A DNA stretch of 64,000 bases from a virus. The stretch spans positions 206,994 through 270,993 of IMG/VR virus record IMGVR_UViG_3300045988_139374; one strand, given 5' to 3'. Positions 1-64,000 of this stretch are shown in pieces (positions within the stretch are counted from its first letter, which is position 1; every line of letters starts with the position of its first letter). The position numbers were made by a program, and so were the translations under genes. A model generated the notes under the pieces. The model had not been told where the DNA came from, made no database searches, and worked only from the letters and a program-made list of their open reading frames with translations.

Positions 1-126
1 TATAAATTGGAATCCTTCGCTTAAATCATTATTACCAATAATAGTATTAATTAAAATTTTATCTAGTGATATTGTATATCCATTTATAGAACTAATAGCT
101 GTCATCATTTTAATAGAAGCGTCAGA
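1..126 (-). other. start-less DAS cassette X0 (partial, runs off left edge)
   Basis: The minus strand opens at a reverse copy of TGACGCTTCTA (core 114-124). It reads SDASIKMMTAISSINGYTISLDKILINTIIGNNDLSEGFQFI for all 42 codons to the window edge, with no start codon or RBS. Confidence 0.6.
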
Positions 127-153
127 CTTATTTATAAAGGAGGTAAATTTATT

Positions 154-807
154 ATGGGAATTATTATAAATGAAAAGTGTGTTACTTATAATAAAATTTA
201 TGATATTAAGAATACTAAAATAGATAAATATAAATTGGTTATCATTGGTGAAATACATGGATCTTCTATGATTGGGGTTTATGATAAACTTCTTAAATCT
301 TCTCATTATGATTACTTTCTTGCTGAATTTGCTTATGATGATAAAGCTCTTACTAGAGAAGATATTAAATATAAAATGGATCATGCTACTAATGGTGGAA
401 TGGGTCCGTGTGATTATCAATATAATTATTGGCTTTATGAATTAGCATATAAATATAATATTCCTTTGATTGGTATTGATAGAGGAGATACTAATAGTTT
501 TAAATCTAGAGAAGAAGAATTTAAAACTAGAGAATCTATTATGATCAATACTATTCAACAATATTCAGGAAAAGGAAGATGCTTAGTGCAAATAGGAGAT
601 GCTCATGTAAGAAATATTCCTATTAGTAAAGAATATATTAAGCAATATAATTATGATGATGAATTCTACGAAGGAAATATTGATAATCAAACAGTATCTT
701 TTGCAAGTCCAATATATGAAAAATATGTAAATGATCCAAATGCAATTATATTTAGAAATAAAAAAGAATATGAAGATGAACAAAAATTTTTAAAAGAAAA
801 TTCATAA
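154..807 (+). CDS. hypothetical protein
   Basis: 217-codon ORF with AAGGAGGT at 137-144 and a terminator hairpin after the stop. The EIHGS...GDAHV motifs only vaguely recall ChaN/Tiki-type folds, so no function is assigned. Confidence 0.8.
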   Translation: MGIIINEKCVTYNKIYDIKNTKIDKYKLVIIGEIHGSSMIGVYDKLLKSSHYDYFLAEFAYDDKALTREDIKYKMDHATNGGMGPCDYQYNYWLYELAYKYNIPLIGIDRGDTNSFKSREEEFKTRESIMINTIQQYSGKGRCLVQIGDAHVRNIPISKEYIKQYNYDDEFYEGNIDNQTVSFASPIYEKYVNDPNAIIFRNKKEYEDEQKFLKENS

Positions 808-810
808 AGA

Positions 811-848
811 TAGAGGTAGAGTATTTTTACTCTACCTCTATTATATTT
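811..848 (+). terminator. rho-independent terminator
   Basis: TAGAGGTAGAG (811-821) pairs with CTCTACCTCTA (830-840) and is followed by a T-rich run. Confidence 0.75.
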
Positions 849-870
849 TAATTATTGTACTAAATAAATA

Positions 871-913
871 TATAATATAATAATGAGATAGAAGGAAGAA
901 AGAGTACTTCTAT
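871..913 (+). promoter_or_regulatory. promoter-like -10 block plus conserved 5' hairpin (variant copy)
   Basis: TATAATATAATAATGA is followed by the stem ATAGAAG (888-894) / CTTCTAT (907-913). The hairpin sequence is the same as at 35097-35122 and 40176-40199. Confidence 0.55.
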
Positions 914-943
914 TGGCCTGTAAATAAAAGTGGAGGTATTAAA

Positions 944-1756
944 ATGATTGATGGATTAAAGATGCTTACAGAAGACGATGTAAAAATCGAATTCTTAGAA
1001 TCAGCAAACAATGGAATATGCTATATTGCAATGGTTGAGTATTCGATTAGTTATGGCAAAATCGAATATAAGATGTATTCCGTAAGAACTGTTGTAAAAA
1101 TACCAATTTTTAGAACTCGTCGTTGTATTATTGTAGATAATATTCCTGATAATGAATATATCGATGCTAATTACGATAATGTCAAATGCCGTTATGATAA
1201 TATGGCTAAAACATTATTTGAAAATAATAGAATAGTATATGATGGTGTCGAAACCATTGATCAAAATGCGTTTGTATCTAAGATTTGCTTGGATGCATGT
1301 GTAAAAAAGATCAATCGCGCTACAGCAAAATTATATTTCCAAAATATGAACATCAGTTTTTTAAACATTGATGTGAATAAAAAACTTCCGACTCAGTTGG
1401 ATATGACTATATTTATCAATGGTAATCAGGAAACTATTAGCATTATGAATGTGAACAAAATTAAAAAGCATGGCGCTTCTCGTGCAAGGTCTAATAGTTT
1501 TTATATCATTGATAAGAAAGTTCATAAATCTATAATTTATTGCATGCTAGATGCAATAAGAGAGATATATGGATATGGACTATACGAATATGGTCTTGAC
1601 AGATGCGATTTAAAATCTATTAATGATATTCTCAATAAATATAACATTGAATATGGCGATGATATATTTATTGATATTGAATCTAAATACGAATATATCA
1701 TTAATATGATAGATAATCATATTAATGATAATACTGATGAAATGGTATATCAATAA
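944..1756 (+). CDS. hypothetical protein
   Basis: 270-codon ORF with a GGAGG RBS (931-935) and a strong terminator after the stop. Confidence 0.85.
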   Translation: MIDGLKMLTEDDVKIEFLESANNGICYIAMVEYSISYGKIEYKMYSVRTVVKIPIFRTRRCIIVDNIPDNEYIDANYDNVKCRYDNMAKTLFENNRIVYDGVETIDQNAFVSKICLDACVKKINRATAKLYFQNMNISFLNIDVNKKLPTQLDMTIFINGNQETISIMNVNKIKKHGASRARSNSFYIIDKKVHKSIIYCMLDAIREIYGYGLYEYGLDRCDLKSINDILNKYNIEYGDDIFIDIESKYEYIINMIDNHINDNTDEMVYQ

Positions 1757-1763
1757 TATAAAA

Positions 1764-1803
1764 GGAGTGGGTTCCATTCGCCCACTCCTTTTATTTTTTT
1801 TTT
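1764..1803 (+). terminator. rho-independent terminator
   Basis: GGAGTGGG (1764-1771) pairs with CCCACTCC (1781-1788), followed by a long T-run. It is nearly identical to the terminator at 58162-58198. Confidence 0.85.
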
Positions 1804-1828
1804 CAAAAAGTAGATTAAAATACAATAA

Positions 1829-2122
1829 TCTGACGCTTCTATTAAGTACATAGATATTTCATTACATCTAAAGAGTAGTATATCATATGAACATAACATA
1901 TCATCAAATCCTATTATATCTATTATAGGAGTTTTTACAAATATTAGTAATTGTATTCCAATACTTAATAATCTATCTTTTGAAGAAAAAATTGATTCTA
2001 ATGATAACTTAGTCGAATTCCAAGTAATTGACTATAATTTATATACTATAAGTAGTGGAAAATTAATATTAACAAAAGTATCTGGATATGTTACTATATT
2101 TTATATTGAACCTTCCAATTAA
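1829..2122 (+). other. start-less DAS cassette X1 (97 codons)
   Basis: Motif core at 1831-1841, with TAA (1826-1828) in the same frame directly upstream. The ORF runs SDASIKYIDISL...GYVTIFYIEPSN-stop and has no ATG or RBS. Confidence 0.65.
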
Positions 2123-2126
2123 ATAA

Positions 2127-2633
2127 TCTGACGCTTCTAAGAATTTTGGAAATGGAAGTTTTATTAAATCCATTACTTATGAAGGATATTATACAATTAG
2201 TGATAAATATATAAACCATATGAGTTCAGATACTTGTATTAGAACTACTGTATCTAAAATGTATGATGTTGTGTTATTCGCTGAATTAGAAACTACAAAC
2301 AATACTTTATTAGCTGAGCAAAATCCATATGTTAAAGTATTTCAAAATATTATCAAAGGTTCATTTGCTGGATATGTATTTATGAATTTAATGCCTACAT
2401 CTTGGAAGATTTTATATAATAATACTTCTAGCAATGATTTTATTGGGCCATATGTTGAATATGATCATTGTCCTACAAGTGGTGTAGTAGCTAGAAGAAA
2501 TAGATTATCCATAGAAAGATACTGTGCAAAGTATACTAACAATATGGATTATCAATTATTAGCTAGACAAGGCATTAGATATGATGTATATGGTCTAATG
2601 CTTAGAGATGAAATTGCTAATCTATTTAGATAA
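2127..2633 (+). other. start-less DAS cassette X2 (168 codons)
   Basis: Motif core at 2129-2139, with in-frame TAA at 2124-2126. The frame SDASKNFGNGSF... continues into track ORF 2220-2633, which is in frame (93 nt offset). Confidence 0.65.
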
Positions 2634-2634
2634 G

Positions 2635-2820
2635 TATGACGCTTCTATCAAGCGAACTGTTGTTACTCTTAAATATAATAATACCGAAGTAGGATGTAAA
2701 TTTACATTAGGAGCTCCAGTTGGAGGATATATACTTACAGAAATTAATAGCTGGATTGTAATACGTATGGATAAAAATATGAATATTCTATATTTGGAAT
2801 TTATGTTCGTACTTGGTTAG
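2635..2820 (+). other. start-less DAS cassette C4 (61 codons, family C)
   Basis: Motif core at 2637-2647. The ORF reads YDASIKRTVVTLKYNNTEVGCKFTLGAPVGG..., and KFTLGAPV matches QFTLGIPISV of cassettes C1 and C3. Confidence 0.6.
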
Positions 2821-2888
2821 GTGACGGATTAATTGAAAAAATTCAATATATAGATAATTATTATAAAGCTACTATATTTTACATTTAA
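2820..2888 (+). pseudogene. decayed cassette remnant
   Basis: Degenerate motif TGACGgaTTaA (2822-2832, 8 of 11 matches) is followed by 22 codons ending KATIFYI-stop, which is the family 3' tail. Confidence 0.45.
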
Positions 2889-2893
2889 AAGTA

Positions 2894-2929
2894 TCCCTAT
2901 GGATTAAAAGTCCATAGGGACTTTATTTT
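2894..2929 (+). terminator. rho-independent terminator
   Basis: TCCCTATGGA (2894-2903) pairs with TCCATAGGGA (2911-2920), followed by a T-run. Confidence 0.8.
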
Positions 2930-2994
2930 GAAAACTTTATAATAAAATCGTATCGAAATCGATACTCTCACTCTAGAAAGGAGCGTATAATATT

Positions 2995-5451
2995 ATGGGA
3001 CTTAATATGAACTATCATTTTTTCCTTGAAGGATATCAGTCTCATTGCCATATTCCTGATTATATTAGGGCTAATAATTCTCAGATTCCAGTAGATGAAT
3101 CCATTCTGAAGGCTACACTAGAATTTGCTAATACTTGTAGAAATTCTGTTTCCACTATTACTTCTGTTTCTGAAGCAGATGCTGGTACTGTTCAATTTGA
3201 GCAAATTTATTCTTCTCTATCCACTGCTATTAGATCTGTAGATTCTGTAAAAGCTACTATGCTTAAGACAATAGAAGATGCAAGAATGAATGTAGATAGA
3301 TCTAGAGATCATAAAAACGATCAAATTGAATCTCAATATAATATTGCAGAGAGAGTAAAGTATCTAGATAAAGCTATTCATTTTGCTAGCACATCTAATC
3401 CTGATGATCTAATGTATAATTCTACTGCTAAGCTTTCTGCAGATATTACAGTTAAAGATCAATCATTCCCCAATCTGAATGCTATTAAAGATATTCTTCA
3501 TGGAAAGTCGATTGCTATTCCTGATAATATCACTGCTTCTTCTGATTATACTACTGGTATGATCATGGATAAAGATTCTGTTCTTTATACTCTGCTTGGT
3601 AAGTATTATTCTCCTGTAGAATCTGCTAGTATTATGCAATTTGCAGTGAACTTCACTAATGATTTTATGGATAATACTAAAATAGATCATAAGATTGAAG
3701 TACAGGATTATCTAACCGCATTCTCTAATATCAATGCAGTAGATGATATGATCAAGTATCTAGATAATCTTAAAGCAACTACAGAGTCTGCTTTTAATGA
3801 TTGTCTAAAAACTATGTATGATTACTGTGATCATCTTAAGGGAGAAGCTTCTACTAATTATAAAGAAAATTATGGTACTGTAATTAGTGCATTGATTAAC
3901 AATGTACAGAATATTATCTGTGCTGCTAATATTGTCACTACTAGAAAAGTAAATATTATTTCTAATCTATATGGTGCAAATGGAGATAGTTGGAAGACTA
4001 TTGAATTTGCCCATTCTCTGATTGGTAAATACTATGATAAGATCATTACTCCTAATGTAATGGCACAAGATGCTGGAAAAGATATTCCTAATAATGCTAT
4101 TGTATTCAATGGAGCAGATCAAGTTCAAGAATTTTATAATATTCAGAGCCAGTCTAATATTCTAGATATGCTTATTGAGAATGCTTATAATGAATATATG
4201 TATGACGATGCTCTAGAAAAGGTTTTGCAAGAAGCTACTGCTTTGCATGAAAATGATAATAACGGTGGAAATGCTACTCCTGCAAATGGTGGACAATCTG
4301 TAGGCTCTGGTGGTGATCAAGGATCTACTGGACAAGCTGGTCAGCAAGCTGCTCCTGCACAACAGCAAAATGCTAATAATGGCCAGCAACAGCAACAATC
4401 CGGAACTCAGAATTCTGCCAATAATACAAATGATAAGACTAAGAAGAATAAGTTTGGTATTCTTAATTGGCTGAAGCAAATGATGGGCAGACTCGGTGAA
4501 GCTATCAACAAGTTTAAACTTCGTGTTGAGGAAATGATTACTAAAGGCCCTGATAAAAAGTTCTGGGCTGATAATAAAGATAAGATTAGAAATATTGATA
4601 TTTCTGGTACTGAAGTTAATCAGTGGTATCAATATAAGTTTGATATCTTTAAGAATTCTACTTATATCAAATTCAATCCTACTGATAATACTCTTAAGTC
4701 TGATACTGATCTACAAGATGCTATTCTTTCTAAGATTAATGGCGGTACAAAACCCAATATTAATACTGATGAAAAGGATACATTTGCTACCAAGATCAAT
4801 AAAGTATATCAGGGTGAATATATTAATATTGAAAATGGTAATGGCAAGACTCTAGGAGATATTCAATACAATAAGGATGCTGCATTTACCTTTGTTGATC
4901 AATTTATCAATAAAGGATTTAATAGTGAATCTCTAGGCTCTATTACTGAAGATTATCGTAAGATTGATGAAGACTATAAAGATGCTGCTAAGAGATATGA
5001 TGAATATGCTAATCAGTTTAAGCAGACTCAATCTCAGAATCAAGCATCTAATAATTCTGGTGAACCTAAATCTAATGGTAACACTTCTGGAAACTCTGGC
5101 AATCAAAGTGGTAATACACAACAGCAGCAAGCAAATGCTGAATCTGCATTCTCTGATTTTTCCTCTGGATTTAATCTGGCTGAATGCCTTGGATTGATGA
5201 ACTGTGGAAACGCTATTAATGAAGCAGATATTAAGCCTGATCAATCTACTGCACAATCTGCAGATCAAGCTAACGGTACTATTGATAATGCTGAGCTTGA
5301 TAAGATGATTCATCGTTGCTTCTCTATGAATATTTCTGCTATTACTGCTAAACTTACTAATGCTATGGCAGCATATAAACAGAATATGCAACTCTTTAAA
5401 GCAGTTACTAAAGCATCTGCTGTAAAGAATAAGGATAATAATAAAAAGTAA
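2995..5451 (+). CDS. large hypothetical protein with Q/N/G-rich low-complexity linkers (possibly virion-associated)
   Basis: 818-codon ORF with an AAGGAG RBS. Two low-complexity stretches are present (NGGNATPANGGQS...QQQQQSGTQN and SNGNTSGNSGNQSGNTQQQQ). Confidence 0.85.
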   Translation: MGLNMNYHFFLEGYQSHCHIPDYIRANNSQIPVDESILKATLEFANTCRNSVSTITSVSEADAGTVQFEQIYSSLSTAIRSVDSVKATMLKTIEDARMNVDRSRDHKNDQIESQYNIAERVKYLDKAIHFASTSNPDDLMYNSTAKLSADITVKDQSFPNLNAIKDILHGKSIAIPDNITASSDYTTGMIMDKDSVLYTLLGKYYSPVESASIMQFAVNFTNDFMDNTKIDHKIEVQDYLTAFSNINAVDDMIKYLDNLKATTESAFNDCLKTMYDYCDHLKGEASTNYKENYGTVISALINNVQNIICAANIVTTRKVNIISNLYGANGDSWKTIEFAHSLIGKYYDKIITPNVMAQDAGKDIPNNAIVFNGADQVQEFYNIQSQSNILDMLIENAYNEYMYDDALEKVLQEATALHENDNNGGNATPANGGQSVGSGGDQGSTGQAGQQAAPAQQQNANNGQQQQQSGTQNSANNTNDKTKKNKFGILNWLKQMMGRLGEAINKFKLRVEEMITKGPDKKFWADNKDKIRNIDISGTEVNQWYQYKFDIFKNSTYIKFNPTDNTLKSDTDLQDAILSKINGGTKPNINTDEKDTFATKINKVYQGEYINIENGNGKTLGDIQYNKDAAFTFVDQFINKGFNSESLGSITEDYRKIDEDYKDAAKRYDEYANQFKQTQSQNQASNNSGEPKSNGNTSGNSGNQSGNTQQQQANAESAFSDFSSGFNLAECLGLMNCGNAINEADIKPDQSTAQSADQANGTIDNAELDKMIHRCFSMNISAITAKLTNAMAAYKQNMQLFKAVTKASAVKNKDNNKK

Positions 5452-5462
5452 AAAAAAATAAA

Positions 5463-5491
5463 GAGGAGTAGAGAATCAAACTCTACTCCTC
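5463..5491. terminator. bidirectional terminator hairpin
   Basis: GAGGAGTAGAG pairs with CTCTACTCCTC, between convergent genes 2995-5451 (+) and 5520-5795 (-). Confidence 0.75.
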
Positions 5492-5519
5492 TTATTACAT
5501 TATTATAATGCAGATTCAA

Positions 5520-5795
5520 TTAGATTGGAGCAAGTGAATTTTTAGCAATAGCCGCTTTAAGTTTGGTATTGAATTCTTTATCTGCTTTACATAGTCGGTC
5601 AAAGATATTTGGTTTCGATTTCTTCGGAACCTCAATAACTTTCTTATCAAGTGTTGGGAATAGATTTGCTACATTTTCAGGAACTCCAGCAGGGATTGTT
5701 TTCATAGTAACAATGTTTGTAGATCCATCATCATTATGTACAATGAATTCATTTTCCTTGTAAAAATCAAAAGCTTTGTAAGTATTGTTAGACAT
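5520..5795 (-). CDS. hypothetical protein
   Basis: 91-codon ORF with an AAAGGA RBS on the minus strand upstream of the ATG at 5795. Confidence 0.75.
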   Translation of the reverse strand: MSNNTYKAFDFYKENEFIVHNDDGSTNIVTMKTIPAGVPENVANLFPTLDKKVIEVPKKSKPNIFDRLCKADKEFNTKLKAAIAKNSLAPI

Positions 5796-5913
5796 AATGT
5801 CATCCTTTCTTCTATCATACGATAGAGCTAAAATTGTTAATAAATATTGAAACTTTGGTACCTCTAATACTATTATTTCATATTTATAATATCTAATTGA
5901 ATCTGCATTTTAT

Positions 5914-5957
5914 TAAAAATAATCCGGGTAGAGGTTAATCCTCTACCCGGTTTTTAT
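5914..5957. terminator. terminator hairpin
   Basis: CCGGGTAGAGG (5924-5934) pairs with CCTCTACCCGG (5940-5950) and is flanked by A- and T-runs. It lies immediately downstream of the minus-strand gene that ends at 5958. Confidence 0.8.
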
Positions 5958-8900
5958 TTATTGAATATTATACCTATCTAATGGTAATGTAGGAATAATT
6001 TTTCTACACATGTTATCGATCTTCTTAGAACTATAAACTCCAATACCACCGATAAACATACTGAACAATCTATCATCAATGCTTTTATCAAGATCTCCAG
6101 GACTTACTAAACTGGCATCTTTAGTAACTCTAAGTTTCAAATTAGCAATTGCTAGGATAGTATAGACGAATTGGCTACACACCATCTCAGTTTTGTTCTT
6201 AAATTCATTTCCAAAGTCAGAAGCTTTCTTAAAGAAAATATTAATGATAGTCTTCATAGAATATTTGGTATCATCTTGATGCTTAATATACCAATCTACA
6301 GCATCTCTCATCATATCTCTCTGAGCTGCAGTGACAAACAATGCATGAACTTTGAATTTAATACTAGGATCAATTTTCCAATACTTCTCAATGGATTCAA
6401 TAGTGAATCCTGCAGACTTACCATCTGCAAAGACATTATTATTTGCATTGAAAGTATACATTTGTTTCATAGAAGAATCAAAGCTCATTGCTGCATGAGA
6501 CCATTCTGTATGAGTATACCATTCAATTGCTCTACTATGTAATGCTTTACCACTGAATAGGCAAATATACACAGGAACAATTTTATCCTTTAATTCTTCA
6601 TAAGTAGCTTTATTAAAAGAATGGATACTTTTGATATAATCTTCAGCATCAACTTCTCTAAAGATATGCATTGTATGCTTACTATTTCTAACTCTTTCCA
6701 ATGCTTCTTCATTAAATGGTATTTCAGGATTCCAACCAAGTATAGAGATTTCACTCTTGATTGCATTTTTTTGTTCAGAGTCACTAGTATTCTTCATTCT
6801 TACACAAAGTTCACTAATAACTCTTTTCCAAGAAGTTTCATCTACTACTTCTTCATGAGAAACATTTACATCAGAACTAAAATAATCAATTTTATCAGTA
6901 GGAGAATAATATTGATCAATAGGAGCAATAACCATATTAGAATTATCACTAGTATATCCATCTTGATTATTCATATATTTGGATAATAGTCTTGAATACA
7001 TAGTATCATTATCATATCCAAAGATATTATATGCAGTTCTGTTAGATAGAGTTCTCTTATCCTGATTAAGAGCAAGGTATTGATTATACTTTGTTTTCAA
7101 TCTATCAATATCTTCTTTACCTTTATTAGAAACAATATTATCTGGATAGATAAGTACTAGTCCATAATTCTTTTCTGCTTCCTCTGCTTGTTTAATTTTT
7201 GCTACATAAGTTGTAGCATCATCAGAAAAGACAGTATCATGGCTACTAGAAGTAGAAGCTTCATGAAGAGTATTTAGATTTGCTAGATTAGAAACCTGTT
7301 CTTCTAGTCTAGTAATAGGATCACCAAGAATAAAGGATCTTACCCCTTCACAGATATCTTGAATCTGTTCATCAAAACTCTGTACCTGCTCAAACCTAGT
7401 ATCATATTTAATTTGATCATCGGATAGAAGTTTAGAACCTTCTGTAAGCCTTCTATAGATATAGTCTCTAGAAACTTCTCCTGCAAAGAAAATCTTTCCA
7501 TAAGCTTCACACATTGCTAGCTCGTCATATAGCTCTTTTGCTGTTTGCTTATCTTTGATCTTAAACGTGGTATATTTTTTAGAGATTTTAGATTTATCAG
7601 TTTTAAAGACTTTATAGAATCCATGTTCCTCAGGATCTACAGAGTACATTGTATATTGTACAGGATCTTTAGTAATAGAATAATTAAATACATTATTTTG
7701 CATATGCTGGATAATATAATAATTATCTTTATCACATTCATAAGGAATAGGATTCGGAGTTAGAGGAATAGCAGATCCAATAGCACCAGACATAGACTCT
7801 GTAATCTTGCTATTAGTAATAAAAGGCTTAATCATTTTTTCATCTTCAGGAAGGCAAGCATTTACATAATCATTTAGATTCATACCATTCTTAATTTTAG
7901 AGCTATTTACAGAGCCAACATATAGATTTTTATAATTACCCCAAATCCATGCATTTGCAATAGCAATTTTAAGATCGAAAATACTATTATAAGGACCATG
8001 AATTCCAGTTTGTCCATACCAAGCATTTTCAATCCAATAATATTTTCCATTCTGCTTATAATAAGCAGCAGTATGAGTTTTTCCTCCAGGAGAATTTAGA
8101 TTATTATATTCAATTACAAATAATCTTCCATTAGAAATATCTTTAGTAGACAATTTACTATGAATATAATTTGCTTGATCGTGACAATCTCCATATCCAT
8201 ATTCTTCTACCTCTTCAGGAGATAGAAGAATTCCAGTAGATTTATATCTAATATTTGTATTCATCCAACTATAAAGCTCTTTAGGATAATTACTATTAGA
8301 TACAAATTCTAGCAAAGTAGATTCATTTACTTTAACAGGATTTGCTTCTAGGGTCATATAGTACAAATCATCGTCTTCATAATAGACTTTAAATCCATAT
8401 TCATCATAAATCATTTTAGCAAGTTTATTATTCTTATCCACAGAGAGATACTTGCAGTTCATAGTTTTAGTAGCGAAATCAAGAATCTGCTTACTCAAAC
8501 CATGACCCTTATAATCTTTCATAATATCTAAACTTACAATCCATTTAGTACCATCATCTAGATATTCGCAAGATCCTACTTGAGCTACTAGATTCTCTTT
8601 ATCAAACCACATGTAGCCGTCACATTTATAAGTATCAGTATCTTTACATCTAACATGGCGTAGATCAGGATACTGCTTTTTATACTTTTCAATGATAGTT
8701 TCAGTAATATGAACCCTCTTTAGAGAAGATAACTCAATTCTATCCTTAGGTTTAAAATTTCTATCTACGGTACTAGCAGTTTCTAGAAGCATACTTTCAT
8801 TAACTTTAATAACAGGATCCTTATATCTATGAGCCATGTTATACTTTAGTACTGCCATGATGCTCAATACCTGACTAAAGTCATTATTAACTACTCTTAC

Positions 8901-9617
8901 ATAGCTAAATTCATTAAGCTGCCTAATAGCTTCTTCCTTTGCTCTAAGCTTCAGCTCATCTTCTCCAGTACGATGAGGATGATTATTTGGATTACTTCCA
9001 CCATCTTTAATCTCAATAATAAGATTATAAGGAATATAATAGAAATCAGGAATATAAAGATGAGTCTTTCCTTCATATTGATATTTAATACTAGGAGCAG
9101 GAGCTAGAATATCTTCAGATTCACAATGCATTACTTGATCCATAAACTGAAGAAACTTTCTCTCATAGCTGCCAAAATACTCAATTTTTCCACCATCGGC
9201 GAAAGTATATTCTCCATGCATTTTACGTCCAGCTAGTGCTTTTCTCTGGACATATTCTGCATACTCAGGATCAGTCTGAAGACGTTCAGTACCATATTTC
9301 TTTTTTGTTCTTTCTGCAACCATCTTCTTATATGCTTCATGACATTTAGGATCATTACAGAGTCTTTCGTATCTTCCTTTATCTTCATTCCAATCAGTAA
9401 CATTGCCGCACATGATGCAATGTCCTTCAGTTTTATTATTAATAGTATTAAAAGCAACTCTAAGCGCAGTATATCCTTCAGGAATTAAATCTTCATGTTT
9501 TTCTTGAATATGAATATGAAGCTTTGCTCTTGTGAATCGTCCTTCACAATAAGGACACTTATATTTTTTCTGGTAAGTGCTCTTAGTAGCATTGGAAACC
9601 ATAGCTTCTGATTGCAT
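5958..9617 (-). CDS. multi-domain polyvalent protein: Zn-finger plus PD-(D/E)xK-like N-terminus, GNAT acetyltransferase, transglutaminase-like Cys protease, permuted papain-like (YiiX/NlpC-P60-type) C-terminus
   Basis: 1219-codon ORF with an AAGGAGG RBS. Motifs seen: CPYCEGRF...HIHIQEKH; YIPDF...IIEIKDGG; KDYKGHGLSKQILDF (GNAT Q/RxxGxG/A); GYGDCHDQANY...THTAAYY (Cys-His); SRAIEWYTHTEWSHAAMSF...VCSQFVY (permuted papain-like). Confidence 0.6.
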   Translation of the reverse strand: MQSEAMVSNATKSTYQKKYKCPYCEGRFTRAKLHIHIQEKHEDLIPEGYTALRVAFNTINNKTEGHCIMCGNVTDWNEDKGRYERLCNDPKCHEAYKKMVAERTKKKYGTERLQTDPEYAEYVQRKALAGRKMHGEYTFADGGKIEYFGSYERKFLQFMDQVMHCESEDILAPAPSIKYQYEGKTHLYIPDFYYIPYNLIIEIKDGGSNPNNHPHRTGEDELKLRAKEEAIRQLNEFSYVRVVNNDFSQVLSIMAVLKYNMAHRYKDPVIKVNESMLLETASTVDRNFKPKDRIELSSLKRVHITETIIEKYKKQYPDLRHVRCKDTDTYKCDGYMWFDKENLVAQVGSCEYLDDGTKWIVSLDIMKDYKGHGLSKQILDFATKTMNCKYLSVDKNNKLAKMIYDEYGFKVYYEDDDLYYMTLEANPVKVNESTLLEFVSNSNYPKELYSWMNTNIRYKSTGILLSPEEVEEYGYGDCHDQANYIHSKLSTKDISNGRLFVIEYNNLNSPGGKTHTAAYYKQNGKYYWIENAWYGQTGIHGPYNSIFDLKIAIANAWIWGNYKNLYVGSVNSSKIKNGMNLNDYVNACLPEDEKMIKPFITNSKITESMSGAIGSAIPLTPNPIPYECDKDNYYIIQHMQNNVFNYSITKDPVQYTMYSVDPEEHGFYKVFKTDKSKISKKYTTFKIKDKQTAKELYDELAMCEAYGKIFFAGEVSRDYIYRRLTEGSKLLSDDQIKYDTRFEQVQSFDEQIQDICEGVRSFILGDPITRLEEQVSNLANLNTLHEASTSSSHDTVFSDDATTYVAKIKQAEEAEKNYGLVLIYPDNIVSNKGKEDIDRLKTKYNQYLALNQDKRTLSNRTAYNIFGYDNDTMYSRLLSKYMNNQDGYTSDNSNMVIAPIDQYYSPTDKIDYFSSDVNVSHEEVVDETSWKRVISELCVRMKNTSDSEQKNAIKSEISILGWNPEIPFNEEALERVRNSKHTMHIFREVDAEDYIKSIHSFNKATYEELKDKIVPVYICLFSGKALHSRAIEWYTHTEWSHAAMSFDSSMKQMYTFNANNNVFADGKSAGFTIESIEKYWKIDPSIKFKVHALFVTAAQRDMMRDAVDWYIKHQDDTKYSMKTIINIFFKKASDFGNEFKNKTEMVCSQFVYTILAIANLKLRVTKDASLVSPGDLDKSIDDRLFSMFIGGIGVYSSKKIDNMCRKIIPTLPLDRYNIQ

Positions 9618-9745
9618 ATTTATTCCTCCTTAAATGATATAATCAGTGAATTATTGTGATGTTTTAGAGGTCCTATTTTCACTGACTTACTATTAATATT
9701 TGATATTTAATACAATTATATAATTAGGTAAAGGTGGTAATTCAT

Positions 9746-10120
9746 ATGGTAGAACATTTGCTAACTACAAATGAGTATCTTGAACCTAAAACTCTAAAAG
9801 GAGCAGATGCTTATGGAACATTGCTTTTTCGTCTATTAATTTTACAACCTGGAGAGAATCCATTACATCCTAGAATGGGTGTTGGATTAGGTCCAAAATA
9901 TAGATTTATTTCTGAAGACGATCTTGAAATGCTAAGATCTAGAATTCAAAATCAAATTGAGACTTATCTTCCTGGTGAATTTCTAACATTGGATGTAAAT
10001 CTGAACCTAAAAGAGAATAGTAAGTATTTGCAAATAATTATTATCACTGATGAAACAAAATTTGTATATGATACAGAGAGTAGTTCTACTCCTATAGAGT
10101 TGAGTGATCTTGTATCATAA
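9746..10120 (+). CDS. baseplate wedge protein, GPW/gp25-like
   Basis: The ATG at 9746 follows AAGGTGG, whereas the track ORF starts at GTG 9734. LQPGENPLHPRMGVGL fits the gp25/GPW family signature (from memory), and the gene sits in a tail context. Confidence 0.45.
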   Translation: MVEHLLTTNEYLEPKTLKGADAYGTLLFRLLILQPGENPLHPRMGVGLGPKYRFISEDDLEMLRSRIQNQIETYLPGEFLTLDVNLNLKENSKYLQIIIITDETKFVYDTESSSTPIELSDLVS

Positions 10121-10153
10121 CATTGAAATCTTTTAAAGAAGGAGAATCAACAA

Positions 10154-12100
10154 ATGAACGTAAACGATCTAAATCGTACAGATACTCAAAGAGTGGTAAT
10201 TTCTCAGCCTGGTGTATCTAATAATAATGCTACACAAAATATTAGTATTTCTGCTGTTAAGCCTGAAAACGCTCCTATTTCCATTAATGCAACCAATGGA
10301 GCTTCTGGAATTGAAGAAGATACTAATGGAAATCGACCCGTGATTAGAATTAATCCTAATCGTAGAAAGGGTCATCGCTCTGTTGGTGCTAATGAGACTA
10401 TTGAGACTGTGAATCCTGATGATTATATCCAGACTCAGACTAAGAAGGTAGATCCTAAGTTCTTCCAGGATAAGTATATGACTGAGCTAGATGCTGCAGT
10501 TGCTCGTAAGCAGCAGGAATATGTAGATGCTGTTGAAAGTATGAGCGCTCAAGATGCTGCTAATAGAGAAAAGGTTGAAGCAGGCCTAGAAGATGTCGGT
10601 GGCGAAATTCAGTATATGCCCGATCCTCTGCACCATCCTATGAGTGAAGATGAAAAGGTTAAGACTACTGCTCCTATTAATCCTAATCGTGGCATTGTTA
10701 CTGAAGATCTAGAAGATGAAGTTCTAGATAATGATGATGAGGAAGAAGAGATTTCTTCTCCTGTGAGAATTCAGGGTAGTGACTATCAGCCTATTAATGA
10801 TCCTTTCAATACTCCTGCACATCAGGCAGAGCCTACTTATGGTTCTGGACCTGAGTCTGATGAGGTAGATGAAGATATCGTTGATGATGAGCCTGTAGAA
10901 GAGGAAGAGATTATTCCTGAGGCTCATCCTTCTAAGGTTGAGGATCTTGACACTAAAGTTATTAGTGTTACTTCTGATGATCTAGAAGATATTGATGATT
11001 CTGACTTTGATGAAGAAGATGATGAAGATACAACTTACGATGATGATGAGGAGCAACAGAAGCTGTCTGAAGCTGCTGCTAATAATCTTCGTAATGATAT
11101 TATTACTAAGATTATTAATGCTGGCCGTAAGATGAATACTTCTCAGCTAGTTGTTTCTAATAAGGTCATTAATATTAAGGACGCTATGAAGAATATGAAG
11201 ACTACTACTGCTAAGACTGCAGTATGGCCTCTAATGTTTGCAAATCGTCCTTATATTGCATCTGCTCTTAAGGGTGCTGAGCTTGCTATGCTTAATGAGG
11301 ATAGTAATAATAATGGTATTATGACTGTGCCTCAGATGCAGATTCTCTTTGAGCACGATGTTAATCCAAATCGTCCTTCTACTGTTGAAGCTTGGGCTAA
11401 GACTATCCCTTATGCAGATTTGGACAATGTCTTTGCTGCACTATTTATGGCATCTCTTGACGGAGCTAATTTTATGCCTTGCAATTGCTCCAATGATAAG
11501 TGTCTGAATTCTTGGCTGTCTGATGATGTACCTATGGAGAAGCTCATGCACTTTACAGATGATGATACTAAGAAGAAGTTTGAAAAGATTAAGAAAATGG
11601 AACTAACTCCTGAAAACTCTGGAGCATATGAGTCCGTGGTTACTGTTATTAATAATAATCTAGCCGTTGGCGTTAAGATTCCTTCTCTGTATACAATTAT
11701 GTATGAAATTGGAGCTCTTGATGATGCATTCGTAAATAAGTATGAATCTATCATCAATATTACTCGCTTCATTGATCGTCTATATATGATTGATGAAAAT
11801 GGTAATATGTATCCCATTGGATGGAAAAAGTATCCTGGCGATCATGCTAAGTCTTTCAAGTCTAAGATTATCACTTATGCTAAGATTCTTAAGAATCTAG
11901 ATCCTGTTGAATTTGGCGTCGTATCTACTCTGATTATTACTATGATGAATAATATGCATGCCAATATTACTTATAGTATTCCTAAGTATACTTGTCCTAA
12001 GTGTGGCCATAGTAGCAACGAGGTTGAAGTGAGTCCTCGTAACCTACTTTTTTTGCGCCAGCAGTTGGTCCGTATAGCAACTTCTCTTGGAACAAAATAA
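10154..12100 (+). CDS. structural-module protein with acidic D/E-rich linker and C-terminal CPKCGH zinc-ribbon-like motif (zero-frame product)
   Basis: 648-codon ORF with a GAAGGAGA RBS. It carries a -1 slippery site 15 codons before its stop. Confidence 0.85.
   Translation: MNVNDLNRTDTQRVVISQPGVSNNNATQNISISAVKPENAPISINATNGASGIEEDTNGNRPVIRINPNRRKGHRSVGANETIETVNPDDYIQTQTKKVDPKFFQDKYMTELDAAVARKQQEYVDAVESMSAQDAANREKVEAGLEDVGGEIQYMPDPLHHPMSEDEKVKTTAPINPNRGIVTEDLEDEVLDNDDEEEEISSPVRIQGSDYQPINDPFNTPAHQAEPTYGSGPESDEVDEDIVDDEPVEEEEIIPEAHPSKVEDLDTKVISVTSDDLEDIDDSDFDEEDDEDTTYDDDEEQQKLSEAAANNLRNDIITKIINAGRKMNTSQLVVSNKVINIKDAMKNMKTTTAKTAVWPLMFANRPYIASALKGAELAMLNEDSNNNGIMTVPQMQILFEHDVNPNRPSTVEAWAKTIPYADLDNVFAALFMASLDGANFMPCNCSNDKCLNSWLSDDVPMEKLMHFTDDDTKKKFEKIKKMELTPENSGAYESVVTVINNNLAVGVKIPSLYTIMYEIGALDDAFVNKYESIINITRFIDRLYMIDENGNMYPIGWKKYPGDHAKSFKSKIITYAKILKNLDPVEFGVVSTLIITMMNNMHANITYSIPKYTCPKCGHSSNEVEVSPRNLLFLRQQLVRIATSLGTK
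12049..12055 (+). promoter_or_regulatory. candidate -1 programmed ribosomal frameshift heptamer T_TTT_TTG
   Basis: The zero-frame codons are ctT TTT TTG, which fits the X_XXY_YYZ pattern. The -1 frame opens at 12043 (after TAA 12040-12042) and stays open to 12279. Confidence 0.5.
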
Positions 12101-12279
12101 TTCTAGCACGACATTTTAAAGGTGCTACATCTATATCAGAACTGAATGATCTTCCTGTATATGAACTTCAAATGCTTAATTATATTTGTAATAAAGAAAG
12201 AGAAGAGGAAGCTAAACTTTCTGATAAAGAAAAAGGAGCTAGACAATTTGGTAGAATGATAGAAGACAATCTATCTTAA
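12055..12279 (+). CDS. -1 frame C-terminal extension of 10154-12100 (frameshift product)
   Basis: 74 sense codons plus stop in the -1 frame (APAVGPYSNFSWNKIILARHFKGATSISELNDLPVYELQMLNYICNKEREEEAKLSDKEKGARQFGRMIEDNLS). They fill an otherwise unannotated 190-nt gap and end just before the RBS of gene 12294. Confidence 0.5.
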   Translation, partial: APAVGPYSNFSWNKIILARHFKGATSISELNDLPVYELQMLNYICNKEREEEAKLSDKEKGARQFGRMIEDNLS

Positions 12280-12293
12280 AGGAGTAGCTTCTA

Positions 12294-12617
12294 ATGAATA
12301 TGCCTGATTTCATTGGACAGACATATCAAGCATCTGTTTATCCTATAGATGATATACTTAGATTCTTTGACCATTCTATGGCTATATATGACATCATTAA
12401 GAGCTATAATGTGACTGGTGTGTATGGTATCACAGATAACAACCATTATTCTCTTCAAATGCAAATTATGGCTGCTAATCCTGCCGATTTAGATAGTATG
12501 GTAAACTATATTAATTGTACTATTCATAATCGTAAGGATATGTATGGCAAAACATTTCAAGTAAATGCTCAATCTATAGGAACCTGTGCTAGTCTGTCTG
12601 TACAAGAGTGTCGCTAA
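12294..12617 (+). CDS. hypothetical protein
   Basis: 107-codon ORF with an AAAGGAG RBS and a downstream terminator. Confidence 0.8.
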   Translation: MNMPDFIGQTYQASVYPIDDILRFFDHSMAIYDIIKSYNVTGVYGITDNNHYSLQMQIMAANPADLDSMVNYINCTIHNRKDMYGKTFQVNAQSIGTCASLSVQECR

Positions 12618-12648
12618 ACTTCCAATTGCTTAGATATTATAAAAATGA

Positions 12649-12680
12649 GACCAATAGGAGAAATCCTATTGGTCTTTTAT
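12649..12680 (+). terminator. rho-independent terminator
   Basis: GACCAATAGGA pairs with TCCTATTGGTC, followed by TTTT. The hairpin resembles the one at 17339-17362. Confidence 0.8.
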
Positions 12681-12738
12681 TGTTTTATTACAATAAAAAC
12701 TGTACAATAACAAGTATAAAGAAAAGGAGTAGCAAAAT

Positions 12739-13794
12739 ATGGAAGACCAGATTAAGACTAATATCGGTAAAATCTTTACTAAGTATAATAAGGATACAGA
12801 TTCATTTGATATGATTCGTATTGTTCATACTGATAATGATAGTATTTTCTATAGAAAATTAAATGAAGATTATAATTTTGGGCAGAATAGAATTGAGTTT
12901 CTTAAGATTAACGAATTCAAAGAAACCTTTAAGGATTGGGATGTATTGTCTCCTGATGGTATTTTGTCTTTGACAAATGCTGTTGTTACAGAAACAGAAA
13001 ATGGATCTCCTATTAGAGATATCATCATGATGTTTTTCATTAGAGATAATACTACTCATACCTTTAATCCTCAGAAGCCTTGCGTAATTGCGCGTCAGGC
13101 TATCAATAATATTTATAAGATGGCATTTGATGACCATGCTGATGATGTAGGAGTTTCTGTTACTGAAGATTGTATGCCTCCTGAATATACATTTGCAGAT
13201 TTTACAGCTGCTGAAAAATGTATTAATTCTTATCTTACTTGTGTTTATAAAATTGACACTCCTAAAACTCTAGCAGCAATTCTTAATAATGAAACCACTA
13301 CTGATATTCTTCACACTCTTTATCAGAGTGCCATTGATTATGATAAGAATACTATCATTAATTTCAATAAGGCAATTGAAGACGATTGCTATAAAGGATA
13401 TTGTAATACTCTATCTGCATTCATTGGTAATTCTGGATTGATTATTGATATCTATTCTAAACTTGGAATCGTAAAGGTAGATTTCGAATTGAAATCTAAT
13501 GAACCTATCAATGATGAGAATAAAGTATTTCTTTCTATGCTTTATGGTGGAATTACTATTGTAAAAGCAATTCCTCTTAAGTTTGGATTTGATATTAATC
13601 TATCTTGTATTAAGATGAAATATATGCTGGTAATGGATTCTACCAGTACTCTTTGGATTGTTCCTTTTACTTCTACAAAGGATGAGTTTAGCCCTGTAGA
13701 ATTTTACAAAATTACTGCAGAGCAAACTAATAAAATACAGGAAAGATTGAAGAAGTGTATTGAGTCGTATGATGCCATTCAAAATAATACCTAA
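12739..13794 (+). CDS. hypothetical protein
   Basis: 351-codon ORF with an AAAAGGAG RBS. Confidence 0.85.
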   Translation: MEDQIKTNIGKIFTKYNKDTDSFDMIRIVHTDNDSIFYRKLNEDYNFGQNRIEFLKINEFKETFKDWDVLSPDGILSLTNAVVTETENGSPIRDIIMMFFIRDNTTHTFNPQKPCVIARQAINNIYKMAFDDHADDVGVSVTEDCMPPEYTFADFTAAEKCINSYLTCVYKIDTPKTLAAILNNETTTDILHTLYQSAIDYDKNTIINFNKAIEDDCYKGYCNTLSAFIGNSGLIIDIYSKLGIVKVDFELKSNEPINDENKVFLSMLYGGITIVKAIPLKFGFDINLSCIKMKYMLVMDSTSTLWIVPFTSTKDEFSPVEFYKITAEQTNKIQERLKKCIESYDAIQNNT

Positions 13795-13823
13795 AAATGG
13801 GATGTTAAAATTAAGAATGGCAA

Positions 13824-13866
13824 GATATTATAATAGTGATAGAAAGGTATGAAAATATCTTTTTAT
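13824..13866 (+). promoter_or_regulatory. conserved promoter (-10 GATATTATAATAGTGA) plus 5' hairpin
   Basis: Same architecture as the other copies. The stem is ATAGAAAG (13839-13846) / CTTTTTAT (13859-13866) with one G-U pair. Confidence 0.55.
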
Positions 13867-13926
13867 TGATAGCACCAAAGTACACGGTGTATCTAACAAT
13901 CTATTTTATTTTAGGAGGCATTTTCC

Positions 13927-14775
13927 ATGGAAAACAACATCAACAAAATCACTGGCGCTCACATCAATGACAAGCTCACTCTTAGTGAAAGCGGTGTCAA
14001 GAACATTGACAACGATTGCAATGTCAAGCGTGTCATGACCACTACGTATGAGCTTGGCCCTATCATCACCGATATCTTTAAGAAGACTTTCGCTGATTAT
14101 TGTGGCACCGTGATCGAGGTCGCAACTGTTAACAATGTTCAGACTGTTGTTAACGTCCGTATGGTCTTTAACATCTTTAAGCCCAATGAGTATCGCGATG
14201 ATGCTTATTATGCATTCAAGCCTGAAGGTGCTAACATCGCTAGCACTGGCAGCCTGGATAGCAAGACTATTGTTGAGAACATTGTTCGCAAGAGTTCTTC
14301 TGTTCAGCGTAGCACTCGTAGTATGTACAATGTTGACATCACTCAGGATGGCAAGGATGTTCTGTCCGACTTCCTGTACACCACTAATCAGGCTGTTGAA
14401 TGGGGTAAGCTGTTCAAAGCTTTTGATATTGCTGATTATTACAATCAGTATCGTGGTACTAAGGTTATCCTCAGTGGCATGGATATTACTAAGATCCTGA
14501 ACCAGATCTATAATACCCGTGATGATGAAGGTAATCAGATCGGTAAGCACAGCTATGCTGTTATTCCTCTGCGTCCTCTGGTTGATACCAATTCTCAGTT
14601 CAACTATCAGCAGGCTATGTATCAGCAGCAGTTCCCGATGATCCAGACTAACAATAGTCCTAAGGATAACTGGCTGATCGCTATCGATGAGTACGATGAG
14701 AAGAACATCGCTAAGGTCTTCAGAAATGTTTATCACATCCAGCCGCAGACCGACAACGATATTTGGTATCTGTAA
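13927..14775 (+). CDS. abundant-protein candidate (strongly biased C/G-ending codons), function unknown
   Basis: 282-codon ORF with a TAGGAGG RBS. Codon choice (atc, aac, aag, ctg, ggc) is unlike its neighbours, and the antisense 276-aa ORF is a shadow of this gene. Confidence 0.85.
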   Translation: MENNINKITGAHINDKLTLSESGVKNIDNDCNVKRVMTTTYELGPIITDIFKKTFADYCGTVIEVATVNNVQTVVNVRMVFNIFKPNEYRDDAYYAFKPEGANIASTGSLDSKTIVENIVRKSSSVQRSTRSMYNVDITQDGKDVLSDFLYTTNQAVEWGKLFKAFDIADYYNQYRGTKVILSGMDITKILNQIYNTRDDEGNQIGKHSYAVIPLRPLVDTNSQFNYQQAMYQQQFPMIQTNNSPKDNWLIAIDEYDEKNIAKVFRNVYHIQPQTDNDIWYL

Positions 14776-14809
14776 TTCTCAATTCTCTTAAGCAATAAAA
14801 TAGGTAAAG

Positions 14810-14850
14810 GGTCTGGGGAACTTAAGGTCTCCCCAGACCTTTTATTTTTT
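14810..14850 (+). terminator. rho-independent terminator
   Basis: GGTCTGGGGA pairs with TCCCCAGACC, followed by a T-run. Confidence 0.85.
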
Positions 14851-14878
14851 AAAGGATAAAAGAAAGAAGGAAATAATT

Positions 14879-15274
14879 ATGGCTTTCCGTAATAATGCAG
14901 AATTTAAATACTCTATTCGTGGCATCAATCGTATCGTTGATGAAAAGAATAATCAGTTTATTCGTCTTGCAGAGATTGCATGGGCTGGAGCAGATGAAGA
15001 GGTTGATCCTAGTAAGATTAAGCTTGACATTCGTAAATATACTACAGATGCAGATGGAAATGAGAGAATGCTTAAGGGTTGTAGTTTCTTGACAGAAGAT
15101 GGTCCTCATGAGCTTACTCATGCTCTTGTAGAAGAAGGATTCGGCAATACTGAAAAGATTCTTACTGCTATTAAGCAGCGTAGTGATTTTCCTGATGCTG
15201 TAAAGTCTTGCTATGGTGAGAAAGCAGCTGATGCTACAGATGATACATTTGATCTGCGTAATATCATTGATTAA
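14879..15274 (+). CDS. PC4/YdbC-like ssDNA-binding protein (tentative)
   Basis: 131 codons. The pattern AEIAWAGADEE...KLDIRKYT...MLKGCSFLTEDGPHEL resembles the YdbC/PC4 family pattern (SWNG..PKxDIRxW..GKGItL), recalled from memory. Confidence 0.45.
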   Translation: MAFRNNAEFKYSIRGINRIVDEKNNQFIRLAEIAWAGADEEVDPSKIKLDIRKYTTDADGNERMLKGCSFLTEDGPHELTHALVEEGFGNTEKILTAIKQRSDFPDAVKSCYGEKAADATDDTFDLRNIID

Positions 15275-15282
15275 ATAAATAC

Positions 15283-15313
15283 GGAGTAGAGAATAATATC
15301 TCTACTCCTTTTA
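15283..15313 (+). terminator. rho-independent terminator
   Basis: GGAGTAGAG (15283-15291) pairs with CTCTACTCC (15300-15308), followed by TTTT. Confidence 0.8.
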
Positions 15314-15315
15314 AT

Positions 15316-15687
15316 TTGGAGGATTATAAAATGGGATGCGTAAAAACTACTACGTATGAATCTGTAGAACAGGCTTTACTGACTACTGAAGTTAAATGGA
15401 ATCTTATTGAGAAGATTAAAGAAATTAGAAAAGAGAAAGATATTTCTCAAGACGAATTAGCAAAAAGAGTAGGAGTATCTCATGCTACTATTAGTAAAAT
15501 TGAATCTAGACATCAAGTAGGATTGGATACATTGATTCTAATTTATGAAGCTCTTGATCTCGATTTTGATTTGCTAAAAGAGACTAAAAAAGCTAAAGAG
15601 AAACTTGAACTTAAACTTCCATCAGATATGGAACATCGTCATACAGGAAAGTACAATCCAAATAGAAAGGAAGATATTAATGGTTGA
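15316..15687 (+). CDS. XRE-family helix-turn-helix regulator
   Basis: ISQDELAKRVGVSHATISKIESRHQVGLDTL is a typical Cro/C1 HTH. The likely true start is ATG 15331, after TGGAGGA. Confidence 0.75.
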   Translation: MEDYKMGCVKTTTYESVEQALLTTEVKWNLIEKIKEIRKEKDISQDELAKRVGVSHATISKIESRHQVGLDTLILIYEALDLDFDLLKETKKAKEKLELKLPSDMEHRHTGKYNPNRKEDING

Positions 15688-16756
15688 TGAAAAGTATACA
15701 CTTGAGCAATTGCTAACTGGACACTTTATAAAATATAATAGACTATCTGAATTGATTAGTGCATCGTATGCTGGATCCAATTGCACTAAAATTAATTTAT
15801 TTATAGATTTAAATTCTCTTGTAAAAGGTTTATATAGCATTGATGCTTGGGGATATAAATCTGTAAGTAGATATGAAATGACCGCCATTATTTTAAACAT
15901 GTGCGGGCATTATAGACAGTTCTTCAGAAACCTTGGAGTGTCTACCAATATCTATCTTATATATGGATTAAATTGTCCGAAGAGTAATGAAACTTATGTA
16001 TTCGGATATAATAATTCTTTTGTAAGATCGTTTCAGAAGAAGCCTTCTGTCACTAATCTTATTGATGATAATATGGCAGCATTAAGTATTATCACTCAGT
16101 ATCTTCCGAATATATTTTTCTTTAATGTAGGATTATGTGAAGTATCTTCTATGATTGCTCATATTCTCAGAAAGTCTAATGCTGTACAGAATGGATTTGA
16201 GAATATTGTAATTAGTAAAGATATTCTGATGCTTCAATTGGTACCAGAATATAATGTCAGAGTTCTTAGACCTATTAAGACTAAGAATGGTGATGAATCT
16301 ATCATTGTAGACAACAATAATCTTTGGCAGCAATTCTATGCTACCTATAGAAAATTGAAGTCTCCTCCTGATAGTATTCCTACTACTTTTATCTCTAATA
16401 TTCTAGCAATGACAAACGTAAGAGAAAGAAGTATTAGTACAATCTTTACTATTCCTAAAGCTATGAAATATATTAATATTGCTATAGCTAGTGGATTCCT
16501 AGAACCTAATAAGTTTTATACTCAAGCATCTATGAATACTGCATTGGAAATTATGGATGTAGCAGCATATAATCCAGTAGAATTTGATATGCGATATAAA
16601 GCAATATCTACTCAATTTCAATCTATGTATATTCTTCCAATTGAAAGACCTGATCTTGTAGATTATCAGTTAGTAAATTTGGAAGATGTACAAGGACTTC
16701 AGATGGTTATCTCTAAGTATTTATACAAAACTCCGATTGACTTAGACAGGTTGTGA
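15680..16756 (+). CDS. FEN/5'-3' exonuclease-like (PIN plus H3TH) protein, catalytic acidic residues apparently degenerate
   Basis: The ATG at 15680 overlaps the upstream stop (ATGGTTGA). NLFIDLNSL, IVISKDILMLQLV and ILAMTNVRERSI are colinear with FEN motifs, but the EADD-type motif reads CEVSS. Confidence 0.35.
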   Translation: MVDEKYTLEQLLTGHFIKYNRLSELISASYAGSNCTKINLFIDLNSLVKGLYSIDAWGYKSVSRYEMTAIILNMCGHYRQFFRNLGVSTNIYLIYGLNCPKSNETYVFGYNNSFVRSFQKKPSVTNLIDDNMAALSIITQYLPNIFFFNVGLCEVSSMIAHILRKSNAVQNGFENIVISKDILMLQLVPEYNVRVLRPIKTKNGDESIIVDNNNLWQQFYATYRKLKSPPDSIPTTFISNILAMTNVRERSISTIFTIPKAMKYINIAIASGFLEPNKFYTQASMNTALEIMDVAAYNPVEFDMRYKAISTQFQSMYILPIERPDLVDYQLVNLEDVQGLQMVISKYLYKTPIDLDRL

Positions 16757-16762
16757 TAATAA

Positions 16763-17005
16763 ATGAATTTTAAAGAAACTTATGATGACTATCAGGTTGG
16801 CAATCTAATTACCAAAACAAGAATTGAGGAAGGAATTCCTCAGAAAGAATTAGCAGAGCAATTGGGAATTGCAGCTTCTACAATTTCTAAGATCGAAAAT
16901 GGTCATAGAGATTGTAGAATTAAAGAGCTTAGAAAAATTGCCCATGCTCTTGGGAAAGAATTGAAAATTTCTTTTGTAGATCCTGAAGAGGAGAATGATA
17001 AATGA
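16763..17005 (+). CDS. XRE-family helix-turn-helix regulator
   Basis: IPQKELAEQLGIAASTISKIENGHRDCRIKEL is a canonical HTH_XRE motif. The ORF is 80 codons. Confidence 0.8.
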   Translation: MNFKETYDDYQVGNLITKTRIEEGIPQKELAEQLGIAASTISKIENGHRDCRIKELRKIAHALGKELKISFVDPEEENDK

Positions 17006-17328
17006 AATTAATTACAACCGATATTGCAATTGAAGCTGTAGTAAGATTCATGAAAAGAAATTATCATAAATTCTCCAGATTAGAGATTTTATTTGTAGAG
17101 CTCTATAAAGAGCATGTTGTAATTGTAGCTTCTGTAAAACATAGTAAGGATAATCTTAAATACTATGTGTTTGAATATGTGATGTGTCAATGTACCGAGC
17201 TTCCTGTAAATCTTCTACAGTTTGCAATTGCTAATAATAATGCATTGCAATACCATACAATTGGATTTTCTACTGAAGAAGATGCAAGAGAAACTGCTGA
17301 ACAGATTATTCAAAAGCTAAAAGAATAA
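17002..17328 (+). CDS. hypothetical protein translationally coupled to the XRE gene
   Basis: ATGA start/stop overlap with 16763-17005. 108 codons. Confidence 0.75.
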   Translation: MKLITTDIAIEAVVRFMKRNYHKFSRLEILFVELYKEHVVIVASVKHSKDNLKYYVFEYVMCQCTELPVNLLQFAIANNNALQYHTIGFSTEEDARETAEQIIQKLKE

Positions 17329-17338
17329 TAAATAAAAG

Positions 17339-17374
17339 GCCAATAGGAGTAATCCTATTGGCTTTATTTTTTTT
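17339..17374 (+). terminator. rho-independent terminator
   Basis: GCCAATAGGA pairs with TCCTATTGGC, followed by a long T-run. Confidence 0.8.
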
Positions 17375-17438
17375 AATTATTCAAAATTTCACTTGTATAG
17401 TATAAAATTGAAATAGAAGGTTAGATAATACCTTTTAT
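17371..17438 (+). promoter_or_regulatory. conserved promoter block TTTTAATTATTC..TTTCACTTGTATAGTATAAAATTGA plus 5' hairpin
   Basis: Differs by 4 mismatches from the 37-nt block at 21293, 35055 and 63963. The stem is ATAGAAGGT (17413-17421) / ACCTTTTAT (17430-17438). Confidence 0.6.
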
Positions 17439-17483
17439 TGGTGTATTAACAAAATATAATTGACATATGTGGAGGTAAATACT

Positions 17484-17792
17484 ATGTCGTTCAATAAGAA
17501 GCATTTCGAAACTCGTAAAGCTGCTAAAATTGAAGAGGCAGTCGAATTTGATGGTTTCATGCCTTGGAGTCCTGAAAATGGTCTCATGCCTTGGGGATCT
17601 AAAGTTACTGAGGAGAACAACGATGATACTGATGATGGTCTCATGCCTTGGGATCCTGAAAATGGTTGTCATCTTGAAAATGAAGTTACCGAGACCAGCA
17701 ACGATGATACTGATGATGGTCTCATGCCTTGGGGAACTCCTGCTCAGCGTGAAGCAGCTGAGCAAGCACTTGTCCGTCATTTCACCTACTAA
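17484..17792 (+). CDS. small acidic protein with four (F/L)MPW repeats
   Basis: The ATG at 17484 follows GGAGGT. The protein contains FMPWSPENGLMPWGS...DDTDDGLMPWDPENG...DDTDDGLMPWGTP, and the repeat is also visible at nucleotide level. Confidence 0.8.
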   Translation: MSFNKKHFETRKAAKIEEAVEFDGFMPWSPENGLMPWGSKVTEENNDDTDDGLMPWDPENGCHLENEVTETSNDDTDDGLMPWGTPAQREAAEQALVRHFTY

Positions 17793-17821
17793 TTAAAAAA
17801 AGAATAAAAGGAGATATAATT

Positions 17822-18238
17822 ATGCTTATTAATTTTGAAAATTCTATGTTCGTCATCAAGAATGCTACTGGTACCGTTGAGCAGGGTCTCATCGGTTTCC
17901 AGGAATGTTCTGGCCATGCAGACCTTGATATTCTTGACTGCAACACTGATGAGAAACTCGGCACCGCAACTGTTGATATCGAGTGTTCTGGCATGGATGC
18001 TACTGGATATGATGGCCAGAGCATCTTCTCTATCTTCAATGGTGAAGAAGAGATTTTCCATGCCACGTTCAACAGCACGAATGGACTCGATGGATATAAC
18101 AAGTTCATCGAATCTATTGCCCTTGTGACTTGCAAGACAAATGCAAATGTCAAAGAAATGCTGGCTAATGCTGGTGAAGCTGTTAGCCGCAACACCAAAG
18201 TTCACAAGGAAACTTGGAGCTTTGGTAGCAAGCACTAA
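17822..18238 (+). CDS. hypothetical protein (G+C-rich codon usage)
   Basis: 138 codons with an AAAGGAGA RBS. Several overlapping ORFs in other frames and on the other strand are shadows. Confidence 0.8.
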   Translation: MLINFENSMFVIKNATGTVEQGLIGFQECSGHADLDILDCNTDEKLGTATVDIECSGMDATGYDGQSIFSIFNGEEEIFHATFNSTNGLDGYNKFIESIALVTCKTNANVKEMLANAGEAVSRNTKVHKETWSFGSKH

Positions 18239-18245
18239 AATAAAA

Positions 18246-18282
18246 GGGAGTGGAGAAATCTACTCCCTTTTATTTTTTTTTT
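18246..18282 (+). terminator. rho-independent terminator
   Basis: GGGAGT pairs with ACTCCC, followed by a run of about 14 T. Confidence 0.7.
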
Positions 18283-18339
18283 GATTTATTATGATCTCCG
18301 AAACTCACTAATAAAATTAGTCTAGGAGGTTATTTACTT

Positions 18340-18510
18340 ATGGATGATAAATCTAAATTTGATTGCATTTATTCTTCTATTAATGAAGATGGAAATAGAT
18401 TCTGTTTATTAACCTTCTCTGAGTGTATCCATTCTTGTGAGTTTAATAACGACTGTAAATATTGTAACGCAAAATTTAAGAAATGCAATGAGTGCGATCT
18501 TAAACTTTAA
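18340..18510 (+). CDS. 56-aa cysteine-rich small protein (not in ORF track)
   Basis: TAGGAGGT sits 9 nt before the ATG. The sequence is MDDKSKFDCIYSSINEDGNRFCLLTFSECIHSCEFNNDCKYCNAKFKKCNECDLKL, with 8 Cys arranged partly as CxxC pairs. Confidence 0.65.
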   Translation: MDDKSKFDCIYSSINEDGNRFCLLTFSECIHSCEFNNDCKYCNAKFKKCNECDLKL

Positions 18511-18543
18511 TATAATGATCTCTACAGTGAAAGGAGCTTATAT

Positions 18544-20034
18544 ATGCCAGGCGATATTAATTCAAGAGAGCAGATTAGCGAGGATGAAATCATTGATCTT
18601 ATAAATATTGATAGATTTAGACCTTCTCTAAAATGTGATCTATTTATTCCCTCTTATGTGCACTCCTTATCTGTAGCGACTGAGTTTGTGTATAACTACG
18701 TTTTGAGTAGATTTCCTCAAAATTATTTTCAGACTATTCATATTGCAGGTAAGCATCCATACGAGGATTTTCGTAGACTCCAGAAGGGTAATATACAAGT
18801 CAGAGAAAACCCTGCTGTCGCAATTTCTTACACTATTCAATATGATTATAATGATAATAATATTGATCTAAATCTACTAAGTACCAATAAGTATCTAAAA
18901 AGATCTCAGTGGCAGAGAAGCTTTTTTAAATGTCCTCATAAGGGACTATACTTAGGTATGGATCTTGAAGCTATGATGATTAATTATAACTTTAGATTCA
19001 GAGTTAATACAAAAGCTCAACAACTAGATTTGTTTAACAGGATGCGTAAAGTATTTCGTTTAGGATGCACGGAAACTATTGACATTGATTGCGACTTTCA
19101 TCTTGATAAATATCTTATTGCAGAAATGGCTAAAGAAGCTGGATTTGCGATAGATAAAGAAAATGATGAAGTTGTAGATCCTTGGAATTTTACAAGATTT
19201 TTGAATCAATATTCTCAGATGCCGATTCTCTATAAGCTAAGAGAAATTAATCAAAAATATGAGTATTTTCTAAGGATGAGAAATCTTCCTGTTCATTTGG
19301 ATTTCCAAGATGGCCTAGATGTAGATGAAGGAAATCAAATCGGAATGGTATCCAAAGATTATATTGTAGAATTCCAGATAGCTATGCGTTTTCCTGCACC
19401 ACGTACATTTGCTCTCTATAACGAGGGACACAATCGTCAGTGGATTAAGATTGAAAACGATGATGCTGTTAAGGTATTCTCTATGAAGGTCTTTGATATA
19501 CCTGAAGAGAATTATAAGCATTGGCCAATTTATGGTCATAGTAATTATCTTGCAGATGAATCTGAGAATATAGTAGAAAAAATTGATATTACAGAGCTTT
19601 TCAAAGCTCCTGTGGATATTAAAGTTGGAACTTGCTTAGATGATCTGATCCAAGATGCTATTGATCAATTTATTGATCCTAGTACATTTATTGAAATTGC
19701 TGTGTATACCAATGAACTAGCCATAGATGGAACTGGAAGATTACCTATCCAAATGGATTGGAAAAATAGAACTATTCTTTTACCAGACAATACTCCTAAC
19801 ATATATTTTTATATTGCTATCTATATCGATCGTGGTTATGTAAATAGTAAAGTAATAGAGAAAACACATGCACAGAGCAATAGAATTGTAGAAAGTAGGA
19901 TTGATTCCGATGATGAATTGGAACAGAAAGTCAGAAAGGCATATGCTCAAGATCATATAATTGAAGAAGTAAATCCTCAAACAACTACAATTCTAAAAAA
20001 AGGAAGCAAAGCTAGATTCATTGTAAATAGGTAA
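18544..20034 (+). CDS. hypothetical protein
   Basis: 496-codon ORF with an AAAGGAG RBS. Confidence 0.85.
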   Translation: MPGDINSREQISEDEIIDLINIDRFRPSLKCDLFIPSYVHSLSVATEFVYNYVLSRFPQNYFQTIHIAGKHPYEDFRRLQKGNIQVRENPAVAISYTIQYDYNDNNIDLNLLSTNKYLKRSQWQRSFFKCPHKGLYLGMDLEAMMINYNFRFRVNTKAQQLDLFNRMRKVFRLGCTETIDIDCDFHLDKYLIAEMAKEAGFAIDKENDEVVDPWNFTRFLNQYSQMPILYKLREINQKYEYFLRMRNLPVHLDFQDGLDVDEGNQIGMVSKDYIVEFQIAMRFPAPRTFALYNEGHNRQWIKIENDDAVKVFSMKVFDIPEENYKHWPIYGHSNYLADESENIVEKIDITELFKAPVDIKVGTCLDDLIQDAIDQFIDPSTFIEIAVYTNELAIDGTGRLPIQMDWKNRTILLPDNTPNIYFYIAIYIDRGYVNSKVIEKTHAQSNRIVESRIDSDDELEQKVRKAYAQDHIIEEVNPQTTTILKKGSKARFIVNR

Positions 20035-20099
20035 ACGCTTCTCATTTATTAGCTCTGGAAGAAAGCACCAATATTTTAAATATAAGGAGATTGTTCCAG

Positions 20100-20609
20100 A
20101 TGTCTATATATGAGATTTATCAACTGATTGTTGCGAATCCAGGGCGACTTGGTATTTGTATAGCTTGCATTATTGCTGTAACTAAGCTTATTAAAATAAA
20201 TCCTTTTAATGTTCAGAATCCTTTTGCTTTGCTGGGTCATGCTATTGGTACAGCTATTACTAAGGATATATCTGATCAAATAAAGGAAATGAATAAGAAA
20301 ATAGATGACAATAATAATGCAATGAAAGATCACCTTAATGCCGTGGAAAAGAAAGTTGATAAAATCGATTATCAGTTTCATGAGAATAATGCTGTTGAAG
20401 CAAGAACCAGGATTTTAAGATTTGGTGATGAAGTTAGTCATGGGAAAAATCATTCCCGTGATCATTTTCAACAAGTATTACTCGATATAACAAATTATAA
20501 TCAGTATTGTGCTGATCATAAAGAGTTTAAAAACGATATGACAAAAATTACTGCTGAAAGAATTAAAGAAGACTATATGATCAAAGATAGAGATAATAGT
20601 TTTCTTTGA
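20100..20609 (+). CDS. hypothetical protein with hydrophobic N-terminal segment
   Basis: The ATG at 20100 lies 9 nt after AAGGAGA, whereas the track ORF starts at TTG 20091. The N-terminus LIVANPGRLGICIACIIAVTKLI looks like a transmembrane helix. Confidence 0.75.
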   Translation: MSIYEIYQLIVANPGRLGICIACIIAVTKLIKINPFNVQNPFALLGHAIGTAITKDISDQIKEMNKKIDDNNNAMKDHLNAVEKKVDKIDYQFHENNAVEARTRILRFGDEVSHGKNHSRDHFQQVLLDITNYNQYCADHKEFKNDMTKITAERIKEDYMIKDRDNSFL

Positions 20610-20633
20610 GTCTTTTATAAGGAGAGATTTATT

Positions 20634-21254
20634 ATGGCTATCTTTACAAAAGAATTCATTCTTCATGAAAAGTATGTGTCTAAGTATGCTAAGTATTTGG
20701 ATGACGACGATGATAAAATGGAAGACGAAGAAGATGACAATGATGAAGAAGAGGAAGATGATGACGAAAAATCTGATTCTAACAAATCTAAGGATACTAA
20801 ATCTTCTAATAATGTAAAGAATCAGTCTAATAATAATTCATCTTCCGAAGAAAAGAAAACTCCTCAGCATTTATCCAAAGAAGAGATTCGTAGAATTATG
20901 ACTATTGCTACGTCTATCCTAATGGATTTTCCTAAACTAAAAAAGTGTTGTGATTATGTTGATCTTAACGATAAAGATCATATCAATGATGATGGTGTAC
21001 GAGAATCTTCTTTTGGTAAATATTATAATAGCTCTGCTAAAGCATTTATCGAATTAATGAATGGAGATATTTATAGTGGATATCCTGACTTTAAGGATAA
21101 AGGTAGCGAAGCATATGAAAAAGATGCTCATGCTTTTATAAAAGCTGTAAATGAAACACTTGAAAGTAGACATATTCAAGCTAAATTTTCTATTGGTTCT
21201 GATAAAGAAGACGATGCTATTAGTTTTGGAGTTAAAAGTACTAAAGAAAAATAA
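20634..21254 (+). CDS. hypothetical protein with poly-acidic and S/N-rich N-terminal half
   Basis: 206 codons with an AAGGAGAG RBS. The N-terminal half contains DDDDDKMEDEEDDNDEEEEDDDEKSDSNKS. Confidence 0.8.
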   Translation: MAIFTKEFILHEKYVSKYAKYLDDDDDKMEDEEDDNDEEEEDDDEKSDSNKSKDTKSSNNVKNQSNNNSSSEEKKTPQHLSKEEIRRIMTIATSILMDFPKLKKCCDYVDLNDKDHINDDGVRESSFGKYYNSSAKAFIELMNGDIYSGYPDFKDKGSEAYEKDAHAFIKAVNETLESRHIQAKFSIGSDKEDDAISFGVKSTKEK

Positions 21255-21262
21255 GAAAATAT

Positions 21263-21296
21263 CGGAGTAGGATTTCAATATCCTACTCCGTTTTTT
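21263..21296 (+). terminator. rho-independent terminator
   Basis: CGGAGTAGGA pairs with TCCTACTCCG, followed by TTTTTT. Confidence 0.85.
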
Positions 21297-21361
21297 AATT
21301 ATTCTTATTTTCACTTGTATAGTATAAAAGTGATAAGAAGGATAAATATATTCCTTCTTAT
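21293..21361 (+). promoter_or_regulatory. conserved promoter block plus 5' hairpin
   Basis: TTTTAATTATTCTTATTTTCACTTGTATAGTATAAAA is identical to the blocks at 35055 and 63963. The stem is ATAAGAAGGA (21333-21342) / TCCTTCTTAT (21352-21361). Confidence 0.65.
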
Positions 21362-21408
21362 AAAGAATTTTATTATATTGAAAGGTACAATATTGGAGGT
21401 ACTTTACT

Positions 21409-21771
21409 ATGTCTATTAGTAATGAGGAGTGGGAAAGATTTTGTGAAGGCATTGATAGTGGCAGTGCTCATCACGTTTACGAAATTGAAAAGCATGATTA
21501 TAATATGATTTTTACTCGTAAGGGTAAAAAATATTCTGCCATGCTTCATCGTATGATTAATCATGGCAATGCAAAATCTGGCAAGACCATGCGCCAGATT
21601 TATAGGTACTGCTATCAGTACTTGTTTGATATAGGCTTGACGCAATTTTATCCTCCTATCTTTAACCCTAGAGCGAGATACATCGTTGAGTTAGGCGATG
21701 ACAATTATTTATATATTAAGAATGTAACAAAGGATAAGAGGTATAGGACATTGTCCAATAATGAGAAATAA
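21409..21771 (+). CDS. hypothetical protein
   Basis: 120 codons with a TGGAGGT RBS. Confidence 0.8.
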   Translation: MSISNEEWERFCEGIDSGSAHHVYEIEKHDYNMIFTRKGKKYSAMLHRMINHGNAKSGKTMRQIYRYCYQYLFDIGLTQFYPPIFNPRARYIVELGDDNYLYIKNVTKDKRYRTLSNNEK

Positions 21772-21779
21772 CTGAAAAA

Positions 21780-21819
21780 GGAGTGAAGAGTAAAATCTTC
21801 ACTTCCTTTTATTTTTTTA
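21780..21819 (+). terminator. rho-independent terminator
   Basis: GTGAAG pairs with CTTCAC within GGAGTGAAGAGTAAAATCTTCACTTCC, followed by a T-run. Confidence 0.7.
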
Positions 21820-21822
21820 TAA

Positions 21823-22066
21823 TCTGACGCTTCTACTAATATTAAAAAACTTGATAATGTATATATATATATATTCAAAAGGATATGAATTAGCAGGTAC
21901 AATGATAGGATGTAATATACTAGACAGGCCAAGTATAGCCAAGAATGATTTTGTCTACATGGCATATCAAATTGAAGGTATAGTATATGCCGTATATGGA
22001 CCATATAAGTCTTCTTCGATTAACTTTACAGTGTATGGTACTAATGCAAATATACTATACATTTAA
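21823..22066 (+). pseudogene. DAS cassette A1 (family A), frame broken in an (AT)7 run
   Basis: Motif core at 21825-21835 with in-frame TAA at 21820-21822. SDASTNIKKLDNVYIYI then shifts frame inside ATATATATATATAT (21861-21874). The remainder, SKGYELAGTMIGCNIL...ANILYI-stop, aligns with A2 and A3. Confidence 0.6.
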
Positions 22067-22069
22067 TAC

Positions 22070-22402
22070 ACTGACGCTTCTAATAAAATTTTTAAAATGG
22101 ATATTAAGTCTGATACAATAATATTCGATGGATTATTTGATTATAAAAGAATATTTCTTTGGCCAGATTGCGATTTTGTTATATTATCAATTTATGATGA
22201 TAATGCTGTTATACGGCCTTTTAATGTTAATAATAATCATAAGGTACTTCTTTGGTATTCTTGGTATCATGATCATTATATGAATAATGGTGAAGATGCA
22301 ATAGGCACTGCAATAGATCTTTTATTTTCACAAAATTATGAAAATTATTCTCATACATTTCAAGAAATCAATACAATTATTTATTATAAGAACAAGAATT
22401 AA
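22070..22402 (+). other. start-less DAS cassette B1 (family B)
   Basis: Motif core at 22072-22082. TDASNKIFKMDIKS...LLWYSWYHDHY...INTIIYYKNKN-stop is in the same frame as A1, separated by the TAA at 22064-22066. Confidence 0.6.
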
Positions 22403-22408
22403 GATTAG

Positions 22409-22714
22409 TATGACGCTTCTAATAAAATCTATAAAACGGAAATTAGTTGTGGATATAAATCATTTAAGCAAGTAGTAGATTATATAAAGATAGGCGATAT
22501 AAGTGATTTTGTTATTCCAATATCAATATATAAAAAATCTGCAGATATACGTCCTATGAGTAATTCTACTGGAGCAGATGCACTTCTTTGGTATTCTTGG
22601 TATTATACTGAAAATAAAACTAGTATATTTCTTTTATATACTACCAAAGCTACTTCTACGAATTATTCATTTCAAGAACTTAATACGATTGTATATTATA
22701 TTCTACCAATCTGA
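22409..22714 (+). other. start-less DAS cassette B2 (family B, 101 codons)
   Basis: Motif core at 22411-22421. YDASNKIYKTEISCG...ISDFVIPISIYKKSADI...LLWYSWYY...NTIVYYILPI ends on the TGA that is part of the next motif copy (22712-22714). Confidence 0.65.
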
Positions 22715-22955
22715 CGCTTCTATAAAGAAGCTTAATAATATTTATATTGCTTATGATGTTGGGTATGAATTAAATGGTACAATGATAGGATATAATATAT
22801 TAACAGTTCCAAATAATTTTGTCATCAATGACAAATATAATTATATTGGAGCGTTTCAGTATAAAGATAAAATATATGCTATATATGGATACACTGTGAT
22901 CAACGGATTTACTCTTACCAGATATAATAGCTATGCTAATATAGTATATATTTAA
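22710..22955 (+). other. start-less DAS cassette A2 (family A, 81 codons)
   Basis: Motif core at 22712-22722. The ORF reads SDASIKKLNNIYIAYDVGYELNGTMIGYNIL...YANIVYI-stop. Confidence 0.65.
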
Positions 22956-22956
22956 G

Positions 22957-23247
22957 TCTAATGACGCTTCTATTAAACATCTTAGTTTTGCCTGTGATAC
23001 TGTTACATTTGTTGCTATGATAGGTTTTAGAAAGATATATAATACATATAATAGTATTATATATCCGATATCTATATATACTACAGATCGTATACTTCCT
23101 GCTACTGATGGAGAAGACATAATTGTCCCAATATTTGCATGGTATAATTATAGTAACAATACTAGCATTTATCTATGCTTATTTCAGACAGAGCTGCATA
23201 CAACTGTAATGAATAATTTTACAACACATGTTTATTATATAAAATAA
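22957..23247 (+). other. start-less DAS cassette B3 (family B, divergent)
   Basis: Motif core at 22962-22972. The ORF reads SNDASIKHLSFACDTV...YPISIYTTDR...IFAWYNYSNNTSIY...THVYYIK-stop. Confidence 0.6.
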
Positions 23248-23251
23248 TTAA

Positions 23252-23476
23252 TCTAATGACGCTTCTATAAAAAAGCTTAGTAATATTTATATTAATACTT
23301 TTAATGGATATCCATTAAATGGCACAATGATAGGATGCGATATATTAGATAGTCCAAATTGGATGTTTAATTATATTACAGCATATCAATATAAAGGTAA
23401 AATATATGTTACATCATGGGCATCTGGCAGCGATTTTCAAAGTTTTAATAGCCATGCAAATATTGTATATATTTAA
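23252..23476 (+). other. start-less DAS cassette A3 (family A, 74 codons)
   Basis: Motif core at 23257-23267. The ORF reads SNDASIKKLSNIYINTFNGYPLNGTMIGCDIL...HANIVYI-stop. Confidence 0.65.
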
Positions 23477-23607
23477 TTTATTTACACATCTGGTGCATTA
23501 AAGCTAAAATAACATCTCAGTAAGGTATCCAATTTTGGTGCTGATTGGATATCTGTCCAATATCACTTAGGCGATGTTGGTAGGCATAATATTTTCTCCA
23601 AAAAGAT

Positions 23608-23643
23608 CGGTAGGAAGTTTAAACTTCCTACCGGTTTTTATTT
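23608..23643. terminator. bidirectional terminator hairpin
   Basis: CGGTAGGAAGT pairs with ACTTCCTACCG and is flanked by AAAA and TTTTT. It sits just downstream of the minus-strand gene ending at 23644. Confidence 0.85.
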
Positions 23644-24390
23644 TTAGTTATCTCGTTCTATTCTCTTAGCATGCTTTTCAAGCGTATAAGGATTATAGTA
23701 ATTTTCATCAATTAGATTACTATGAATATTAGCACCAATTAGATATACGTTCATAGCATTCTTAGGAATACTATCTGTCTTTTCAGAATCAATGTCATCA
23801 AAGCTAACTTCACCTTTGACATTGATAGTATTATAAGCTTCAGCTTTAGCTTTCATAGCAGCAGCTTTAACACGAGCATACTCAGCAGTAGTGTTCTCTA
23901 GATTCAACGCCATCGCACCCTCGAATTCTTTATTTGACTCTAGGCCACCTTTATCGGTACTCTGAAGGCGTCCTGTTAGTTTCATATCGCGTTTAGCAAT
24001 TTCAATAGCAGTATTATTCTTCTTAGTAAGCATCTGCTTTAGACGCTTAATATTTAGATACCCTACTAGACATTCTTTACTCTCGATAGGTTTGCCAGTT
24101 ACAGGATCTGTAGCTAGATAAGGAAGCTTAACTTTTTCCATTAGAGGCTTATTAAGAACTTTAAAAGCCTTAAATATATCAGGCATCTTAGGCTCGTTAT
24201 CAAAAGGAGCCACATGGTATCTAAAAGGAAGTCTACCAGAAATTAGCTTAGTAAATTCTGCATCAGACATATCTGCAAATAGCTTCTGATAATACTCAGT
24301 ATTAGCACCAGTAGGATCAATTGCAGAAAATGTTTTATAAATAAGCTCTTCACATTTTTGACGAGTTTCAGGAGTTATAGTTTTAGGCAT
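23644..24390 (-). CDS. possible RNAP beta-subunit C-terminal fragment (very divergent)
   Basis: 248 codons. ECLVGYLNIKRLKQMLTKK...GGLESNKEFEGAMAL is colinear with bacterial beta IGYMYMLKLNHLVDDK...GGQRFGEMEVWAL. The E. coli sequence is recalled from memory and the similarity is weak. Confidence 0.3.
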   Translation of the reverse strand: MPKTITPETRQKCEELIYKTFSAIDPTGANTEYYQKLFADMSDAEFTKLISGRLPFRYHVAPFDNEPKMPDIFKAFKVLNKPLMEKVKLPYLATDPVTGKPIESKECLVGYLNIKRLKQMLTKKNNTAIEIAKRDMKLTGRLQSTDKGGLESNKEFEGAMALNLENTTAEYARVKAAAMKAKAEAYNTINVKGEVSFDDIDSEKTDSIPKNAMNVYLIGANIHSNLIDENYYNPYTLEKHAKRIERDN

Positions 24391-24403
24391 AATTCATTAC
24401 TCC

Positions 24404-25600
24404 TTAAGATTGTTTATTGGCTACATTAACAGTGATTGCAATATAGCCAAGAATGGATTTATAATAATTATTTTTTGTAGCTTGCGTTTTAATATTTTGG
24501 TATCTTTCACTAGTATTAAGCCAATTAAGAATAATATTTTTCATTTCAATAATATTCTTATCTTTAGTATTGGGTTTCATAGCAATACTATTAGCAATAA
24601 ATTTAGGTCCAGTCATATCCTTTTCATCTGGATATTTAGTATGGAAATCTGTTAGTAGAGTATTGATAACAGTTCTAAGATCATTTAGCCGTGCATTACT
24701 ATTAAGAATATTTTCCATGATAGCTTTGATTTCATAAGGATCTACTCCTGTACTAGATACACTATAACAGACATTAATACTAATTTGAGTACTAGTAAAA
24801 TATGTCATCGCTTTTTCTGTAATAGCAGATATTACAGTAGAATCATTATTAGCAATTCTATAATCTTCTTTATCATAATTATCAGATTCTTTATTTAGAT
24901 AAAGCTTATTATCATATGCTTTATAATAAGGAACCGAAATATTCTTTAGAAATGCTAGAATTCTATTATGCAGCTGATGAATAATATAGCAAACTCTTTC
25001 ATCTGTAATGTCAGACATTAGTTCATCTTTATATGCTTCTAACCAAGTCATAGTCAGACTTCTAATAGCACCAAATACACTCTTCTGTTTAATAAGATCA
25101 TATTTCTGAGAAAGCATATAATTGATGACATAATCCATAACTTCTCGCTTAGGTAAGCTATGAGGCCATAGTTTATAATGGCATGATGCATAGAATTTAC
25201 CAGAGAAAGAAATATATACAGCACATAGTTCAATAAGTTTTTGATCTTTTTTATTGCTCAATAACCATCTTAGAACCATAAAAGCTGTAAGAGAAAATTC
25301 ATCTTTACATGCTTGGAGTTCATCATCTTTCCAATAATATAACTGAGGTAGAATATTAGTAACAGTTTTTTGATTTACATTAATACTCTTAAAGAAATCA
25401 TTAACGTCACTCTTCTTAAAGAAAATTCTATCTACAGGAGCATAATCATATAGACTAGCTTGTCTACTATGAATAAATCTTTCAATACAAGATTTTAATG
25501 CACTACATTTACTACCCATAGTAGCTTCTACAAGAGGATAAATTTGATCTATAATAACAGTATCTTCTATGAGATATTGCTTTTTGGAAACTTTAGCCAT
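24404..25600 (-). CDS. hypothetical protein (same operon as 23644-24390)
   Basis: 398-codon ORF with an AGGAGGAG RBS. Confidence 0.85.
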   Translation of the reverse strand: MAKVSKKQYLIEDTVIIDQIYPLVEATMGSKCSALKSCIERFIHSRQASLYDYAPVDRIFFKKSDVNDFFKSINVNQKTVTNILPQLYYWKDDELQACKDEFSLTAFMVLRWLLSNKKDQKLIELCAVYISFSGKFYASCHYKLWPHSLPKREVMDYVINYMLSQKYDLIKQKSVFGAIRSLTMTWLEAYKDELMSDITDERVCYIIHQLHNRILAFLKNISVPYYKAYDNKLYLNKESDNYDKEDYRIANNDSTVISAITEKAMTYFTSTQISINVCYSVSSTGVDPYEIKAIMENILNSNARLNDLRTVINTLLTDFHTKYPDEKDMTGPKFIANSIAMKPNTKDKNIIEMKNIILNWLNTSERYQNIKTQATKNNYYKSILGYIAITVNVANKQS

Positions 25601-25603
25601 CTT

Positions 25604-25684
25604 CTATCTCCTCCTTATAATTTTATAAGGATGTTTTGGTAAGTCAAAACATATAGATAAAATGGTAGATAAGATTTTCATCAT
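25604..25684 (-). CDS. candidate 26-aa upstream small ORF / leader peptide
   Basis: AAGGAGAG lies 10 nt before the ATG at 25684. The peptide is MMKILSTILSICFDLPKHPYKIIRRR, and its stop falls inside the RBS of the 24404-25600 gene. Confidence 0.3.
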   Translation of the reverse strand: MMKILSTILSICFDLPKHPYKIIRRR

Positions 25685-25754
25685 TGTGATTATACTCTCC
25701 TTAAAGATATTGGTTGCATTTCATAACAGCTTACGGTATCTTATCTACCATTTT
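25659..25754. repeat. 17-bp perfect inverted repeat, arms 62 nt apart
   Basis: AAAATGGTAGATAAGAT (25659-25675) pairs with ATCTTATCTACCATTTT (25738-25754), in the divergent intergenic region between 25600 (-) and 25774 (+). Confidence 0.8.
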
Positions 25755-25773
25755 TATTTATTGAGGTAATCTT

Positions 25774-26172
25774 ATGAATAATATGAATATTAGAATCTAT
25801 TATAATCATCTTTATGATGATTATAAGAAATATTGTTTTCTGCTTTATATTGAAGAACTAGGAATATTTGTTTCAACTACCAATGACTTATTCACTTCTA
25901 TTGAAAAACCTGATGTAGTTATTGATAATGAAATAATTGATGCTTATGCTATGTCCAGAGGATTTACTAAGCTACTAGAAACATATTTTAGAGAAGATAA
26001 TATTTCTTGGATTAATGATGCATATGATAGGAAAAATGATTTGATAAGTACTCTTAATAATGCTAAGGATAGTATTAAGGACCATTATAAATACACGGTT
26101 AATGGAAGAGTACCCAAACTTTCTTATACTCTATATGCAGTCATTAATAGTCTGCTAAATAAAATTAAATAA
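25774..26172 (+). CDS. hypothetical protein
   Basis: 132 codons with a TGAGGTAA RBS-like run. Confidence 0.7.
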   Translation: MNNMNIRIYYNHLYDDYKKYCFLLYIEELGIFVSTTNDLFTSIEKPDVVIDNEIIDAYAMSRGFTKLLETYFREDNISWINDAYDRKNDLISTLNNAKDSIKDHYKYTVNGRVPKLSYTLYAVINSLLNKIK

Positions 26173-26178
26173 TAAAAC

Positions 26179-26209
26179 GGGAGTAGGATTTAATCCTACT
26201 CCCAATATT
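26179..26209. terminator. bidirectional terminator hairpin
   Basis: GGGAGTAGGAT pairs with ATCCTACTCCC, between convergent genes. Confidence 0.85.
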
Positions 26210-27520
26210 TTAATCCTTTTTAACGCCGAATTCACGAGAAGAAAATACTTCGATAATATTCAACTTGCCACTCTTAATACCAGAAATAGTAATCGTATGA
26301 GCATTTGTTCCACTTTCCAATTTGGTCTTAATATTAATATTTCCGAATGTATAAGTCTTTTCAGTCTGATCTTTCCAATTCATTATGACCATAGTACTCA
26401 GAGGAGTATTATTACCATTGATATCAATAAGATTACTAAATACTAGATTGTATATATTCAGAGTAGCATTATCATGCCAGTTATCGACATATATCTTAAC
26501 AGTAGCAGTATTATTACTTACATTCAGTGTATAATTAGAGATATCATTATTCTTAGAATCCTTGACAACAGAATTGGGGAATTGATAATTAAGTGCATCT
26601 ACACCAGAAATAGTAATATTACTATTCATGTAGAATCCACCACATTTGATAGTCTGTGCTTCTTTTGCAGGAGCTACAGTCTGTCCATCCATATCAGGAA
26701 CATTTTGAATGATATATCCATTTCCTGTATGATATCCCTTAGGAATATAATACTTACTATTCATTTTGAAGTTAATAACTTCAGGTTCTACTTTCTTAAC
26801 GCTACCTACAACCTGTTCACCATTAACCCAAGCCGTATAACCTTCAACAATAACTTCAGAATATGCTGTACCATTAGTTTGTCCTGCTAGATTTGCAGCG
26901 TTGACTACACCTCTGCCATCATGATATCCTTCAGGAATTGTATAACTACCACCTGCAACTAGTGTATTAGTAGTAGATTTATTTACAGTCATTGTACCAT
27001 CTACTCTTTTACCATTAGCCCAGCAATAGCTACCTTTCTTAATATCTGCAGCAACGATAGATGCCTTTGTTTGGCTCATTAGATCTTTTGCTACAATAAT
27101 TCCATTGCCATCGTGATATCCTTTAGAAATTCTATGAGAAGCACCACATAGCAGAGTATCATTTTCGGAACCATTATCAGGCATTGCACCTGTAACTTTT
27201 ACACCATTAACCCAAGCAGTTCTATTAATTAGAATATCATCAGCAGTAGCATTAGAAGGCGTAAGATTAGATAGATCTTGAGCCTTTACTGTATATGCTT
27301 TAGGGTTAATGCCGTAAGGAATATTTAGTGTAGATCCTGCAGTCAGAGTAATTGTACCAGTTCTAGTACTATTAACAGGAATAGTACCAGATTCCATATG
27401 CTGAGTAGAGCCAATAAATTGCTTGCCTTGAGCAACATCAGCAGGAGTAGCATTTAGCAAATTTCTATCTGCAACTACAACATCTACGATATTAATAGAA
27501 TCAGTAAATGGCATAACCAA
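26210..27520 (-). CDS. tail fibre-like protein with AWVNG repeat units
   Basis: 436 codons with a TAGGAGGT RBS. TAWVNGVKVTGAM, YCWANGKRVDGTM and TAWVNGEQVVGSV units are interleaved with GYHDGxG units, the same repeat family as in 27619-30729. Confidence 0.6.
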   Translation of the reverse strand: MVMPFTDSINIVDVVVADRNLLNATPADVAQGKQFIGSTQHMESGTIPVNSTRTGTITLTAGSTLNIPYGINPKAYTVKAQDLSNLTPSNATADDILINRTAWVNGVKVTGAMPDNGSENDTLLCGASHRISKGYHDGNGIIVAKDLMSQTKASIVAADIKKGSYCWANGKRVDGTMTVNKSTTNTLVAGGSYTIPEGYHDGRGVVNAANLAGQTNGTAYSEVIVEGYTAWVNGEQVVGSVKKVEPEVINFKMNSKYYIPKGYHTGNGYIIQNVPDMDGQTVAPAKEAQTIKCGGFYMNSNITISGVDALNYQFPNSVVKDSKNNDISNYTLNVSNNTATVKIYVDNWHDNATLNIYNLVFSNLIDINGNNTPLSTMVIMNWKDQTEKTYTFGNINIKTKLESGTNAHTITISGIKSGKLNIIEVFSSREFGVKKD

Positions 27521-27618
27521 AACCTCCTATTTTGTTACTATAAATTACTATGAAGTTGAACTTTCGAGCTTTCGCACATTATATTAATATTAGTAAAGGA
27601 GAGGAGTTGGATCAATAT

Positions 27619-30600
27619 ATGGCTGATAAAGAAATGTATTTCGATACATCTAGTGCCAATAATCTTGGGACATTGGCACTAGAGCCTGACGAATCTATGG
27701 CTACTCCATCGTCAGTAAAAGATAAATATGCCTTTAAAGATGCAGTAACAAGAGATGTATTGATAGGTACAATGCCTCTTATTCCTGCTGCTAATACTAA
27801 GATTGACCCTAAATATGATGGCCATGTAAATAATACTTATAATATTCCAGAAGGCTATCATAATGGTAAAGGTACTGTTTATGTAGGAGATCTTAGCGAA
27901 TATACTCCTGGTACAGCTAAGCCAGAAGATGTTTCTGCATCTAAGACTTTCTGGGTAAATGGTAAAAAATATTCTGGTACCCTAGATGTAAAGCAAGCAA
28001 CCCAAGAAGCAGATGCTACACCTTGGGATATCGTTTCTCCTAAGACTGCTTGGGTAAATGGTAAGAAAGTTACTGGTTTGATTCCTTCTCTCCCTAGAAA
28101 AGATCAAAATTTACTTGCTGGAGAATCTTATACTTTTCCATATGGATTATCTGCTGGTACTACTGTAATTTCTGCTGCTGATCTAGCATCGCAAACTGTA
28201 GCTAATGCAAAGGCTAATCAGATTATAAAAGGACAAACAGCTTGGGTTAATGGTGTTAAAGTTACTGGTACATTTGATCTTGTAGAAAATACAAAAGAAT
28301 ATCTGAAAGAAACAAATGCTACTCAGAATCAAGTTCTGAGTAGTAAAAAATTCTATTCTTCTGTATATGGCCAAGTAATGTCTGGTACAATGCTTGACCA
28401 TAGCAATGATCCAGTTAGAACTCTTTTAAATGGAGTCACATTTACAATTCCTGAAGGATATTACTCTGGTAGAACATCTATCAAAGTTCAATCTCTTAGA
28501 GATGCTACTATATCTAATGCTACAGAAGATACAATTCTAGTTAATAGAACAGCTTGGGTTAATGGTGTTAAAGTCACCGGCACTATGCCTATGATAGATT
28601 CTAAGATTGTAGAACTTGGAGCTGGAGAATCTTTTGATATTAAGAAGGGTTTCCATACTGGTACTGGTAAAGTAAGAGCAAAAGATCTATCTGGAGAAAC
28701 TATAGGCACTGCTGAAGCTGGAGATCTACTAGTTGGAAAATCTATGTGGGTCAATGGTAAGAAGATAGTTGGTACAATGCCAGATATCGAAGCTTCTACT
28801 ACTAATCTTAAGCCTGGTGGAACATATCAAATTCCTGAAGGTCATCATAGTGGTAATGGATCTGTAACAGTAAAATCTCTTGCATATTATACTTCTGCAA
28901 ATGCTACTGCTAGTGATATTCTTACTACTAAGAATGCTTGGGTAAATGGAGTTAAAGTAGAAGGCACTATGGCAAATAATGGTGCTGTTTCTTCTATTCT
29001 TGCTGCTGGAGCATCTTATACAGTTCCTAAAGGATATCATAATGGATCTGGTGTTATTAAGGCACAAGATCTTGCATCTCAGACTTCTGCAAATGCTGCT
29101 GCAGATGATATTCTATCTCCCAAAACTGCATGGGTTAATGGTAAGAAAGTCACTGGCACACTAGCAATTGATGGATCTGCGTCTCAAGATGATGTAATTG
29201 CAGGTAAGACATTCTACAATAACGATCCTAAGGCTAAAAGAACTGGTACACTAACCCTTACTGGTAATGCTACTGAATCTGATGTAGTATCTGGAGTTAC
29301 TTATTATACTACAGATCCTAAGAGAAAGCATACTGGATCTTTAACTCTTAATGGCACTGCTAATACTGCACAAGTATTGTCTGGATATACTTTCTATAAG
29401 AATAATCCTAAAGCTAAAGTAACTGGCACCATGAAGAATAATGGTGGAATATCTGCCACTCTTAATGCAAATCAGTCCTTTACTATTCCTGAAGGATATC
29501 ATGATGGATCAGGTACAATTATTGCAAATGGTCTATCTGGACAAACTTCTGGTACTGCTACTGCTAGTGATATTGCAAAAGGAGCTACTGCTTGGATTAA
29601 TGGAGTCAAAGTAACTGGTACTTTGGAATTAACAGGCGATGCTACTCCTGAACAAGTTGTTGCTGGAGCCACTTTCTATAGTAATAATCTTAAGCAAAAA
29701 ATGATAGGCACTATGATTCAAGTGCCTACTAAAATCGTTTCCCTTCGTGCTGGTGAATCTTATACAATTCCTGCTGGCTATTATGATGGTACATCCAAAG
29801 TATTTGCTGTAGATCTTGCTTCTCAGACTCAAGCAACTGCTGATGTAAATAAAGTTCTAGAAGGATATACGGCATGGGTTAATGGTAAAAAGATTACTGG
29901 TAAGATGCTAAACCAAGGATCTAGATCTTTTAGAGATTTAGTAGCTGGTAGTAATATTAAGATTCCAGAAGGATATTATTCTGGATATGGATATATTACT
30001 ACTCTTGATCTTGCTACTCAAACCCAATCAGATGCTACGGCAAATGATATCCTGATAACTAAAACTGCATGGGTTAATGGAGTTAAGGTTACTGGATCTA
30101 TGCCAAATAATGGATCTTGGACTCAAGAAAATGTAAATGCTGGATCAAGTGTTACTATTCCTAAGGGATATCATAATGGTTCTGGTAAAATTACTATTAA
30201 AAGTCTAAGAGATCAAACTCAATCTAATGCTGTTCCTTATAATCTACTTATTGCTAAGACTGCATGGGTTAATGGATCTAAAATTACTGGTACTATGCCA
30301 GATAATACTGGATGGTCTTCTAAAGAAATGACCGCAGGATCTTCTGCTACCATTCCTGCTGGATTCCATGATGGTACAGGTGTTATAACTGCAAAGTCTC
30401 TTGCTTCTCAAACTCAAGCAACTGCAGGAGCTGCTGATATTCTATCTCCAAAGACTGCATGGGTTAATGGATCTAAAATTACTGGTACTATTCCTACTTA
30501 TACTACGTCTAAGTTGAGAATAGCTGCTGGCTACGATACTATTCTTCCTGCTGGATATTATGCAAATCCGATTCATATTTATAGCTTGTATGGAGATGAT

Positions 30601-30729
30601 GTTCTAGACCTAACAGGTACTAGTGCAGAATATGAGCAACCTACTGAATCTCTACTGCCTAATGATGATGGATATGTTGATACGGCAGAGACTAAGCTTG
30701 TTATCACTGCAGATCTAATAGGTGGATAA
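27619..30729 (+). CDS. large tail fibre protein, about 18 tandem units of a repeat of roughly 55-65 aa
   Basis: The likely start is ATG 27619, after GGAGAGGAG, although the track ORF starts at 27550. Repeat consensus: DIL..KTAWVNG.K(V/I)TGTMP..G......AG.SYTIP.GYH(N/D)GSG.V.AKDLASQT. Confidence 0.65.
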   Translation: MADKEMYFDTSSANNLGTLALEPDESMATPSSVKDKYAFKDAVTRDVLIGTMPLIPAANTKIDPKYDGHVNNTYNIPEGYHNGKGTVYVGDLSEYTPGTAKPEDVSASKTFWVNGKKYSGTLDVKQATQEADATPWDIVSPKTAWVNGKKVTGLIPSLPRKDQNLLAGESYTFPYGLSAGTTVISAADLASQTVANAKANQIIKGQTAWVNGVKVTGTFDLVENTKEYLKETNATQNQVLSSKKFYSSVYGQVMSGTMLDHSNDPVRTLLNGVTFTIPEGYYSGRTSIKVQSLRDATISNATEDTILVNRTAWVNGVKVTGTMPMIDSKIVELGAGESFDIKKGFHTGTGKVRAKDLSGETIGTAEAGDLLVGKSMWVNGKKIVGTMPDIEASTTNLKPGGTYQIPEGHHSGNGSVTVKSLAYYTSANATASDILTTKNAWVNGVKVEGTMANNGAVSSILAAGASYTVPKGYHNGSGVIKAQDLASQTSANAAADDILSPKTAWVNGKKVTGTLAIDGSASQDDVIAGKTFYNNDPKAKRTGTLTLTGNATESDVVSGVTYYTTDPKRKHTGSLTLNGTANTAQVLSGYTFYKNNPKAKVTGTMKNNGGISATLNANQSFTIPEGYHDGSGTIIANGLSGQTSGTATASDIAKGATAWINGVKVTGTLELTGDATPEQVVAGATFYSNNLKQKMIGTMIQVPTKIVSLRAGESYTIPAGYYDGTSKVFAVDLASQTQATADVNKVLEGYTAWVNGKKITGKMLNQGSRSFRDLVAGSNIKIPEGYYSGYGYITTLDLATQTQSDATANDILITKTAWVNGVKVTGSMPNNGSWTQENVNAGSSVTIPKGYHNGSGKITIKSLRDQTQSNAVPYNLLIAKTAWVNGSKITGTMPDNTGWSSKEMTAGSSATIPAGFHDGTGVITAKSLASQTQATAGAADILSPKTAWVNGSKITGTIPTYTTSKLRIAAGYDTILPAGYYANPIHIYSLYGDDVLDLTGTSAEYEQPTESLLPNDDGYVDTAETKLVITADLIGG

Positions 30730-30790
30730 TAGTAAGAAAAACATGATAATAAATAATTAGTAATTTCATAGATAAGGAGACGATTCATTT

Positions 30791-31408
30791 ATGGCTAAGA
30801 TTGAAAACCGTAAAGTTAGAATCGAAGACTGGCAGGGTAATAGATATTTCCCTATTGGTGCTTCAGCTGATTCTACTTCTGGTACAGTTAGTGACTCTAC
30901 ATCTGCATCTACAGATAAAAATGATAATACTTATACTGAAGGAACCAAGACATCTGATAGTTCTGCTAATAATGGCAGTTCTATTGTTCTAAGCTCTTCT
31001 TCTACTAGACGAGTTCTATACTCTACTATGATTTCTAATATTCCTTTTGGAAGCACTTCTATTACTTATAGAATTAAATCTTCTAAGGGATCTGGAACTA
31101 TTAATCTTCTAGAGGTTAACACTTACTTTGTAGATACTTCTGGCACTAATCCTAAGTCTACTAAGATTCATACCCAAACTATCAATGGAGATCAAATTGG
31201 TACTCCTAATCAATATGTAGGGCTTGGCCACGTTGTTGACTTTAAGGGAACTGCAACTGGATCTTATATGATGAAGATTGAGTTTATTGTTTTGCCCGAT
31301 ACAGGTGCAGCCATATACTTTGATAATATGGCTGTTGCTCTTGCTCCTATGTCTGCAAACTCTGCAAATAAAGCATTTGTAGATCAAACTACTGTTGTTC
31401 TTCCGTAA
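30791..31408 (+). CDS. hypothetical tail-module protein (S/T-rich N-terminus)
   Basis: 205 codons with an AAGGAGA RBS and a downstream terminator. Confidence 0.8.
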   Translation: MAKIENRKVRIEDWQGNRYFPIGASADSTSGTVSDSTSASTDKNDNTYTEGTKTSDSSANNGSSIVLSSSSTRRVLYSTMISNIPFGSTSITYRIKSSKGSGTINLLEVNTYFVDTSGTNPKSTKIHTQTINGDQIGTPNQYVGLGHVVDFKGTATGSYMMKIEFIVLPDTGAAIYFDNMAVALAPMSANSANKAFVDQTTVVLP

Positions 31409-31419
31409 AGAATTGAAAT

Positions 31420-31452
31420 CCACTACTTGGATTCACCAAGTAGTGGTTTATT
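31420..31452 (+). terminator. rho-independent terminator
   Basis: CCACTACTTGG pairs with CCAAGTAGTGG, followed by TTT. Confidence 0.8.
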
Positions 31453-31504
31453 CTTCAAAATTAAACATCCTTATAAAATATTTAGATAAGTGGAGGGCCA
31501 TGAT

Positions 31505-32482
31505 ATGAAGCTGATCTCTGACTCTTATCTGTACCAAACTGCAGACTATAATAAAGAACTGTTTAAGTACATTATGGAAGCAGAGCGTGTAGATAAGAAT
31601 TCTAAAGCATTTGATGACATTATATTTGCTGTGAAGCAACAAGCTACTGCGGTTCTTCTAAAAGTTTTGATGAGCAATAAGGTTGTTCTAATGATTAGAG
31701 ATCCTGGAGTCTCTAGAGCATTTAAAGTACTTTATCTAAGAGATATTAAGAACGATAGTAAAGATAAGAAGGTTTTTATTGACTGTTCTGGAGTCATTAA
31801 GAAAGCAGATAACGGATCGTATAAGCTTTCTAAAGTAGGAGCTTTGATTTCTTATCTCACTGCTGCTATGGTATATATTATCTACTATAATAATCCTAGA
31901 CTTATTACTAGTAGTGCTTCTCTTATGAAGAATGGAGCATCTGCATTTACTGATATGATGCTTTATACTCTTGGATATCTAAAAGTACCTGTTACTTATG
32001 CTGATAATAAAGAACGAATTTCTTTTGTTATGTCTGAATATTATCTTCTATGTGTAGAAGGTGTGTCTTCTAGTGGAGATACTGTATATAATATTGCAAA
32101 GCAAGTATCTGGTATTAAAGATAAGAAAATTTGCGATTATCTACATAGTCTATTCTCATTTACTTTTGATGATGGAGCAGCAGATTTCAATAAATTCCTT
32201 GCTAAATTTGCTGAAGTATTTCTAGATCAAAAGGAAGGCATGATTTCTCCTAAGAATAGAGCGAGACTTACTACAGATTCTTTTGTTCAGAGATGGATGT
32301 ATGTATTTGGTCCTGGCACTTTCCTAGGTCTAGAATGTTTTGTTCCTTTCTCTCAGATCATTACCGACTGCTATAATGGTGCATTTTTGAATCAGCAAAA
32401 TACAATCGAAAAGATTGTTGGTAGTAAGACAGTTGTTGCATTTACTAATGAGCTACTTAAAATCGGAGGGGAGAATGCATAA
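31505..32482 (+). CDS. hypothetical protein
   Basis: The ATG at 31505 lies 6 nt after GGAGGG, whereas the track ORF starts at GTG 31490. 325 codons. Confidence 0.8.
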   Translation: MKLISDSYLYQTADYNKELFKYIMEAERVDKNSKAFDDIIFAVKQQATAVLLKVLMSNKVVLMIRDPGVSRAFKVLYLRDIKNDSKDKKVFIDCSGVIKKADNGSYKLSKVGALISYLTAAMVYIIYYNNPRLITSSASLMKNGASAFTDMMLYTLGYLKVPVTYADNKERISFVMSEYYLLCVEGVSSSGDTVYNIAKQVSGIKDKKICDYLHSLFSFTFDDGAADFNKFLAKFAEVFLDQKEGMISPKNRARLTTDSFVQRWMYVFGPGTFLGLECFVPFSQIITDCYNGAFLNQQNTIEKIVGSKTVVAFTNELLKIGGENA

Positions 32483-35022
32483 TGATGGATCAAAAATTCA
32501 TTGATAAAATTGAAGAATTGAGACATCATACTTACTCTCGTATTACGGAACTGCAAAAAGATCTCTGTCCAATGGTTAGAAATATTTATATGAATCACCA
32601 ATATGAATATTGGTATGATGGGTATAAATATAATATTTGGGAAATAGATGTGCATCTATATGCAGTAAATGAAATTCCTTATTGCTATGATAATGAATTG
32701 AAGAATACTGTATTTAAAGATACACTAGATCATCTTGTAGAGCAAGATAAAGTCTGGCCATTTATTCTTTTTGTAGAAGGAGTTGCAATTCCGTGGAGTA
32801 AGATAACTATTATTCATGATTATGATTATAGTTATCTTAGAATTGATGGGCTCAAGAGAGATAGTCAACCATTTATGGCAAAAATGGTTGTATTTCCTAT
32901 TGCTTCTAAATATATTAGATATGGTGAAGATAGTAATGTTCTTTTGAATCACGATAGAAAAGGATTCTATTTTGATTTAAATGGAAGAAGACTAGAAGAT
33001 ACTGATTTTGTTAGAATTGGTATGCGTTTAGAAATTCTAGATCCTAATATCTATTATAAAGAAATTAATCTATTTGAAACTCCTTATCAGATGATGGAAT
33101 TAGAAGATCTTCCTGTTGGATATATTCCCACTATTGATAATATCATCACTTTTAATGATACTGGCCTATTCAATGAATCCGGATCTGAGAAAAAAATTGA
33201 TGATATTTATAATGGCACATTTGGATTGTTCAAAGTTCTTCAAACTACTACTCCTATTAAATGGGCAATTTGTATGTATAATACTAAGCATGCAAATATT
33301 CAACAATCATCGATGATTAATAGAGAAGATGTAGATAAAGATCTTGTAAAATCTATCATTACAGCAAATAAGAATAATACTTCTAGTACCGATTGGAATA
33401 CCATTATTGCTCCACTTATCAAGCCTTTTGATTTCGATCATTCTAGAGATCTTACATATGAAAAGAATATTGAGAATTCTGCAAAATACATCACTCAATA
33501 TGATTTTAATCTGTGGAAAGATGTATTTGCAAAAGAATCTAATGTAAGATCTATTTGTTATGAAGGAAACGATTTTAAAGCTCTCGCAGACACAGATGGA
33601 TATGTTCATCTATCTAGAAAATTTGGTGATACTATTGAATCTAGCATTATAATGTTTGTCAATAATAGACTCTATCAATATATGATTGATGTAGTATATA
33701 CTACTAATACAATCAATGTTCCTATCTTTGGAATACTAGATGGAGATCATGTAGAGATTCTTATGTTTACTATCTGTAATAATAAGATTCTTGAATTAAC
33801 TGTACCAAATGCTAAGACTGATATCTATCTCCATGATGAGTATAATCTAGATGATTGCTATTTAATGTCTGAATATTGCCCAAATTCTGTGTATGAAGTT
33901 CCTGACTCTGCAGAAGATAGAAAGAATTATATTGTAGATTTTACCTATAGTTCTGTTAAAGCTAATTATTATCGTATTCAGTTTACTAATATTGAATATT
34001 ATGGTAGAAAGCTTAAACTAGTTCCTAAGAAGCAATTCAGATATTATAGATTTAAGCAAAAGGATAATCAGTATAAAGTAATTCTTCCTACTCAGTTTAA
34101 TTACTGCCATAACCCTGATCAATATATGATCTTTATTAATGGCCAAAAGATTGACAAGACTGAGTATACTATTACATTCATGAATAAATATCGTCCTTTT
34201 GATAAATTGGTTCTATATTTTACTACTATTCTTGATAAAGGAGATTATATTGATATCTTCTATATCCCTGAAGTATTTGTAGAAAAATATAAACAATCTA
34301 CTATTCCTAAGAGCGGTATGCTTGCTCTTACAGATACTCCTACTGATGTAAATTATCCGACTACTTATCCTCTATCTAAAGATACTTCCCTTGTTTTTAT
34401 TAATGGTCTTAAGGTTAATCCTCTTGATATTAAAGATATTGATCTTAATACTTTGCTTATCAATATGGATAAGTATAATAGAGATAAAGATGGAAATATT
34501 GTTATAGATGGTACAGGTAAGCAATCTGTTAATAAACATTATGTAGACTCTGTAAACAATATTACTATTATGGAATATATTGTAGGAGATAATAGTGTAG
34601 CACAATACTTAATTAAGAATGGAAAATCTGTTTCTGATTCTTGGAAAGTATTTATCACTAATCTGCTTGCAAAATATGCTACTAGTGATAAACCTTATAA
34701 TGGACTTCAGAAAATCTTTGGCGCTATTAATGAACTTGAGACTCCTGCTGCTAATTATAAGGATAACTTTGCTAGTCTTAAGACCATTCTCTATGACGTT
34801 ATTATCGACTTCTATCTTGGTCGTAATGATGTCACTACTGGAAATAGATTTGTCTACGATTTCCATCCTGAATACTTTGATAACGAAGCAGCAGGAAGTA
34901 ATACTAAGATTGTACGTCTATTCCCCGATAAGGATAAACTACTTAATTATATTGCTACAGATCTTGTTGCTGATACAGATGATGTCAAGGATGGAAAGAA
35001 GTTTATTCCTGTTAATCAATAA
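32482..35022 (+). CDS. large hypothetical structural-region protein
   Basis: 846 codons. The ATG overlaps the upstream stop (TAATG), suggesting translational coupling. Confidence 0.85.
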   Translation: MMDQKFIDKIEELRHHTYSRITELQKDLCPMVRNIYMNHQYEYWYDGYKYNIWEIDVHLYAVNEIPYCYDNELKNTVFKDTLDHLVEQDKVWPFILFVEGVAIPWSKITIIHDYDYSYLRIDGLKRDSQPFMAKMVVFPIASKYIRYGEDSNVLLNHDRKGFYFDLNGRRLEDTDFVRIGMRLEILDPNIYYKEINLFETPYQMMELEDLPVGYIPTIDNIITFNDTGLFNESGSEKKIDDIYNGTFGLFKVLQTTTPIKWAICMYNTKHANIQQSSMINREDVDKDLVKSIITANKNNTSSTDWNTIIAPLIKPFDFDHSRDLTYEKNIENSAKYITQYDFNLWKDVFAKESNVRSICYEGNDFKALADTDGYVHLSRKFGDTIESSIIMFVNNRLYQYMIDVVYTTNTINVPIFGILDGDHVEILMFTICNNKILELTVPNAKTDIYLHDEYNLDDCYLMSEYCPNSVYEVPDSAEDRKNYIVDFTYSSVKANYYRIQFTNIEYYGRKLKLVPKKQFRYYRFKQKDNQYKVILPTQFNYCHNPDQYMIFINGQKIDKTEYTITFMNKYRPFDKLVLYFTTILDKGDYIDIFYIPEVFVEKYKQSTIPKSGMLALTDTPTDVNYPTTYPLSKDTSLVFINGLKVNPLDIKDIDLNTLLINMDKYNRDKDGNIVIDGTGKQSVNKHYVDSVNNITIMEYIVGDNSVAQYLIKNGKSVSDSWKVFITNLLAKYATSDKPYNGLQKIFGAINELETPAANYKDNFASLKTILYDVIIDFYLGRNDVTTGNRFVYDFHPEYFDNEAAGSNTKIVRLFPDKDKLLNYIATDLVADTDDVKDGKKFIPVNQ

Positions 35023-35027
35023 TAATA

Positions 35028-35060
35028 GCGGAAGGGAACTAAATCCCTTCCGCATTTTAA
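35028..35060 (+). terminator. rho-independent terminator
   Basis: GCGGAAGGGA pairs with TCCCTTCCGC, followed by ATTTT. Confidence 0.8.
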
Positions 35061-35122
35061 TTATTCTTATTTTCACTTGTATAGTATAAAATTGAAATAG
35101 AAGGAAGAAAGAGTACTTCTAT
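35055..35122 (+). promoter_or_regulatory. conserved promoter block plus 5' hairpin
   Basis: The 37-nt block is identical to those at 21293 and 63963. The stem is ATAGAAG (35097-35103) / CTTCTAT (35116-35122). Confidence 0.65.
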
Positions 35123-35163
35123 TGGTCGTATAAAAAGATGTAAAATAAAAGGAGAAGTTTAAT

Positions 35164-35487
35164 ATGAAAAAGTCTAGCAAGTTCGTCCGTATCAATAAGC
35201 TGTTCCTGGCTACTCTGTTCGTCCTGGTTACATTGGTTGCTTTCTGGCTTGGTGGCAAGTTCACTATGATGAAGAACACTGAACTCGTAGTTGATCACTA
35301 TGTCAGCTACAAAGTCAGTGCACAGGATACTCTTTCTGAAATCGCATCAAAGTATAAGATGGATGGCGAGAAAGACTATCGCCGTCAGCTTCATGCTATT
35401 CGCGAAGCTAATGATATCAACGCCGACTGTGATATCCATAGCGGTGAAGTACTTCAGATCCCTGTGTTCATCAGGGTTGTGAAGTAA
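35164..35487 (+). CDS. membrane-anchored LysM-domain protein
   Basis: An N-terminal hydrophobic helix (LFLATLFVLVTLVAFWLGG) is followed by YKVSAQDTLSEIASKY...IREANDI...SGEVLQIPV, which fits the LysM consensus. Codon usage is G+C-rich. Confidence 0.6.
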   Translation: MKKSSKFVRINKLFLATLFVLVTLVAFWLGGKFTMMKNTELVVDHYVSYKVSAQDTLSEIASKYKMDGEKDYRRQLHAIREANDINADCDIHSGEVLQIPVFIRVVK

Positions 35488-35637
35488 ACAAGAATTAAGA
35501 GGAAAGTACGAGGATCATATGATCCTCAATGCAACTCCTTTTAATTTTTTATTTAGCTAGATATTATAATTATGAATAGAATACCAGAAGTGATATTTTA
35601 TTATTCAGATTACCAATTAATAAATGGAGGTTGCATT

Positions 35638-35862
35638 ATGGGTATAGGCAAGAATCATGATTATTATATCAATCAATGTACTAAAAGAAATACATTAAAG
35701 TCAGATTTTCTAACAAATAAAGAAAAGCTTCAAATGATCTTTGATATTGATAAAGAAGCTTTAAAGAAACAATTTCCTGAATTGTATTATTGTATACTAG
35801 CGGTATTGGATGAAGATAAGATCAGTACTCCAGGAGATTATTTTAAAACTGATAATTCCTGA
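35638..35862 (+). CDS. hypothetical small protein
   Basis: The ATG at 35638 follows TGGAGGT (in-frame Met 23 of the track ORF). 74 codons. Confidence 0.6.
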   Translation: MGIGKNHDYYINQCTKRNTLKSDFLTNKEKLQMIFDIDKEALKKQFPELYYCILAVLDEDKISTPGDYFKTDNS

Positions 35863-35911
35863 AACTCAATATTACTGGTATAACTAATTTGTTTTATAAG
35901 GAGATAAACAA

Positions 35912-38035
35912 ATGGTAACGTATTATGAAAACTATGGTCCGTATGTCCAATTGGCAAAAACAGGATATCAGGAGATTGAGTCTACTTCCTTGACTCCTGA
36001 TAATTATATGAGCAATTTTAATGGTATTCTTAATATCATGAAAGATGGCATTGAACAGCCTGATGTTCAAGCATATATGATTGGTGTACAATTTCCTCAT
36101 GACGATTTGTTGGGGCTTAATCGTAGTGATGAATTTGTAAAATTTACTCTTGTTGATTATTGGTATAATCTTCTGTTTTGGACATTTCCTATTTGTGCTG
36201 GAAATGTAATTACTGTAAGATATATTTTTGATACAAGAGCAATTACTAAAGGAGCTATTGTTTCGTTCTTTAATAAGCTTATTAAGAGCTATCGTAAGGA
36301 TATGAACTTTATGCTTCTTAATAATCTCCTTGATGATAGTATTTCTAAAATGAAAGAAATCGATACATTTGCATTGTATCTTGCAAATACTGTCAATTTT
36401 AAAGATACTATTAATCTAATGGAGAAATATCCTGAATTCAACGCATCTATGCATGCAGATCTTTCTGATACTCCTATCGAGGATGTCAAGTCTATCGGTA
36501 TGGATTATACAAACATGCAGATTAGATATATTAAGGATAATGATCATTGTTTGAGAGATTCTTTTGTATCTGGTGAGGCTATTTCTCCGAAACAGTTTAA
36601 GGAAGTGTCTGTCAACGTCGGTACTAAACCTGATGGTCAGGGAGGAATTTTTCCATATATCATCAATAATTCTTTTATGAATGGTGGTGTGGCAAATCCT
36701 GAATCCTATGTCATTGACTCTTCTGTTGGTAGAATTGCACAGATCTTGCAGAAGATGAATGTCGGTACCTCTGGTGCATTTGCACGATTGCTTGAAACTA
36801 ATAATTTGGATACATTCTTAAACGATGATCCTAATTATACTTGTAATACTGCAAACTTCATTGAAATTACTATTAAGGATGCTAAATTCCTGAGGCTTTA
36901 TGATAAGAGATACTATAAGATCAATCCTCATGGCGTTGATTATCTATTGGATGCGGATAGAGACACTCATCTGATTGGTAAAACTTTGTATTTCAGATCT
37001 CCTATCACTTGTCAATCTTATGCTAGAGGCACTGGTATTTGCCATAAGTGTTATGGAGATCTGTATTATACAAATAGGGATATCAATCCTGGTAAGTTGG
37101 CTGCTGAGTTATTGTCCGAAAAATATACTCAAATGCTATTGTCTGCAAAACATCTATTGGAATCTGCTGTAGTTGAAATGAAGTGGAATCCGGAATTCTT
37201 TGATATCTTTAATATCGAATTGAATACTATCAATATTGATGAAGATACCGATGTATCTGGATTCTTTATGATTCTTGATTCTTCTAAATTCGATTCAGAT
37301 GATGATGATGACTCTGATGGTATCATTTATGAAGAATTTACCCCTTCTTTTGATATTAGATATCCTGATGGTCATGTAGTTACTTTCCATACTGTAGATG
37401 AGGATAATATTTATCTTACTGAAGATTTAAATAGAGTCCTTAAATCTAAGAAAGCAAAAGAAGATGATGGAATCTATACTATTCCTTTGGATGCGGTTAA
37501 ATCTCTTCCTAGTATTTTTACAGTAAAGATTCAGAATAAGGAGCTTCAGAGAACTCTGGAAAGATCTAAGCATATTATTGATAGAGAGAAAGATACTTCC
37601 TCTTTCAATAAGAATACTATCGTCAGTGAATTTATCAATGCAAACCTTGAAGGTGGATTGGTAATTTCTGCTGTGCATCTGGAAGTTCTTCTGTCTAATC
37701 AGATGAGAGATCCTGATAATATTCTTGAAATGCCTAACTGGGCTATTGAGAATGCTCCTTATAAGATTCTTACTCTTAGCTCTGCATTGAACTATTCTCC
37801 GAGTATTACCGTTAACTTTGAATATCAGAGAGTAGGTAAGACTCTAGTTTCTCCGCTATCTACAAAGAAGCATAAACCTTCTATCTTCGATCTTTACTTT
37901 ATGGAAAAGCCTCAGGACTTTATGGTTAACACTGAAATGGTTTCTGATAAGTTCCATGAGAAAGATGAGTATGATATGAAGGGTAATAAAGATGCTATCT
38001 ATTTTGTTACGCCTGACAAAGGTAGCAAAGATTAA
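35912..38035 (+). CDS. multisubunit RNA polymerase beta-prime C-terminal-half homologue
   Basis: SSVGRIAQILQKMNVGTSGAFARLLE (bridge-helix-like) is followed by RSPITCQSYARGTGICHKCYGDLYY..GKLAAELLSEKYTQMLLSAKH. This is colinear with E. coli RpoC [47 protein letters not shown] (recalled from memory). Confidence 0.6.
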   Translation: MVTYYENYGPYVQLAKTGYQEIESTSLTPDNYMSNFNGILNIMKDGIEQPDVQAYMIGVQFPHDDLLGLNRSDEFVKFTLVDYWYNLLFWTFPICAGNVITVRYIFDTRAITKGAIVSFFNKLIKSYRKDMNFMLLNNLLDDSISKMKEIDTFALYLANTVNFKDTINLMEKYPEFNASMHADLSDTPIEDVKSIGMDYTNMQIRYIKDNDHCLRDSFVSGEAISPKQFKEVSVNVGTKPDGQGGIFPYIINNSFMNGGVANPESYVIDSSVGRIAQILQKMNVGTSGAFARLLETNNLDTFLNDDPNYTCNTANFIEITIKDAKFLRLYDKRYYKINPHGVDYLLDADRDTHLIGKTLYFRSPITCQSYARGTGICHKCYGDLYYTNRDINPGKLAAELLSEKYTQMLLSAKHLLESAVVEMKWNPEFFDIFNIELNTINIDEDTDVSGFFMILDSSKFDSDDDDDSDGIIYEEFTPSFDIRYPDGHVVTFHTVDEDNIYLTEDLNRVLKSKKAKEDDGIYTIPLDAVKSLPSIFTVKIQNKELQRTLERSKHIIDREKDTSSFNKNTIVSEFINANLEGGLVISAVHLEVLLSNQMRDPDNILEMPNWAIENAPYKILTLSSALNYSPSITVNFEYQRVGKTLVSPLSTKKHKPSIFDLYFMEKPQDFMVNTEMVSDKFHEKDEYDMKGNKDAIYFVTPDKGSKD

Positions 38036-38046
38036 TTAAAAAGAGA

Positions 38047-38082
38047 CCGGAGAGAACTTAAACTCTCCGGCCTTTTATTTTT
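38047..38082 (+). terminator. rho-independent terminator
   Basis: CCGGAGAG pairs with CTCTCCGG, followed by a T-run. Confidence 0.8.
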
Positions 38083-38097
38083 AGAAAGTGTGATCAT

Positions 38098-39747
38098 ATG
38101 GTATATAAATCTATTGATGATTATAAAATGGTAGTCCATAATTCATCAATTGTTATTAATCATTGTAAACTAACTGATTTTCCTACACTGATTAGACAAT
38201 TTGGGGTATGGGATAAAGTTTGCCATCGAGTAAATTATATAGGAATTCATTATGATCCAGAAAAACAGAGACTCTTTTTACCAAGAGGAATTGATGTAGA
38301 TTATGTAAGGCGTAAAGTAGAATCTACAATGGATCCAGATGAATTCTCTTCTTATATTGCTCGATATAATCACTATGATAAAGTATCTAAGAGAATTAAA
38401 ATGAAGATGCTTCCTAGGGATGATGTTCAAAAAGAAGCATTAAATTTTGGTCTCTGTAAAGGAAAGTACTATTGCAATAGTGGTAAGACTCAATTTGCTA
38501 TAAATCTTACTACTGGTAAAGGAAAGACTTATATTGCATCTTGTATTATGAGTTATCTAGGAATCAGATCTATTGTAATTACTTCTCAGTCTGGTATTCT
38601 AGACCAATGGAGAGAAAAGGTTAAAGAATATACTGATATTGATGATTCTGAAATCGTAAAGATTGAAGGAGGGCCAATGATTGGTAGAATTCTTAATGAT
38701 TCTTCTATGATGACTAATAAGTCTTTATATCTTTGCACACATTCTACTTTACAGACTTATGGCTCTACTCATGGTTGGGATAAAGTAGGTTTATTATTTG
38801 AAAAACTTGGTATTGGAATTAAGTTTTTTGATGAAGCACATCAGAATTTCCAAAACATGGCGTTGATAGATTTTGCAACTAGAGATGTTTGGAGAACTTA
38901 TTATATTACTGCTACTCCTTCTAGATCTGATAGACAAGAGGATATTATTTATAAACTTTATATGAAGAATGTCCCATCCATTAATCTATTCAATCCAGAA
39001 GTGGATGCCCATACTAGCTATATTGCAATTAAGTATAATTCGTATCCTACACCTTCTGATGTAAATGCTTGTAAGAATAATGTATATGGTTTAAGCAATC
39101 CATTATATATTGATTATCTGATGAGAAACAATAGATTTTGGATTATGTTTGATTATATCTTCTCTCTGATTTATAGATCTGGTGGTAAAGCATTATTCTA
39201 TATTGGTACTAATTCAGCAATTGAAAAAGTATATGAAAGGATTATGTTTAATTATCCTGAATTATGGAATGATGTTGGAATCTATACTTCTATTAGTGAA
39301 GATAAACAGCAAGCAAAAACCAAGAAATATATTCTTACAACTACTAAGTCTGCAGGTGCTGGTGAAGATATTCCTGACTTAAAATATTCTGTAGTTTTGG
39401 CAGAACCTTTTAAATCTGAAGTCATCACTAGACAGACTCTAGGAAGAACTAGAAATCCTAATACTTCCTATATAGAACTCGTAGATGTCGGTTTTAGACA
39501 GCTTCAGGGATTCTTCAATGCTAAGAGACACATTTTCAATAAATATGCCTCAAAATCAAAAGTCATGTTCGTAGATAATCCTAAATTGGCTAATATAGAC
39601 GAAGAGACTAGGATTCAGATGCGTGATAGATTCAAATATCAACTAGAATTCAATGTTCCTAATAATATTGAAGCTATTAGCTTCATTAAGGAAAAGAATA
39701 TTCCTGCTGTATATTTTGCATCTGAGATTCAAGAGAGAAAGGAGTAA
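38098..39747 (+). CDS. superfamily 2 (DEAH-type) DNA/RNA helicase
   Basis: Motifs present: Walker A TGKGKTY, DEAH box FFDEAHQ, motif III TATPSR, motif V TTTKSAGAGEDIP, motif VI QTLGRTRN. Confidence 0.75.
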   Translation: MVYKSIDDYKMVVHNSSIVINHCKLTDFPTLIRQFGVWDKVCHRVNYIGIHYDPEKQRLFLPRGIDVDYVRRKVESTMDPDEFSSYIARYNHYDKVSKRIKMKMLPRDDVQKEALNFGLCKGKYYCNSGKTQFAINLTTGKGKTYIASCIMSYLGIRSIVITSQSGILDQWREKVKEYTDIDDSEIVKIEGGPMIGRILNDSSMMTNKSLYLCTHSTLQTYGSTHGWDKVGLLFEKLGIGIKFFDEAHQNFQNMALIDFATRDVWRTYYITATPSRSDRQEDIIYKLYMKNVPSINLFNPEVDAHTSYIAIKYNSYPTPSDVNACKNNVYGLSNPLYIDYLMRNNRFWIMFDYIFSLIYRSGGKALFYIGTNSAIEKVYERIMFNYPELWNDVGIYTSISEDKQQAKTKKYILTTTKSAGAGEDIPDLKYSVVLAEPFKSEVITRQTLGRTRNPNTSYIELVDVGFRQLQGFFNAKRHIFNKYASKSKVMFVDNPKLANIDEETRIQMRDRFKYQLEFNVPNNIEAISFIKEKNIPAVYFASEIQERKE

Positions 39748-39751
39748 TAAT

Positions 39752-40093
39752 ATGAAATGTATTTATCAGCTCACTAGCCAGAATGTAAAAGTATCAGTTA
39801 CTAATAGTGAAAGTCCTATTAAAGTAGAAGGATGCTTTAATGCTTTACAAGATGCAATCTTTTACCTTGGAGTAAAGTGTGGTAAGATTGCTAAGCAATA
39901 TGAAAAGATTGGAGAAGTAATTACTACTATCTTTAATGAAAATAGCTTAGATGAAATCGATAAAGAACGTGATATTGTATATGTGGCATTTATCAATATT
40001 AAGACAAATAAGAATAAAACTAAGCTCGAAAATGAAGAGTTTAAATTTCTTATCTATCAATATCCTTTCTATGAAAATACAATGAGTATCTAA
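39752..40093 (+). CDS. hypothetical protein
   Basis: The ATG at 39752 follows AAAGGAG (internal Met 34 of the track ORF). 113 codons. Confidence 0.7.
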   Translation: MKCIYQLTSQNVKVSVTNSESPIKVEGCFNALQDAIFYLGVKCGKIAKQYEKIGEVITTIFNENSLDEIDKERDIVYVAFINIKTNKNKTKLENEEFKFLIYQYPFYENTMSI

Positions 40094-40099
40094 ATAACC

Positions 40100-40136
40100 G
40101 GGTAAGGAAGTAAAATTCCTTACCCATATTTTATTT
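40100..40136 (+). terminator. rho-independent terminator
   Basis: GGGTAAGGAA pairs with TTCCTTACCC, followed by a T-rich run. Confidence 0.8.
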
Positions 40137-40160
40137 AAAAAGTCATTGAAATAGATTAGA

Positions 40161-40199
40161 TAATATAATAATGAAATAGAAGCGAAAGAGTACTTCTAT
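40161..40199 (+). promoter_or_regulatory. promoter-like -10 block plus conserved 5' hairpin (variant copy)
   Basis: TAATATAATAATGAA is followed by the stem ATAGAAG (40176-40182) / CTTCTAT (40193-40199). Confidence 0.55.
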
Positions 40200-40241
40200 T
40201 TTAGTCGTTTAATTAATCACAATATATCTGGAGGTATAACT

Positions 40242-40484
40242 ATGTTTTACAAGACTCTTTACTACTGGTATTTCTCTGAGTTTCTTCCTAAGAAGAACAA
40301 GACAACTCAGGACTTCAAAGATTTGACCGCCTACTTTGCAGAGCTGGCAGTCATCGGCGCATTGATGGGTTTGGGAGTTTCCAAACTCATCGATGCATTC
40401 TGTGAGATCAAGGAAGCCAAGGATAAGATGGCTTCTCTGAAGCAGCAGAATCAGTCTGAGGCAACTGAGTCTCAGGCTGAGTAA
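40242..40484 (+). CDS. small membrane protein (G+C-rich codons)
   Basis: 80 codons with a TGGAGGT RBS. The hydrophobic core is LTAYFAELAVIGALMGLGVSKLI. Confidence 0.8.
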   Translation: MFYKTLYYWYFSEFLPKKNKTTQDFKDLTAYFAELAVIGALMGLGVSKLIDAFCEIKEAKDKMASLKQQNQSEATESQAE

Positions 40485-40497
40485 GTAACCTACAACC

Positions 40498-40526
40498 GGC
40501 CTGGGATATCCCAGGCCTTTATTTTT
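40498..40526 (+). terminator. terminator or attenuator hairpin
   Basis: GGCCTGGGA pairs with TCCCAGGCC, followed by TTTATTTTT. Confidence 0.75.
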
Positions 40527-40551
40527 ACGAACATAAATGGAGGTATAAGTT

Positions 40552-42573
40552 ATGTTCTATATTAACCAGTTTGTCGAGTCTATCAGCAATGACTGGAGGA
40601 ATCGTAAGATCAACTCCAGCTATGTCAACGAAGAGGAGATCAATAACCGGGTCACCTCTAAGAAGAAGGGGTATACCAACCAGAGCCCCTTTAAGATGAT
40701 TGGCGTAAAGGAGGGCTATAAGTTCTCCCGCACCTGCTATGATGCTGGTAAGGACCAGCACTTCTTCGAGGCTCTGAAGAAGTACTCTGATGAGTATATC
40801 AAGAGCTTTGAACAAGGCAAGATCCGTACTCCGTTCACTCATGCTGACGGAGACATCTATGGCTTTACCAAGCCTTTCTACGATATGCCCAAATTAGATA
40901 GCAGCGAAGGCTTTAAGGGAATCTGCAATTACTATGATTCCCTTACTCGTGCCCTCGTTCAGAGGGGCACTAAGGAGGATATTGAGAAAGTTGAGTCCAG
41001 TCTTCACTATCTGTATGATACCGCAAATGCCAATTTCTTCAAGAAACTGGCATGGGGCGTCCTTCATGGATTCGTCTGTGGATGGATGGATGAGGAGCAG
41101 TTAACAAATCTGATTCCTGCGTTCAGTGCACGCAAGAAGTACACTGATCTCAGGCACATTAAAACCTGGAATATGAGTATTGAAGCAAATATTGATATTC
41201 CTATCGAAATTCGTAGGATGTTCATGAGCAACTCCGATGGCCAGGTTGCAGCTCTGTTCTTCTTAGTCCCAGAAGCAGAGCTGGAGCATCCTGAGGACGA
41301 AGCCGATGACCCTCTGAGTGCCATCGGCAACAATGCAGAGGTTGTCGATATTGATCCTGATAATATCAAAGAGACTCCGAAGCCTCAGAAGAATCCCCAG
41401 CCTCAGCCTGTAGCACAGGCACCTAAGCCGGATGATATCAAAAAGGCTCCTATTCAGGAACTGCATGTTGTAGTTCCTCAGGAGCCTTCTCCTGCAGAGG
41501 TTGCTCCGAAGGTTACCAAGGATGGTAAGGCAGTAATTCCTGATCCTCCGGTAAAACCTGATACCCCCATTGAGGTTCCTCCTCAGGACTCTGTAAATCC
41601 TCAGGCATCTGCGGTTCCCAACTTTGATAATCTCAAAGCTGAGAATAATACAGAGTTGAAGGATGCTGTCTCTTTTGGCGATCCGAAAGAGAAGTATGAC
41701 TTCAACGATATCCTGAAGCAGGCACGTGAGGTTCTGCTGAAGGAGCAGGAGATGCACAAACAGCAGGAACCTGTTCAGCAGTCTCAGCCTGTAGCACAGG
41801 CACCTGCTGATGTTCCTCTTGATTGGAATTGGGACGTAAATTCCATCGACAAAGAGAACAATGAGGAATATCATAAGCGGGTGATCGGTATTGATCGGTT
41901 CACCAAGATGGTCCATGATCAGAATAAGATCGTGAATTATTCTGATCTTGACAACTATCCTGGCCTGATTAAGGCTACCATTTTTGATGTCACGAAGGCC
42001 AATAATGACATCAACAATCCTGAAGCAATGCGGGGTTACGTTGTAATTGATCCTCGTGTCATCTATGGTGACACGATTCGAGTCTATCAGTTCTATGATA
42101 GAATTGATATCCGCAAACAGTGGTCTGTGCCTCTCTATAACGAGACGATGGTTAAGAAGATGATTGCGGAAACTTATTCTGCAGCCGATGATCGATATAT
42201 TCGTGCTCAAACCCCTCAGGAGCTGCAGAATAACTTAACTGGAAAGTATTGGTTCATCGACCGAATTGATATGTCCGGTATCTATGATGAAGTCGGTGAT
42301 CTGACCAATGAGAACTGGCGTAAGTTGGTTGCCAATATTTGCAAGGTTCTGAAGGCTGATAAGACTCTTGCCGGTATCCGCTTCCGCATCTACGATTATG
42401 AGAGTCCCAGCAAATTCAAGATGATCGCTGATGAGAAAGTGAAATATCCGTTCTCCAGCAACATTCTGAACACCATTCAGAACCAGGATGCTATCCGTGT
42501 TGGCCGCAAGATTGTTGTGACTACCAACAAGGATGGCAAACTTGTTTGGAATTTACAGACCACTAAGATCTAA
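40552..42573 (+). CDS. abundant-protein candidate with central Pro/Gln-rich linker, function unknown
   Basis: 673 codons with a TGGAGGT RBS. This is the most G+C-rich gene in the window, and the 315-aa antisense ORF is a shadow. Confidence 0.85.
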   Translation: MFYINQFVESISNDWRNRKINSSYVNEEEINNRVTSKKKGYTNQSPFKMIGVKEGYKFSRTCYDAGKDQHFFEALKKYSDEYIKSFEQGKIRTPFTHADGDIYGFTKPFYDMPKLDSSEGFKGICNYYDSLTRALVQRGTKEDIEKVESSLHYLYDTANANFFKKLAWGVLHGFVCGWMDEEQLTNLIPAFSARKKYTDLRHIKTWNMSIEANIDIPIEIRRMFMSNSDGQVAALFFLVPEAELEHPEDEADDPLSAIGNNAEVVDIDPDNIKETPKPQKNPQPQPVAQAPKPDDIKKAPIQELHVVVPQEPSPAEVAPKVTKDGKAVIPDPPVKPDTPIEVPPQDSVNPQASAVPNFDNLKAENNTELKDAVSFGDPKEKYDFNDILKQAREVLLKEQEMHKQQEPVQQSQPVAQAPADVPLDWNWDVNSIDKENNEEYHKRVIGIDRFTKMVHDQNKIVNYSDLDNYPGLIKATIFDVTKANNDINNPEAMRGYVVIDPRVIYGDTIRVYQFYDRIDIRKQWSVPLYNETMVKKMIAETYSAADDRYIRAQTPQELQNNLTGKYWFIDRIDMSGIYDEVGDLTNENWRKLVANICKVLKADKTLAGIRFRIYDYESPSKFKMIADEKVKYPFSSNILNTIQNQDAIRVGRKIVVTTNKDGKLVWNLQTTKI

Positions 42574-42584
42574 AATATAATAAA

Positions 42585-42632
42585 AGTCTAGTAGAAAAGG
42601 AGGTGATCATCTCTACTAGACTTTTATTTTTT
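42585..42632 (+). terminator. rho-independent terminator
   Basis: AGTCTAGTAG pairs with CTACTAGACT, followed by a T-run. Confidence 0.8.
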
Positions 42633-42677
42633 CTTTGACTTCTTATTATAATACACCCTCTAGGAGATAAATCTATT

Positions 42678-43514
42678 ATGACACAAGAAGAAAGAAAACG
42701 GTTAGAACTATTATTCGAATTAGAAAACATTAAAGCAAATTTAATGTGTATTGCACCTAGGGTAAATCTTAAAGCGGTAACAGATTTATCCTATAAAGAT
42801 CCTGATGGAAGAAAACATAGATTTTATGAAGAAATAAGATATAGATCTAATAAGTATAAAAATATTGATCATCTTATTACTGCAAGTTTTCATTTAAACA
42901 CTTATCTTACGATTGATTATCCAAATCCTAGATATACACCTAATAATGGAGAATTAAAGAGTTCTATTATTAATATCAGAGGATATAATTTGGATGAATT
43001 AGTCGCTAAGATGAAATTGTTTAATGATAGAATTCTTAATCATTGTTTTGGAGAGAGAAATGGTGAATATATCATTTATTCTGATAAAGTAAGATCTCTT
43101 AATGTAGTGATATATCAATATAGAGATAAGGATAATGATATAATTACTTTTTCTCCTGACATTTATTCCTTCGTATCTGAGAAAAAAGATAAGATTAATA
43201 TTCCTGGAGTTATGATAACCTTTAATAATGAATATCAATGCATTATTGATGTAGATTCTACTTGGATGGAATTAATCTATAGATTAAGTCATTGTGATCT
43301 TAGCACTTTAGGATTTCAGATGATTCAACCTTTTATTGGATTACTTCCAGGCAATGCAGTTTCTGATATTGGAGGTAATTATAACTCATCGTCTAGATAT
43401 GCTCCGTATTATGCAGTAGAAGATCCAGATGATATTGCTAATAATGAGAACTCTGTATCAGTAAATCAATCTAAAAGGTCTAACGAATATAAGAAGCATA
43501 TTTTTGACATTTAA
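42678..43514 (+). CDS. hypothetical protein
   Basis: 278 codons with a TAGGAGA RBS. Confidence 0.8.
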   Translation: MTQEERKRLELLFELENIKANLMCIAPRVNLKAVTDLSYKDPDGRKHRFYEEIRYRSNKYKNIDHLITASFHLNTYLTIDYPNPRYTPNNGELKSSIINIRGYNLDELVAKMKLFNDRILNHCFGERNGEYIIYSDKVRSLNVVIYQYRDKDNDIITFSPDIYSFVSEKKDKINIPGVMITFNNEYQCIIDVDSTWMELIYRLSHCDLSTLGFQMIQPFIGLLPGNAVSDIGGNYNSSSRYAPYYAVEDPDDIANNENSVSVNQSKRSNEYKKHIFDI

Positions 43515-43586
43515 AACTCATAAGTAATATACTAAACGTATATTACTTATTTTTTTTACAAAAATTTATAGAAAGAGGTAATACTA

Positions 43587-44066
43587 ATGCTGAATCAAGA
43601 TGTGTACACAAAAGCCATGATTAATATTCTTTCTGAACGGCTAAAGTTTAACAACCTTAAATATAAGGTTATTCTTTATTCATCTAGCCTTGGATATGAA
43701 TATAATTATCAAACATTAAGAATTAGACCGATTAATTCAGTATTTTGGTTTAATATTGATAATGCAAATGCATTCAACTTTATGGAATTTCTCAATAATC
43801 AAATTAATAAGGTAATCAGCCAAGATAATAATTCTGGATGGATTAAAGATTTTCCATTTGGAGATTGTGAGAATGGAAATATCACTATTGATATGGATAC
43901 TATTAATCTGGAAAATATTATGCTGATTGTAGAAGATCCTGAGCAAGCAGAAACCATCTGGAACGAGTATTATTATCTATGCGTATTCTTATCCAAGATA
44001 TATAATGATTCCGATAAAGCATTTAAGAATATTATCTCTGATATGGATTTTACTGATATTGAATAA
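43587..44066 (+). CDS. hypothetical protein
   Basis: 159 codons with an AGAGGTAA RBS. Confidence 0.8.
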   Translation: MLNQDVYTKAMINILSERLKFNNLKYKVILYSSSLGYEYNYQTLRIRPINSVFWFNIDNANAFNFMEFLNNQINKVISQDNNSGWIKDFPFGDCENGNITIDMDTINLENIMLIVEDPEQAETIWNEYYYLCVFLSKIYNDSDKAFKNIISDMDFTDIE

Positions 44067-44082
44067 TTAAGGAGAAAGTAAA

Positions 44083-44595
44083 ATGAACGCAGCTATTAAG
44101 AAGATTAATGATCAAATCGAAGATTATAAGAAAGAAACTGGAAATTCTGCAGATGATATTTCTGATGGATATCATTCTTTTGGTGATCTTTATAAGCATC
44201 GTACATATTTATTAGCACTTGCTATGATTCATATGCCTTATGCATGGAAATCTAGAGTACATGAAGATGGTACTATGTATGATGGTATGTTTGTTGTAGG
44301 ATTTCCTACTCCTAATGGAATGGTGACTTATCACTGTGACAATGAATACTGGGAAGATTTTAAGATTCCTGTAATTCCTCATGCACCCCATTTTGATGGT
44401 TATACAGATAAAGATGTTCTAGATAGAGAAAAAGCTTTCCTTGATAGTGCTAATACACGTCTTGTGAATAACAATAATATTGTGCAGATTAGTAGAATCT
44501 TCAAAGATGAGATTCTACCGGTATTTGATAATCCTGTTCAATCAGCTTCTTTTATCAATTTCTATACACATGCACCCGCAACCGGTAGCATCTGA
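44083..44595 (+). CDS. hypothetical protein
   Basis: 170 codons with an AAGGAGAA RBS. Confidence 0.8.
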   Translation: MNAAIKKINDQIEDYKKETGNSADDISDGYHSFGDLYKHRTYLLALAMIHMPYAWKSRVHEDGTMYDGMFVVGFPTPNGMVTYHCDNEYWEDFKIPVIPHAPHFDGYTDKDVLDREKAFLDSANTRLVNNNNIVQISRIFKDEILPVFDNPVQSASFINFYTHAPATGSI

Positions 44596-44633
44596 AAACA
44601 TCCTTATAATTATTTAAATGGAGGTAGATAACT

Positions 44634-45899
44634 GTGGGATTACTTAATGTAAGTCATTCTACTATGACGCAATCCGTCATTGATCTACAGGAAGATCTAC
44701 TGAAAAATCCATTTTATTTGTTCAACGACAAAAAGGCTCTTCCTGTAGACTACTATAATATCAATAATAATCAATCTACTCTTGATAAAGGTCTTAAGAT
44801 CAATTATGATAATGATGGAAAAGATACTCCATTTAGATATAATCTAATTCATGATATGTATCTTTATGGAATTGATAGAGTAGCGACTTCACTAGAATCT
44901 GGAGAATTTGGTATTTCTGGAAGTGAAATTTCTGGAGATGCATATATTCTACCTGATACTATTACTCCTTATCCTGGAGATCATTTTGTGATCAATATGA
45001 TTAAACAGAGATATCAATTTATTGTTTCTTCTGTTTCTACTGATACTTTTGATAATGGCGGTAATTACTATAAGATAGAATATTCTCTTATTCATAATGA
45101 TGATTCTAGACTTTCTGGAAATGTAATAGAAGAGTTTAAGTTTGTATCTGGAAACATTGGTACAGAGTTTACTCCGATTCTTCAGAGTCAAAAATATGAT
45201 GTATGTAAGAATCTAGATGATGTATGCGTAAATTTAAAGCAGTTGTTTAAGGGACTTTATTTTAACAATAAAGTCCAGACTTACACGTTTGTTCATCTAT
45301 ATTACGTTTGCCAAGCAGGAATGAATTCTGATTTCTTTTATGATCCATATATGATTGAATTTTGTATTCGGAATAAAATTCTTTATAATTCTGGAGATAA
45401 ATATGACTATGTAGATCATAAGACTAATCTAAAACCTGATTTCAATATCAAGTATAATAAATCTATTTGGAAAGTTATTGAAAACAGAGAAAAGAATTTA
45501 CTTCCTGAATGTAAACATAGTTCCACTGCATTGTTCATTGATGATCCTGGAACTATTTTTAGTACAAGATATGAAAAGTATTTTGAACTTACATATGCTG
45601 CTCATGATACTGCACTAGAAACTTATGCTTCTGTATTAAATATTCTAGATCCTCAGATTATAGGGCATATTCTAGAAAATCAACTATTTCCTAGTGATAG
45701 TAAATATGCTAAATATAATCTATTAATCAAATACTTTAATTTCGATGATCATATCGGAACTGAAGATATTTTACCTTTGGAAAGAATCATTGAAACTGAG
45801 AATACTATGGAAAACTATTTCTTGATTCCGATGATTATTTATATTATTGAATTTAACATTAAAAATACTATGGCAAGAATTCCTAAAAGTAGTAAATAA
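44634..45899 (+). CDS. hypothetical protein (GTG start)
   Basis: 421 codons. GGAGGT sits 8 nt before the GTG. Confidence 0.8.
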   Translation: MGLLNVSHSTMTQSVIDLQEDLLKNPFYLFNDKKALPVDYYNINNNQSTLDKGLKINYDNDGKDTPFRYNLIHDMYLYGIDRVATSLESGEFGISGSEISGDAYILPDTITPYPGDHFVINMIKQRYQFIVSSVSTDTFDNGGNYYKIEYSLIHNDDSRLSGNVIEEFKFVSGNIGTEFTPILQSQKYDVCKNLDDVCVNLKQLFKGLYFNNKVQTYTFVHLYYVCQAGMNSDFFYDPYMIEFCIRNKILYNSGDKYDYVDHKTNLKPDFNIKYNKSIWKVIENREKNLLPECKHSSTALFIDDPGTIFSTRYEKYFELTYAAHDTALETYASVLNILDPQIIGHILENQLFPSDSKYAKYNLLIKYFNFDDHIGTEDILPLERIIETENTMENYFLIPMIIYIIEFNIKNTMARIPKSSK

Positions 45900-45919
45900 A
45901 GAAAAGGAGGGATAATCGA

Positions 45920-46201
45920 ATGAATAGACTTACTTCTCTCTTTGAAGACGATATTGAGATGCAAGATGAACTAGAATCTGCTATTGGAGATATCGCTGGT
46001 GAATCTGAAGAAATGATTGCTGGTGTTATTGAAGATAGAATTTCTCCTTCTGAAGATAAGATTCACCTGTTTGAAAGTTCTCAAGAAGATGTGAATGATG
46101 ATGGATTGACTGCAGATGAAGAGCGAGAGATTGCTATTGCTCTAATGAATGAGCCTGATTCTGAAATCAGTGATCTTCTTGATGACGAAGATGATATTTA
46201 A
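45920..46201 (+). CDS. highly acidic small protein
   Basis: 93 codons with an AAGGAGGG RBS. D and E residues dominate throughout. Confidence 0.8.
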   Translation: MNRLTSLFEDDIEMQDELESAIGDIAGESEEMIAGVIEDRISPSEDKIHLFESSQEDVNDDGLTADEEREIAIALMNEPDSEISDLLDDEDDI

Positions 46202-46214
46202 AAGAAAGGAGAAT

Positions 46215-46565
46215 ATGAATATGAATCGACTAAATGAAGATGTAATCGATTGTATTAATTCTATTGAAGATCCTGAAGATTGTGCTATTCTTGGGGATGA
46301 AGATATGGAAAATGCTCTAATCGATTCTGATACTGAAGAGCTTCCTGATGATGACGATTATGAAGATACAGATGATGATATTGATCTGAATCAAGACTTC
46401 ACTGGAGATATTGCTGATCTTGATATTGAGGGTATAGATGCAGATGATATCATCGCTGCAGAAAGAGATATTGCTCATGATCCCTTTGAGGATGATGAAC
46501 TAATCGATACCGCTACTAATGGTGGAGATGACGATGATATTTTCCTAGATGATGATGAAGATTAA
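46215..46565 (+). CDS. highly acidic small protein
   Basis: The ATG at 46215 follows AAAGGAGA. 116 codons, with long D/E runs (DDDDYEDTDDDID...GGDDDDIFLDDDED). Confidence 0.75.
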   Translation: MNMNRLNEDVIDCINSIEDPEDCAILGDEDMENALIDSDTEELPDDDDYEDTDDDIDLNQDFTGDIADLDIEGIDADDIIAAERDIAHDPFEDDELIDTATNGGDDDDIFLDDDED

Positions 46566-46580
46566 GGAGGAAATACTACA

Positions 46581-48236
46581 ATGAGTGTACGTATTGCTAT
46601 TAAGCCGAAGTATCCTACTCGTAGAGCAACTGATAAAGTGCTATTCAATGAAGGTAACTTTATTGATACCATTGATGAGCATTCTACTAGACATATTCTA
46701 TCTATTCTAGATACTGCTCATGTTGCTCTCGTCTCTGAAGATGGTAAATATTATCCTGTCGATAAGGATAATTATGAGGAACAGTATAAGCTTGCCAATG
46801 CTGGTGAAACTCCTACTGTTGAAGCAGATGAAAAGTTTGGCGTTAAGAAGCTAGAAGAGTTTATTACCGCTACTGTGTCTGATGATGCAGCTAAGATTCA
46901 AAATTGTGCTATTTACAATGGTATTATTGTTGGACAGCTGCTAAAGGTTTCTAATTATCTGACTATCGATGATGAGCGTTTTACCAAGAATGGCTATTAT
47001 CTGATGTTCGATTACGATAAGACTGCTGCTGAAGCTGAAGGCTATTCTAATGCTAAGCTTCTTATGGGCGAAGAGCTTGTCGATGGTAGCAATCTGATAT
47101 ACTTTGGAGAAGATGCATCTCTTATTAGCAATACTATTATTGCTATTGAGAGTACTCTTACAGTAGATGGTAAGGCTGGTAGCTATATGGCTACTTTCAA
47201 TAATTCTCTGACTGGTAAGGTCCTTATTGCCTCTGATGATCTACCTTATGTTGCAATCGGCAATAATTCGTATGATAGTCTTGCATCTGCTATCGCAAGT
47301 GCTACTGCAGGCGATATTATTGAAATTAATAAGTCTATTCCTGTACCTAAGACTATTGCTATCACTAAGGATGTCACTATTAATATTAATAATGATGCCG
47401 TGGTTACTGTTTCTGGATATATTTGTGTCAAGAGTGGCGGTAAGCTTACTGTTACTGGCAATGGCACTATTAAGGAATCTACTCCTTATCTAGCTCCTAT
47501 CATTCTTATGAATGAGGATGAGAATAATAGTGTTAATGCTTATATTGCTGCTGGCATTACTCTATGGGGTTGGGCAGGTCTTATGTTTGATAAGAAGTCT
47601 GTCAATATCAATGCTACTTGCCATGGTACTCTAGTTGGTAACAACGATGGTTCTGATGACGGCGCAGGATTCTACTGCAATGGCAATGTTAAGGAAGGTA
47701 CCTTTAACTTTACTGGCAGCACTAAGGGAACTGTTGGACATGGTATGTATATTGCTAGTAATCTGAATAATACTATTACTGGTGCATACATTGAGGGTAC
47801 TCAAGTTGGTATTGAGGTTCGTGCTGGAAGCCTTGATATTAGTAACTCTACTGTTAAGTCTCTAAGTTCTGCTGAACCTGCTATGGCTGCTAATGGAAAC
47901 GGAACCACTGCAACTGCAGTTGGTCTGGCTGTTGCTCAGCATACTACTAAGAGAGATATGAAGGTCTCTGTTAATAATTGTACTCTGACTGGTTCTGCAG
48001 CATTTATGGAAGGTAATCCTCAGAAGAATCCTGATTGTACTAAGCAGATGAACATTGCTATTGGTGGTGAATCTGTCATGAACGGTAAGATTCTGACTCT
48101 GGATCCTGAAAATGATTGCAAGAACTTTGTATATGAGTCTCGTTGCTCTGAGAAGCCTGATGACAAGTATATTGCTAAGGGATACGAAGCAACTGAAACT
48201 TTCACTGGAACCTTTGACATTGCTAAGAAGCAGTAA
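46581..48236 (+). CDS. parallel beta-helix repeat protein (tail spike or decoration candidate)
   Basis: 551 codons with an AAGGAGGA RBS. The C-terminal half shows periodic G/N/T-rich turns (GNGTIKEST, CNGNVKEGTFNFTGSTKGTVGHGMYIASNLNNTITGAYIEGTQVGIEVRAGSLDISNSTV). Confidence 0.45.
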   Translation: MSVRIAIKPKYPTRRATDKVLFNEGNFIDTIDEHSTRHILSILDTAHVALVSEDGKYYPVDKDNYEEQYKLANAGETPTVEADEKFGVKKLEEFITATVSDDAAKIQNCAIYNGIIVGQLLKVSNYLTIDDERFTKNGYYLMFDYDKTAAEAEGYSNAKLLMGEELVDGSNLIYFGEDASLISNTIIAIESTLTVDGKAGSYMATFNNSLTGKVLIASDDLPYVAIGNNSYDSLASAIASATAGDIIEINKSIPVPKTIAITKDVTININNDAVVTVSGYICVKSGGKLTVTGNGTIKESTPYLAPIILMNEDENNSVNAYIAAGITLWGWAGLMFDKKSVNINATCHGTLVGNNDGSDDGAGFYCNGNVKEGTFNFTGSTKGTVGHGMYIASNLNNTITGAYIEGTQVGIEVRAGSLDISNSTVKSLSSAEPAMAANGNGTTATAVGLAVAQHTTKRDMKVSVNNCTLTGSAAFMEGNPQKNPDCTKQMNIAIGGESVMNGKILTLDPENDCKNFVYESRCSEKPDDKYIAKGYEATETFTGTFDIAKKQ

Positions 48237-48252
48237 TTAAGTTATAAATTTA

Positions 48253-48286
48253 AGTCATAGAGAATTGCTTCTCTATGACTTTTCTT
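48253..48286 (+). terminator. rho-independent terminator
   Basis: AGTCATAGAG pairs with CTCTATGACT, followed by TTTTCTTT. Confidence 0.8.
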
Positions 48287-48339
48287 TGTTATAGCGATAA
48301 CCTTGTAATAATCTAAAAAAAAATAAAGGAGACCTTTTA

Positions 48340-48993
48340 ATGTATAAGACTAATCTACGTGATATTAGATTTCCTACTGAGAATGCTCCTATTATTCTAC
48401 AAAAGGGTCTAATCACTAAAGACGATTTTACTCACTCTGACTGTAATGTTACGCTATATAACACTCCTTATGCAATTGCTAAGAGAATCTTTGTATGGAC
48501 TGATATTGAAGTTCTTACTAGCAAATGGACTCTGGTTGGTAATGGAGACTATAAGGCGCTTGAGAATGCATATTCCAATTTTGATATTGTAACTACAGAT
48601 GATAATACAAGTCAAGACACTCCTTCTATGGATTGCTTTACTAAGGTTGAGGAAACTGTATATGCAGAGTCTAGTGTACCTGAATCTACTCCTGAGGCTG
48701 TTGAAGAACCTATTTCTGAAGAAATTGAAGAAGCAGTAGTGGATGAACCTTCTGAAGAAATCAAGCCTGAAGCTCAGGAAGAAGAAATTGTAGAAGATTC
48801 TGTTGAAAATGAAGATACTTCTGCAGAAGAAATCATCGATCAACCTGCAGAAGAGGTAGTTGAAGAGTCTAAGCCTGTAGTTGAGGAGCAATCTACAGAG
48901 AATACTCCTGTTGCAGTTCCTGTAAATGCTCAGTTCAATAGCCAGAATTATACTCGTATTAACAATAAGAGAAATAAGCATAATCGTCGTTAA
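48340..48993 (+). CDS. hypothetical protein with acidic E/P/V-rich C-terminal half
   Basis: 217 codons with an AAAGGAGA RBS. Confidence 0.8.
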   Translation: MYKTNLRDIRFPTENAPIILQKGLITKDDFTHSDCNVTLYNTPYAIAKRIFVWTDIEVLTSKWTLVGNGDYKALENAYSNFDIVTTDDNTSQDTPSMDCFTKVEETVYAESSVPESTPEAVEEPISEEIEEAVVDEPSEEIKPEAQEEEIVEDSVENEDTSAEEIIDQPAEEVVEESKPVVEEQSTENTPVAVPVNAQFNSQNYTRINNKRNKHNRR

Positions 48994-49001
48994 AAAAATA
49001 A

Positions 49002-49038
49002 ATATCTGAGGAGCTTCATAGCCCTCAGATATTTTTAT
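49002..49038 (+). terminator. rho-independent terminator
   Basis: ATATCTGAGG pairs with CCTCAGATAT, followed by a T-run. Confidence 0.8.
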
Positions 49039-49137
49039 TGTCTTATGATATAATAATAATGATATAAATTATAATAAATAATTTAATAATTGTCATCGTA
49101 GTTTCCTTTTTATAGATTTATACTATTTATCTTATGT

Positions 49138-49323
49138 TTAATATAGATCATTTCTACTATCCTCCTCATGATAATCATCTTCTATGTCCTTTAAATAGTC
49201 ATTGTACTCTTCTCGCTGTGGTTTCAATCCTGGATACTCCTTTCCATACGTTGTCGTATCTTCACCTCCTTTCTCGTAAAAACTATTAGAAGAAAAGAGA
49301 TCAAAGAATCCGAACAAACTCAT
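49138..49323 (-). CDS. hypothetical small acidic protein
   Basis: 61 codons with an AAAGGAAG RBS on the minus strand. Confidence 0.6.
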   Translation of the reverse strand: MSLFGFFDLFSSNSFYEKGGEDTTTYGKEYPGLKPQREEYNDYLKDIEDDYHEEDSRNDLY

Positions 49324-49454
49324 TTTGCATATACTTCCTTTATTTTATTAAGATAGATTTCAACTTCTATCTCATAATTATAATATCTTATTATATAATA
49401 TAAAAATAAAACTATGGGCAAAACATCCTTATAAATTATTAAGGAGGTACTATT

Positions 49455-50519
49455 ATGGGAAATATTACAGAAGAACAAAAGATATTTTTTGATTCTATCA
49501 AGAATGCATGTATTAATGCAGGTAATAAAGCTAATATTCTTCCATCTATAATTGGTGGTATCGCTGCTCTCATTTCTAATTATGGTAACTCTGAATTCTA
49601 TAGAGAGACAAATAATCTATTCTCTATGACAGTAGATGATAGTTGGTTTGGTACATGCTATTCTGTAGATAGTAAAATTACATATGAGAATCCTCAATCA
49701 TGTGATGAAAAGAATTTTATTCTTCTTAAAGCATTTACCTCTGCAGATGAATGCATTAATCACTTCGTGGATTTTCTTACTACTGCTAGAAGATCTAAAG
49801 ATGGTCCTTTTAAGTATTCTAATATCATTGGAGATACTGACTATAAAAACGTGATTAATAAACTAAGTAGACTAGGATTTAATCATGAATTTACATACAC
49901 AACTACATCTTATTTCTTCAATACTTGCGTAGCAATTATTGAAAATAGTGGTATTTATGAATGGGATAACGAGGTTAAAGATATGTCTAGAAAGAGAATT
50001 AGAAGCAATAGAATTAATACAGAGAATGCTCAGAATAATGAAATGATTGAAGAACAGTCTCTTGAGCAAGAAGAAGCTGTTGAAGAGCAGATTTCTCATA
50101 TGTATCGTGTAAGACTGGCATGGGAAAAACCTGATACTCAGATTTTTGCAAGCCCTGATTATGAAGCTGCTAAGACTAAGGCTCTTGCACATGAAGGATA
50201 TAAGATCTACATTGATGACGATGGAGAGCTATTTGAAGATCCATGGATGAAAAAGGAAGAAGTAAAGCCTGTTGCAGTTCCTACTCCTATTCCTGGTGTA
50301 AAGGAAGTTATTCATCCTTATGAAGGTAAGATTATTAATCTTCATGATACTCCTGTTTATAGAAATGCTACTGATGAAATGTATTTCAGATGTATTTCCG
50401 GTAGATTCTATTTCTATGATTCTACTATTGTAAATGGTAGAGCAAAGATTACTGCTACACAGCATATGCCTAAGAAGAATCCTAGCTGTATTCTTGGATA
50501 TATTAATATCAATGAATAA
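49455..50519 (+). CDS. cell-wall hydrolase-like protein (GH73/FlgJ-like N-terminus, SH3-like C-terminus); endolysin candidate
   Basis: 354 codons. ILPSIIGGIAALISNYGNSEFYRETNNLFSM parallels the glucosaminidase signature AQAALESGWG.S.LA...NNLFGIK, but the catalytic Glu position reads Ser/Asn. Confidence 0.35.
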   Translation: MGNITEEQKIFFDSIKNACINAGNKANILPSIIGGIAALISNYGNSEFYRETNNLFSMTVDDSWFGTCYSVDSKITYENPQSCDEKNFILLKAFTSADECINHFVDFLTTARRSKDGPFKYSNIIGDTDYKNVINKLSRLGFNHEFTYTTTSYFFNTCVAIIENSGIYEWDNEVKDMSRKRIRSNRINTENAQNNEMIEEQSLEQEEAVEEQISHMYRVRLAWEKPDTQIFASPDYEAAKTKALAHEGYKIYIDDDGELFEDPWMKKEEVKPVAVPTPIPGVKEVIHPYEGKIINLHDTPVYRNATDEMYFRCISGRFYFYDSTIVNGRAKITATQHMPKKNPSCILGYININE

Positions 50520-50534
50520 TAGAAAGGAATTGTT

Positions 50535-51161
50535 ATGAAAAGAATTTGCTTTTATAATAACTATACAAATTTAATTCTTCCTAATAAGATTGATGTATAT
50601 CCTGTAAGTAATCTTCTTGGAGATACTGTAGAAGATATTAAATCTAAGATTAAATCCTGCGACCTATTTTGTGTATTTACACATATCCAAGATGCAGATA
50701 TTGTGGTTCCTACAGATGAAGACAAGGATATTATCCAAATGATTCTAAATAGATCTGGAAGAAAAGAAGTTGTAGATACTAGAAAAGATAGTATCTGGTA
50801 TAGTGATAACTCTGAAAAGAATATTATTATTTCTGATACATGTAATTTTCTTGCAGCAGATATTAATTCTATTCTATACAATTTTCTTAGAATGACAGAT
50901 GCTCTTAACCAGAGAAATATTAAGCCTGTAGAAATGTATATCGTGCAGAATACTAGAAATAGTGAAGTTCTTATTAAGACTCCTAATAAAGAAGAAGCTA
51001 TTTCTGTATGTGATAGGCATCCTTGCTGTGTAATTAAAACAAGAGATGGTACTATCATTTATACTTCTCGATATGGTAGAACTTCTCTTGCATCTTCTAT
51101 TCGTAGAGCAAAAGCTAAAAACTCTCAATCTAATGGAGTATTTCATATTAAGATTAGTTAA
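50535..51161 (+). CDS. hypothetical protein
   Basis: 208 codons with an AAAGGAA RBS. Confidence 0.75.
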   Translation: MKRICFYNNYTNLILPNKIDVYPVSNLLGDTVEDIKSKIKSCDLFCVFTHIQDADIVVPTDEDKDIIQMILNRSGRKEVVDTRKDSIWYSDNSEKNIIISDTCNFLAADINSILYNFLRMTDALNQRNIKPVEMYIVQNTRNSEVLIKTPNKEEAISVCDRHPCCVIKTRDGTIIYTSRYGRTSLASSIRRAKAKNSQSNGVFHIKIS

Positions 51162-51166
51162 AAATT

Positions 51167-51198
51167 TGGAGAAGGAATTAATTCCTTCTCCATTTTAT
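51167..51198. terminator. bidirectional terminator hairpin
   Basis: TGGAGAAGGAAT pairs with ATTCCTTCTCCA, between convergent genes. Confidence 0.85.
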
Positions 51199-51200
51199 AT

Positions 51201-51506
51201 TTAATTTTCTGTACTTCTACTCTGAATATTCATATACCAGTTATTCATTTTCCTCTGATCAATTGCAGGAGCTACAGATTCAGATCCTTCTTTATCAGAT
51301 TTACAAATATTAACTGTTACATTCTCTAGTTTAGACTTAATGATCTTATCATATATAGATCTTGCCAGTTTTACAGGCTTATTATTTTCTACAAAATAGA
51401 GATCATTAGTAGTGTAATCGAACATCAACTCATTATTTCTGGGTTTAGATGCTGTTTCATCTCTTAGTACTAGAGGATATCCTCCAAGTGGTTTAGGTAC
51501 ATGCAT
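51201..51506 (-). CDS. hypothetical protein
   Basis: 101 codons with an AAAGGAGGT RBS on the minus strand. Confidence 0.8.
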   Translation of the reverse strand: MHVPKPLGGYPLVLRDETASKPRNNELMFDYTTNDLYFVENNKPVKLARSIYDKIIKSKLENVTVNICKSDKEGSESVAPAIDQRKMNNWYMNIQSRSTEN

Positions 51507-51541
51507 ACTAATACCTCCTTTTATTATGAAGTTAAAATATA

Positions 51542-51580
51542 CCCCAGGAGGCGACCTATACCTCCTGGGGTTATAAAAAA
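51542..51580 (-). terminator. rho-independent terminator of 51613-52062
   Basis: CCCCAGGAGG pairs with CCTCCTGGGG. Confidence 0.8.
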
Positions 51581-51612
51581 GAGAGAAAAAGAATTAGAGA
51601 ATAGCTTGGTAA

Positions 51613-52062
51613 TTAGCGATTGGGATCATCAGTAATGAAGCTGGTATTAGTCAGGTTAACACCACGCATATTCTTCATATACTGCTTCTGAGCAACCATA
51701 GCTGCACGAGCTGCTCTGTTGCCATACTTTTCCACAATCTTAGCACGAGTCTGCTTACGAAGCAGCTGATACTTAACCAGCTTATTATACAGAGGATCCT
51801 TCTTAGCACGTGCCATCATGATTGCCGCAATAGTCTTACGGCGATTCAGGTCAGTTGCCTTAGACAGACGAACCATAGTACGCTTATTAGACAGAACCTT
51901 TGCCTCAAGCAGAGACTCGCCAACACCATTAGGAGCGCAGAACTCACGAACAGTGTTCTCACTATAATGGTGAGTCAGATCATCGACCAGGAATGCTTCA
52001 ACAAGAGCATCCATATCAATGCCGAATTCTTCATTGTAATTATTTTCAGAATAAATGCCCAT
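51613..52062 (-). CDS. basic protein with G+C-rich codon usage (abundant-protein candidate)
   Basis: 149 codons with a GAAAGGA RBS. The C-terminal half is K/R/A-rich. Confidence 0.8.
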   Translation of the reverse strand: MGIYSENNYNEEFGIDMDALVEAFLVDDLTHHYSENTVREFCAPNGVGESLLEAKVLSNKRTMVRLSKATDLNRRKTIAAIMMARAKKDPLYNKLVKYQLLRKQTRAKIVEKYGNRAARAAMVAQKQYMKNMRGVNLTNTSFITDDPNR

Positions 52063-52110
52063 GATATTAAGTCCTTTCTACATGTAGAGTTTAAATTTCA
52101 TAATGGTTAT

Positions 52111-52157
52111 GTATTATAAAAGTGATGAAATGAAATCGAGCTCTCTATTTCATTCAT
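52111..52157 (+). promoter_or_regulatory. conserved promoter (-10 GTATTATAAAAGTGA) plus 5' hairpin
   Basis: Same architecture as the other copies. The stem is TGAAATGAAAT (52126-52136) / ATTTCATTCA (52147-52156), with one bulge. Confidence 0.5.
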
Positions 52158-52275
52158 TTCCCATTATGAGTTATTATAAAATAGTTCAATTGTAATTGAT
52201 AATTTTGCATACTTTATAATAATCAATGGGAGAATATTTATCTCTCAATATACATATCTAGAAAGGACTTTTATT

Positions 52276-52761
52276 ATGAACAATTACAACGGTAAGAACA
52301 AGAACTTCAGCAACAAGCCCCGTATGACTGATGAAGCGTATGCAGCTCGTAAGGCTCAGCTCATTGAGAAGCAGACTAAGAGTCTGGACGTTATCAATGA
52401 TGCTTGCACTTTCCTGGAGAAGGCAATTGCAGATACCAATGTCCATCGTGTTTCCATGAAGTATGTTCTTGCATATCTGAATGGTGAGAAGAATTATACT
52501 GTAGATGAAACCAAGGCTATTTCTAAGACCAACGATATTCTGATTGAGCTTGCAAATGCTCGTATGAATCGTTATATTACTGATGATCGCAACAATATTC
52601 GTGTTCTGTATGTTCATGAGCGCATGAAGACCTCTTTCAAGAAGGAGCTCCATGATCGTATTGACCAGCTTCTGAAGGATCATCCTGTTCTGCTGAAGTG
52701 GAGTGATACCACTGGCGAGAACTACAAGACTGTCATGGAAGAGAAGAAGGACAATGGCTAA
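52276..52761 (+). CDS. hypothetical protein (G+C-rich codon usage)
   Basis: 161 codons with a GAAAGGA RBS. Confidence 0.8.
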   Translation: MNNYNGKNKNFSNKPRMTDEAYAARKAQLIEKQTKSLDVINDACTFLEKAIADTNVHRVSMKYVLAYLNGEKNYTVDETKAISKTNDILIELANARMNRYITDDRNNIRVLYVHERMKTSFKKELHDRIDQLLKDHPVLLKWSDTTGENYKTVMEEKKDNG

Positions 52762-53257
52762 TTATATTGAACGAGAAGATGATAATCTATCTTCTACTAA
52801 CGATACCGTTGTAAATGATTCTACAAATACAGAAGAATCTGAGTTTCTTAATAGATGGGATTGGCTACTTAGTGGATGGGATATTATGACCATTGCTGAA
52901 AAGATGCAGATCTTTATGCCATATCTCCATTATATTAATCTCAGAGACTTTCCTAAAACTGAATTTGATGCGCAGCTTAATAAAGATATTGCAGAAAATT
53001 CTTTTAAGTTGTGCAGATCTTTCAGTGGAACTTTTAAGTTCGATCCTGACCAGCAAGGTATTCCGAATATGATCATTGTCTATAATCCCGTAGACGTTGA
53101 TGCTATTCCTTATCCTTCTCTAAAGGTAAAGGTTAAAGCTTGGGGTAGAAAGTATGGCTTTTACAAGGAAACTCCTGTAATTGATAATACTATTAACTCT
53201 GGCTGTAACTGCAATCCTAAGCATGATCATTATGGTTGCTGTAACTGTAATAATTAA
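52754..53257 (+). CDS. hypothetical protein with Cys/Asn-rich C-terminal tail
   Basis: The ATG at 52754 overlaps the end of the upstream gene. 167 codons ending SGCNCNPKHDHYGCCNCNN. Confidence 0.7.
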   Translation: MANYIEREDDNLSSTNDTVVNDSTNTEESEFLNRWDWLLSGWDIMTIAEKMQIFMPYLHYINLRDFPKTEFDAQLNKDIAENSFKLCRSFSGTFKFDPDQQGIPNMIIVYNPVDVDAIPYPSLKVKVKAWGRKYGFYKETPVIDNTINSGCNCNPKHDHYGCCNCNN

Positions 53258-53270
53258 CTTGATTTGAATA

Positions 53271-53312
53271 TTAGCCCAGAGGTATAAAGTTACCTCTGGG
53301 CTAATATTTTAG
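53271..53312 (+). terminator. rho-independent terminator
   Basis: TTAGCCCAGAGGTA pairs with TACCTCTGGGCTAA. Confidence 0.85.
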
Positions 53313-53343
53313 TAATAGAAACTGAAAGGAGATATTAAATGGA

Positions 53344-53781
53344 ATGGTAAAAATGAATCAAACTGTTAATCCAAAAGAGCATAAAATCTTGATGAAGTAT
53401 CGAGATACAATGTCCAGAATAATTAAATCAGCACATCCAGAAATGGATATACGAGACATTTATGCTGGAGTTGAATATTCGATATCTAAGAGGTTCAAGA
53501 ATTTCGATCTCGTAGTACAGAATAATTACACTGGTTCTAATCCTAAGATTAGTATGCTAGAACTGGTGGATTATATTGCAAAACGAGAACCAATTCTAAC
53601 AAGTTATGGAACTATGTTTAGAAGACATGATGTAGTTCCAAATCCTATGGCAAAGGTTATTCAAAACTTCCTAGACCTCAGAAAACTTCACAAGAAAGAA
53701 ATGTTTAAATATCCTAAAGGATCAGAACAATTTGAGAAATATAATCTACTCCAGGCACTTGATAAGATAGATGTAAATGGT
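53344..53781 (+). CDS. family B DNA polymerase fragment, exon 1 (fingers, ends inside motif B)
   Basis: The exon ends ...FEKYNLLQALDKIDVNG. A GAAAGGAG RBS is upstream, and the TAA at 53782 is read here as the first three intron nucleotides. Confidence 0.65.
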
Positions 53782-54159
53782 TAACTGTATAGCCCCATTA
53801 GGCTGGAAACGGTCAAATGGTAACACCAAGAAATTGCTGGAAAGTCTTAAAGCCTAATTGCTAATATGTGTAGATATTAGAGCGAAAGCAGAAATAATAA
53901 TTAGGATGATATATGGTGATAGTAAGCCTAAGTATCTTCAACTAAAATAGATAATCAGCATCCAGCTTAGAGAAGTAATTCTCTAATAGGTTCAACGACT
54001 AATTGTAGAGCTCAAGTGAGTCTCGAAATCTGGTGTACCTAAGTCATAGAAATATGATATGGTAGTGATATAGTCTAGTATCCTAGAGATAATCTAGGGA
54101 AGTTCATTAGAGAACTGTATAAGTGAGAGATAGTATCAACGACTTATATGAATATTACG
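53782..54159 (+). other. group-I-like self-splicing intron, no ORF (boundaries inferred)
   Basis: 378 nt that split motif B, with no ORF and no RBS before 54148. Exon 1 ends in T and the intron ends in G. ATTAGGCT (53797-53804) pairs with AGCCTAAT (53851-53858), and the region is less AT-rich than its flanks. Confidence 0.55.
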
Positions 54160-55995
54160 ATATATGGCCTTGTTGGTTTGTACGTGTCGATTCTGTTCGA
54201 CCTCAACATTGCACCGTCTGTAACATCTATCGGTAGATCTCTAATTAGTTCTGCAATCCTTTGTTTTGAAGGTTTCTTAGGGAACAATGTTAAGTTTGGA
54301 AGTCTTAATGATGTTCTCATTTTCATTGATAATGTAAGAATGGAGTATCATGATTGGAAATATAATGATTATGAAGTTCTTGGTTTCAATGGATTTATCT
54401 CTCCCGAAGAGTGTTTCAATAAAATCATGATGAATTGTGGTTTTAAATATATTCCTACAGATCAAGATATGGATACTGTATGGAGAATTATTCAAAACTG
54501 TAATCAGATTGAATTGAATAGACTCTTCTACAAGAATAATCTTTATTGTTTTATGGATCTTCCTATTGCCAGAGATCTAATGGTAAATATTATTACTGAA
54601 ATGAAAGTTCCTTATATTGAACCTGCAAATCCTCCAAAAGAAATTGTTAATGATCTTAATGCTCTTCGAGATTTACTGTTGGAATATGTCTTCTATCGCC
54701 ATCAGTATATGGATAGAATGATCAGAAATAAAGAGATGGTTAAGACTGTTTCTATTGTTTCCGATACGGATTCTTCGTTTATCTCTTTGGATGCTTGGTA
54801 CAATTATAATATACAGTATCTGAAGGATTATGATTGCCTTATTATGCATCAGCAAATCGATGTATATAAATTCCTCGAAGAAGAGAAAAAGAGAAAAGAT
54901 TATTTCTGGGCTGATACTGAAACTCCTGAGTGGTATAATGCAACAGATAATCGATTAGCCACTAAAACTTTGAAAGTAGATAGCTTTGGAGATATTGTAG
55001 ATCAATCGGAACTTGCTGCTATTGAATTCTTAGATGATAAAAAGGATTATGATTTCTTTAGCGAAGAGATCATTAATCAAAGAAGAGCTATTGATGCAAC
55101 TAAGATTATTCCTCAAGACAATGTAAAATTTGCTTTGATCAATATCATGTGCTATATTCTATCTTCTGTGATTAACAAGTATATGATTGATTTTACTAAG
55201 GAATCTGGATCTTATCGGGGCGATGCTAAGTGTAAGATTAACATGAAGAACGAGTTTTATATGTCTCGAATCATGTTGACTGATGCTAAGAAACATTATG
55301 CTAGTTTGCAGATTCTACAGGAAGGTAATTATCTAGGAAATGGTGTTTTGGACGTTAAGGGTATTGACTGTCTTACTAAGTCTTCTACTTCTAAGGACAC
55401 ACAGAAGGCATTGAAAAAGATTCTTCTTGAAGATATGCTAACTGGAAATTCTGTAGATCAATTGAAACTTATTAAAGATATTGCAATACTGGAGAAGACT
55501 ATTTATAATGATCTTCTTTCCGGATCTAAGAAATATTACAAGCCTGCAACTATTAAATCTATGGATAGTTATGAAAATCAAGGAGCTAGAATTCAGGGAG
55601 TTAAAGCAGCTATTGCATGGAATTATGTAAAATGCGATCTTCCTGGGTTTGATCTCGGAGATAGAAATGCTATCGATGTGATTAAGGTTAATGTAAATAA
55701 AGATACTCTAGAATCTATTAAGGATGAGTATCCTGAACAGTATCAAAAACTCTGTGAATTAACAGATCCTAAAAATCAGAATCTCGCTGATGGATTAAAA
55801 GTCTGTGATCTATTCAAGGGTAAACTTGATACTATTGCATTGCCTAAAGATCTTCCTGTTCCAGAATGGTTGAGAAAACTGATTGATTATCAAGAGATTA
55901 TTACTGATAACCTTGGTAATTTTCCTGTATCTTCTGCTGGAATCGGCCAATTTGGCGCAAAGAAAGCAAACTACTCTAATGTAGTAAGAATCTAA
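54160..55995 (+). CDS. family B DNA polymerase fragment, exon 2 (rest of motif B, palm motif C, thumb)
   Basis: The exon begins IYGLVGLYVSILFDLNIAPSVTSIGRSLI and carries motif C as IVSDTDSSFISLD. The splice product KIDVNG|IYG matches Kx3N(S/G)xYG. Confidence 0.7.
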   Translation: MYGLVGLYVSILFDLNIAPSVTSIGRSLISSAILCFEGFLGNNVKFGSLNDVLIFIDNVRMEYHDWKYNDYEVLGFNGFISPEECFNKIMMNCGFKYIPTDQDMDTVWRIIQNCNQIELNRLFYKNNLYCFMDLPIARDLMVNIITEMKVPYIEPANPPKEIVNDLNALRDLLLEYVFYRHQYMDRMIRNKEMVKTVSIVSDTDSSFISLDAWYNYNIQYLKDYDCLIMHQQIDVYKFLEEEKKRKDYFWADTETPEWYNATDNRLATKTLKVDSFGDIVDQSELAAIEFLDDKKDYDFFSEEIINQRRAIDATKIIPQDNVKFALINIMCYILSSVINKYMIDFTKESGSYRGDAKCKINMKNEFYMSRIMLTDAKKHYASLQILQEGNYLGNGVLDVKGIDCLTKSSTSKDTQKALKKILLEDMLTGNSVDQLKLIKDIAILEKTIYNDLLSGSKKYYKPATIKSMDSYENQGARIQGVKAAIAWNYVKCDLPGFDLGDRNAIDVIKVNVNKDTLESIKDEYPEQYQKLCELTDPKNQNLADGLKVCDLFKGKLDTIALPKDLPVPEWLRKLIDYQEIITDNLGNFPVSSAGIGQFGAKKANYSNVVRI

Positions 55996-56005
55996 AAGCA
56001 AATAA

Positions 56006-56042
56006 TAGGATAGGTATAAAGCCTATCCTATTATTTTTTTTT
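56006..56042 (+). terminator. rho-independent terminator
   Basis: TAGGATAGG pairs with CCTATCCTA, followed by a long T-run. Confidence 0.8.
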
Positions 56043-56066
56043 ATTTATTGTTATTTATTTCAAATA

Positions 56067-56104
56067 GATATTATAACAGTGATAGAGACATGTACGTTCT
56101 CTAC
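56067..56104 (+). promoter_or_regulatory. conserved promoter (-10 GATATTATAACAGTGA) plus 5' hairpin
   Basis: The stem is TAGAGA (56083-56088) / TCTCTA (56098-56103). Architecture matches the other copies. Confidence 0.5.
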
Positions 56105-56139
56105 CAAGTCAAAAATATTTTATAGGAGGTCCAAAGATT

Positions 56140-56745
56140 ATGGATCACAAAGGTTTTATCGTAAGAGAAGATGCAGCAGCTGAATTTAAGAAGGATATCT
56201 CTGAAAAGAGAAAATCTCTTCCTAAACCAAAGAGAAACAGCAATCGTGGATTTGTTGTTCGCAATGACAGCAATCCCAGAAGCTTTCAGCTTGGAAAGAA
56301 AGTTGCTTACAAAACCTTCAGACTCTGGCCTGATGATGTTCAGGCTATGTATCTGAAAGACATCTTGAGCAAATATCCTGGGTTAACTTCTAGGAATATT
56401 GCCATCATGATGGGATGCTCTCCCATCACGATCAGAGAAATTAATCAGAAGCTTGGAAATATCATTCCTACTTTTGATAGGAAAAGTCCTCAGAAAGAGC
56501 ACGATGACATCGTGAATCGGTTTTACACTGATTACGATTGTCTGAAAGCTGCTGCAGAATATGCAGCTACCAAGCAAAGTATCAGGAAAAAATGGAGTAA
56601 GAAATCCAAATCCACAATCAGTATTCAGAATATGAGCATGACTGTCAGCTTCAATATTGATACTGACAATATTGCTCAATTTCTGAAAGAGCATGGGTTC
56701 AATGGTCAGGTAACTCTGACCATTAGTAAGAACATCAGCGAATAA
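56140..56745 (+). CDS. putative DNA-binding protein (HTH in central region)
   Basis: 201 codons with a TAGGAGGT RBS. LTSRNIAIMMGCSPITIREINQKLG looks like a helix-turn-helix, and codon usage is G+C-rich. Confidence 0.4.
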   Translation: MDHKGFIVREDAAAEFKKDISEKRKSLPKPKRNSNRGFVVRNDSNPRSFQLGKKVAYKTFRLWPDDVQAMYLKDILSKYPGLTSRNIAIMMGCSPITIREINQKLGNIIPTFDRKSPQKEHDDIVNRFYTDYDCLKAAAEYAATKQSIRKKWSKKSKSTISIQNMSMTVSFNIDTDNIAQFLKEHGFNGQVTLTISKNISE

Positions 56746-56774
56746 GAATAAAAAGAAAAAGGAGATAAAAAAAT

Positions 56775-57728
56775 ATGTTTAGCCTTAATAATGGTTCTAC
56801 CACTTCTACTCTTCGTGACAAGCTCATGAAGTATAAAAAGATTATCTTTCACTCCGGCGTATTTCACGCCGATGAGGTATATGCTACGGCATACCTCATG
56901 ATTTTGTATGACGTATTCGGCCTTCCGTTTCCTAAGTGGGAACGTAAGAATGTTATCTCTCCTGAGATGACCGAGGAGAACGGTTATCTCGTGTATGACG
57001 TTGGTGGTGGTCGTTTTGACCACCATTTTCCAGAAGAACAGAAGCAGCGTAGAGAAGATGGAACTCCTTATGCTGCATTTGGGTTGATTGTAAGAGAGTT
57101 CCATGAAGGATTCTTGACCCAGGAGGAATATGAAGCTTTCGACTCCTCTTGGGTCAAAGGTATCGATCTCAATGATAATACCGGATGTGGAAACCCGGCT
57201 GCATTTGAGATCAAATGCATGAATCCCACTTGGGATTCACCAAATAATAACACCGACATCAGAGTGTTTACTGCAATCAGCAAAGCAAGAGATACGCTCG
57301 AATATATCATTGAGCATATCTATGCTGATTGTCATGCACGTGAGTGTGCAGAGACTGCAGTAGACATTGCTGATGGGTGCGTGTACTTGGAGCATTATGC
57401 ACCTATCGGTAAATATATTGCGCCGAAAGATGGAATCGCATTTTTTGGTTTTCCGAGTAATCGGGAAATCGGAAAGTATTCCATTACTTCCGTTAAATGG
57501 AAGGGAGTTAATAAAGCTCTGTTCCCTCAGCAGTTTAGAGGACTGAGTGCAAAAACTCCTAATTTTGCTCAGATCAATTTCAACACTGGTCTGAGTTTCG
57601 TACACCCGAGTGGATTTATGGCCACTTTTGATAGTAAGGAATTGGCCAAGAAATTCATGCGGGATTATAAGAATCAGTTTGAGATTCCTGTACCTGTAGA
57701 AGATGATAAAGAGGAGGCGCAGGAATAA
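56775..57728 (+). CDS. MYG1/UPF0160-family metal-dependent hydrolase
   Basis: FHSGVFHADEVYA and YDVGGGRFDHHFPE match the MYG1 family signatures (HxGxFHxDE and DVGG..yDHH), recalled from memory. Confidence 0.65.
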   Translation: MFSLNNGSTTSTLRDKLMKYKKIIFHSGVFHADEVYATAYLMILYDVFGLPFPKWERKNVISPEMTEENGYLVYDVGGGRFDHHFPEEQKQRREDGTPYAAFGLIVREFHEGFLTQEEYEAFDSSWVKGIDLNDNTGCGNPAAFEIKCMNPTWDSPNNNTDIRVFTAISKARDTLEYIIEHIYADCHARECAETAVDIADGCVYLEHYAPIGKYIAPKDGIAFFGFPSNREIGKYSITSVKWKGVNKALFPQQFRGLSAKTPNFAQINFNTGLSFVHPSGFMATFDSKELAKKFMRDYKNQFEIPVPVEDDKEEAQE

Positions 57729-58147
57729 TGAACATGCTTATTGTGAATAATCTCAATAGAAGTGGAGATCTCCCAGAAATTGAGGTTAATATTTACAATG
57801 AGAAGAAAAGGGAAATTGTATACAGTTCTACTATGCAATTTTCTGGAACATGTTTTTTATGCTTCCGTAAATATAACGGAACCGTAACGTGTTCCGCTAT
57901 TGGCAAGTCTCCTAATATTGATTATATGGATCTTGTCAATAAAGGAGTAGATAAAGCAACCATAATCGGAATCATGAAAGGAGCGATTACTTATTCAATT
58001 TGTAATATGATTATCACAGCAAAGGTGTTTGATAAAGATATTCATGGAGAACCTATCCATGTAGAAGATGTGAATATCTTTCCAAATACTGAAAAAGAAA
58101 GGGAGATTGATAAGTTTATTGAGGATTGTTATTTCATGATCTCTTAA
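57728..58147 (+). CDS. hypothetical protein
   Basis: 139 codons. The ATG overlaps the upstream stop (TAATG). Confidence 0.7.
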   Translation: MNMLIVNNLNRSGDLPEIEVNIYNEKKREIVYSSTMQFSGTCFLCFRKYNGTVTCSAIGKSPNIDYMDLVNKGVDKATIIGIMKGAITYSICNMIITAKVFDKDIHGEPIHVEDVNIFPNTEKEREIDKFIEDCYFMIS

Positions 58148-58161
58148 TCATTAATATAAAA

Positions 58162-58198
58162 GGAGTGGGTTTCATTCGCCCACTCCTTTTATTTTTTA
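58162..58198 (+). terminator. rho-independent terminator
   Basis: GGAGTGGG pairs with CCCACTCC, followed by a T-run. It is a near-duplicate of 1764-1803. Confidence 0.85.
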
Positions 58199-58255
58199 TT
58201 ATATTATCGACTTTTATATAATTTAGCCCCATTATATATTAGGAGGATTTATATT

Positions 58256-59188
58256 ATGTCTCAGGCAGATATCATCTTTAAAAACACTTGCCTTGATATT
58301 ATCAATAATGGTATTGATACTACTGGTGAAAGTGTAAGAGCAACTTGGGCAGATACCAATGAGCCTGCTTATACTATTAAGAAATTTGGAGTTGTAAATC
58401 GTTATAATCTTCAAAAGGAATTTCCTGCTATTACTATGCGTCCTACTAGTATTAAAGCAGCTGCCGATGAACTTCTTTGGATTTGGCAAAAGAAGAGTAA
58501 TAATGTAAATGATTTGAATTCTCATATTTGGGATTCTTGGGCAGATGCTGAAGGGTCTATTGGTAAAGCATATGGATATCAAATCGGTAAAACTTATGCT
58601 CATCATCATTTGAATGATTATCCTACTGCTGAAGTATTTGCAGAGCTGAAGGAATATCCTTCTTCTAGGGTAGTATTTAAAGACGATAATTATTGGGTAT
58701 TGCTTGACCAAATTGATGGAGTAATTTGGGATCTTAAGCATAATCCTTTTTCTAGAAGAATCATGACTAATATTTATAACTTTGAAGATCTTCATGATAT
58801 GAATCTTTATCCTTGCGCATATTCCATGACCTTCAATGTTACTAGAGATAAAGAAGATGGTAGACTCACTCTAAATGGTATTCTTAATCAACGTTCTCAA
58901 GACATGCTTACCGCAGGCAATTGGAATGTTGTACAATATGCAATTCTTATTATGATGCTTGCTAAAGTTTGTGACATGTATCCTGGAGAATTGGTACATG
59001 TGATCGCTGATTGCCATATTTATGATCGTCATATTCCTATTGTAAAAGAACTTATTGAACGTCCTACTTTTGATGCTCCTAATGTATGGCTTGATAAAGT
59101 AGATAATTTCTATGACTTTAAAATCGATAATATTCATATCGATAATTATCAGCATAATTCTCAGATTAAATTCCCTGTTGCAATTTAA
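58256..59188 (+). CDS. thyA: thymidylate synthase (ThyA-type; a dUMP hydroxymethylase-type variant cannot be excluded)
   Basis: RRIMTNIYN..LYPCAYSMTFNV contains the active-site Cys, and LNQRSQDMLTAGNWNVVQYAIL matches the QRSxD..LG.PFNIASYALL signature. Confidence 0.75.
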   Translation: MSQADIIFKNTCLDIINNGIDTTGESVRATWADTNEPAYTIKKFGVVNRYNLQKEFPAITMRPTSIKAAADELLWIWQKKSNNVNDLNSHIWDSWADAEGSIGKAYGYQIGKTYAHHHLNDYPTAEVFAELKEYPSSRVVFKDDNYWVLLDQIDGVIWDLKHNPFSRRIMTNIYNFEDLHDMNLYPCAYSMTFNVTRDKEDGRLTLNGILNQRSQDMLTAGNWNVVQYAILIMMLAKVCDMYPGELVHVIADCHIYDRHIPIVKELIERPTFDAPNVWLDKVDNFYDFKIDNIHIDNYQHNSQIKFPVAI

Positions 59189-59214
59189 TATAATTAAAAG
59201 GAGAATAAATTAAA

Positions 59215-59493
59215 ATGGAAGAAAAGCTGGTTATTCGTGGAGCAAAGATTGGTTCTACTTATAGAGTAGATATTAGAAATTTAGAGCCTATAAATCCTTT
59301 TAACGTGATCACTGAGAGGATTATGCGAGTATTGTATATTGCTAGGCATAATACTACTGATGAATACCTTGTTGCTTGCTGTCCTTTTAATTATATAGAA
59401 GATGAATGTAAATCTAGTGATGTGACTGATAATGTAAAAATGATTCCTATTTCTGTATGGAGAAAAATTGCAACTAGAATCGATAGAGGATAA
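59215..59493 (+). CDS. hypothetical protein
   Basis: 92 codons with an AAAGGAGAA RBS. Confidence 0.7.
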   Translation: MEEKLVIRGAKIGSTYRVDIRNLEPINPFNVITERIMRVLYIARHNTTDEYLVACCPFNYIEDECKSSDVTDNVKMIPISVWRKIATRIDRG

Positions 59494-59497
59494 AATA

Positions 59498-59761
59498 ATG
59501 AAAGTTAAAGTTGGAGAAATTTATAAGCATCATAAAGGATCTTTTGTAAAAGTAGTTGCTCTATGTAAGCATACTGAAACGCTAGAAGATATGATTGCAT
59601 ATATTCATGTAAATAATACTTCTGCGAATAATACAGATCCTAATCTGTTCTTTGCCACAGATCATACTGTGTGGGTACGCCCTGCAAGTATGTGGTTTGA
59701 TAAAGTTAAAGATGGAACTACTACTAGATTTACTCTTGTTGAATTTAAGGAGAAAAAATGA
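59498..59761 (+). CDS. DUF1653-like protein
   Basis: The ATG at 59498 is internal Met 11 of the track ORF. IYKHHKGSFVKVVALCKHTETLEDMIAYIHV...WVRPASMWFDKV fits the DUF1653 pattern YxHYKG..Y.V...A.HTET.E..VVY...WVRP..MF. Confidence 0.55.
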   Translation: MKVKVGEIYKHHKGSFVKVVALCKHTETLEDMIAYIHVNNTSANNTDPNLFFATDHTVWVRPASMWFDKVKDGTTTRFTLVEFKEKK

Positions 59762-59762
59762 A

Positions 59763-60419
59763 ATGATGAAAGCAATTGTATGCGTAGACAACAATTGGGC
59801 TATCGGAAATCAGAATAATCTTCTTTTTAATATTAAAGAAGATATGGCTCGATTTAAAGATATTACAATGGGTAAAACTATTGTATACGGTCGTAAGACA
59901 CTAGAATCATTTCCTGGAATGAAACCTCTTCCTGGACGTAAGAATATTGTTATGACCAGAGATTTTAATCATCTTGAATCTAAATCTTTGTTTGCTGCTA
60001 AGTATGCAGGATTTTTCTTAGCTCCTCCTGAATCTGAAGGTAGAGGTAGAATTCGTAATCCTGATATAGATGAAGCAGAGTATAGATCTTCTTTTGCTGT
60101 TAGACGTAATCCTGAAGTTAAGACTCCTAATAATAGAACTATGATTTTCTGGGTAGAAAATCTTCGTGGCTTACTCGACGCAGTAGAAATTATTGGAGAC
60201 AGTGAAAATACTATAGTCTGTGGTGGAGAGCAGATTTATAGACTTCTACTTCCTTATTATGATACAGTATATGTAACTAAAGTAAATGCTGAAGCTCCTG
60301 CACATGATGCAACATTTCCTAATCTAGATCAAATGGATGATTGGAAAGTTGTTGAAGATGAAGATTGGAGATCTAATGGATCTTATAATTTTAAATTTAT
60401 GACTTATAAAAGGAAATAA
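59763..60419 (+). CDS. folA: dihydrofolate reductase with an internal insertion of about 55 aa
   Basis: The ATG at 59763 is internal Met 38 of the track ORF. VDNNWAIGNQNNLLFNIKEDMARFK..TIVYGRKTLESFP..PLPGRKNIVMTR...VCGGEQIY is colinear with bacterial DHFR. Confidence 0.7.
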   Translation: MMKAIVCVDNNWAIGNQNNLLFNIKEDMARFKDITMGKTIVYGRKTLESFPGMKPLPGRKNIVMTRDFNHLESKSLFAAKYAGFFLAPPESEGRGRIRNPDIDEAEYRSSFAVRRNPEVKTPNNRTMIFWVENLRGLLDAVEIIGDSENTIVCGGEQIYRLLLPYYDTVYVTKVNAEAPAHDATFPNLDQMDDWKVVEDEDWRSNGSYNFKFMTYKRK

Positions 60420-60424
60420 ATCTT

Positions 60425-61306
60425 ATGGATATGGTGAATGTGAATTTTGGATATCTTGTAAAGAATTTTACCGATAGAAATAGTGAAGGCGAACGCTACA
60501 CTATGTTTGAAAATCCTAATAAGATTTATGACAGATTTTCTGAAGTTAAAGGTAGAATTGTTTATGATGGATATAATAAGATGATAGAATATGTACAGCA
60601 GAATATTCTTACTTTATTATCATCCGCTGTGGATAAAAAACCTAAGGCTTTAAGAACTATTACAGATAAAGATTTTCTTGTAGCTTTGGATATGTCTGGT
60701 ATAGCTCTTGATAGAGAATATACTAATAGATTCAATAGAGTATATCGAGCTTATGTAATTAATCCTGCAAACAATGTTCTTTATAATGAAGAAAATGCTT
60801 GTTTGCTTGGAAAAATTGCTATAAGAATGAATCGAGAAATGATCAATAATCTTATGAGTCTTGGTCTTTCTGAGAGTTATGCTTTATGGATTGCAGTAAA
60901 TAGAAATTCTAGTACAGATGAACGTCGTAATATTAGAAGAATGGTTCGTGCTATGCAACACATGGATCCTGATATTATGACTGAGCAGATGGTAGTAAAT
61001 GTATTTTCTAAGACTTTTAGTGATCAGCTTACGAATCTTTTTATTTCTATCATGACAGATAGATTTGATGCCTTTGATGACGACAATGAAAAATATGTCT
61101 ACTCTGCTGTATCTAATGCTATCTTGGATATTCTAAATACTATGGATATTGATGAGATCAAAGATATTGTATTTGAGTATGAGAATGAATTAAAAAGATC
61201 TGGAGTTAAAGGAAGATTTTCCATGATGGCTATTAGTCCTGGGGAATATCCTGCAATTTGTAGAGCAATGGATGAAATTGAAGCTATGGGAATAAAGATT
61301 GAATAA
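60425..61306 (+). CDS. hypothetical protein
   Basis: 293 codons, followed by a terminator. Confidence 0.8.
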   Translation: MDMVNVNFGYLVKNFTDRNSEGERYTMFENPNKIYDRFSEVKGRIVYDGYNKMIEYVQQNILTLLSSAVDKKPKALRTITDKDFLVALDMSGIALDREYTNRFNRVYRAYVINPANNVLYNEENACLLGKIAIRMNREMINNLMSLGLSESYALWIAVNRNSSTDERRNIRRMVRAMQHMDPDIMTEQMVVNVFSKTFSDQLTNLFISIMTDRFDAFDDDNEKYVYSAVSNAILDILNTMDIDEIKDIVFEYENELKRSGVKGRFSMMAISPGEYPAICRAMDEIEAMGIKIE

Positions 61307-61314
61307 CTAATATT

Positions 61315-61353
61315 AGAGGAATGGAGTAAAATCCATTCCTCTATTTTATTTTA
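61315..61353 (+). terminator. rho-independent terminator
   Basis: AGAGGAATGGA pairs with TCCATTCCTCT, followed by a T-rich run. Confidence 0.85.
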
Positions 61354-61356
61354 TAA

Positions 61357-61566
61357 TCTGACGCTTCTAATAAGATTAAGAGTACAGATTTTACATCAGG
61401 GTATCAATTCACATTAGGTATTCCAATATCTGTTGCATGTAAAAGTGACCATAATTGTATTGCATATATAACTAAATCATATTGGATATATTGTATGTAT
61501 TTTAGTACGACTGGTAGTGCTGATTATAAAATATATAATAGGCCTTGTATAGTATATTATATTTAA
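61357..61566 (+). other. start-less DAS cassette C1 (family C, 69 codons)
   Basis: Motif core at 61359-61369 with in-frame TAA at 61354-61356. The ORF reads SDASNKIKSTDFTSGYQFTLGIPISVAC...NRPCIVYYI-stop. Confidence 0.65.
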
Positions 61567-61571
61567 TTATA

Positions 61572-61612
61572 AACCAATAGAGAGAAATCTCTATTGGTTT
61601 TATTTTTTTTTT
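61572..61612 (+). terminator. terminator hairpin inside the cassette array
   Basis: AACCAATAGAGA pairs with TCTCTATTGGTT, followed by a T-rich tract (TTTATTTTTTTTTT). Confidence 0.8.
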
Positions 61613-61636
61613 GAAAATATATTAAAATTATAATAA

Positions 61637-61849
61637 TTTGACGCTTCTACTAAAATTAGGCATCAAGATATAAATATTACAGATAGTAGTGGATATACTT
61701 TTAGAACTGGAACACCTATATCTGCAGTATATATAGGAGATACAAGTAGTAATTATGCTATTATAACTTTTTCAAATGTAATTATGATAAAAGGTTTCGG
61801 ATCATTAGGTTCTAGTACTACAGGTACTGCTAGAGTATATTATATCTAA
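61637..61849 (+). other. start-less DAS cassette C2 (family C, 70 codons)
   Basis: Motif core at 61639-61649 with in-frame TAA at 61634-61636. FDASTKIRHQDINITDSSGYTFRTGTPISAVY...GTARVYYI-stop is followed by the degenerate motif ATCTAATGAtatTTC. Confidence 0.65.
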
Positions 61850-61904
61850 TGATATTTCACATCATAATAATTCTCGAAAACTTTTCATAAAGGAGATAAT
61901 TATT

Positions 61905-62408
61905 ATGAATTTTAATATGAAGCAAATCCATACTATCTATGAATCTGGCGTCAATGATCAGACTGGAGCAAATCTAGATAATACTCTAAGATCTGCAGAC
62001 CTTATGGAAATTTTTGATAATATCTGCCCTATTACTGGTGGCGTATATAAGGCAATGAAGAATGCTGCTGCTGATCCGCAGAATCTTAAAGTTACAGTCT
62101 CTAAGAATGGTGAAGGTGAAAAGGCAAGTCTTTTCATTGAAGCTGTAGAATTTATGACTTATGTAGAAGCTTGCGGTAAGACTATCGGTGAAGCAGCAGA
62201 TGATATTGTAGATGCATATCAAACTGATATTCCTGGCATGGCAAGCGATGATATTCATATTGTATTTCCTAGTGATGCTCTTAATAAGAATGATCTTGGA
62301 AGTCAGAATTATGGCAGAGATGTTAAGAATGACTGGGCAATGCAATTGATGACTGGAATTCGCAGATATGGTCTAAAGGCTAATATTGGTGTAGAAGAAA
62401 GTAAGTAA
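61905..62408 (+). CDS. hypothetical protein
   Basis: 167 codons with an AAAGGAGA RBS. The gene lies between two convergent cassette arrays. Confidence 0.8.
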   Translation: MNFNMKQIHTIYESGVNDQTGANLDNTLRSADLMEIFDNICPITGGVYKAMKNAAADPQNLKVTVSKNGEGEKASLFIEAVEFMTYVEACGKTIGEAADDIVDAYQTDIPGMASDDIHIVFPSDALNKNDLGSQNYGRDVKNDWAMQLMTGIRRYGLKANIGVEESK

Positions 62409-62454
62409 GTATTTATTTCCAGGTATAATAGATAGTAAAACATATTTGAATTAA

Positions 62455-62497
62455 AATAATTCACTAGAGATCCTTCTCTAGTGAATTATTATTTGCT
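62455..62497. terminator. bidirectional terminator hairpin
   Basis: TTCACTAGAGA (62460-62470) pairs with TCTCTAGTGAA (62475-62485). Confidence 0.85.
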
Positions 62498-63409
62498 TTA
62501 TCTTATCATTATAAGTGGAAATATGCCAGGATTTTTATCTCCATTACCATAATTGTAAACATCTTTGTCTATTACAGATCCATTAGATACACACCATGGC
62601 ATATCATAATAAGAAGAATGAGCATTACCATACGAAGTTCCTCTTAATCCTCTTAGAAGCGAGTAATCTCCAAATTGCCAAGTATTAAAATTAAAATATG
62701 GTAGTTTATAATTAGCTTCACCATCATCATAAACTGTATTATTTACACCAAAAGTACCAGTAATTTGACCAGCACTCATAAGAGCACCATAACATACAGT
62801 CCATTCATATCCAGTGGTATTACTACCAACATTAGCGCTATTAGACAGTAGCATTCTTCTTTTTATTAAATGATCTTTTAATATAGAATCATTATTTACA
62901 AATGAAGATTGTAAATAATTGTTAATTTTTTTATGAACACCAGTATTCATATAACCATTGCTTAATGACATATTTCCATTATCATATGTAAAAAACGATG
63001 TTGTAGGAATCATAAATATACCATATCCATTATCATAAGTAGTTCCATCTGAAGCAGTTTTATTATGCTCACAATCAAATCCAACTATTACCCATGTCTT
63101 ATTATATGTACCATCTTTAATAGTTATTGTAGAACCAATAGAAGCGTCATAATAGCCAGTAGCATGATTACATGTACTAAGAAAATTATCTACATCGCTA
63201 ATACTAGACCAAGTACCAAGATTCTTAACTTCATATCTAGTATTAGGAGGAGTAGTATCATGATCCAAATTACTGCTATCACCTAGAATTTTGATAATAA
63301 TAGATTGTATAGATGTATCAGCACTAAAGGATGAACAATCAGGCAATCCTCCAACTTCATAAATTGTAACTATATCTTTACCTAAAGATACTTTATTAGA
63401 AGCGTCAGA
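62498..63409 (-). other. start-less DAS cassette D (303 codons, composite D1 plus D2; tail-fibre-tip-like)
   Basis: Reverse motif core at 63397-63407 with an in-frame TAA just upstream on the minus strand. The ORF reads SDASNKVSLGKDIVTIYEVGGLPDC...HATGYY|DASIGSTITIKDG... and has a second in-frame motif copy at 63139-63149. The sequence is G/N/Y/T-rich. Confidence 0.65.
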
Positions 63410-63428
63410 TTATTTAAAATAAATATAA

Positions 63429-63656
63429 TTAAATATAATATACTATACAAGAACAGGTACCAGTAGTATAAGTTGCATAGCTACCCAGAAAAAATCTAAT
63501 ACATCGTATATAATATGATTTATTGATATAAGTAATATATGGAATCGGAACACCATTATTACTACTTACATTACGTGTAACAGATATTGGTATACCTAAT
63601 GTAAATTGATCTTCTGATGCAAAATCTACACTCTTAATTTTAGTAGAAGCGTCAGA
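63429..63656 (-). other. start-less DAS cassette C3 (family C, 75 codons)
   Basis: Reverse motif core at 63644-63654. The ORF reads SDASTKIKSVDFASEDQFTLGIPISVTRN...CSCIVYYI-stop. Confidence 0.65.
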
Positions 63657-63957
63657 TTGGTAGAATATAATAAACAATTGTATGAAGTTCTTGAAATGAA
63701 TACCTTGCAGATGTATCTTTTGCAGCATATAAAACATATATGCTTGTTCCATTTTCTATATGATACCAAGAATACCAAAAAATTGCATCACTATTATTTG
63801 TATTGCTTCTAGGATACATATCTGCAGATTTTTTATATATAGATATTGGAATAATAAAATCGCTTATATCTTTTATCTTTATATAATCTATTCCAGCACT
63901 AAATGCTTTATATGCATAATTAATTTCCATCTTATAAATTTTAGTAGAAGCGTCATT
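63652..63957 (-). other. start-less DAS cassette B4 (family B, 101 codons)
   Basis: Reverse motif core at 63945-63955. NDASTKIYKMEINYA...ISDFIIPISIYKKSADM...IFWYSWYH...HTIVYYILPI ends on the TGA inside the next motif copy (63652-63654). Confidence 0.65.
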
Positions 63958-63961
63958 CCAC

Positions 63962-64000
63962 ATTTTAATTATTCTTATTTTCACTTGTATAGTATAAAAT
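63962..64000 (+). promoter_or_regulatory. conserved promoter block (cut by window end)
   Basis: TTTTAATTATTCTTATTTTCACTTGTATAGTATAAAAT is identical to the blocks at 21293 and 35055. It directly abuts the minus-strand cassette array. Confidence 0.6.

Follow-up and report, generated by a model that had tools for sequence, protein, structure and literature searches.

The 64,000-nucleotide window analysed here, a stretch of a phage genome, carries start-less cassettes whose counterparts in relatives, human-gut jumbo phages of ~240–275 kb, are fused in frame to one constant N-terminal head that stands at different places in different genomes. The cassettes probably form an archive of C-terminal fibre modules, and switching would take place in the DNA, through conservative site-specific recombination by which the head is relocated. 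For a single fibre-like protein, one giant gut phage would hold dozens of alternative, start-less tips, in an apparently undescribed way of switching a likely host-recognition protein.

The motif and the cassettes of the window

All 16 exact copies of the 11-mer TGACGCTTCTA listed in the initial annotation were found, 11 on the plus strand and five on the minus strand. Chance would give 0.72 matches in the window with one mismatch tolerated, and none of 100 shuffled sequences reached 17. Outside these copies the window contains no TGACGCT, as against ~3.5 occurrences predicted from composition. The description of the 11-mer as invariant holds within the window, whereas across the relatives (112 sites) only the 7-mer TGACGCT is obligatory; it is followed most commonly by TCTA (70 of the 112), other right arms being ACTA, TCTC, TCTT, and TATC, with AGTA and TATA found in two head-to-cassette junctions. 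The crossover unit is the 7-mer and not the 11-mer. The residues Asp and Ala at the motif are always encoded by GAC and GCT in a genome of 30% GC, and GAC GCT is retained at the 112 sites despite AT-biased codon usage, so that conservation indeed acts at the nucleotide level, as had been proposed; one decayed copy, in L120, reads GAT GCT TCT G.

While the ordinary genes of the window have strong SDs of the AAAGGAGG type, no copy of the motif has an in-frame ATG, GTG, or TTG with an SD nearby, in agreement with the initial annotation, and five cassettes lack any start codon up to codon 45. ATGs without an SD are located three codons upstream of copy 63945 and, in frame, at codon 9 of copy 22072. 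An in-frame TAA precedes GAC by two codons in seven of the 16 copies, where at least five had been claimed. The (I/V)(V/F/Y)YI-stop 3′ end is common to most cassettes, which group into paralogous families and are positioned 3′ of terminators or between transcription units. In the best reading, promoterless, start-less cassettes have their 5′ edge at the 11-mer.

The first cassette, X0 (1..124, minus strand, motif at 114–124), begins with DASIKMMTAISSINGYTISLDKILINTIIGNNDLSEGFQF and is truncated by the window start; its relative is joined to the constant head in P0164. Three plus-strand cassettes follow. The first (1831..2122, 96 codons) lies after a terminator and an in-frame TAA and has no ATG, GTG, or TTG in its first 45 codons, and the second (2129..2633, 167 codons) has a homologue in L136 with the head directly 3′ of it. 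The third (2637..2887) is frame-disrupted, since its D-A-S frame is open for 60 codons, to a stop at 2820, and its conserved ...ATIFYI-stop end (to 2887) is in a different frame. The next array, also on the plus strand, starts with another frame-disrupted cassette, of family A (21825..22066), in which the D-A-S frame is open for only 20 codons and a 1-nt shift within a (TA)n run puts ...GYELAGTMIG...ANILYI-stop into another frame. It continues with two cassettes of family B (22072..22402, 109 codons, and 22411..22714, 100 codons, the latter stopping at the TGA of the next motif), one of family A (22712..22955, 80 codons, DASIKKLNNIYI...ANIVYI), one of 94 codons (22962..23247), and one more of family A (23257..23476, 72 codons). 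Head-fused cassettes of family A are found in P0129, P0139, P0166, P0169, P0173, P0174, and P0180, and close relatives of the cassette at 23257 are head-fused in P0166 and L136.

The right part of the window includes on the plus strand a cassette of family C (61359..61566, 68 codons), 3′ of the terminator of a 293-aa gene, and a 69-codon cassette (61639..61849, DASTKIRHQDINITD...ARVYYI), whose orthologue is the expressed cassette of L121/P0138 and likewise of P0136 and P0140. The large cassette D (62498..63407, minus strand, 302 codons) consists of an 86-codon N-module and a C-terminal domain targeted by a DGR in relatives, and its homologues are found in head-fused proteins of 423–442 aa, where the constant 137-aa N-terminus runs directly into DASNK.... 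The copy at 63139..63149 (minus strand), previously counted as a separate cassette, lies in frame within cassette D, as YY-DAS-IGS; relatives have YYGAS or YYGAT at this position, and the copy could be an alternative docking site. Two further minus-strand cassettes, of family C (63429..63654, 74 codons; a close relative is head-fused in P0172) and of family B (63652..63955, 100 codons, its stop being the TGA of the next motif), complete the set. The claim that the D-A-S frame stays open for 61 to 304 codons in every copy does not apply to the two frameshifted copies, 21825 and 2637, of the 16. The dN/dS values between cassettes, 0.34–1.6, do not prove purifying selection.

The expression head in relatives

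The expression site that the initial annotation had predicted, with the motif in frame in a long ORF having its own RBS and ATG, exists in the relatives. Neither the head nor the recombinase or RT is located within the 64-kb window, so that the evidence for expression comes wholly from relatives. There, a constant N-terminal region of 137 codons, equipped with an SD and an ATG of its own, ends in ...TTCGCTAAA-TGACGCT-TCTA and is found in frame with over 50 different DAS... cassettes, at least five window cassettes having relatives among them. A search with the N-terminus only retrieved 79 proteins, about 60 of them with at least 78% N-terminal identity; their DAS... tails, 68–107 aa long, are of dozens of unrelated kinds, among them relatives of cassettes 114, 22712/23257, 61639, and 63644. 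In the DNA of the L119 locus, an SD and an ATG are present and an exact copy of the 11-mer stands in frame.

The head is a discrete module of 835–945 bp between direct TGACGCT repeats, with imperfect inverted repeats of ~20 bp at its ends, and only one copy was detected per sampled genome. A terminator-like hairpin is located close to the 5′ end of the module, and its leader contains repeated TGAAG-N-TTTAAGA boxes as well as an internal inverted core. The module also comprises the SD, the ATG, and the 137 codons ending ...TTCGCTAAA, and it makes with the cassette a single ORF across TGACGCT. The leader has no match in Rfam, and neither PHROGs nor Pfam gives the head protein a name. At all 11 loci spanning both junctions, the left one reads (silent-site upstream flank) TGACGCT ATTACGAAGTAGTC and the right one ACTTCGCTAAA TGACGCT (cassette). 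In clades with an N-terminus only 52–54% identical, TGACGCT is kept together with ATTGCGAAG.. as left arm and ..TTCGCTAAA as right arm, and the arm on the cassette side differs.

The cassettes would encode alternative C-terminal domains of one fibre-like, probably receptor-binding protein, with a likely role in host recognition. Its fibre character is suggested by a Phage_fiber_rpt gene adjoining the head locus, by the match of one alternative cassette to Peptidase_G2 IMC (23.7 bits, with a cutoff of 25 bits), by the DGR-target cassette, an expressed homologue of cassette D with a TR/VR pair and an RT beside it in L119, and by an AF2 model with a small β domain (pLDDT 85–92) directly after a helix ending at DAS. 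Fold searches gave no significant match.

Probable relocation of the head

The flanks of the head represent at least 12 different contexts. The clearest comparison is with the near-identical L121, whose alignment to the window (94%) runs to base 61365, the final base of a core, gives way to a 944-bp head, and is taken up again at 61639, where the next core begins; the window unit from core 61359 to the next core is exchanged exactly for the head. The site in question, after the terminator of the 293-aa gene, holds silent cassettes in the window and L120, and a site after the terminator of the fibre-repeat gene holds silent cassettes in L119 and L003 and the head in L133. In L120, L121, and L140, 91–97% identical to the window, the head occupies three different sites. 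Short-read contigs across the 0.9-kb head could be chimeras of co-occurring strains, a caveat that does not touch single junctions or the L121 case. Beside the head, the cassettes themselves are exchanged at given sites.

Recombination at the 7-bp overlap would cut out the head and reinsert it at another TGACGCT. The ends of the head, once circularised, would form a core site in which the 7-bp overlap lies between two inverted arms, and the putative circle would carry the junction ACTTCGCTAAATGACGCTATTACGAAG. Ordinary cassettes would shift likewise, core to core. Every move of the head would lead to expression of a different C-terminal domain, with the remaining cassettes kept silent by the terminators upstream of their sites and by the missing start signals; the frequency of such switching is a part of the mechanism that we infer. 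The initially proposed silent archive and joining at the motif are retained, but the element that would move is the head, with its RBS, ATG, and 137 codons, instead of cassettes coming to a single fixed site of expression. The catalyst is most probably a tyrosine recombinase scoring as Xer-like, to judge from its conservation (91–99% in four close IMG/VR relatives and 62% in one more distant phage) and occasional proximity: it lies 3.5 kb from the head in L119 and ~100 kb away in contig 125976. In the distant L142, an integrase annotated separately, and without comparison to this recombinase, is located 2.6 kb from the head.

Alternative explanations and known systems

All differing head positions come from different samples or assemblies, and they could differ solely between strains, over evolutionary time. 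Rare recombination between co-infecting relatives at a conserved linker, with no programmed switching, would be consistent with this, as well as with the two decayed cassettes of the window and with the failure to find a circular or tandem head junction in assembled contigs. Such a purely evolutionary exchange is nevertheless rather unlikely, as homologous recombination needs far more than 7 bp of identity, the junctions are base-exact, and GAC GCT is maintained against the codon bias. Also against it are the structured inverted arms of the head, retained by clades at 52% N-terminal identity, the three head sites in genomes only ~6% diverged, and contig 127334, which terminates exactly 55 nt inside the head, as expected from an assembly-graph branch at the core. 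The terminal inverted repeats and the flanking direct repeats of 7 bp would suit a transposase equally well, and the head might be a non-autonomous MITE-like transposon with a 7-bp target-site duplication, mobilised in trans by a DDE-type transposase with a strict choice of TGACGCT. This is quite improbable: none of the examined loci has a transposase, whereas the tyrosine recombinase is conserved, cassettes without the inverted repeats of the head are also swapped core-to-core at the same sites, and the "duplication" has absolutely the same sequence everywhere, a requirement of the overlap region in a crossover.

Joining at the RNA level, by trans-splicing or by ligating a shared 5′ exon, and independent small genes with the motif as a promoter or initiation signal could be considered from the window by itself, which has only start-less ORFs behind a conserved sequence, with motifs often shortly downstream of TATAAT-like sequences. 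Their probability is practically negligible, since the fusions exist in the DNA of many assemblies, which makes RNA-level joining unnecessary; adjacent cassettes leave too little space for an intron-like sequence, the leader lacks an Rfam match, and five cassettes have no early start codon. On the anatomy of the element, a nuclease target seeding cassette exchange is less likely.

In agreement with the initial annotation, which knew of no described phage system with this layout, the searched literature gave no description of it, and a further comparison is with shufflons, Min-type systems, and integrons, where cassettes arrive at a fixed expression site by inversion or insertion. The likeness lies in a constant N-terminus and variable C-termini meeting at an asymmetric site, in cassettes on both strands, in head-to-head motif pairs ~25 nt apart (L056 and L083), in gene blocks inverted between relatives, and in the cassette content of a given site varying between genomes. 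A classical system of this kind is, however, highly unlikely here, because the upstream neighbours of the head vary by genome and correspond to the sequences found upstream of silent sites. A purely inverting shufflon, shufflon sites being among the initial analogies, cannot work where most cassettes stand in tandem, in direct orientation, in arrays scattered across tens of kilobases: bringing a cassette to a fixed site by inversion would turn round long stretches of the genome, and a genome that lost the DNA between two direct sites would not be viable. Sites resembling the attC hairpins of integrons are absent.

The 11-mer and the silent cassettes of the window

The window contains 16 exact copies of TGACGCTTCTA, 11 on the plus strand and 5 on the minus strand, against a chance level of 0.72 matches with one mismatch allowed, as estimated from dinucleotide-preserving shuffles. 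All 16 perfect copies reported in the initial annotation were recovered by the motif search, each exactly where it had been placed. The core of the motif, its first seven bases (TGACGCT), is absent from the rest of the window, although ~3.5 occurrences are predicted by composition; the GC content is ~30%. With the frame counted from the base after the T, D-A-S is encoded at 16 of the 16 copies. Thirteen copies head ORFs of 60–302 codons, referred to here as cassettes and named by the position of the motif, and one copy is cut by the start of the window. The copy at 63139 is in frame within the 302-codon ORF beginning at 63407, cassette 21825 stays open for 20 codons, its remainder being thrown into another frame by a 1-nt shift within a (TA)n run, and the conserved C-terminal end of cassette 2637 is out of frame. 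The earlier claim of a start-less ORF at each copy stands as far as the starts are concerned, since no SD sequence accompanies any nearby start, but it does not extend to 21825 and 2637, which are frame-broken, nor to 63139, which is internal. No in-frame ATG, GTG, or TTG bearing an SD is found near any copy, five cassettes have no start codon of any kind in their first 45 codons, and an in-frame TAA lies two codons upstream of 7 of the 16 copies, whereas strong SDs (for example, AAAGGAGG) precede the ordinary genes in this window.

Six cassettes form a tandem run on one strand (21825–23476). The cassettes in general have the 7–11 bp motif as their boundaries, and between neighbours there are either terminators or nothing. 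The terminators that precede the cassette clusters (1756–1801, 21776–21812, 58150–58203, 61318–61345, and 61568–61600) are of a few repeated hairpin types, such as GGAGTGGGTTCCATTCGCCCACTCC followed by a T-run at 1762–1801 and 58160–58203. The same hairpin types precede motif sites in related phages as well, and the repeated unit may include the terminator and ATAATC. Within the available sequence, and in very AT-rich DNA, the frame is intact at 14 of the 16 motif copies, corresponding to 13 of the 15 distinct cassettes, and two broken ones are what would be expected among copies that mostly stay silent. The frame breaks themselves lie at 21859–21876, in the (TA)n run of cassette 21825, and at ~2790–2820, towards the end of cassette 2637. 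They could reflect genuine decay of silent copies, tracts prone to slippage, or errors of assembly. Among orthologous and paralogous cassettes dN/dS is 0.34–1.6 (dS 0.08–1.2), a range compatible with fast-evolving binding domains, without proving constraint. A Pfam search with seven cassettes gave no match.

A one-mismatch copy, TGAAGCTTCTA, is located at 7253–7263 on the minus strand in the same codon phase (x-E-A-S), within an ORF (5958–9617) encoding a 1219-aa protein with an N-terminal endonuclease family match and a GNAT-like region. It is probably a chance occurrence, given that 0.72 such matches are expected. As an expression site it was rejected, this endonuclease/GNAT-type protein being unrelated to the constant N-terminal module described below and one such match being expected by chance.

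A constant N-terminus fused in frame to alternative C-terminal domains

The large ORFs of the window match jumbo-phage RNA polymerase β-subunit families, DNA polymerase, and helicase. GenBank phages gave no DNA-level match in a blastn search with positions 21000–28900, and related contigs of 190–288 kb were found in IMG/VR and in ENA human-gut assemblies, several of them 70–97% identical to portions of the window. The motif in these relatives has the same setting, with a terminator and a T-run, usually ...ATAATC directly followed by TGACGCTTCTA, and then a start-less ORF.

A protein search with cassette 63407 (minus strand) returned, besides forms truncated by gene callers, proteins of 423–442 aa in which a constant N-terminus (MAIIDKIKVGSTTYDV...ALIYSMNQTLTSLN) leads directly into DASNK... 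In the 273-kb ENA scaffold L119, AAGAAAGGAAAT is followed eight bases on by ATG and 137 codons, after which the in-frame junction reads ...ACTTCGCTAAA TGACGCTTCTA ATAAG... The initial annotation had proposed a search for a copy of the motif in frame inside a long ORF having its own ribosome-binding site and ATG, and it is in this relative, outside the window, that such a copy is present. The N-terminal 140 residues alone retrieved 79 proteins, of which ~60 share at least 78% N-terminal identity and carry dozens of unrelated DAS... tails of 68–107 residues, many of them ending in VYYI or IVYI. Some of these tails are related to cassettes of the window: that of P0136, P0138, and P0140 to 61639, that of P0139 and P0166 to 22712 and 23257, that of P0172 to 63644, and that of P0164 to 114. 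The cassettes of the window are therefore silent copies of the alternative C-terminal domains of one protein, the N-terminal part of which is encoded by a module termed here the head. The window itself encodes no N-terminal part of this protein, no recombinase, and no reverse transcriptase (RT).

Public gene calls treat the cassettes either as ORFs with internal TTG or ATG starts, or other spurious starts, or as spurious ORFs extended upstream through unrelated sequence; miscalled examples are P0002, P0015, P0019, P0054, and forms of 287–296 aa, with P0002 and P0054 being extended forms. Silent cassettes are systematically mis-annotated by pipelines as small independent genes.

The protein assembled from the head and a cassette probably has a fibre or receptor-binding role. 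The head protein has no match in Pfam or PHROGs; the gene adjoining the site in L119 matches Phage_fiber_rpt and tail-fibre PHROGs, and an alternative 177-aa cassette (DAYLPIAGGTMTG...) matches, at 23.7 bits and under the cutoff of 25, the Peptidase_G2 intramolecular-chaperone domain found in fibres and spikes. In the AlphaFold model of P0138 a long helix ends at the DAS junction and is followed by a confidently predicted small β domain (pLDDT 85–92), the N-terminal part being poorly predicted as a monomer. Foldseek searches against PDB and BFVD gave no significant match. The large cassette occupies the expressed position in L119, where it is the target of a complete diversity-generating retroelement (DGR) located directly downstream, with RT at 12388–13779, TR at 12250–12338, and VR at 11170–11258. 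TR and VR are 85% identical and differ mostly at TR adenines. The 3′ end of this cassette in L119 is GC-rich and A-poor. Its silent homologue in the window (62498–63407, minus strand) has neither RT nor TR in the window. It seems that one gene is subject to domain swapping and, on top of it, to DGR mutagenesis.

Several other explanations of the start-less cassettes were rejected. A phage promoter or leaderless start fits neither the lack of start codons in the cassettes nor the DNA fusions that join them to a normal gene head. Readthrough of stop codons, or a polyprotein, would require a common frame, whereas adjacent cassettes are in different frames, as seen from the motif positions modulo 3. 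A recoded genetic code or a suppressor tRNA was rejected since the window has no tRNA genes and its ordinary genes are fine in the standard code. Splicing, either by group I or II introns or in trans, finds no room for an intron between the cassettes and no Rfam match. Cassette copying by the RT is likewise rejected, as this enzyme is part of an ordinary DGR that has a TR and a VR of its own beside one cassette type, and it does not travel with the head. Fusion at the DNA level is the arrangement actually present in the relatives.

Positions and ends of the head, and its candidate recombinase

Wherever a head locus includes both of its junctions, the head begins with TGACGCT ATTACGAAGTAGTCTGAGAAATCTGCC... 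and ends with ...AATCAGACTCTAACTTCGCTAAA TGACGCT, with a core-to-core distance of 835–945 bp; its left end can also be written as TGACGCTATTACGAAG... and its right end as ...TTCGCTAAATGACGCT. Its left TGACGCT has the usual upstream neighbours of a silent site, either a terminator with a T-run and ATAATC or the terminal part of another cassette, and the head is thus flanked by 7-bp direct repeats.

The head is found in at least 12 different flanking contexts. The site that follows the terminator of the fibre-repeat gene is silent in L119 and L003, which have two different cassettes there, and is occupied by the head in L133. In turn, the site after the terminator of a gene encoding a 293-aa protein is silent in the window (61359) and in L120, where another cassette is present, and carries the head in L121. 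L121 aligns with the window at 94% over 54172–61365, and the alignment stops at the last base of the core of the 61359 site; a 944-bp head follows, and beyond it the two sequences align again, at 93%, over 61639–62408, with 61639 being the base at which the next core begins. The head has replaced one cassette unit (window 61366–61638) exactly from core to core. L120, L121, and L140 are 91–97% identical to the window across 52–62 kb and have the head at three different sites; short-read contigs across the 0.9-kb head may be strain chimeras, which leaves the single junctions and the L121 case unaffected.

The contig L123 (IMGVR_UViG_3300045988_127334) ends at 160781, 55 nt past the first base of the left TGACGCT of the head, and several other contigs also stop inside the head or just past it. 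Such ends are suggestive of a branch in the assembly graph, with several alternative predecessors within the sample. Where gene order differs on a larger scale among the relatives, the breakpoints fall in cassette clusters. Two genes of the window that lie 61 kb apart (154–807 and 61905–62408) have adjacent, convergent homologues in L092 (1884–3475) and L136 (10215–11713), with a cassette present or absent between them, and in L081 a cassette-plus-gene block is inverted, its cassette lacking the first 31 nt. A 23-nt exact match to the left end of the head (TGACGCTATTACGAAGTAGTCTG) in the otherwise unrelated contig L132 (Ga0180008_1009576, positions 464–486 of the reverse complement) may be due to chance, given the size of the collection.

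The two ends of the head are imperfect inverted repeats of ~20 bp (left, ATTA-CGAAGT--AGTCTGA; right, TCAGACTCTAACTTCGCTAAA, direct reading). Joined in a circle, they would form two inverted arms around a 7-bp centre, ACTTCGCTAAA-TGACGCT-ATTACGAAGTA, in which the arms, imperfectly inverted, are conserved across clades. Two inverted arms around a central region is the geometry of tyrosine-recombinase core sites (lox, FRT, dif, and λ att). A search of metagenome and viral contigs with the pattern of this circle junction (ACTTCGCTAAATGACGCTATTACGAAGTAGTC) gave no matches.

A profile of 112 non-redundant silent-type sites reads (A)(A/G)T(C/A) TGACGCT TCT A N T A A, with TCTA as the commonest right arm (70 of the 112 sites), and the right arms of expressed fusions are also TCTC, TATC, AGTA, and TATA. 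Silent sites retain the core and a short right arm only. Two distant clades, with N-termini 52–54% identical, keep TGACGCT together with the left arm (ATTGCGAAG.. or TTTGCGCAG..) and the right arm (..TTCGCTAAA) of the head, and their cassettes start with DAI.., DAL.., DAY.., or DAM.. Since the core and the head arms are kept in distant clades and the cassette arm is variable, the 7-mer is the obligatory element, as required of a crossover overlap region, the sequence of which has to be identical on either recombining molecule. The 11-mer consists of this 7-mer and an arm typical of the clade, with coding as a further constraint. In L120 a copy that has decayed to TGATGCTTCTG encodes D-A-S all the same, so that GAC itself is not required by the protein.

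The exact 11-mer inside the large cassette (63139–63149, minus strand) reads YY-DAS-IGS, the corresponding sequence being YYGAS or YYGAT in all relatives seen. If functional, this site could dock the head, such that a lectin-like domain would be expressed without the 86-residue N-module of the cassette.

The head contains a terminator-like hairpin situated 70 nt in from its left end. Its leader (L119:9700–9900; also L120, L121, L122, and L141) has five boxes similar to TTGTGAAGAC-N4-TTTAAGA and, ~160 bp before the ATG, the site in inverted form (AATCTGACGCTACTA). In a distant clade the boxes read TTGAAGAAYTTGT. They partly resemble the right arm of the head (ACTTCGcTAAA), and they could be either accessory recombinase-binding sites or a promoter array, while the inverted core could permit an inversion that uncouples the N-terminus. 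The TTGTGAAGAC boxes are not enriched in the window, and the leader matches no family in Rfam.

A tyrosine recombinase of 329 aa is encoded next to the head in L119 (5018–6007). Its conservation is 91–99% across the related IMG/VR contigs (four of four) and 62% in one further jumbo phage. In the distant L142 a separately annotated integrase-family ORF is located 2.6 kb from the head, and in contig 125976 the recombinase is ~100 kb away from it. The best NCBIfam matches of the recombinase are XerA (210.6 bits, cutoff 220), XerC, and XerD, all below the equivalog cutoffs, and with integron-integrase models it reaches 101.9 and 71.1 bits, far under the respective cutoffs (265 and 435); the best PDB sequence matches are a XerC-like protein (top), XerD, and XerA. 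Neither a transposase nor a serine recombinase was seen in the head loci examined. Judged by its conservation as a simple recombinase in a large, apparently virulent phage and by the site geometry, this Xer-like tyrosine recombinase is the most likely catalyst.

Site-specific conservative recombination at TGACGCT would cut out the head as a core-to-core unit, presumably as a circle, and ordinary cassettes would be excised likewise, core to core. The excised unit would re-insert at another core, and the cassette lying directly 3′ of the head would then be translated as the C-terminal domain. The silent cassettes, the in-frame fusions in DNA, the boundaries of the head and its many positions, the exact replacement, and the conservation of core and arms in distant clades are direct observations; the circular form, the enzyme, the switching frequency, and the host-range function are inferred from them. 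The full scheme, which we consider a tentative one, with a little less than an even chance of being correct, might be called an integron in reverse. A Xer-like phage recombinase would make the mobile head, with its SD, ATG, an assumed promoter, and the virion-anchoring half of a fibre, hop among perhaps at least 50 silent receptor-binding cassettes dispersed genome-wide; lytic bursts would mix host-range variants, and the DGR on one cassette type would add point diversification. If true, it would account for the ability of such phages, an uncultured and widespread group of jumbo phages from the human gut, to deal with host surfaces that are diverse or phase-varying. It would also amount to a compact natural toolkit for host-range engineering, in which in-frame domain swapping takes a 7-bp core, a pair of short arms, and a single recombinase.

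Comparison with known recombination systems

The R64/IncI1 shufflon (Rci, sfx, and the PilV adhesin) resembles the system described here in having a constant N-terminal part, alternative start-less C-terminal segments, and a short asymmetric site; here, a constant 137-aa N-terminus is fused in frame to dozens of DAS... cassettes. In sfx a single conserved arm adjoins a 7-bp central region. The shufflon enzyme is a tyrosine recombinase, as the enzyme here is likely to be, and the shufflon alters recipient specificity, as the present system would alter host specificity. However, the shufflon is one compact locus with inverted sites that undergoes inversion only, whereas the cassettes here are mostly direct tandem ones at no fewer than five loci in 64 kb, and the relocating unit is the ribosome site, the start codon, and the N-terminus, between direct repeats. 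Rci is encoded beside the shufflon segments, whereas the candidate here scores as Xer-like and is absent from the window.

The fibre switches of Mu (Gin), P1 (Cin), and p15B (Min, with six crossover sites, which yield many combinations) are also phage-borne and also combine a constant 5′ fibre part with alternative 3′ parts. Gin, Cin, and Min are serine invertases acting on crossover sites of ~26 bp in a single invertible region beside the invertase gene. The present system differs in its 7-bp direct core, dozens of cassettes, mobile head, and tyrosine recombinase candidate. Known fibre switches offer far fewer alternatives than the 15 distinct cassettes and 16 motif copies found here in 64 kb and the more than 50 fusions in public data.

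Integrons (IntI, attI, attC, and Pc) likewise swap promoterless, site-bounded cassettes as units, with expression set by adjacency to a single expression element. Such exchange of units is seen here in the exact replacement in L121 and in the different cassettes present at the same site in L119 and L003, as well as in the window and L120. Integrons keep the promoter and attI in place while complete genes move, whereas here the expression element, together with half of a gene, appears to move, and the cassettes are fragments fused in frame. Hairpin sites of the attC type, which are imperfect inverted repeats folding in single-stranded form, are lacking at the cassette boundaries, and the location of the expression element varies between genomes. 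Xer-dependent modules, among them the pdif modules of Acinetobacter plasmids and IMEX elements such as the CTX phage, are similarly small, lack a recombinase of their own, and use short Xer-type sites in varied contexts. In Xer/dif-type recombination the core site comprises two inverted arms of ~11 bp and a centre of 6–8 bp; the candidate enzyme here is Xer-like, and the putative head junction would have two inverted arms and a 7-bp centre. However, pdif modules and IMEX move whole genes with host XerC/XerD and dif-like 28-bp sites, whereas the candidate enzyme here is phage-encoded, the targets are reduced to the core with a single short arm, and an inserted unit has to preserve the reading frame of a coding sequence.

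Neisseria pilE/pilS and Borrelia vlsE/vls share with the present system a start-less archive of variants for one expressed surface protein. They rely on non-reciprocal copying via flanking homology into a fixed expression locus, whereas here no more than 7–11 bp are shared, joining is exact, and the location of the expressed head changes. DGRs of the BPP-1 Mtd type generate diversity in the C-terminal receptor-binding domain of phage fibres, and a true DGR is present in L119; a DGR mutates one domain at adenine-templated positions, whereas the system described here swaps whole domains.

We rate this system as belonging with the site-specific recombination switches of adhesin or fibre C-termini. 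It is not a shufflon, a Gin/Cin/Min switch, an integron, or an Xer-module member, as its sites are direct and dispersed, attC and IntI are absent, no serine invertase was seen in the head loci, and the relocating unit is the expression half. No description of such a system was found in the literature searched, coverage of which was incomplete, so that this is weak evidence of absence. If the head relocates during growth, the expression half of a gene moves to alternative coding halves, in a new architecture of programmed protein variation, and there is a substantial chance that this mobile-head arrangement deserves to be called new in kind.

Follow-up and report, generated by a model that had tools for sequence, protein, structure and literature searches.

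Array 1 and the other cassettes of the window

The window, by which we mean the whole 64-kb stretch of DNA analysed here, belongs with human-gut, metagenomic jumbo phages of ~250–276 kb that are distant relatives of AR9. Between the genes at 944–1756 and 2995–5451 lies array 1, a row of units that each begin with a copy of the same 11-mer site, laid out as follows.

1758..1803 (hairpin 1758–1794), + strand: terminator-like hairpin, a 15-pair stem followed by TTTTTTTTTC; closes gene 944–1756
1804..1830, + strand: AT-rich leader caaaaagtagattaaaatacaataatc, preceding the first site
1831..2122, + strand: unit X1; site TGACGCTTCTA at 1831–1841, ORF 1832–2119 (96 codons from D), stop 2120–2122
2129..2633, + strand: unit X2; site 2129–2139, start-less 167-codon ORF 2130–2630, stop 2631–2633
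2637..2888, + strand: unit C4, family C; site 2637–2647, 1-nt deletion at 2772/2773, premature stop 2818–2820, original stop 2886–2888
2822..2832, + strand: chance lookalike of the motif, TGACGGATTAA (8/11), within C4; not a site
2894..2929 (hairpin 2894–2920), + strand: terminator-like hairpin and T-run; closes array 1, with gene 2995–5451 directly after

An earlier note on this DNA had placed 11-mer cores at 1831, 2129 and 2637, and had read from them ORFs of 97, 168 and 61 codons lying between two terminators. We confirmed the positions and the lengths, all in the frame xxT-GAC-GCT-TCT, and found the terminators as terminator-like hairpins at 1758–1794 and 2894–2920. X1 and X2 are indeed without a paralogue in the window, while C4 belongs to family C together with the cassettes at 61359, 61639 and 63644(-). 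The degenerate fourth unit that had been proposed does not exist: 2822–2888 is the 3′ end of C4, separated from the rest by the 1-nt deletion. Alignment with the close relative L127 showed 2637–2888 to be a single family-C cassette (82/83 codons), in which one base is gone from the A-run at 2772/2773, leading to the stop at 2818–2820; with the base restored, the product reads DASIKRTVV...WLGDGLIEKIQYIDNYYKATIFYI up to its stop. The frameshift recurs in the L124 assembly, whose agreement with the window is 99.99%. TGACGgaTTaA at 2822–2832 codes for GDGLIE, residues internal to C4, and is not a decayed site.

In X1, a TAA stands in frame two codons upstream of D, the C-terminal end reads ..TIFYIEPSN, and the homologues are exclusively DAS-led cassettes of related phages. 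The earliest in-frame ATG of X2 is codon 31, and the 30 residues preceding it are conserved among homologues; the unit recurs in four other contexts, where the limits of homology are 2129 and 2647. X1, X2 and further cassettes searched had no match in Pfam or PHROGs, window positions 1–12000 gave no megablast match to GenBank phages, and a 270-aa gene had no relatives in IMG/VR. An element related to the leader at 1804..1830 is also found before 61639 and before several sites in relatives. The remaining cassettes of the window are given below.

1..124 (site 114–124), - strand: start-less cassette running off the window edge; L124 has all of it (86 codons), and P0038 shows its type joined to the N-domain
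21825..22066, + strand: family-B cassette; frameshift in a (TA)n run past codon 20
22072..22402, + strand: family-A cassette, 109 codons
22411..22714, + strand: family-A cassette, 100 codons; the TGA of the following site serves as its stop
22712..22955, + strand: family-B cassette, 80 codons; N-domain fusions of family B in P0037, P0079 and others
22962..23247, + strand: family-A-related cassette, 94 codons
23257..23476, + strand: family-B cassette, 72 codons
61359..61566, + strand: family-C cassette, 68 codons; flanked by two terminators
61639..61849, + strand: family-C cassette, 69 codons; empty site, orthologue in L136/L137 holds the head
62498..63407, - strand: large start-less module, 302 codons; second in-frame site at 63139–63149 (..GYY-DASIGS..)
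63429..63654, - strand: family-C cassette, 74 codons; type fused to the N-domain in P0044
63652..63955, - strand: family-A cassette, 100 codons; terminated by the TGA within the next site

Members of the family of the 302-codon module are joined to the N-domain in L146, L217 and L261, and a tblastn search of GenBank phages with 62498–63409 (-) found nothing. The cassette at 63652..63955 (-) has an incidental ATG three codons upstream, without a Shine-Dalgarno sequence (SD).

Comparison with relatives bore on the further claim that the array undergoes birth-and-death turnover. Arrays do turn over from one relative to another, with breaks at the motif: relative to L127, window positions 850–1825 are replaced as a block and homology returns from 1826; array 2 is wholly replaced in L129 between flanks that are 92–96% identical; and the X2 unit reappears in other contexts within the limits given above. 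What did not stand is the supposed remnant with both boundary signatures, which is the frameshifted C4. This phage and its close relative L127 have ~20 cassettes, three of which carry a frameshift, and part of the archive is therefore decaying. L081 shows one inversion when compared with the window.

A nucleotide-level site in place of a start codon

We counted 16 perfect matches to the 11-mer TGACGCTTCTA in the window, compared with 0.72 occurrences expected by chance (an expectation that includes one-mismatch matches), and the 7-mer TGACGCT is confined to those same 16 places. Every copy opens an ORF in the same frame (16/16), with neither an SD nor a start codon. The site, which begins every unit, is asymmetric, consisting of the core TGACGCT with TCTAnTAA to its right; its copies are mostly direct repeats and are spread over at least 64 kb on both strands. 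This motif of 11–15 nt is the only stretch conserved among units, the gaps between which measure 0–21 nt. The core is invariant at the 16/16 window sites and in 67/67 catalogued contexts in diverged phages, with varying codons around it, and the view that the cassettes are headed by a nucleotide-level motif is supported. The motif also occurs twice in a capsid-like ORF of a 10-kb contig (L098), which we treated as unrelated.

In this phage, ordinary genes come with GGAGG and an ATG. Of 84 distinct cassettes catalogued, just 6 have a start codon within three codons and 10 are without any start codon. Even so, the start-less N-terminus is under purifying selection, with pN 0.076 vs pS 0.202 over codons 4–18. 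The units thus lack the own promoter and own translation start of a moron-like independent gene, and the earlier reading of them as small self-contained genes did not hold; they are start-less, SD-less 3′ halves of a putative fibre gene whose 5′ half lies on a mobile unit outside the window.

We regard as very improbable the alternative that the units are independent small genes, with the motif serving as a compact promoter for the phage multisubunit RNA polymerase and/or as an unconventional start (on a leaderless mRNA, or by a +1 shift at UGA-C). It would suit this alternative that arrays begin after terminators and end with them, that the reading frame is fixed relative to the motif, that NTG and UGAC are present in the motif, that the TGA of the motif is in frame in 22/34 upstream cassettes, that ATG or TTG occurs in a few copies at two to three codons upstream, and that AR9-type promoters are ~12 nt long (PMC5312081). 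However, most copies offer no usable start codon, an in-frame stop lies two codons upstream of D in 32/84, no start with an SD was found among X2 matches (0/17) or family-C matches (0/18), and the same modules are found fused in DNA to an N-domain exactly at the motif, as described below.

The individual variants were also rejected. Internal ATG starts fail since residues conserved at the N-terminus precede the earliest ATG and since start codons are absent altogether from 10 cassettes; an NTG start in frame c followed by a frameshift fails since frame c closes within a few codons and gives short peptides only; and a +1 shift at UGA-C linking consecutive cassettes fails since a TAA before the site ends most upstream cassettes. 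The motif is not a sigma-70 -35 element, having no conserved -10 at the correct spacing, nor an AR9-type promoter, having no resemblance to the AR9 early or late consensus. A role of tRNA, tmRNA or a ribozyme was rejected as well, searches of the 64-kb window having returned neither a tRNA nor any Rfam match.

Fusions to an N-domain and the mobile 944-nt head

A search with a conserved N-domain of 137 aa, which has an SD and an ATG, retrieved 85 proteins, of which 62 consist of the N-domain, DAS and a module of at least 45 aa. The N-domain terminates in ...LTSLN, directly followed by DAS, so that the fusion falls exactly at the motif. The modules of these 62 proteins form 25 clusters, including the X2-type, family B, family C and the 300-aa type, and 21 proteins whose N-domains average 93% identity carry modules of 10 different clusters. 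Of the window cassettes, 61639, 63644(-), 114(-), family B and the 300-aa type have counterparts among the fused modules, the type of 61639 being found in ~14 database proteins. A pattern search of IMG/VR returned no junction of the N-domain with X1 or X2; an N-domain with an X2-type module (P0127/L275) was found via cluster members, and no fusion of X1 was seen among its related-phage homologues. These DNA-level fusions occur in assembled contigs of up to 276 kb. The 64-kb window contains neither the N-domain nor the head described below, and all evidence on expression comes from relatives.

With regard to the identity of the protein, a long paralogue (L267) matched Pfam Phage_head_fibr at 28.3 bits (cutoff 24.6), the match to phrog_8443 ‘tail fiber’ was weak (E 0.0011), and that to Peptidase_G2 reached 21.9 bits, below the cutoff of 25. 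An AlphaFold2 model of the fusion P0041 showed a helix at 121–138 up to the junction, followed by a beta domain at 143–204 (pLDDT 83–93), and Foldseek searches with AlphaFold2 models of X2 and a fusion protein gave no significant match. These results hint at a fibre, which could be located on the tail or on the head of the virion. The units are alternative C-terminal modules of this putative virion fibre protein and not independent genes.

The N-domain and the non-coding region upstream of it together make up a 944-nt unit bounded by the same site, which we refer to as the head. It begins with a site variant, TGACGCT-ATTACGAAGTAG, at which the cassette frame reads DAITK-stop, and continues with ~430 nt of non-coding sequence, an SD, the ATG and 137 N-domain codons without a stop codon, the 3′ end encoding a helix (...IYSMNQTLTSLN). 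The ~430-nt non-coding region is the only possible location for a promoter in the head, and we therefore place a putative promoter there; the head contains a candidate AACA-N6-TA. In L275, the head stands directly before the X2 orthologue, inside a locus whose flanks match window positions 107–849 and 2886–4893 at 93% identity and which is the orthologue of array 1. L276 is 99.3–99.97% identical to L275 around the array and differs from it in the position of the head: its X2-orthologue site is empty and the head lies 3.2 kb off. The empty junction reads xxx-TGACGCT-tctaag, and the occupied ones xxx-TGACGCT-attacg on the left and cgctaaa-TGACGCT-tctaag on the right. A second site in the pair shows the same pattern, and all junctions have TGACGCT in common, as conservative site-specific recombination predicts. 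Site 61639 is empty in the window and occupied in L136, with homology between the two beginning exactly at the T of the site; in all, at least four genomic contexts of the head were identified.

L138, 1085 bp long and assembled by MEGAHIT (k141), carries an exact 141-nt terminal repeat, implying a length of 944 bp. Aligned with the L275 head from end to end, it shows 98.9% identity, and it contains the hybrid junction cgctaaa-TGACGCT-attacg. A tandem duplication of the head would also yield a terminal repeat of k length.

The occupied and empty sites in DNA refute, as the main mechanism, a joining at the level of RNA, in which a leader exon would be attached at the motif by trans-splicing or discontinuous transcription. 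Start-less units with an invariant 5′ motif do recall spliced-leader acceptor sites, and AR9-like phages contain introns, but the fusions are present in assembled DNA contigs, the gaps of 0–21 nt leave no room for intron elements and no Rfam family was found in the window, so that we give this possibility next to no weight.

As the enzyme that would move the head, we propose a conserved Xer-like tyrosine recombinase (Pfam Phage_integrase 5e-40; NCBIfam XerA 218 bits vs a cutoff of 220; 103 bits against the integron-integrase model, cutoff 265), a prediction based on co-occurrence and proximity. It is 92–98% conserved in four IMG/VR jumbo-phage contigs, three of which carry cassettes and the fourth a head-left site, and in three of the four it lies 1.3 kb from cassettes. 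No such recombinase was found in the 64-kb window or in the covered part of the 276-kb genome; the only recombinase met at related loci is of the tyrosine family.

Taken together, we think it probable that the phage keeps several archives, array 1 among them, of fibre-tip 3′ halves without promoter or start codon, which are activated by the head. Each archived half would encode an interchangeable C-terminal tip for a virion fibre. The head would be excised as a circle through recombination of its two flanking sites and could re-enter any other site, in an orientation set by the asymmetry of the site. The head has no stop codon, and translation would therefore continue from its N-domain through the next site (D-A-S) into the downstream cassette, so that relocation of the head would silence the former tip and express a new one. 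We infer that switching may occur at an appreciable rate during infection and that the tips may determine what the fibre binds.

An archive that supplies fusions without any dedicated enzyme is an unlikely reading, though one to be weighed. Here, the motif and the conserved ..YYI-stop end would be microhomologies for general recombination or replication, by gene conversion or template switching as at pilE/pilS and vlsE. A full-length fibre gene (L133) and a start-less copy (L092) of the same genome are ~99% identical for ~150 nt past the motif and mosaic thereafter, a signature of gene conversion; the action of the recombinase is a prediction; and the heads of L275 and L276 diverge more than their flanks (96.3% vs 99.97% identity), which may mean that the head was exchanged between co-infecting genomes and not moved within one. 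Against this, relocation is exact and conservative: a single site turns into two, without loss or copying, and the donor cassette keeps its place as the head moves. There is a free circle or tandem junction, and these genomes, which appear to be lytic, conserve a tyrosine recombinase. A stretch of 7–11 bp would give an exchange driven by homology very little to work with, yet the core does not vary among the 16 window sites and the 67 contexts. We therefore favour relocation of the head by a site-specific recombinase.

Relation to known switching systems

Apart from the paper on the Rin shufflon, literature searches with the 11-mer text and with keywords returned nothing relevant to such a system. 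In Bifidobacterium prophages, Rin splits a fibre or receptor-binding gene into a constant Rc and start-less Rv parts, with an asymmetric 11-bp repeat upstream of every Rv and a predicted recombinase of the tyrosine family; ~5 Rv genes lie beside the invertase in one compact locus, and inversion takes place with Rc fixed (Mavrich et al., 2018; PMC6109161). The system described here resembles it in having a constant N-terminal part with a start codon, variable C-terminal parts without one, a short asymmetric repeat at each 5′ boundary with breakpoints within it (core TGACGCT), and a predicted tyrosine-family recombinase. It differs in having dozens of modules (16 in the 64-kb window and 84 distinct ones catalogued in the sequences covered, vs ~5 Rv), which are spread over both strands of a jumbo genome of lytic type, some in direct arrays and others singly. 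The sites are unrelated (TTCCCTAACCC in Rin vs TGACGCTTCTA here), and it is the constant part, with its putative promoter, that is itself mobile as a 944-bp circle: we saw relocation and insertion of 944 nt and a circle junction, not inversion in a compact locus beside the recombinase.

Min (p15B), Gin (Mu) and Cin (P1) are tail-fibre inversion systems that likewise use site-specific recombination at a constant/variable boundary (PMC6109161). The 7–15-bp motif described here is unrelated to gix, cix and mix, and we saw no invertible segment with this motif at its ends. Min, Gin and Cin are serine invertases with 26-bp sites. In the R64/IncI shufflon (Rci, sfx), the C-terminal end of the adhesin PilV is switched at constant/variable boundary sites, and sfx, with a 7-bp core and one conserved arm, resembles the present site. 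R64, Min, Gin and Cin differ from the present system in that segments are inverted within one locus only, and we know of none among them with a mobile promoter and N-terminal unit or with genome-wide sites.

Integrons hold promoter-less cassettes in the same orientation, which a Xer-related tyrosine recombinase excises as circles and whose expression is set by their position relative to a single promoter. We found arrays of promoter-less units, a circular or tandem 944-bp contig with occupied and empty sites, as expected of circle excision and re-insertion, a predicted Xer-related recombinase and expression that would depend on position. The roles are reversed, however: an integron brings its cassettes to a promoter that stays put, whereas here promoter and 5′ unit would move to fixed cassettes. 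Integrons have intI with its extra domain, a fixed attI and a Pc promoter, and their cassettes carry own start codons and attC sites, imperfect palindromes of 60–140 nt with a folded structure; none of these is seen here, where the cassettes are start-less and fused in frame and the sites measure 7–15 bp without attC structure. A bolder version of our model, an ‘inverse integron’ of a virulent jumbo phage, holds that a 944-bp minicircle, bearing the sole promoter and the fibre 5′ half, is excised by the Xer-like enzyme and inserted into any one of perhaps 100 genome-wide sites with the 7-bp core in each infection, so that one burst would carry many tips out of an archive of dozens of unrelated folds; we offer it tentatively, as somewhat short of an even chance.

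Among bacterial surface systems, Mycoplasma pulmonis vsa (HvsR, vrs box) and M. agalactiae vpma (Xer1) have an expression site with promoter and 5′ end, many silent genes and a tyrosine recombinase. They share with the present system silent genes that lack a 5′ end and a short site at the 5′ end of each copy, but concern surface lipoproteins switched by inversion at a single locus, and to our knowledge no excised head circle is known in either. Neisseria pilE/pilS and Borrelia vlsE keep an archive of silent partial genes for one expressed gene, copied non-reciprocally by homology; mosaic copies occur here too, but the junctions here are conservative and site-specific. The diversity consists of unrelated whole modules (25 clusters), not of point variation as in a diversity-generating retroelement (DGR), where adenine-specific differences set a variable repeat apart from its template beside a reverse transcriptase. 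An RVT_1 gene is present in L119.

We have not found tip switching by a mobile head described, and Rin, Min, the R64 shufflon and integrons appear to be its closest relatives. Host range and surface binding are the chief limits on phage ecology and phage therapy, and the known programmed switches (the Gin, Cin and Min inversions, the Rin shufflon, and DGRs that mutate one scaffold) have few alternatives each. If our model is true, a gut phage lineage would possess a library of dozens of unrelated tip modules, 25 clusters of which are already seen in expressed position, with one mobile head selecting among them. This would also explain start-less ORFs of metagenomic jumbo phages that gene callers truncate or miss. 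The model is directly testable with existing metagenomic reads, and a site of 7–15 bp with a mobile unit of less than 1 kb points to a small, portable means of exchanging modules in frame.

Site-led cassettes without start codons

The window has a G+C content of ~30% and carries split multisubunit RNA polymerase genes, with AR9/PBS1 as the closest matches (28% protein identity). No near match to the window was found among GenBank phages, while the same motif and cassette architecture was present in 190-276 kb metagenomic jumbo-phage contigs from human and pig gut samples. The 11-mer site TGACGCTTCTA occurs in 16 exact copies in these 64 kb, against a chance expectation of 0.72 (hits with at most one mismatch), and its 7-mer core, TGACGCT, is confined in the window to the 16 copies. 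Downstream of every copy (16/16) the frame xxT-GAC-GCT-TCT is open, over 21-303 codons, and the majority of these ORFs end in ..(I/V)(V/F)YI. In array 1 (1827-2888), we confirmed what the earlier note had described of the cassettes X1, X2 and C4, namely their starts at 11-mers at 1831, 2129 and 2637, their lengths of 97, 168 and 61 codons, and the terminator-like hairpins on either side (1758-1794 and 2894-2920).

Across 67 catalogued contexts, positions 1-10 of the motif were invariant, the search pattern having fixed eight of these ten beforehand, with preferences for A, T and A/C at -4, -2 and -1 and for TAA at +13 to +15; the motif is conserved at the nucleotide level. Of 34 in-array junctions (window plus related loci), 22 place the site's TGA in the reading frame of the cassette before it (gaps of -3, 0, 3, 6 etc.), a bias that comes from non-independent junctions and is suggestive of a stop or back-up stop for that cassette. 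We also observed an AT-rich element, gaaaatatattaaaattataataat[tc], conserved directly upstream of some post-terminator sites, and conspicuous before Peptidase_G2-like modules with their accessory operons. Where the head, the promoter-bearing unit treated below, is absent, this element could serve as a promoter of downstream genes.

Positions of the AT-rich element
Window: 61612-61638 and 1804-1830
Related phage loci: L092 4626-4652; L081 2165-2190; L123 3573-3597; L119 118-143; L275 250-277

Elsewhere, the exact 11-mer occurred twice, 195 nt apart and in frame, within a capsid-like ORF of an unrelated 10-kb viral contig (L098 3359-3564 (-), IMGVR_UViG_3300030104_006993), probably through internal duplication and coincidence. 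Two further genes were recorded: a 1219-aa multidomain protein at window 5958-9617 (-), unrelated to the cassettes, whose N-terminal region is endonuclease-like (phrog_15137, 1.5e-42) and which also has an acetyltransferase-like segment; and a reverse-transcriptase gene (RVT_1, 428 aa; L119 2241-3527) flanked by a start-less large module and by the dCMP deaminase/RNA polymerase genes in a 276-kb phage.

The strong SD (GGAGG) and the ATG of ordinary genes of the window are absent from the cassettes. Of 84 distinct cassettes collected, from related loci as well as the window, 32 had an in-frame stop two codons 5′ of the D codon, only 6 had an ATG, GTG or TTG at most three codons away, and 10 had no start codon anywhere; the median position of the first start codon was 36% of the way along the ORF. 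Even so, the part before any start codon is coding: residues 1-30 of X2 are conserved among its homologues, and in 15 pooled orthologous or paralogous pairs we obtained a pN of 0.076 vs a pS of 0.202 for codons 4-18 (0.153 vs 0.268 for whole ORFs). Profile and single-sequence searches with family C, X2 and X1 returned nothing but short proteins called from incidental starts.

Fusion of cassettes to a putative fibre N-domain

Two loci of related phages carry a complete gene with an SD and ATG.

L132 8960-10060 (-): complete gene, 366 aa
L133 6001-6942: complete gene, 313 aa

Both begin with a 137-aa N-domain ending in ...IYSMNQTLTSLN, followed by the in-frame motif variant TGACGCTT[AG]TC and then by a module starting DA[YC]L..GGTMTG, which is found elsewhere as start-less copies with the motif as their exact 5′ boundary. 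With the N-domain alone as query, a database search returned 85 proteins, 62 of which consist of the N-domain (83-98% identical), DAS(I/T/F/L/V/M)K and a module of at least 45 aa. The modules of these 62 fusions fall into 25 unrelated clusters, with 10 different clusters on 21 proteins whose N-domains average 93% identity. Start-less types of the window that were also found fused are 61639, 63644(-), 114(-), family B and the 300-aa type of 62498-63407(-), and protein P0127 (307 aa) joins the N-domain to an X2-type module. X1 was not seen fused to the N-domain in searches with X1 itself or in an IMG/VR junction pattern search.

These DNA-level fusions and the start-codon statistics contradict the self-contained motif-led ORFs of the earlier note, and with them the reading of the cassettes as independent genes for which the motif would be promoter or start. 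The same two lines of evidence contradict a joining of leader to cassettes at the RNA level.

An AlphaFold2 model of the P0041 fusion has a helix (121-138) that reaches the junction and a small beta domain (143-204, pLDDT 83-93); Foldseek gave no significant relative of this fusion or of X2. We tentatively name the protein a virion fibre, on tail or head, because of three family matches, all of them weak: one to a PHROG "tail fiber" family, a sub-threshold Peptidase_G2 match, and a Phage_head_fibr match above threshold in a long paralogue.

A second N-domain gene (L139 933-1374) has a hybrid sequence, a fixed context and its own SD, and is preceded by the terminator sequence that is also found at window 1757-1800. 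Its end is ...LTSLNDAITK-stop because a head-left site comes next, and the gene resembles a tip-less expression site with a head as its cap. Downstream of every Peptidase_G2-like fibre module in L132, L123, L275, L276 and L127, four genes form a paralogous set (~200-240, 200, 100 and 435-449 aa), the fourth being a radical-SAM protein, with a faint "tSAM_targ_Cxxx_rpt" match in one; the set may be a tip-maturation or peptide-modification operon.

The head unit, its sites and a candidate recombinase

Alignment of five expression loci defined the head as a conserved unit. It measures 944 nt, starts with the site variant TGACGCT-ATTACGAAGTAG (DAITK-stop when translated in the frame of the cassettes), continues with ~430 nt that are non-coding and contain hairpins plus a single inverted copy of the site, and finishes with an SD, an ATG and 137 N-domain codons without a stop codon. 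Its right boundary is the next cassette's own site, and the head itself is one array unit. The window holds archive units only, with neither head nor recombinase in its 64 kb.

Contexts of the head
L135: inside an array upstream of dCMP deaminase
L133, L132: before a Peptidase_G2-like module
L136: before the orthologue of window cassette 61639
L275: within the orthologue of array 1, directly before the X2 orthologue, giving P0127

L136 760-1580 corresponds to window 61639-62456 at 86% identity, with homology starting exactly at the T of the site. L275 and the window have both flanks in common (107-849 and 2886-4893, each 93% identical), and ~14 units lie between these flanks in L275.

The inverted site copy (aattatc-TGACGCT-tcttat) is found in every head, ~270-370 nt after the left site (e.g., L275 5839(-), L136 ~190, L135 9843(-)); if it recombined with the right site, the N-domain segment would be inverted and joined to a stub of 8 codons (DASYSLQS-stop). 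The non-coding part also contains AACA-N6-TA (L136 ~85-100; conserved in L132, L133, L135 and L137), which fits the consensus of AR9 late promoters (PMC5312081); one such match by itself is within chance, and conservation across heads is the only added weight. In a more distant phage (L267 325-1179; IMGVR_UViG_3300028048_000001, 274 kb), a head-like unit with an N-domain broken by stop codons is bounded by TGACGCTTTTACGAAAAAGTC and ...ttcgttaaa-TGACGCT-agtatg; this phage also encodes a paralogue of 344 aa that matches Phage_head_fibr. More than one lineage has the system or what remains of it.

L276 is a sibling of L275, 99.3-99.97% identical around the array, in which the X2 site is empty and the head lies 3.2 kb downstream before another cassette, with which it forms a fusion of 215 aa; in L275 this second cassette is silent.

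Empty and occupied sites in L275 and L276
X2 site, empty (L276): tttcaatc-TGACGCT-tctaagaa
X2 site, occupied, left (L275): tttcaatc-TGACGCT-attacgaa
X2 site, occupied, right (L275): cgctaaa-TGACGCT-tctaagaa
Second site, empty (L275): aatgagtc-TGACGCT-tctataca
Second site, occupied, left (L276): aatgagtc-TGACGCT-attacgaa
Second site, occupied, right (L276): cgctaaa-TGACGCT-tctataca

An independent MEGAHIT k141 contig (L138, 1085 bp) has an exact 141-nt terminal repeat, and therefore represents a 944-bp circle or a tandem repeat. Along its whole length it matches the L275 head at 98.9% identity, with the junction cgctaaa-TGACGCT-attacgaa; it could be a tandem duplication instead of a circle. The junction pattern is that of conservative site-specific recombination with a 7-bp common core and asymmetric arms, in which a circle and an empty site would yield the left and right junctions. 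The main rival, exchange via microhomology or gene conversion without a dedicated enzyme, probably also occurs alongside, as L133 and L092 share ~150 nearly identical nt from the motif on and are mosaic thereafter, but it leaves the conservative junctions, the circle and the invariant core unexplained. Since the L275 and L276 heads (96.3% identical) are more diverged than their flanks (99.97%), exchange of the head between co-infecting genomes is possible.

We infer that head movement by site-specific recombination is catalysed by a candidate Xer-like tyrosine recombinase of 325 aa (Pfam Phage_integrase 5e-40; NCBIfam XerA 218 bits, cutoff 220). Its conservation among four IMG/VR jumbo-phage contigs is 92-98%; three of them have cassettes, 1.3 kb from the gene, and the fourth has a head-left site. 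A 12.9-kb viral contig of another phage (L134) carries a partial N-domain homologue (5025-5165, 51% identity) and an Xer-like recombinase homologue (7327-8019, 47%) ~2 kb apart; TGACGCT was not found in this contig, and a related system using a different site is possible.

Turnover and decay of the archive, and known systems

The earlier note had proposed turnover rather than a static gene set. This stands in that arrays differ among relatives, with breakpoints at the sites. Window 850-1825, a 270-aa gene, is missing from L127, where homology resumes at 1826; the X2 unit lies in other neighbourhoods of L119, L123, L129 and L132, with homology limits at 2129 and ~2647-2651 each time, and in L129 takes the array-2 position. 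Array 2 (21300-23510) is wholly replaced in L129, between flanks 92-96% identical. Separately, in IMGVR_..._126218 a 61639-type cassette has, together with the 167-aa gene after it, the opposite orientation to that in the window (L081 1075-1918 vs window 61660-62494); the segment abuts a site directly, lacks the cassette's first ~29 nt, and looks like an aberrant or secondary-site inversion.

The remnant offered as evidence of turnover did not hold up. In alignment with the close relative L127 (96% identical where the two align), window 2637-2888 forms one family-C cassette, not a cassette plus a decayed fourth unit, and the 8-of-11 "motif" at 2822-2832 is the codons for GDGLIE. C4 has one base absent in the A-run at 2772/2773 relative to L127; with the base restored it is an 83-codon ORF ending ...GDGLIEKIQYIDNYYKATIFYI-stop. 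The frameshifts in C4, in the 21825 cassette of the window and in X1 of L127 show decay in part of the archive. The 21825 cassette, the first of array 2, is frameshifted within a (TA)n run (aatgtatatatatatatattc, 21845-21870), which could be a slippage-prone tract or plain decay.

Keyword and exact-sequence searches of a paper library found no description of such a head-and-cassette system. The closest described is the Rin shufflon of Bifidobacterium prophages, which combines a constant Rc part with start-less Rv parts and has an asymmetric rix repeat of 11 bp as well as an invertase predicted to be of the tyrosine type (PMC6109161). Some of the logic is also common to each of the R64 shufflon, Min/Gin/Cin, the Mycoplasma vsa and vpma switches, and integrons. 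The system described here differs in the scale and dispersal of its archive and in its direct arrays, would work by excision and insertion rather than inversion, has as its mobile part a promoter-plus-N-domain unit seen as a putative circle, and is carried by a virulent-type jumbo phage.

Follow-up and report, generated by a model that had tools for sequence, protein, structure and literature searches.

The tail-chaperone genes of tailed phages, such as lambda G/GT and P2 E/E+E′, carry a −1 slip near the 3′ end, through which a short and a C-terminally extended product are made from one mRNA; this layout is kept in highly diverged phages despite varying sequences and heptamers, and a stimulatory structure is often not obvious. 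Slippage by −1 near the 3′ end of the gene also generates the isoforms of phage T7 gene 10 (10A/10B) and E. coli dnaX (tau/gamma), which differ at their C-termini, in the case of dnaX at A_AAA_AAG with an upstream Shine–Dalgarno (SD) sequence and a downstream hairpin; stimulatory elements of this kind are common, although not obligatory, for programmed −1 frameshifts. Two products, gp26 and gp26′, are likewise annotated for T4 gene 26 (Pfam accession: PF12322), where the second arises from an in-frame internal start and not from a frameshift. In the cardioviruses EMCV and TMEV, the 2B* frameshift takes place at G_GUU_UUU (PMC4524249, PMC5472766). Annotated frameshifted genes in the PRFect phage training set are of the tail-chaperone type in 2397 of 2476 cases (PMC10885494). 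The 648-residue protein family considered here stands apart from almost all annotated phage frameshifts.

Phages carrying this family are common, ∼220–290-kb uncultured jumbo phages of the human gut, and the locus was analysed in a 64-kb window, meaning the whole stretch of viral DNA under study (Table 1). Read from its sequence and that of its relatives, the family probably, at a likelihood of roughly 80%, uses a programmed −1 slip on a U-run to make a longer version of the 648-residue protein. The arrangement resembles that of the tail chaperones, whereas the zero-frame product is 648 aa against ∼100–150 aa, matches no tail-chaperone family in PHROG or Pfam, is encoded outside the interval between tail tube and tape-measure genes, and ends in an overlap that is clearly dual-coding. 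The analogies to lambda G/GT and T7 10A/10B drawn in a preliminary description of the locus hold for the mechanism and for nothing beyond it; no capsid fold was found for the 648-aa protein. The central proposal of that description, a −1 frameshift adding an alternative C-terminus of ∼75 codons, gains support across the family from the way the two frames relate, from a −1 frame that stays open, from the missing start codon and from dual-coding conservation.

Table 1. Coordinates of features at the 648-aa gene, numbered from the first letter of the window.
Feature	Position	Strand	Basis or remark
Zero-frame gene, 648 aa	10154..12100	+	ORF call; homologues at 36–99% identity share the same zero-frame C-terminus
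TAA shutting the −1 frame	12040..12042	+	Two codons upstream of the slip codon; 5′ limit for the shift site
Slip region CTT TTT TTG	12047..12055	+	T7 at 12048–12054; heptamer T_TTT_TTG at 12049–12055
Dual-coding overlap	12056..12100	+	Zero frame RQQLVRIATSLGTK then stop; −1 frame APAVGPYSNFSWNKI
Unique part of −1 ORF, ILARHFKGATSISELNDLPVYELQMLNYICNKEREEEAKLSDKEKGARQFGRMIEDNLS then stop	12101..12279	+	Kept as protein in all relatives
Next gene, ATG 12294, 107 aa, with SD AGGAG 12280–12284	12280..12617	+	Syntenic in all relatives; 3′ limit of the extension
Terminator-like hairpin closing the transcription unit	12647..12676		Downstream of the next gene

Rereading of the sequence confirmed to the nucleotide the T7 run in its zero-frame phase, ctT TTT TTG, and a −1 frame that is closed by the upstream TAA and then open through to the TAA at 12277–12279. 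The zero frame ends at the TAA at 12098–12100, and translation across the junction (..NLLFF/APAVGPY) would join 633 zero-frame residues to 75 from the −1 frame in a product of 708 aa, with NLLFFAPAVGPYSNFSWNK as the predicted tryptic junction peptide and ..VFYATAIGG.. at the corresponding place in other clades. The same two-frame layout recurs, far beyond chance, in all 54 related loci examined, which comprise 41 distinct sequences at 36–99% protein identity from independent metagenome assemblies; in every one of them the downstream ORF lies in the −1 frame and runs back across the zero-frame stop to a [C/G]TT TTT codon pair. Close DNA or protein matches to the locus were absent from the cultured phages searched, a viral-contig scan with the single protein returned no matches, and scans with distant small-ORF proteins returned no useful loci.

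Homopolymers are error-prone in some sequencing chemistries, and the preliminary description had accordingly offered a run-length error in the assembly as its alternative, with a true T8 and a single long ORF. This possibility is now practically negligible: the T7 run and its T_TTT_TTG phase are identical in 14 loci from independent assemblies, lineages with only T5 show the same two-frame layout, and the zero-frame tail is itself a conserved terminus whose stop occupies the same place in all lineages. That tail, LRQQLVRIATSLGTK after the T-run, forms the protein end in all 120 homologues listed of the 135 found, which share the ending ..F.RQ[QR]LV..AT..[EK] followed by the stop, lie at 45–99% identity and cover only ∼82% of the fused query. 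None of those 120 is clearly fused, and no clear in-frame fusion of both frames emerged from a representative search (15 matches among 1.84 billion representatives), in which the long matches (404–1261 aa) are weak and multi-stretch, the repetitive 404-aa one being the only one whose sequence was inspected.

The −1 ORF is open from the slip site on and has neither a start codon nor a ribosome-binding site of its own. Between 12101 and 12293 there is no other ORF with a sensible start, as the preliminary description had stated; from the sole in-frame ATG (12172) no more than 35 aa remain, and no SD precedes it; the interval closes on the AGGAG of the next gene. When the 41 distinct loci are aligned, at most 19 of them have ATG, GTG or TTG in any one column, and the first canonical start falls anywhere from codon 3 to codon 56 of the ORF; an SD is almost never present at these candidates, whereas one of the AGGAG type always precedes the next gene and SDs are strong at the neighbouring genes throughout. 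An internal AUU start, as in T4 gp26′, was considered and rejected, the window's clade having GTT or ACT instead, again without an SD. Neither a promoter nor a terminator was found between the 648-aa gene and the −1 ORF. Gene callers miss the extension or call it as a 41–59-aa orphan, and the proposed recoding is unannotated in every assembly with the locus.

A separate ∼60-aa gene, translated without frameshifting by termination–reinitiation near the upstream stop from a non-canonical start (mostly AUA, AUU or GUA, with AUG in a few), is an unlikely reading of the same arrangement. Independent coupled initiation is conceivable at least in two distant lineages (L055 and L056), where the zero-frame stop and an ATG overlap as TAATG and gene callers predict a 59-aa protein, and ORFs of 45–51 aa are called in some relatives. 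In most lineages, however, the codon at the TAATG position is ATA, GTA, ATC or another, no start codon is conserved anywhere, SDs are absent, and the called ATGs sit at differing, variable M/I/L positions. Reinitiation, moreover, needs neither an open nor a conserved −1 frame upstream of the stop, yet from the T-run on that frame lacks stops and shows unusual conservation in all lineages, including L055–L057 (FYTSAIGGVTDY..).

Selection on both frames is seen in the overlap of about 15–16 codons, where no lineage has a −1 stop; the probability of an open frame under synonymous shuffling is 0.07–0.68 per lineage. Across 151 gap-free 13-codon windows compared in 18 lineages, only five have no −1 stop in any lineage, all of them beginning at the T-run or beyond it, and the density of −1 stops upstream of the T-run is 0.09–0.22 per codon. 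Identity in the −1 frame reaches 0.56 in the overlap against a maximum of 0.45 in 143 control windows (z 5–6), and zero-frame synonymous sites are frozen (CAG 15/15, TTG 13/15, GCG 14/15, ACT 15/15 and TTT 15/15). Beyond the zero-frame stop, the unique part diverges as a protein-coding sequence, with 0.54 at third positions, compared with 0.36 at first and 0.27 at second positions; arginine codons in the −1 frame switch between the CGN and AGR sets, beginning with the first codon past the stop, and indels are multiples of three, including one of four codons. In diverged relatives the two-frame layout is kept and the −1 frame is under purifying selection from the slip site on, and the extension is modelled by AF2 as four helices (pLDDT 81).

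At the slip region the zero-frame codons are CTT (12047–49), TTT (12050–52) and TTG (12053–55), so that the heptamer T_TTT_TTG has the phase required of a −1 slippery sequence. The central Phe codon, F633 at 12050–12052, is invariant family-wide and is written TTT by all representatives compared (15/15), while TTT and TTC are mixed at the other conserved Phe positions. The canonical heptamer put forward in the preliminary description is present in the window's clade and restricted to it; conservation among relatives extends to the −1 ORF (54/54 loci) and to the [C/G]TT TTT pair (54/54), with T7 in 14 loci and T5 in the other clades (40/54), mostly as G_GTT_TTT, which occurs in the same phase in 24/54. 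The site thus takes the forms G_GTT_TTT, G_CTT_TTT and T_TTT_TTG, and is canonical in part of the family only. Stops in the −1 frame lie as near as two codons upstream of the TTT, as they do in the window's clade, where the frame is open for just two codons before the slip codon; the U-run is therefore the sole shared slippery sequence. Two other shift sites were considered and set aside: a slip at A_AAR plus stop is present in part of the family only (absent in L002, L003, L005, L010, L012, L037–L040, L046, L051 and L052) and hence is not the shared site, and the take-off and landing codons of a T4 gene-60-type hop from the last sense codon are unconserved.

The same ..LFFAPAV.. protein would result if RNA polymerase, which this phage encodes for itself, added a U on the T7 template, so that some mRNAs encoded the fusion directly. 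A T7 homopolymer stands at the lower edge of polymerase slippage, for which a run of at least 8–9 is usual; T5, the only run in 40 of the 54 loci, is too short for appreciable slippage, yet the −1 architecture there is identical. Transcriptional slippage as the source of the fusion is accordingly very unlikely and could at most supplement ribosomal slippage in the window's clade.

Stimulatory elements for a ribosomal −1 slip were sought on both sides of the site. The hairpin AGTTG/CAACT (5 bp) proposed in the preliminary description does exist 7 nt past the heptamer, but it is not conserved: its fold is no better than chance (z 0.30 and 0.66), and 22 of 25 relatives cannot form its central pair, with no covariation. 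RNAalifold found 0 consensus pairs downstream of the slip site, in 11 of 12 lineages the fold is no more stable than that of shuffled sequences (z near 0), and Rfam gave no matches on 11900–12400; a GGUG..CACC hairpin in locus L014 (−19.7 kcal/mol, z −3.5) was discarded as clade-specific and lacking covariation. Visual inspection of the upstream alignment columns revealed no conserved SD-like stimulator. Neither a 3′ hairpin or pseudoknot at 5–9 nt nor a 5′ SD-like element was thus identified, and the upstream SD and downstream hairpin of dnaX have no conserved equivalent in the phage family. The segment 3′ of the slip site, inside 12020–12140, reads CAGCAGTTGGTC..GCAACT. Cardiovirus 2B* is comparable at the slip site, with the exact G_GTT_TTT in the same phase in 24/54 loci and the lack of a standard, closely spaced structure in both; the cardiovirus system, however, operates on eukaryotic ribosomes and requires that viral protein 2A bind a downstream stem-loop, which is spaced 13–14 nt from the slip site, whereas no conserved stem-loop is detectable in the phage family and its other clades carry G_CTT_TTT or T_TTT_TTG.

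The 648-aa protein combines a disordered, acidic N-terminal half with a folded C-terminal domain (∼residues 350–645), which contains a zinc-ribbon-like CxC...CPKCG pair and ends in a helix of residues 628–643. Its designation as a structural gene was not backed by profile searches: neither the protein nor the −1 product matched Pfam, PHROGs, NCBIfam or PDB profiles. A Foldseek search of BFVD with an AF2 model of the C-terminal domain returned ‘Baseplate hub assembly protein, bacteriophage T4-like’ as a weak match (E 1.6e-5; rmsd 8.2; query TM 0.23, target TM 0.43), while nothing fell below E 0.26 for the AF2 model against the PDB or below E 0.29 for the extension domain against BFVD. From this model the 648-aa protein may be remotely analogous to gp26, the T4 chaperone of baseplate-hub assembly. 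Both contain a CxC...CP[KE]CG pair with a short C-terminal helix behind it, and two products per gene are annotated for T4 and predicted here. The 648-aa protein differs in an extra N-terminal half of ∼350 residues and in the lack of sequence-level agreement: a Pfam search of 40 family members gave no PF12322 match at E ≤ 1 (T4 gp26 itself, as a control, scored 8.8e-64), NCBIfam gave none, and hhalign was not significant against the T4 gp26 family (probability 2–5%) or against gp51. The gene neighbours a polyvalent nuclease/acetyltransferase protein and small genes without known function, proteins of 107 and 124 aa are encoded nearby, and a tRNA scan of the window found none.

Under the proposed −1 frameshift, most ribosomes would stay in the zero frame to its TAA and release the 648-aa protein, the last 15 residues of which form the conserved C-terminal helix. 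A fraction would slip back by one nucleotide on the U-run, with tRNA-Phe on the UUU at 12050–12052, read the dual-coding overlap of ∼15 codons and then a further 59 codons, and terminate at the second TAA, giving a 708-aa product in which the terminal helix is exchanged for a four-helix domain of ∼75 residues. In the window's clade a tandem P/A-site slip on U_UUU_UUG is possible; in other clades the site would be G_GUU_UUU or G_CUU_UUU, or tRNA-Phe alone would slip on U_UUU. Two isoforms may indicate a function needing a fixed stoichiometry, possibly baseplate-hub assembly, and, if the protein is a gp26 analogue, virion assembly would draw on both in a fixed ratio. A more elaborate reading, which is unlikely as a whole, would make the 648-aa protein the jumbo-phage counterpart of gp26 and the frameshift the hub equivalent of the lambda G/GT rule, with two chaperone isoforms in fixed ratio and an extension that docks a partner protein. 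Slippage on G_GUU_UUU or U_UUU would then proceed without RNA structure; a phage factor acting in trans, or else the conserved sequence CAGCGAUUGGUG..GCGACUAC on the 3′ side, would drive it, much as 2A does in cardioviruses. Were that joint reading true, it would represent protein- or sequence-directed frameshifting in a bacterial virus.

For phage recoding, the locus would add a new gene family that is large and otherwise unannotated, and in which the recoding is equally conserved, and the annotation of the dozens of assemblies examined would be corrected. With T5 runs being weak slip sites by E. coli standards, the combination of a weak-looking site (T5 or G_GUU_UUU), no detectable RNA stimulator and strong dual-coding selection would make this jumbo phage family a test case for how bacterial ribosomes shift frame.

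The window forms the final 64 kb of a phage record that is 271 kb long and carries direct terminal repeats, and the zero-frame codons of its big gene at the slip region read ..AAC CTA CTT TTT TTG CGC... What the preliminary description had stated of this sequence (the T7 run, heptamer phase, -1 frame limits, gap and next gene) was all correct on re-reading. Besides the -1 ORF, no further plausible ORF lies in 12101-12293; the sole in-frame ATG of the gap (12172) would leave 35 aa and is without an SD, and searches of the gap 3' of the big gene for a promoter, terminator, tRNA or Rfam family found none.

Features of the window and of related locus L014
Feature	Position	Strand	Details
1219-aa protein	5958-9617	-	endonuclease phrog_15137 (1.5e-42) and acetyltransferase PHROGs
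Big gene	10154-12100	+	648 aa
-1 frame upstream TAA	12040-12042	+	closes -1 frame before slip site
T7 run	12048-12054	+	read from sequence
T_TTT_TTG heptamer	12049-12055	+	X_XXY_YYZ phase relative to zero frame
-1 frame terminal TAA	12277-12279	+	-1 frame open from upstream TAA to here
AGGAG	12280-12284	+	immediately 3' of -1 ORF stop
Next-gene ATG	12294	+	directly after AGGAG
Terminator-like hairpin	12647-12676	bidirectional	perfect 13 bp, just 3' of 107-aa gene
RNA polymerase beta-subunit-like gene and DNA helicase	35912-39747		phrog_3015 (6e-48); phrog_16
L014 hairpin	L014:4564-4596		GCGAU.GGUGGAGUU-AGC-GACUUCACC.AUCGC; -19.7 kcal/mol, z -3.5

Nearby genes encode a nuclease/acetyltransferase protein, an RNA polymerase beta-like subunit and a helicase. 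The first is polyvalent, a type of protein known from jumbo phages, and one relative's copy also bears a NUDIX domain; given the polymerase subunit gene, the phage probably transcribes with its own polymerase.

Conservation in relatives, a check proposed at the outset, was assessed in 54 loci, 41 of them distinct, drawn from viral and metagenome collections (mainly of the human gut), with big-protein identities of 36-99%. Synteny is constant (124-aa gene, big gene, ~190-nt 'gap', 107-aa gene with a strong SD), and in 54/54 loci an ORF lies within the gap, -1 relative to the frame of the big gene, with the consensus ..RKI.LARHFKGA.S[IM].ELD.LPLYELQ.LYY.[FW]WKEKE.E.KM....GRMIEDN*. Its divergence is greatest at third codon positions (0.54; first 0.36, second 0.27), its Arg codons alternate CGN/AGR beginning with the first codon past the zero-frame stop, and its alignment contains an indel of 4 codons. 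ATG, GTG or TTG share any one alignment column in at most 19 of the 41 distinct loci, the first canonical start ranges from codon 3 to codon 56, almost none of these starts carries an SD, and the 41-59-aa 'genes' called in some relatives begin at whatever Met is available. By this comparison the -1 ORF is a genuine conserved coding sequence that lacks its own start.

In all loci the -1 frame is open through the zero-frame stop back to a codon pair [C/G]TT TTT, and -1 stops lie as near as two codons upstream of TTT. Across 151 gap-free 13-codon windows in the last 320 codons of 18 representative lineages, only five, starting at or just after the T-run, are free of -1 stops in every lineage, with 0.09-0.22 -1 stops per codon upstream of the run; the overlap is open by chance in 7-68% of synonymous shuffles per lineage (amino-acid sequence held, each gene's own codon usage). 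Identity in the -1 frame reaches 0.56 in the overlap against a maximum of 0.45 in 143 control windows, including those of higher zero-frame identity, and lies 5-6 standard deviations above the regression. Zero-frame synonymous sites in the overlap are frozen (CAG 15/15, TTG 13/15, GCG 14/15, ACT 15/15), often to otherwise disfavoured codons; the slip codon is TTT in 15/15, whereas TTT and TTC are mixed at other conserved Phe columns; and substitutions that alter a zero-frame residue radically leave the -1 residue unchanged or conservatively replaced (e.g. CGA to CAA; GCG to CTG in the distant lineage L056). Together, -1 openness, -1 identity and frozen synonymous sites show the overlap to be dual-coding from the U-run onward, as a frameshift at the run would predict and an independently initiated gene would not. 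Coupled initiation of the downstream ORF is conceivable in two distant lineages, L055 and L056, where a -1-frame ATG overlaps the big-gene stop (TAATG, L055:2999-3003 and L056:2383-2387) and translational coupling could also yield a 59-aa protein; however, the -1 frame upstream of TAATG is open and conserved there regardless, and other lineages have ATA, GTA, ATC etc. at the start-codon position.

The initially suggested alternative, a homopolymer assembly error at T7, is excluded on sequence comparison. The fused 708-aa query retrieved 135 homologues, and the 120 listed (45-99% identical) each cover just ~82% of the queried part, none reaching into the -1 product; their C-termini align with the zero-frame tail 3' of the T-run (..LLFLRQQLVRIATSLGTK in close relatives, ..LVFMRQRLVELATTPTEK in distant ones), marking the zero-frame reading there as the conserved protein end, and T7 is base-for-base identical in 14 loci from independent assemblies. 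The T_TTT_TTG site described as canonical is in the correct phase, but is restricted to these 14 of 54 loci, the window's clade; the remaining 40 have T5, within G_GTT_TTT in 24 (L055-L057 included), a heptamer shared with cardioviruses (PMC4524249), and G_CTT_TTT in 16. Common to all sites, tRNA-Phe on UUU would re-pair with UUU one base back, and any of these slips would give the same junction, ..L/V-F-[F/Y]-A... Transcriptional slippage on T7 could contribute, although it leaves the T5 lineages unexplained.

No stimulator is demonstrable at the predicted slip site. The 5-bp hairpin first proposed has its middle pair broken in 22/25 sequences and no covariation, RNAalifold predicts no consensus pairing for the 100 nt that surround and follow the site, and in the window the fold of the RNA downstream is no more stable than that of shuffled sequences (z 0.30 and 0.66). 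A GGUG..CACC hairpin, strong in the single lineage L014, begins ~8 nt past the Phe (TTT) slip codon, its inner GGUG stem ~14 nt past, and is neither conserved nor covarying. Primary sequence is conserved 3' of the site, which dual coding explains at least in part.

Searches of Pfam, PHROG, NCBIfam and PDB found no relatives of the predicted products. A BFVD search with the model matched uncharacterised proteins labelled 'Myoviridae sp.' (best E 8.5e-27) and, more weakly (E 1.6e-5), an entry 'Baseplate hub assembly protein, bacteriophage T4-like'. T4 gp26 (L058:7803-8429, the T4 locus) shares with the big protein CxC...CP[KE]CG followed by a short C-terminal helix, ending ..VPIKCPECGKTHAHVIRGLKEFFELL, with ..IPKYTCPKCGHSS..NLLFLRQQLVRIATSLGTK as counterpart in the window's protein, and T4 gene 26 is itself annotated with a second product, gp26', from an internal in-frame start. 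Profile-profile comparison of the two was not significant (probability 2-5%), and the 'structural gene' of the preliminary description is thus a possibility rather than a finding.

The big protein varies from 605 to 744 aa among relatives, its N-terminal half (window 10154-11200) being highly acidic, low-complexity and length-variable. AF2 modelling from a 40-sequence alignment gives residues ~350-645 at pLDDT ~80-89, with the zero-frame tail as the last helix (628-643) and a disordered, acidic N-terminal half except for a long helix (104-142).

We place the probability of a conserved programmed -1 frameshift in the big gene at roughly 0.8; the conserved -1 ORF, the dual-coding overlap and the missing start support that part of the original proposal, its hairpin stimulator having fallen away. 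The slip site is atypical and weak-looking, without a visible stimulator, in a family with no previous link to recoding. With the 76-aa -1 product modelled as four helices from a 25-sequence alignment (pLDDT 81), the transframe isoform would carry a small helical domain in place of the terminal helix.
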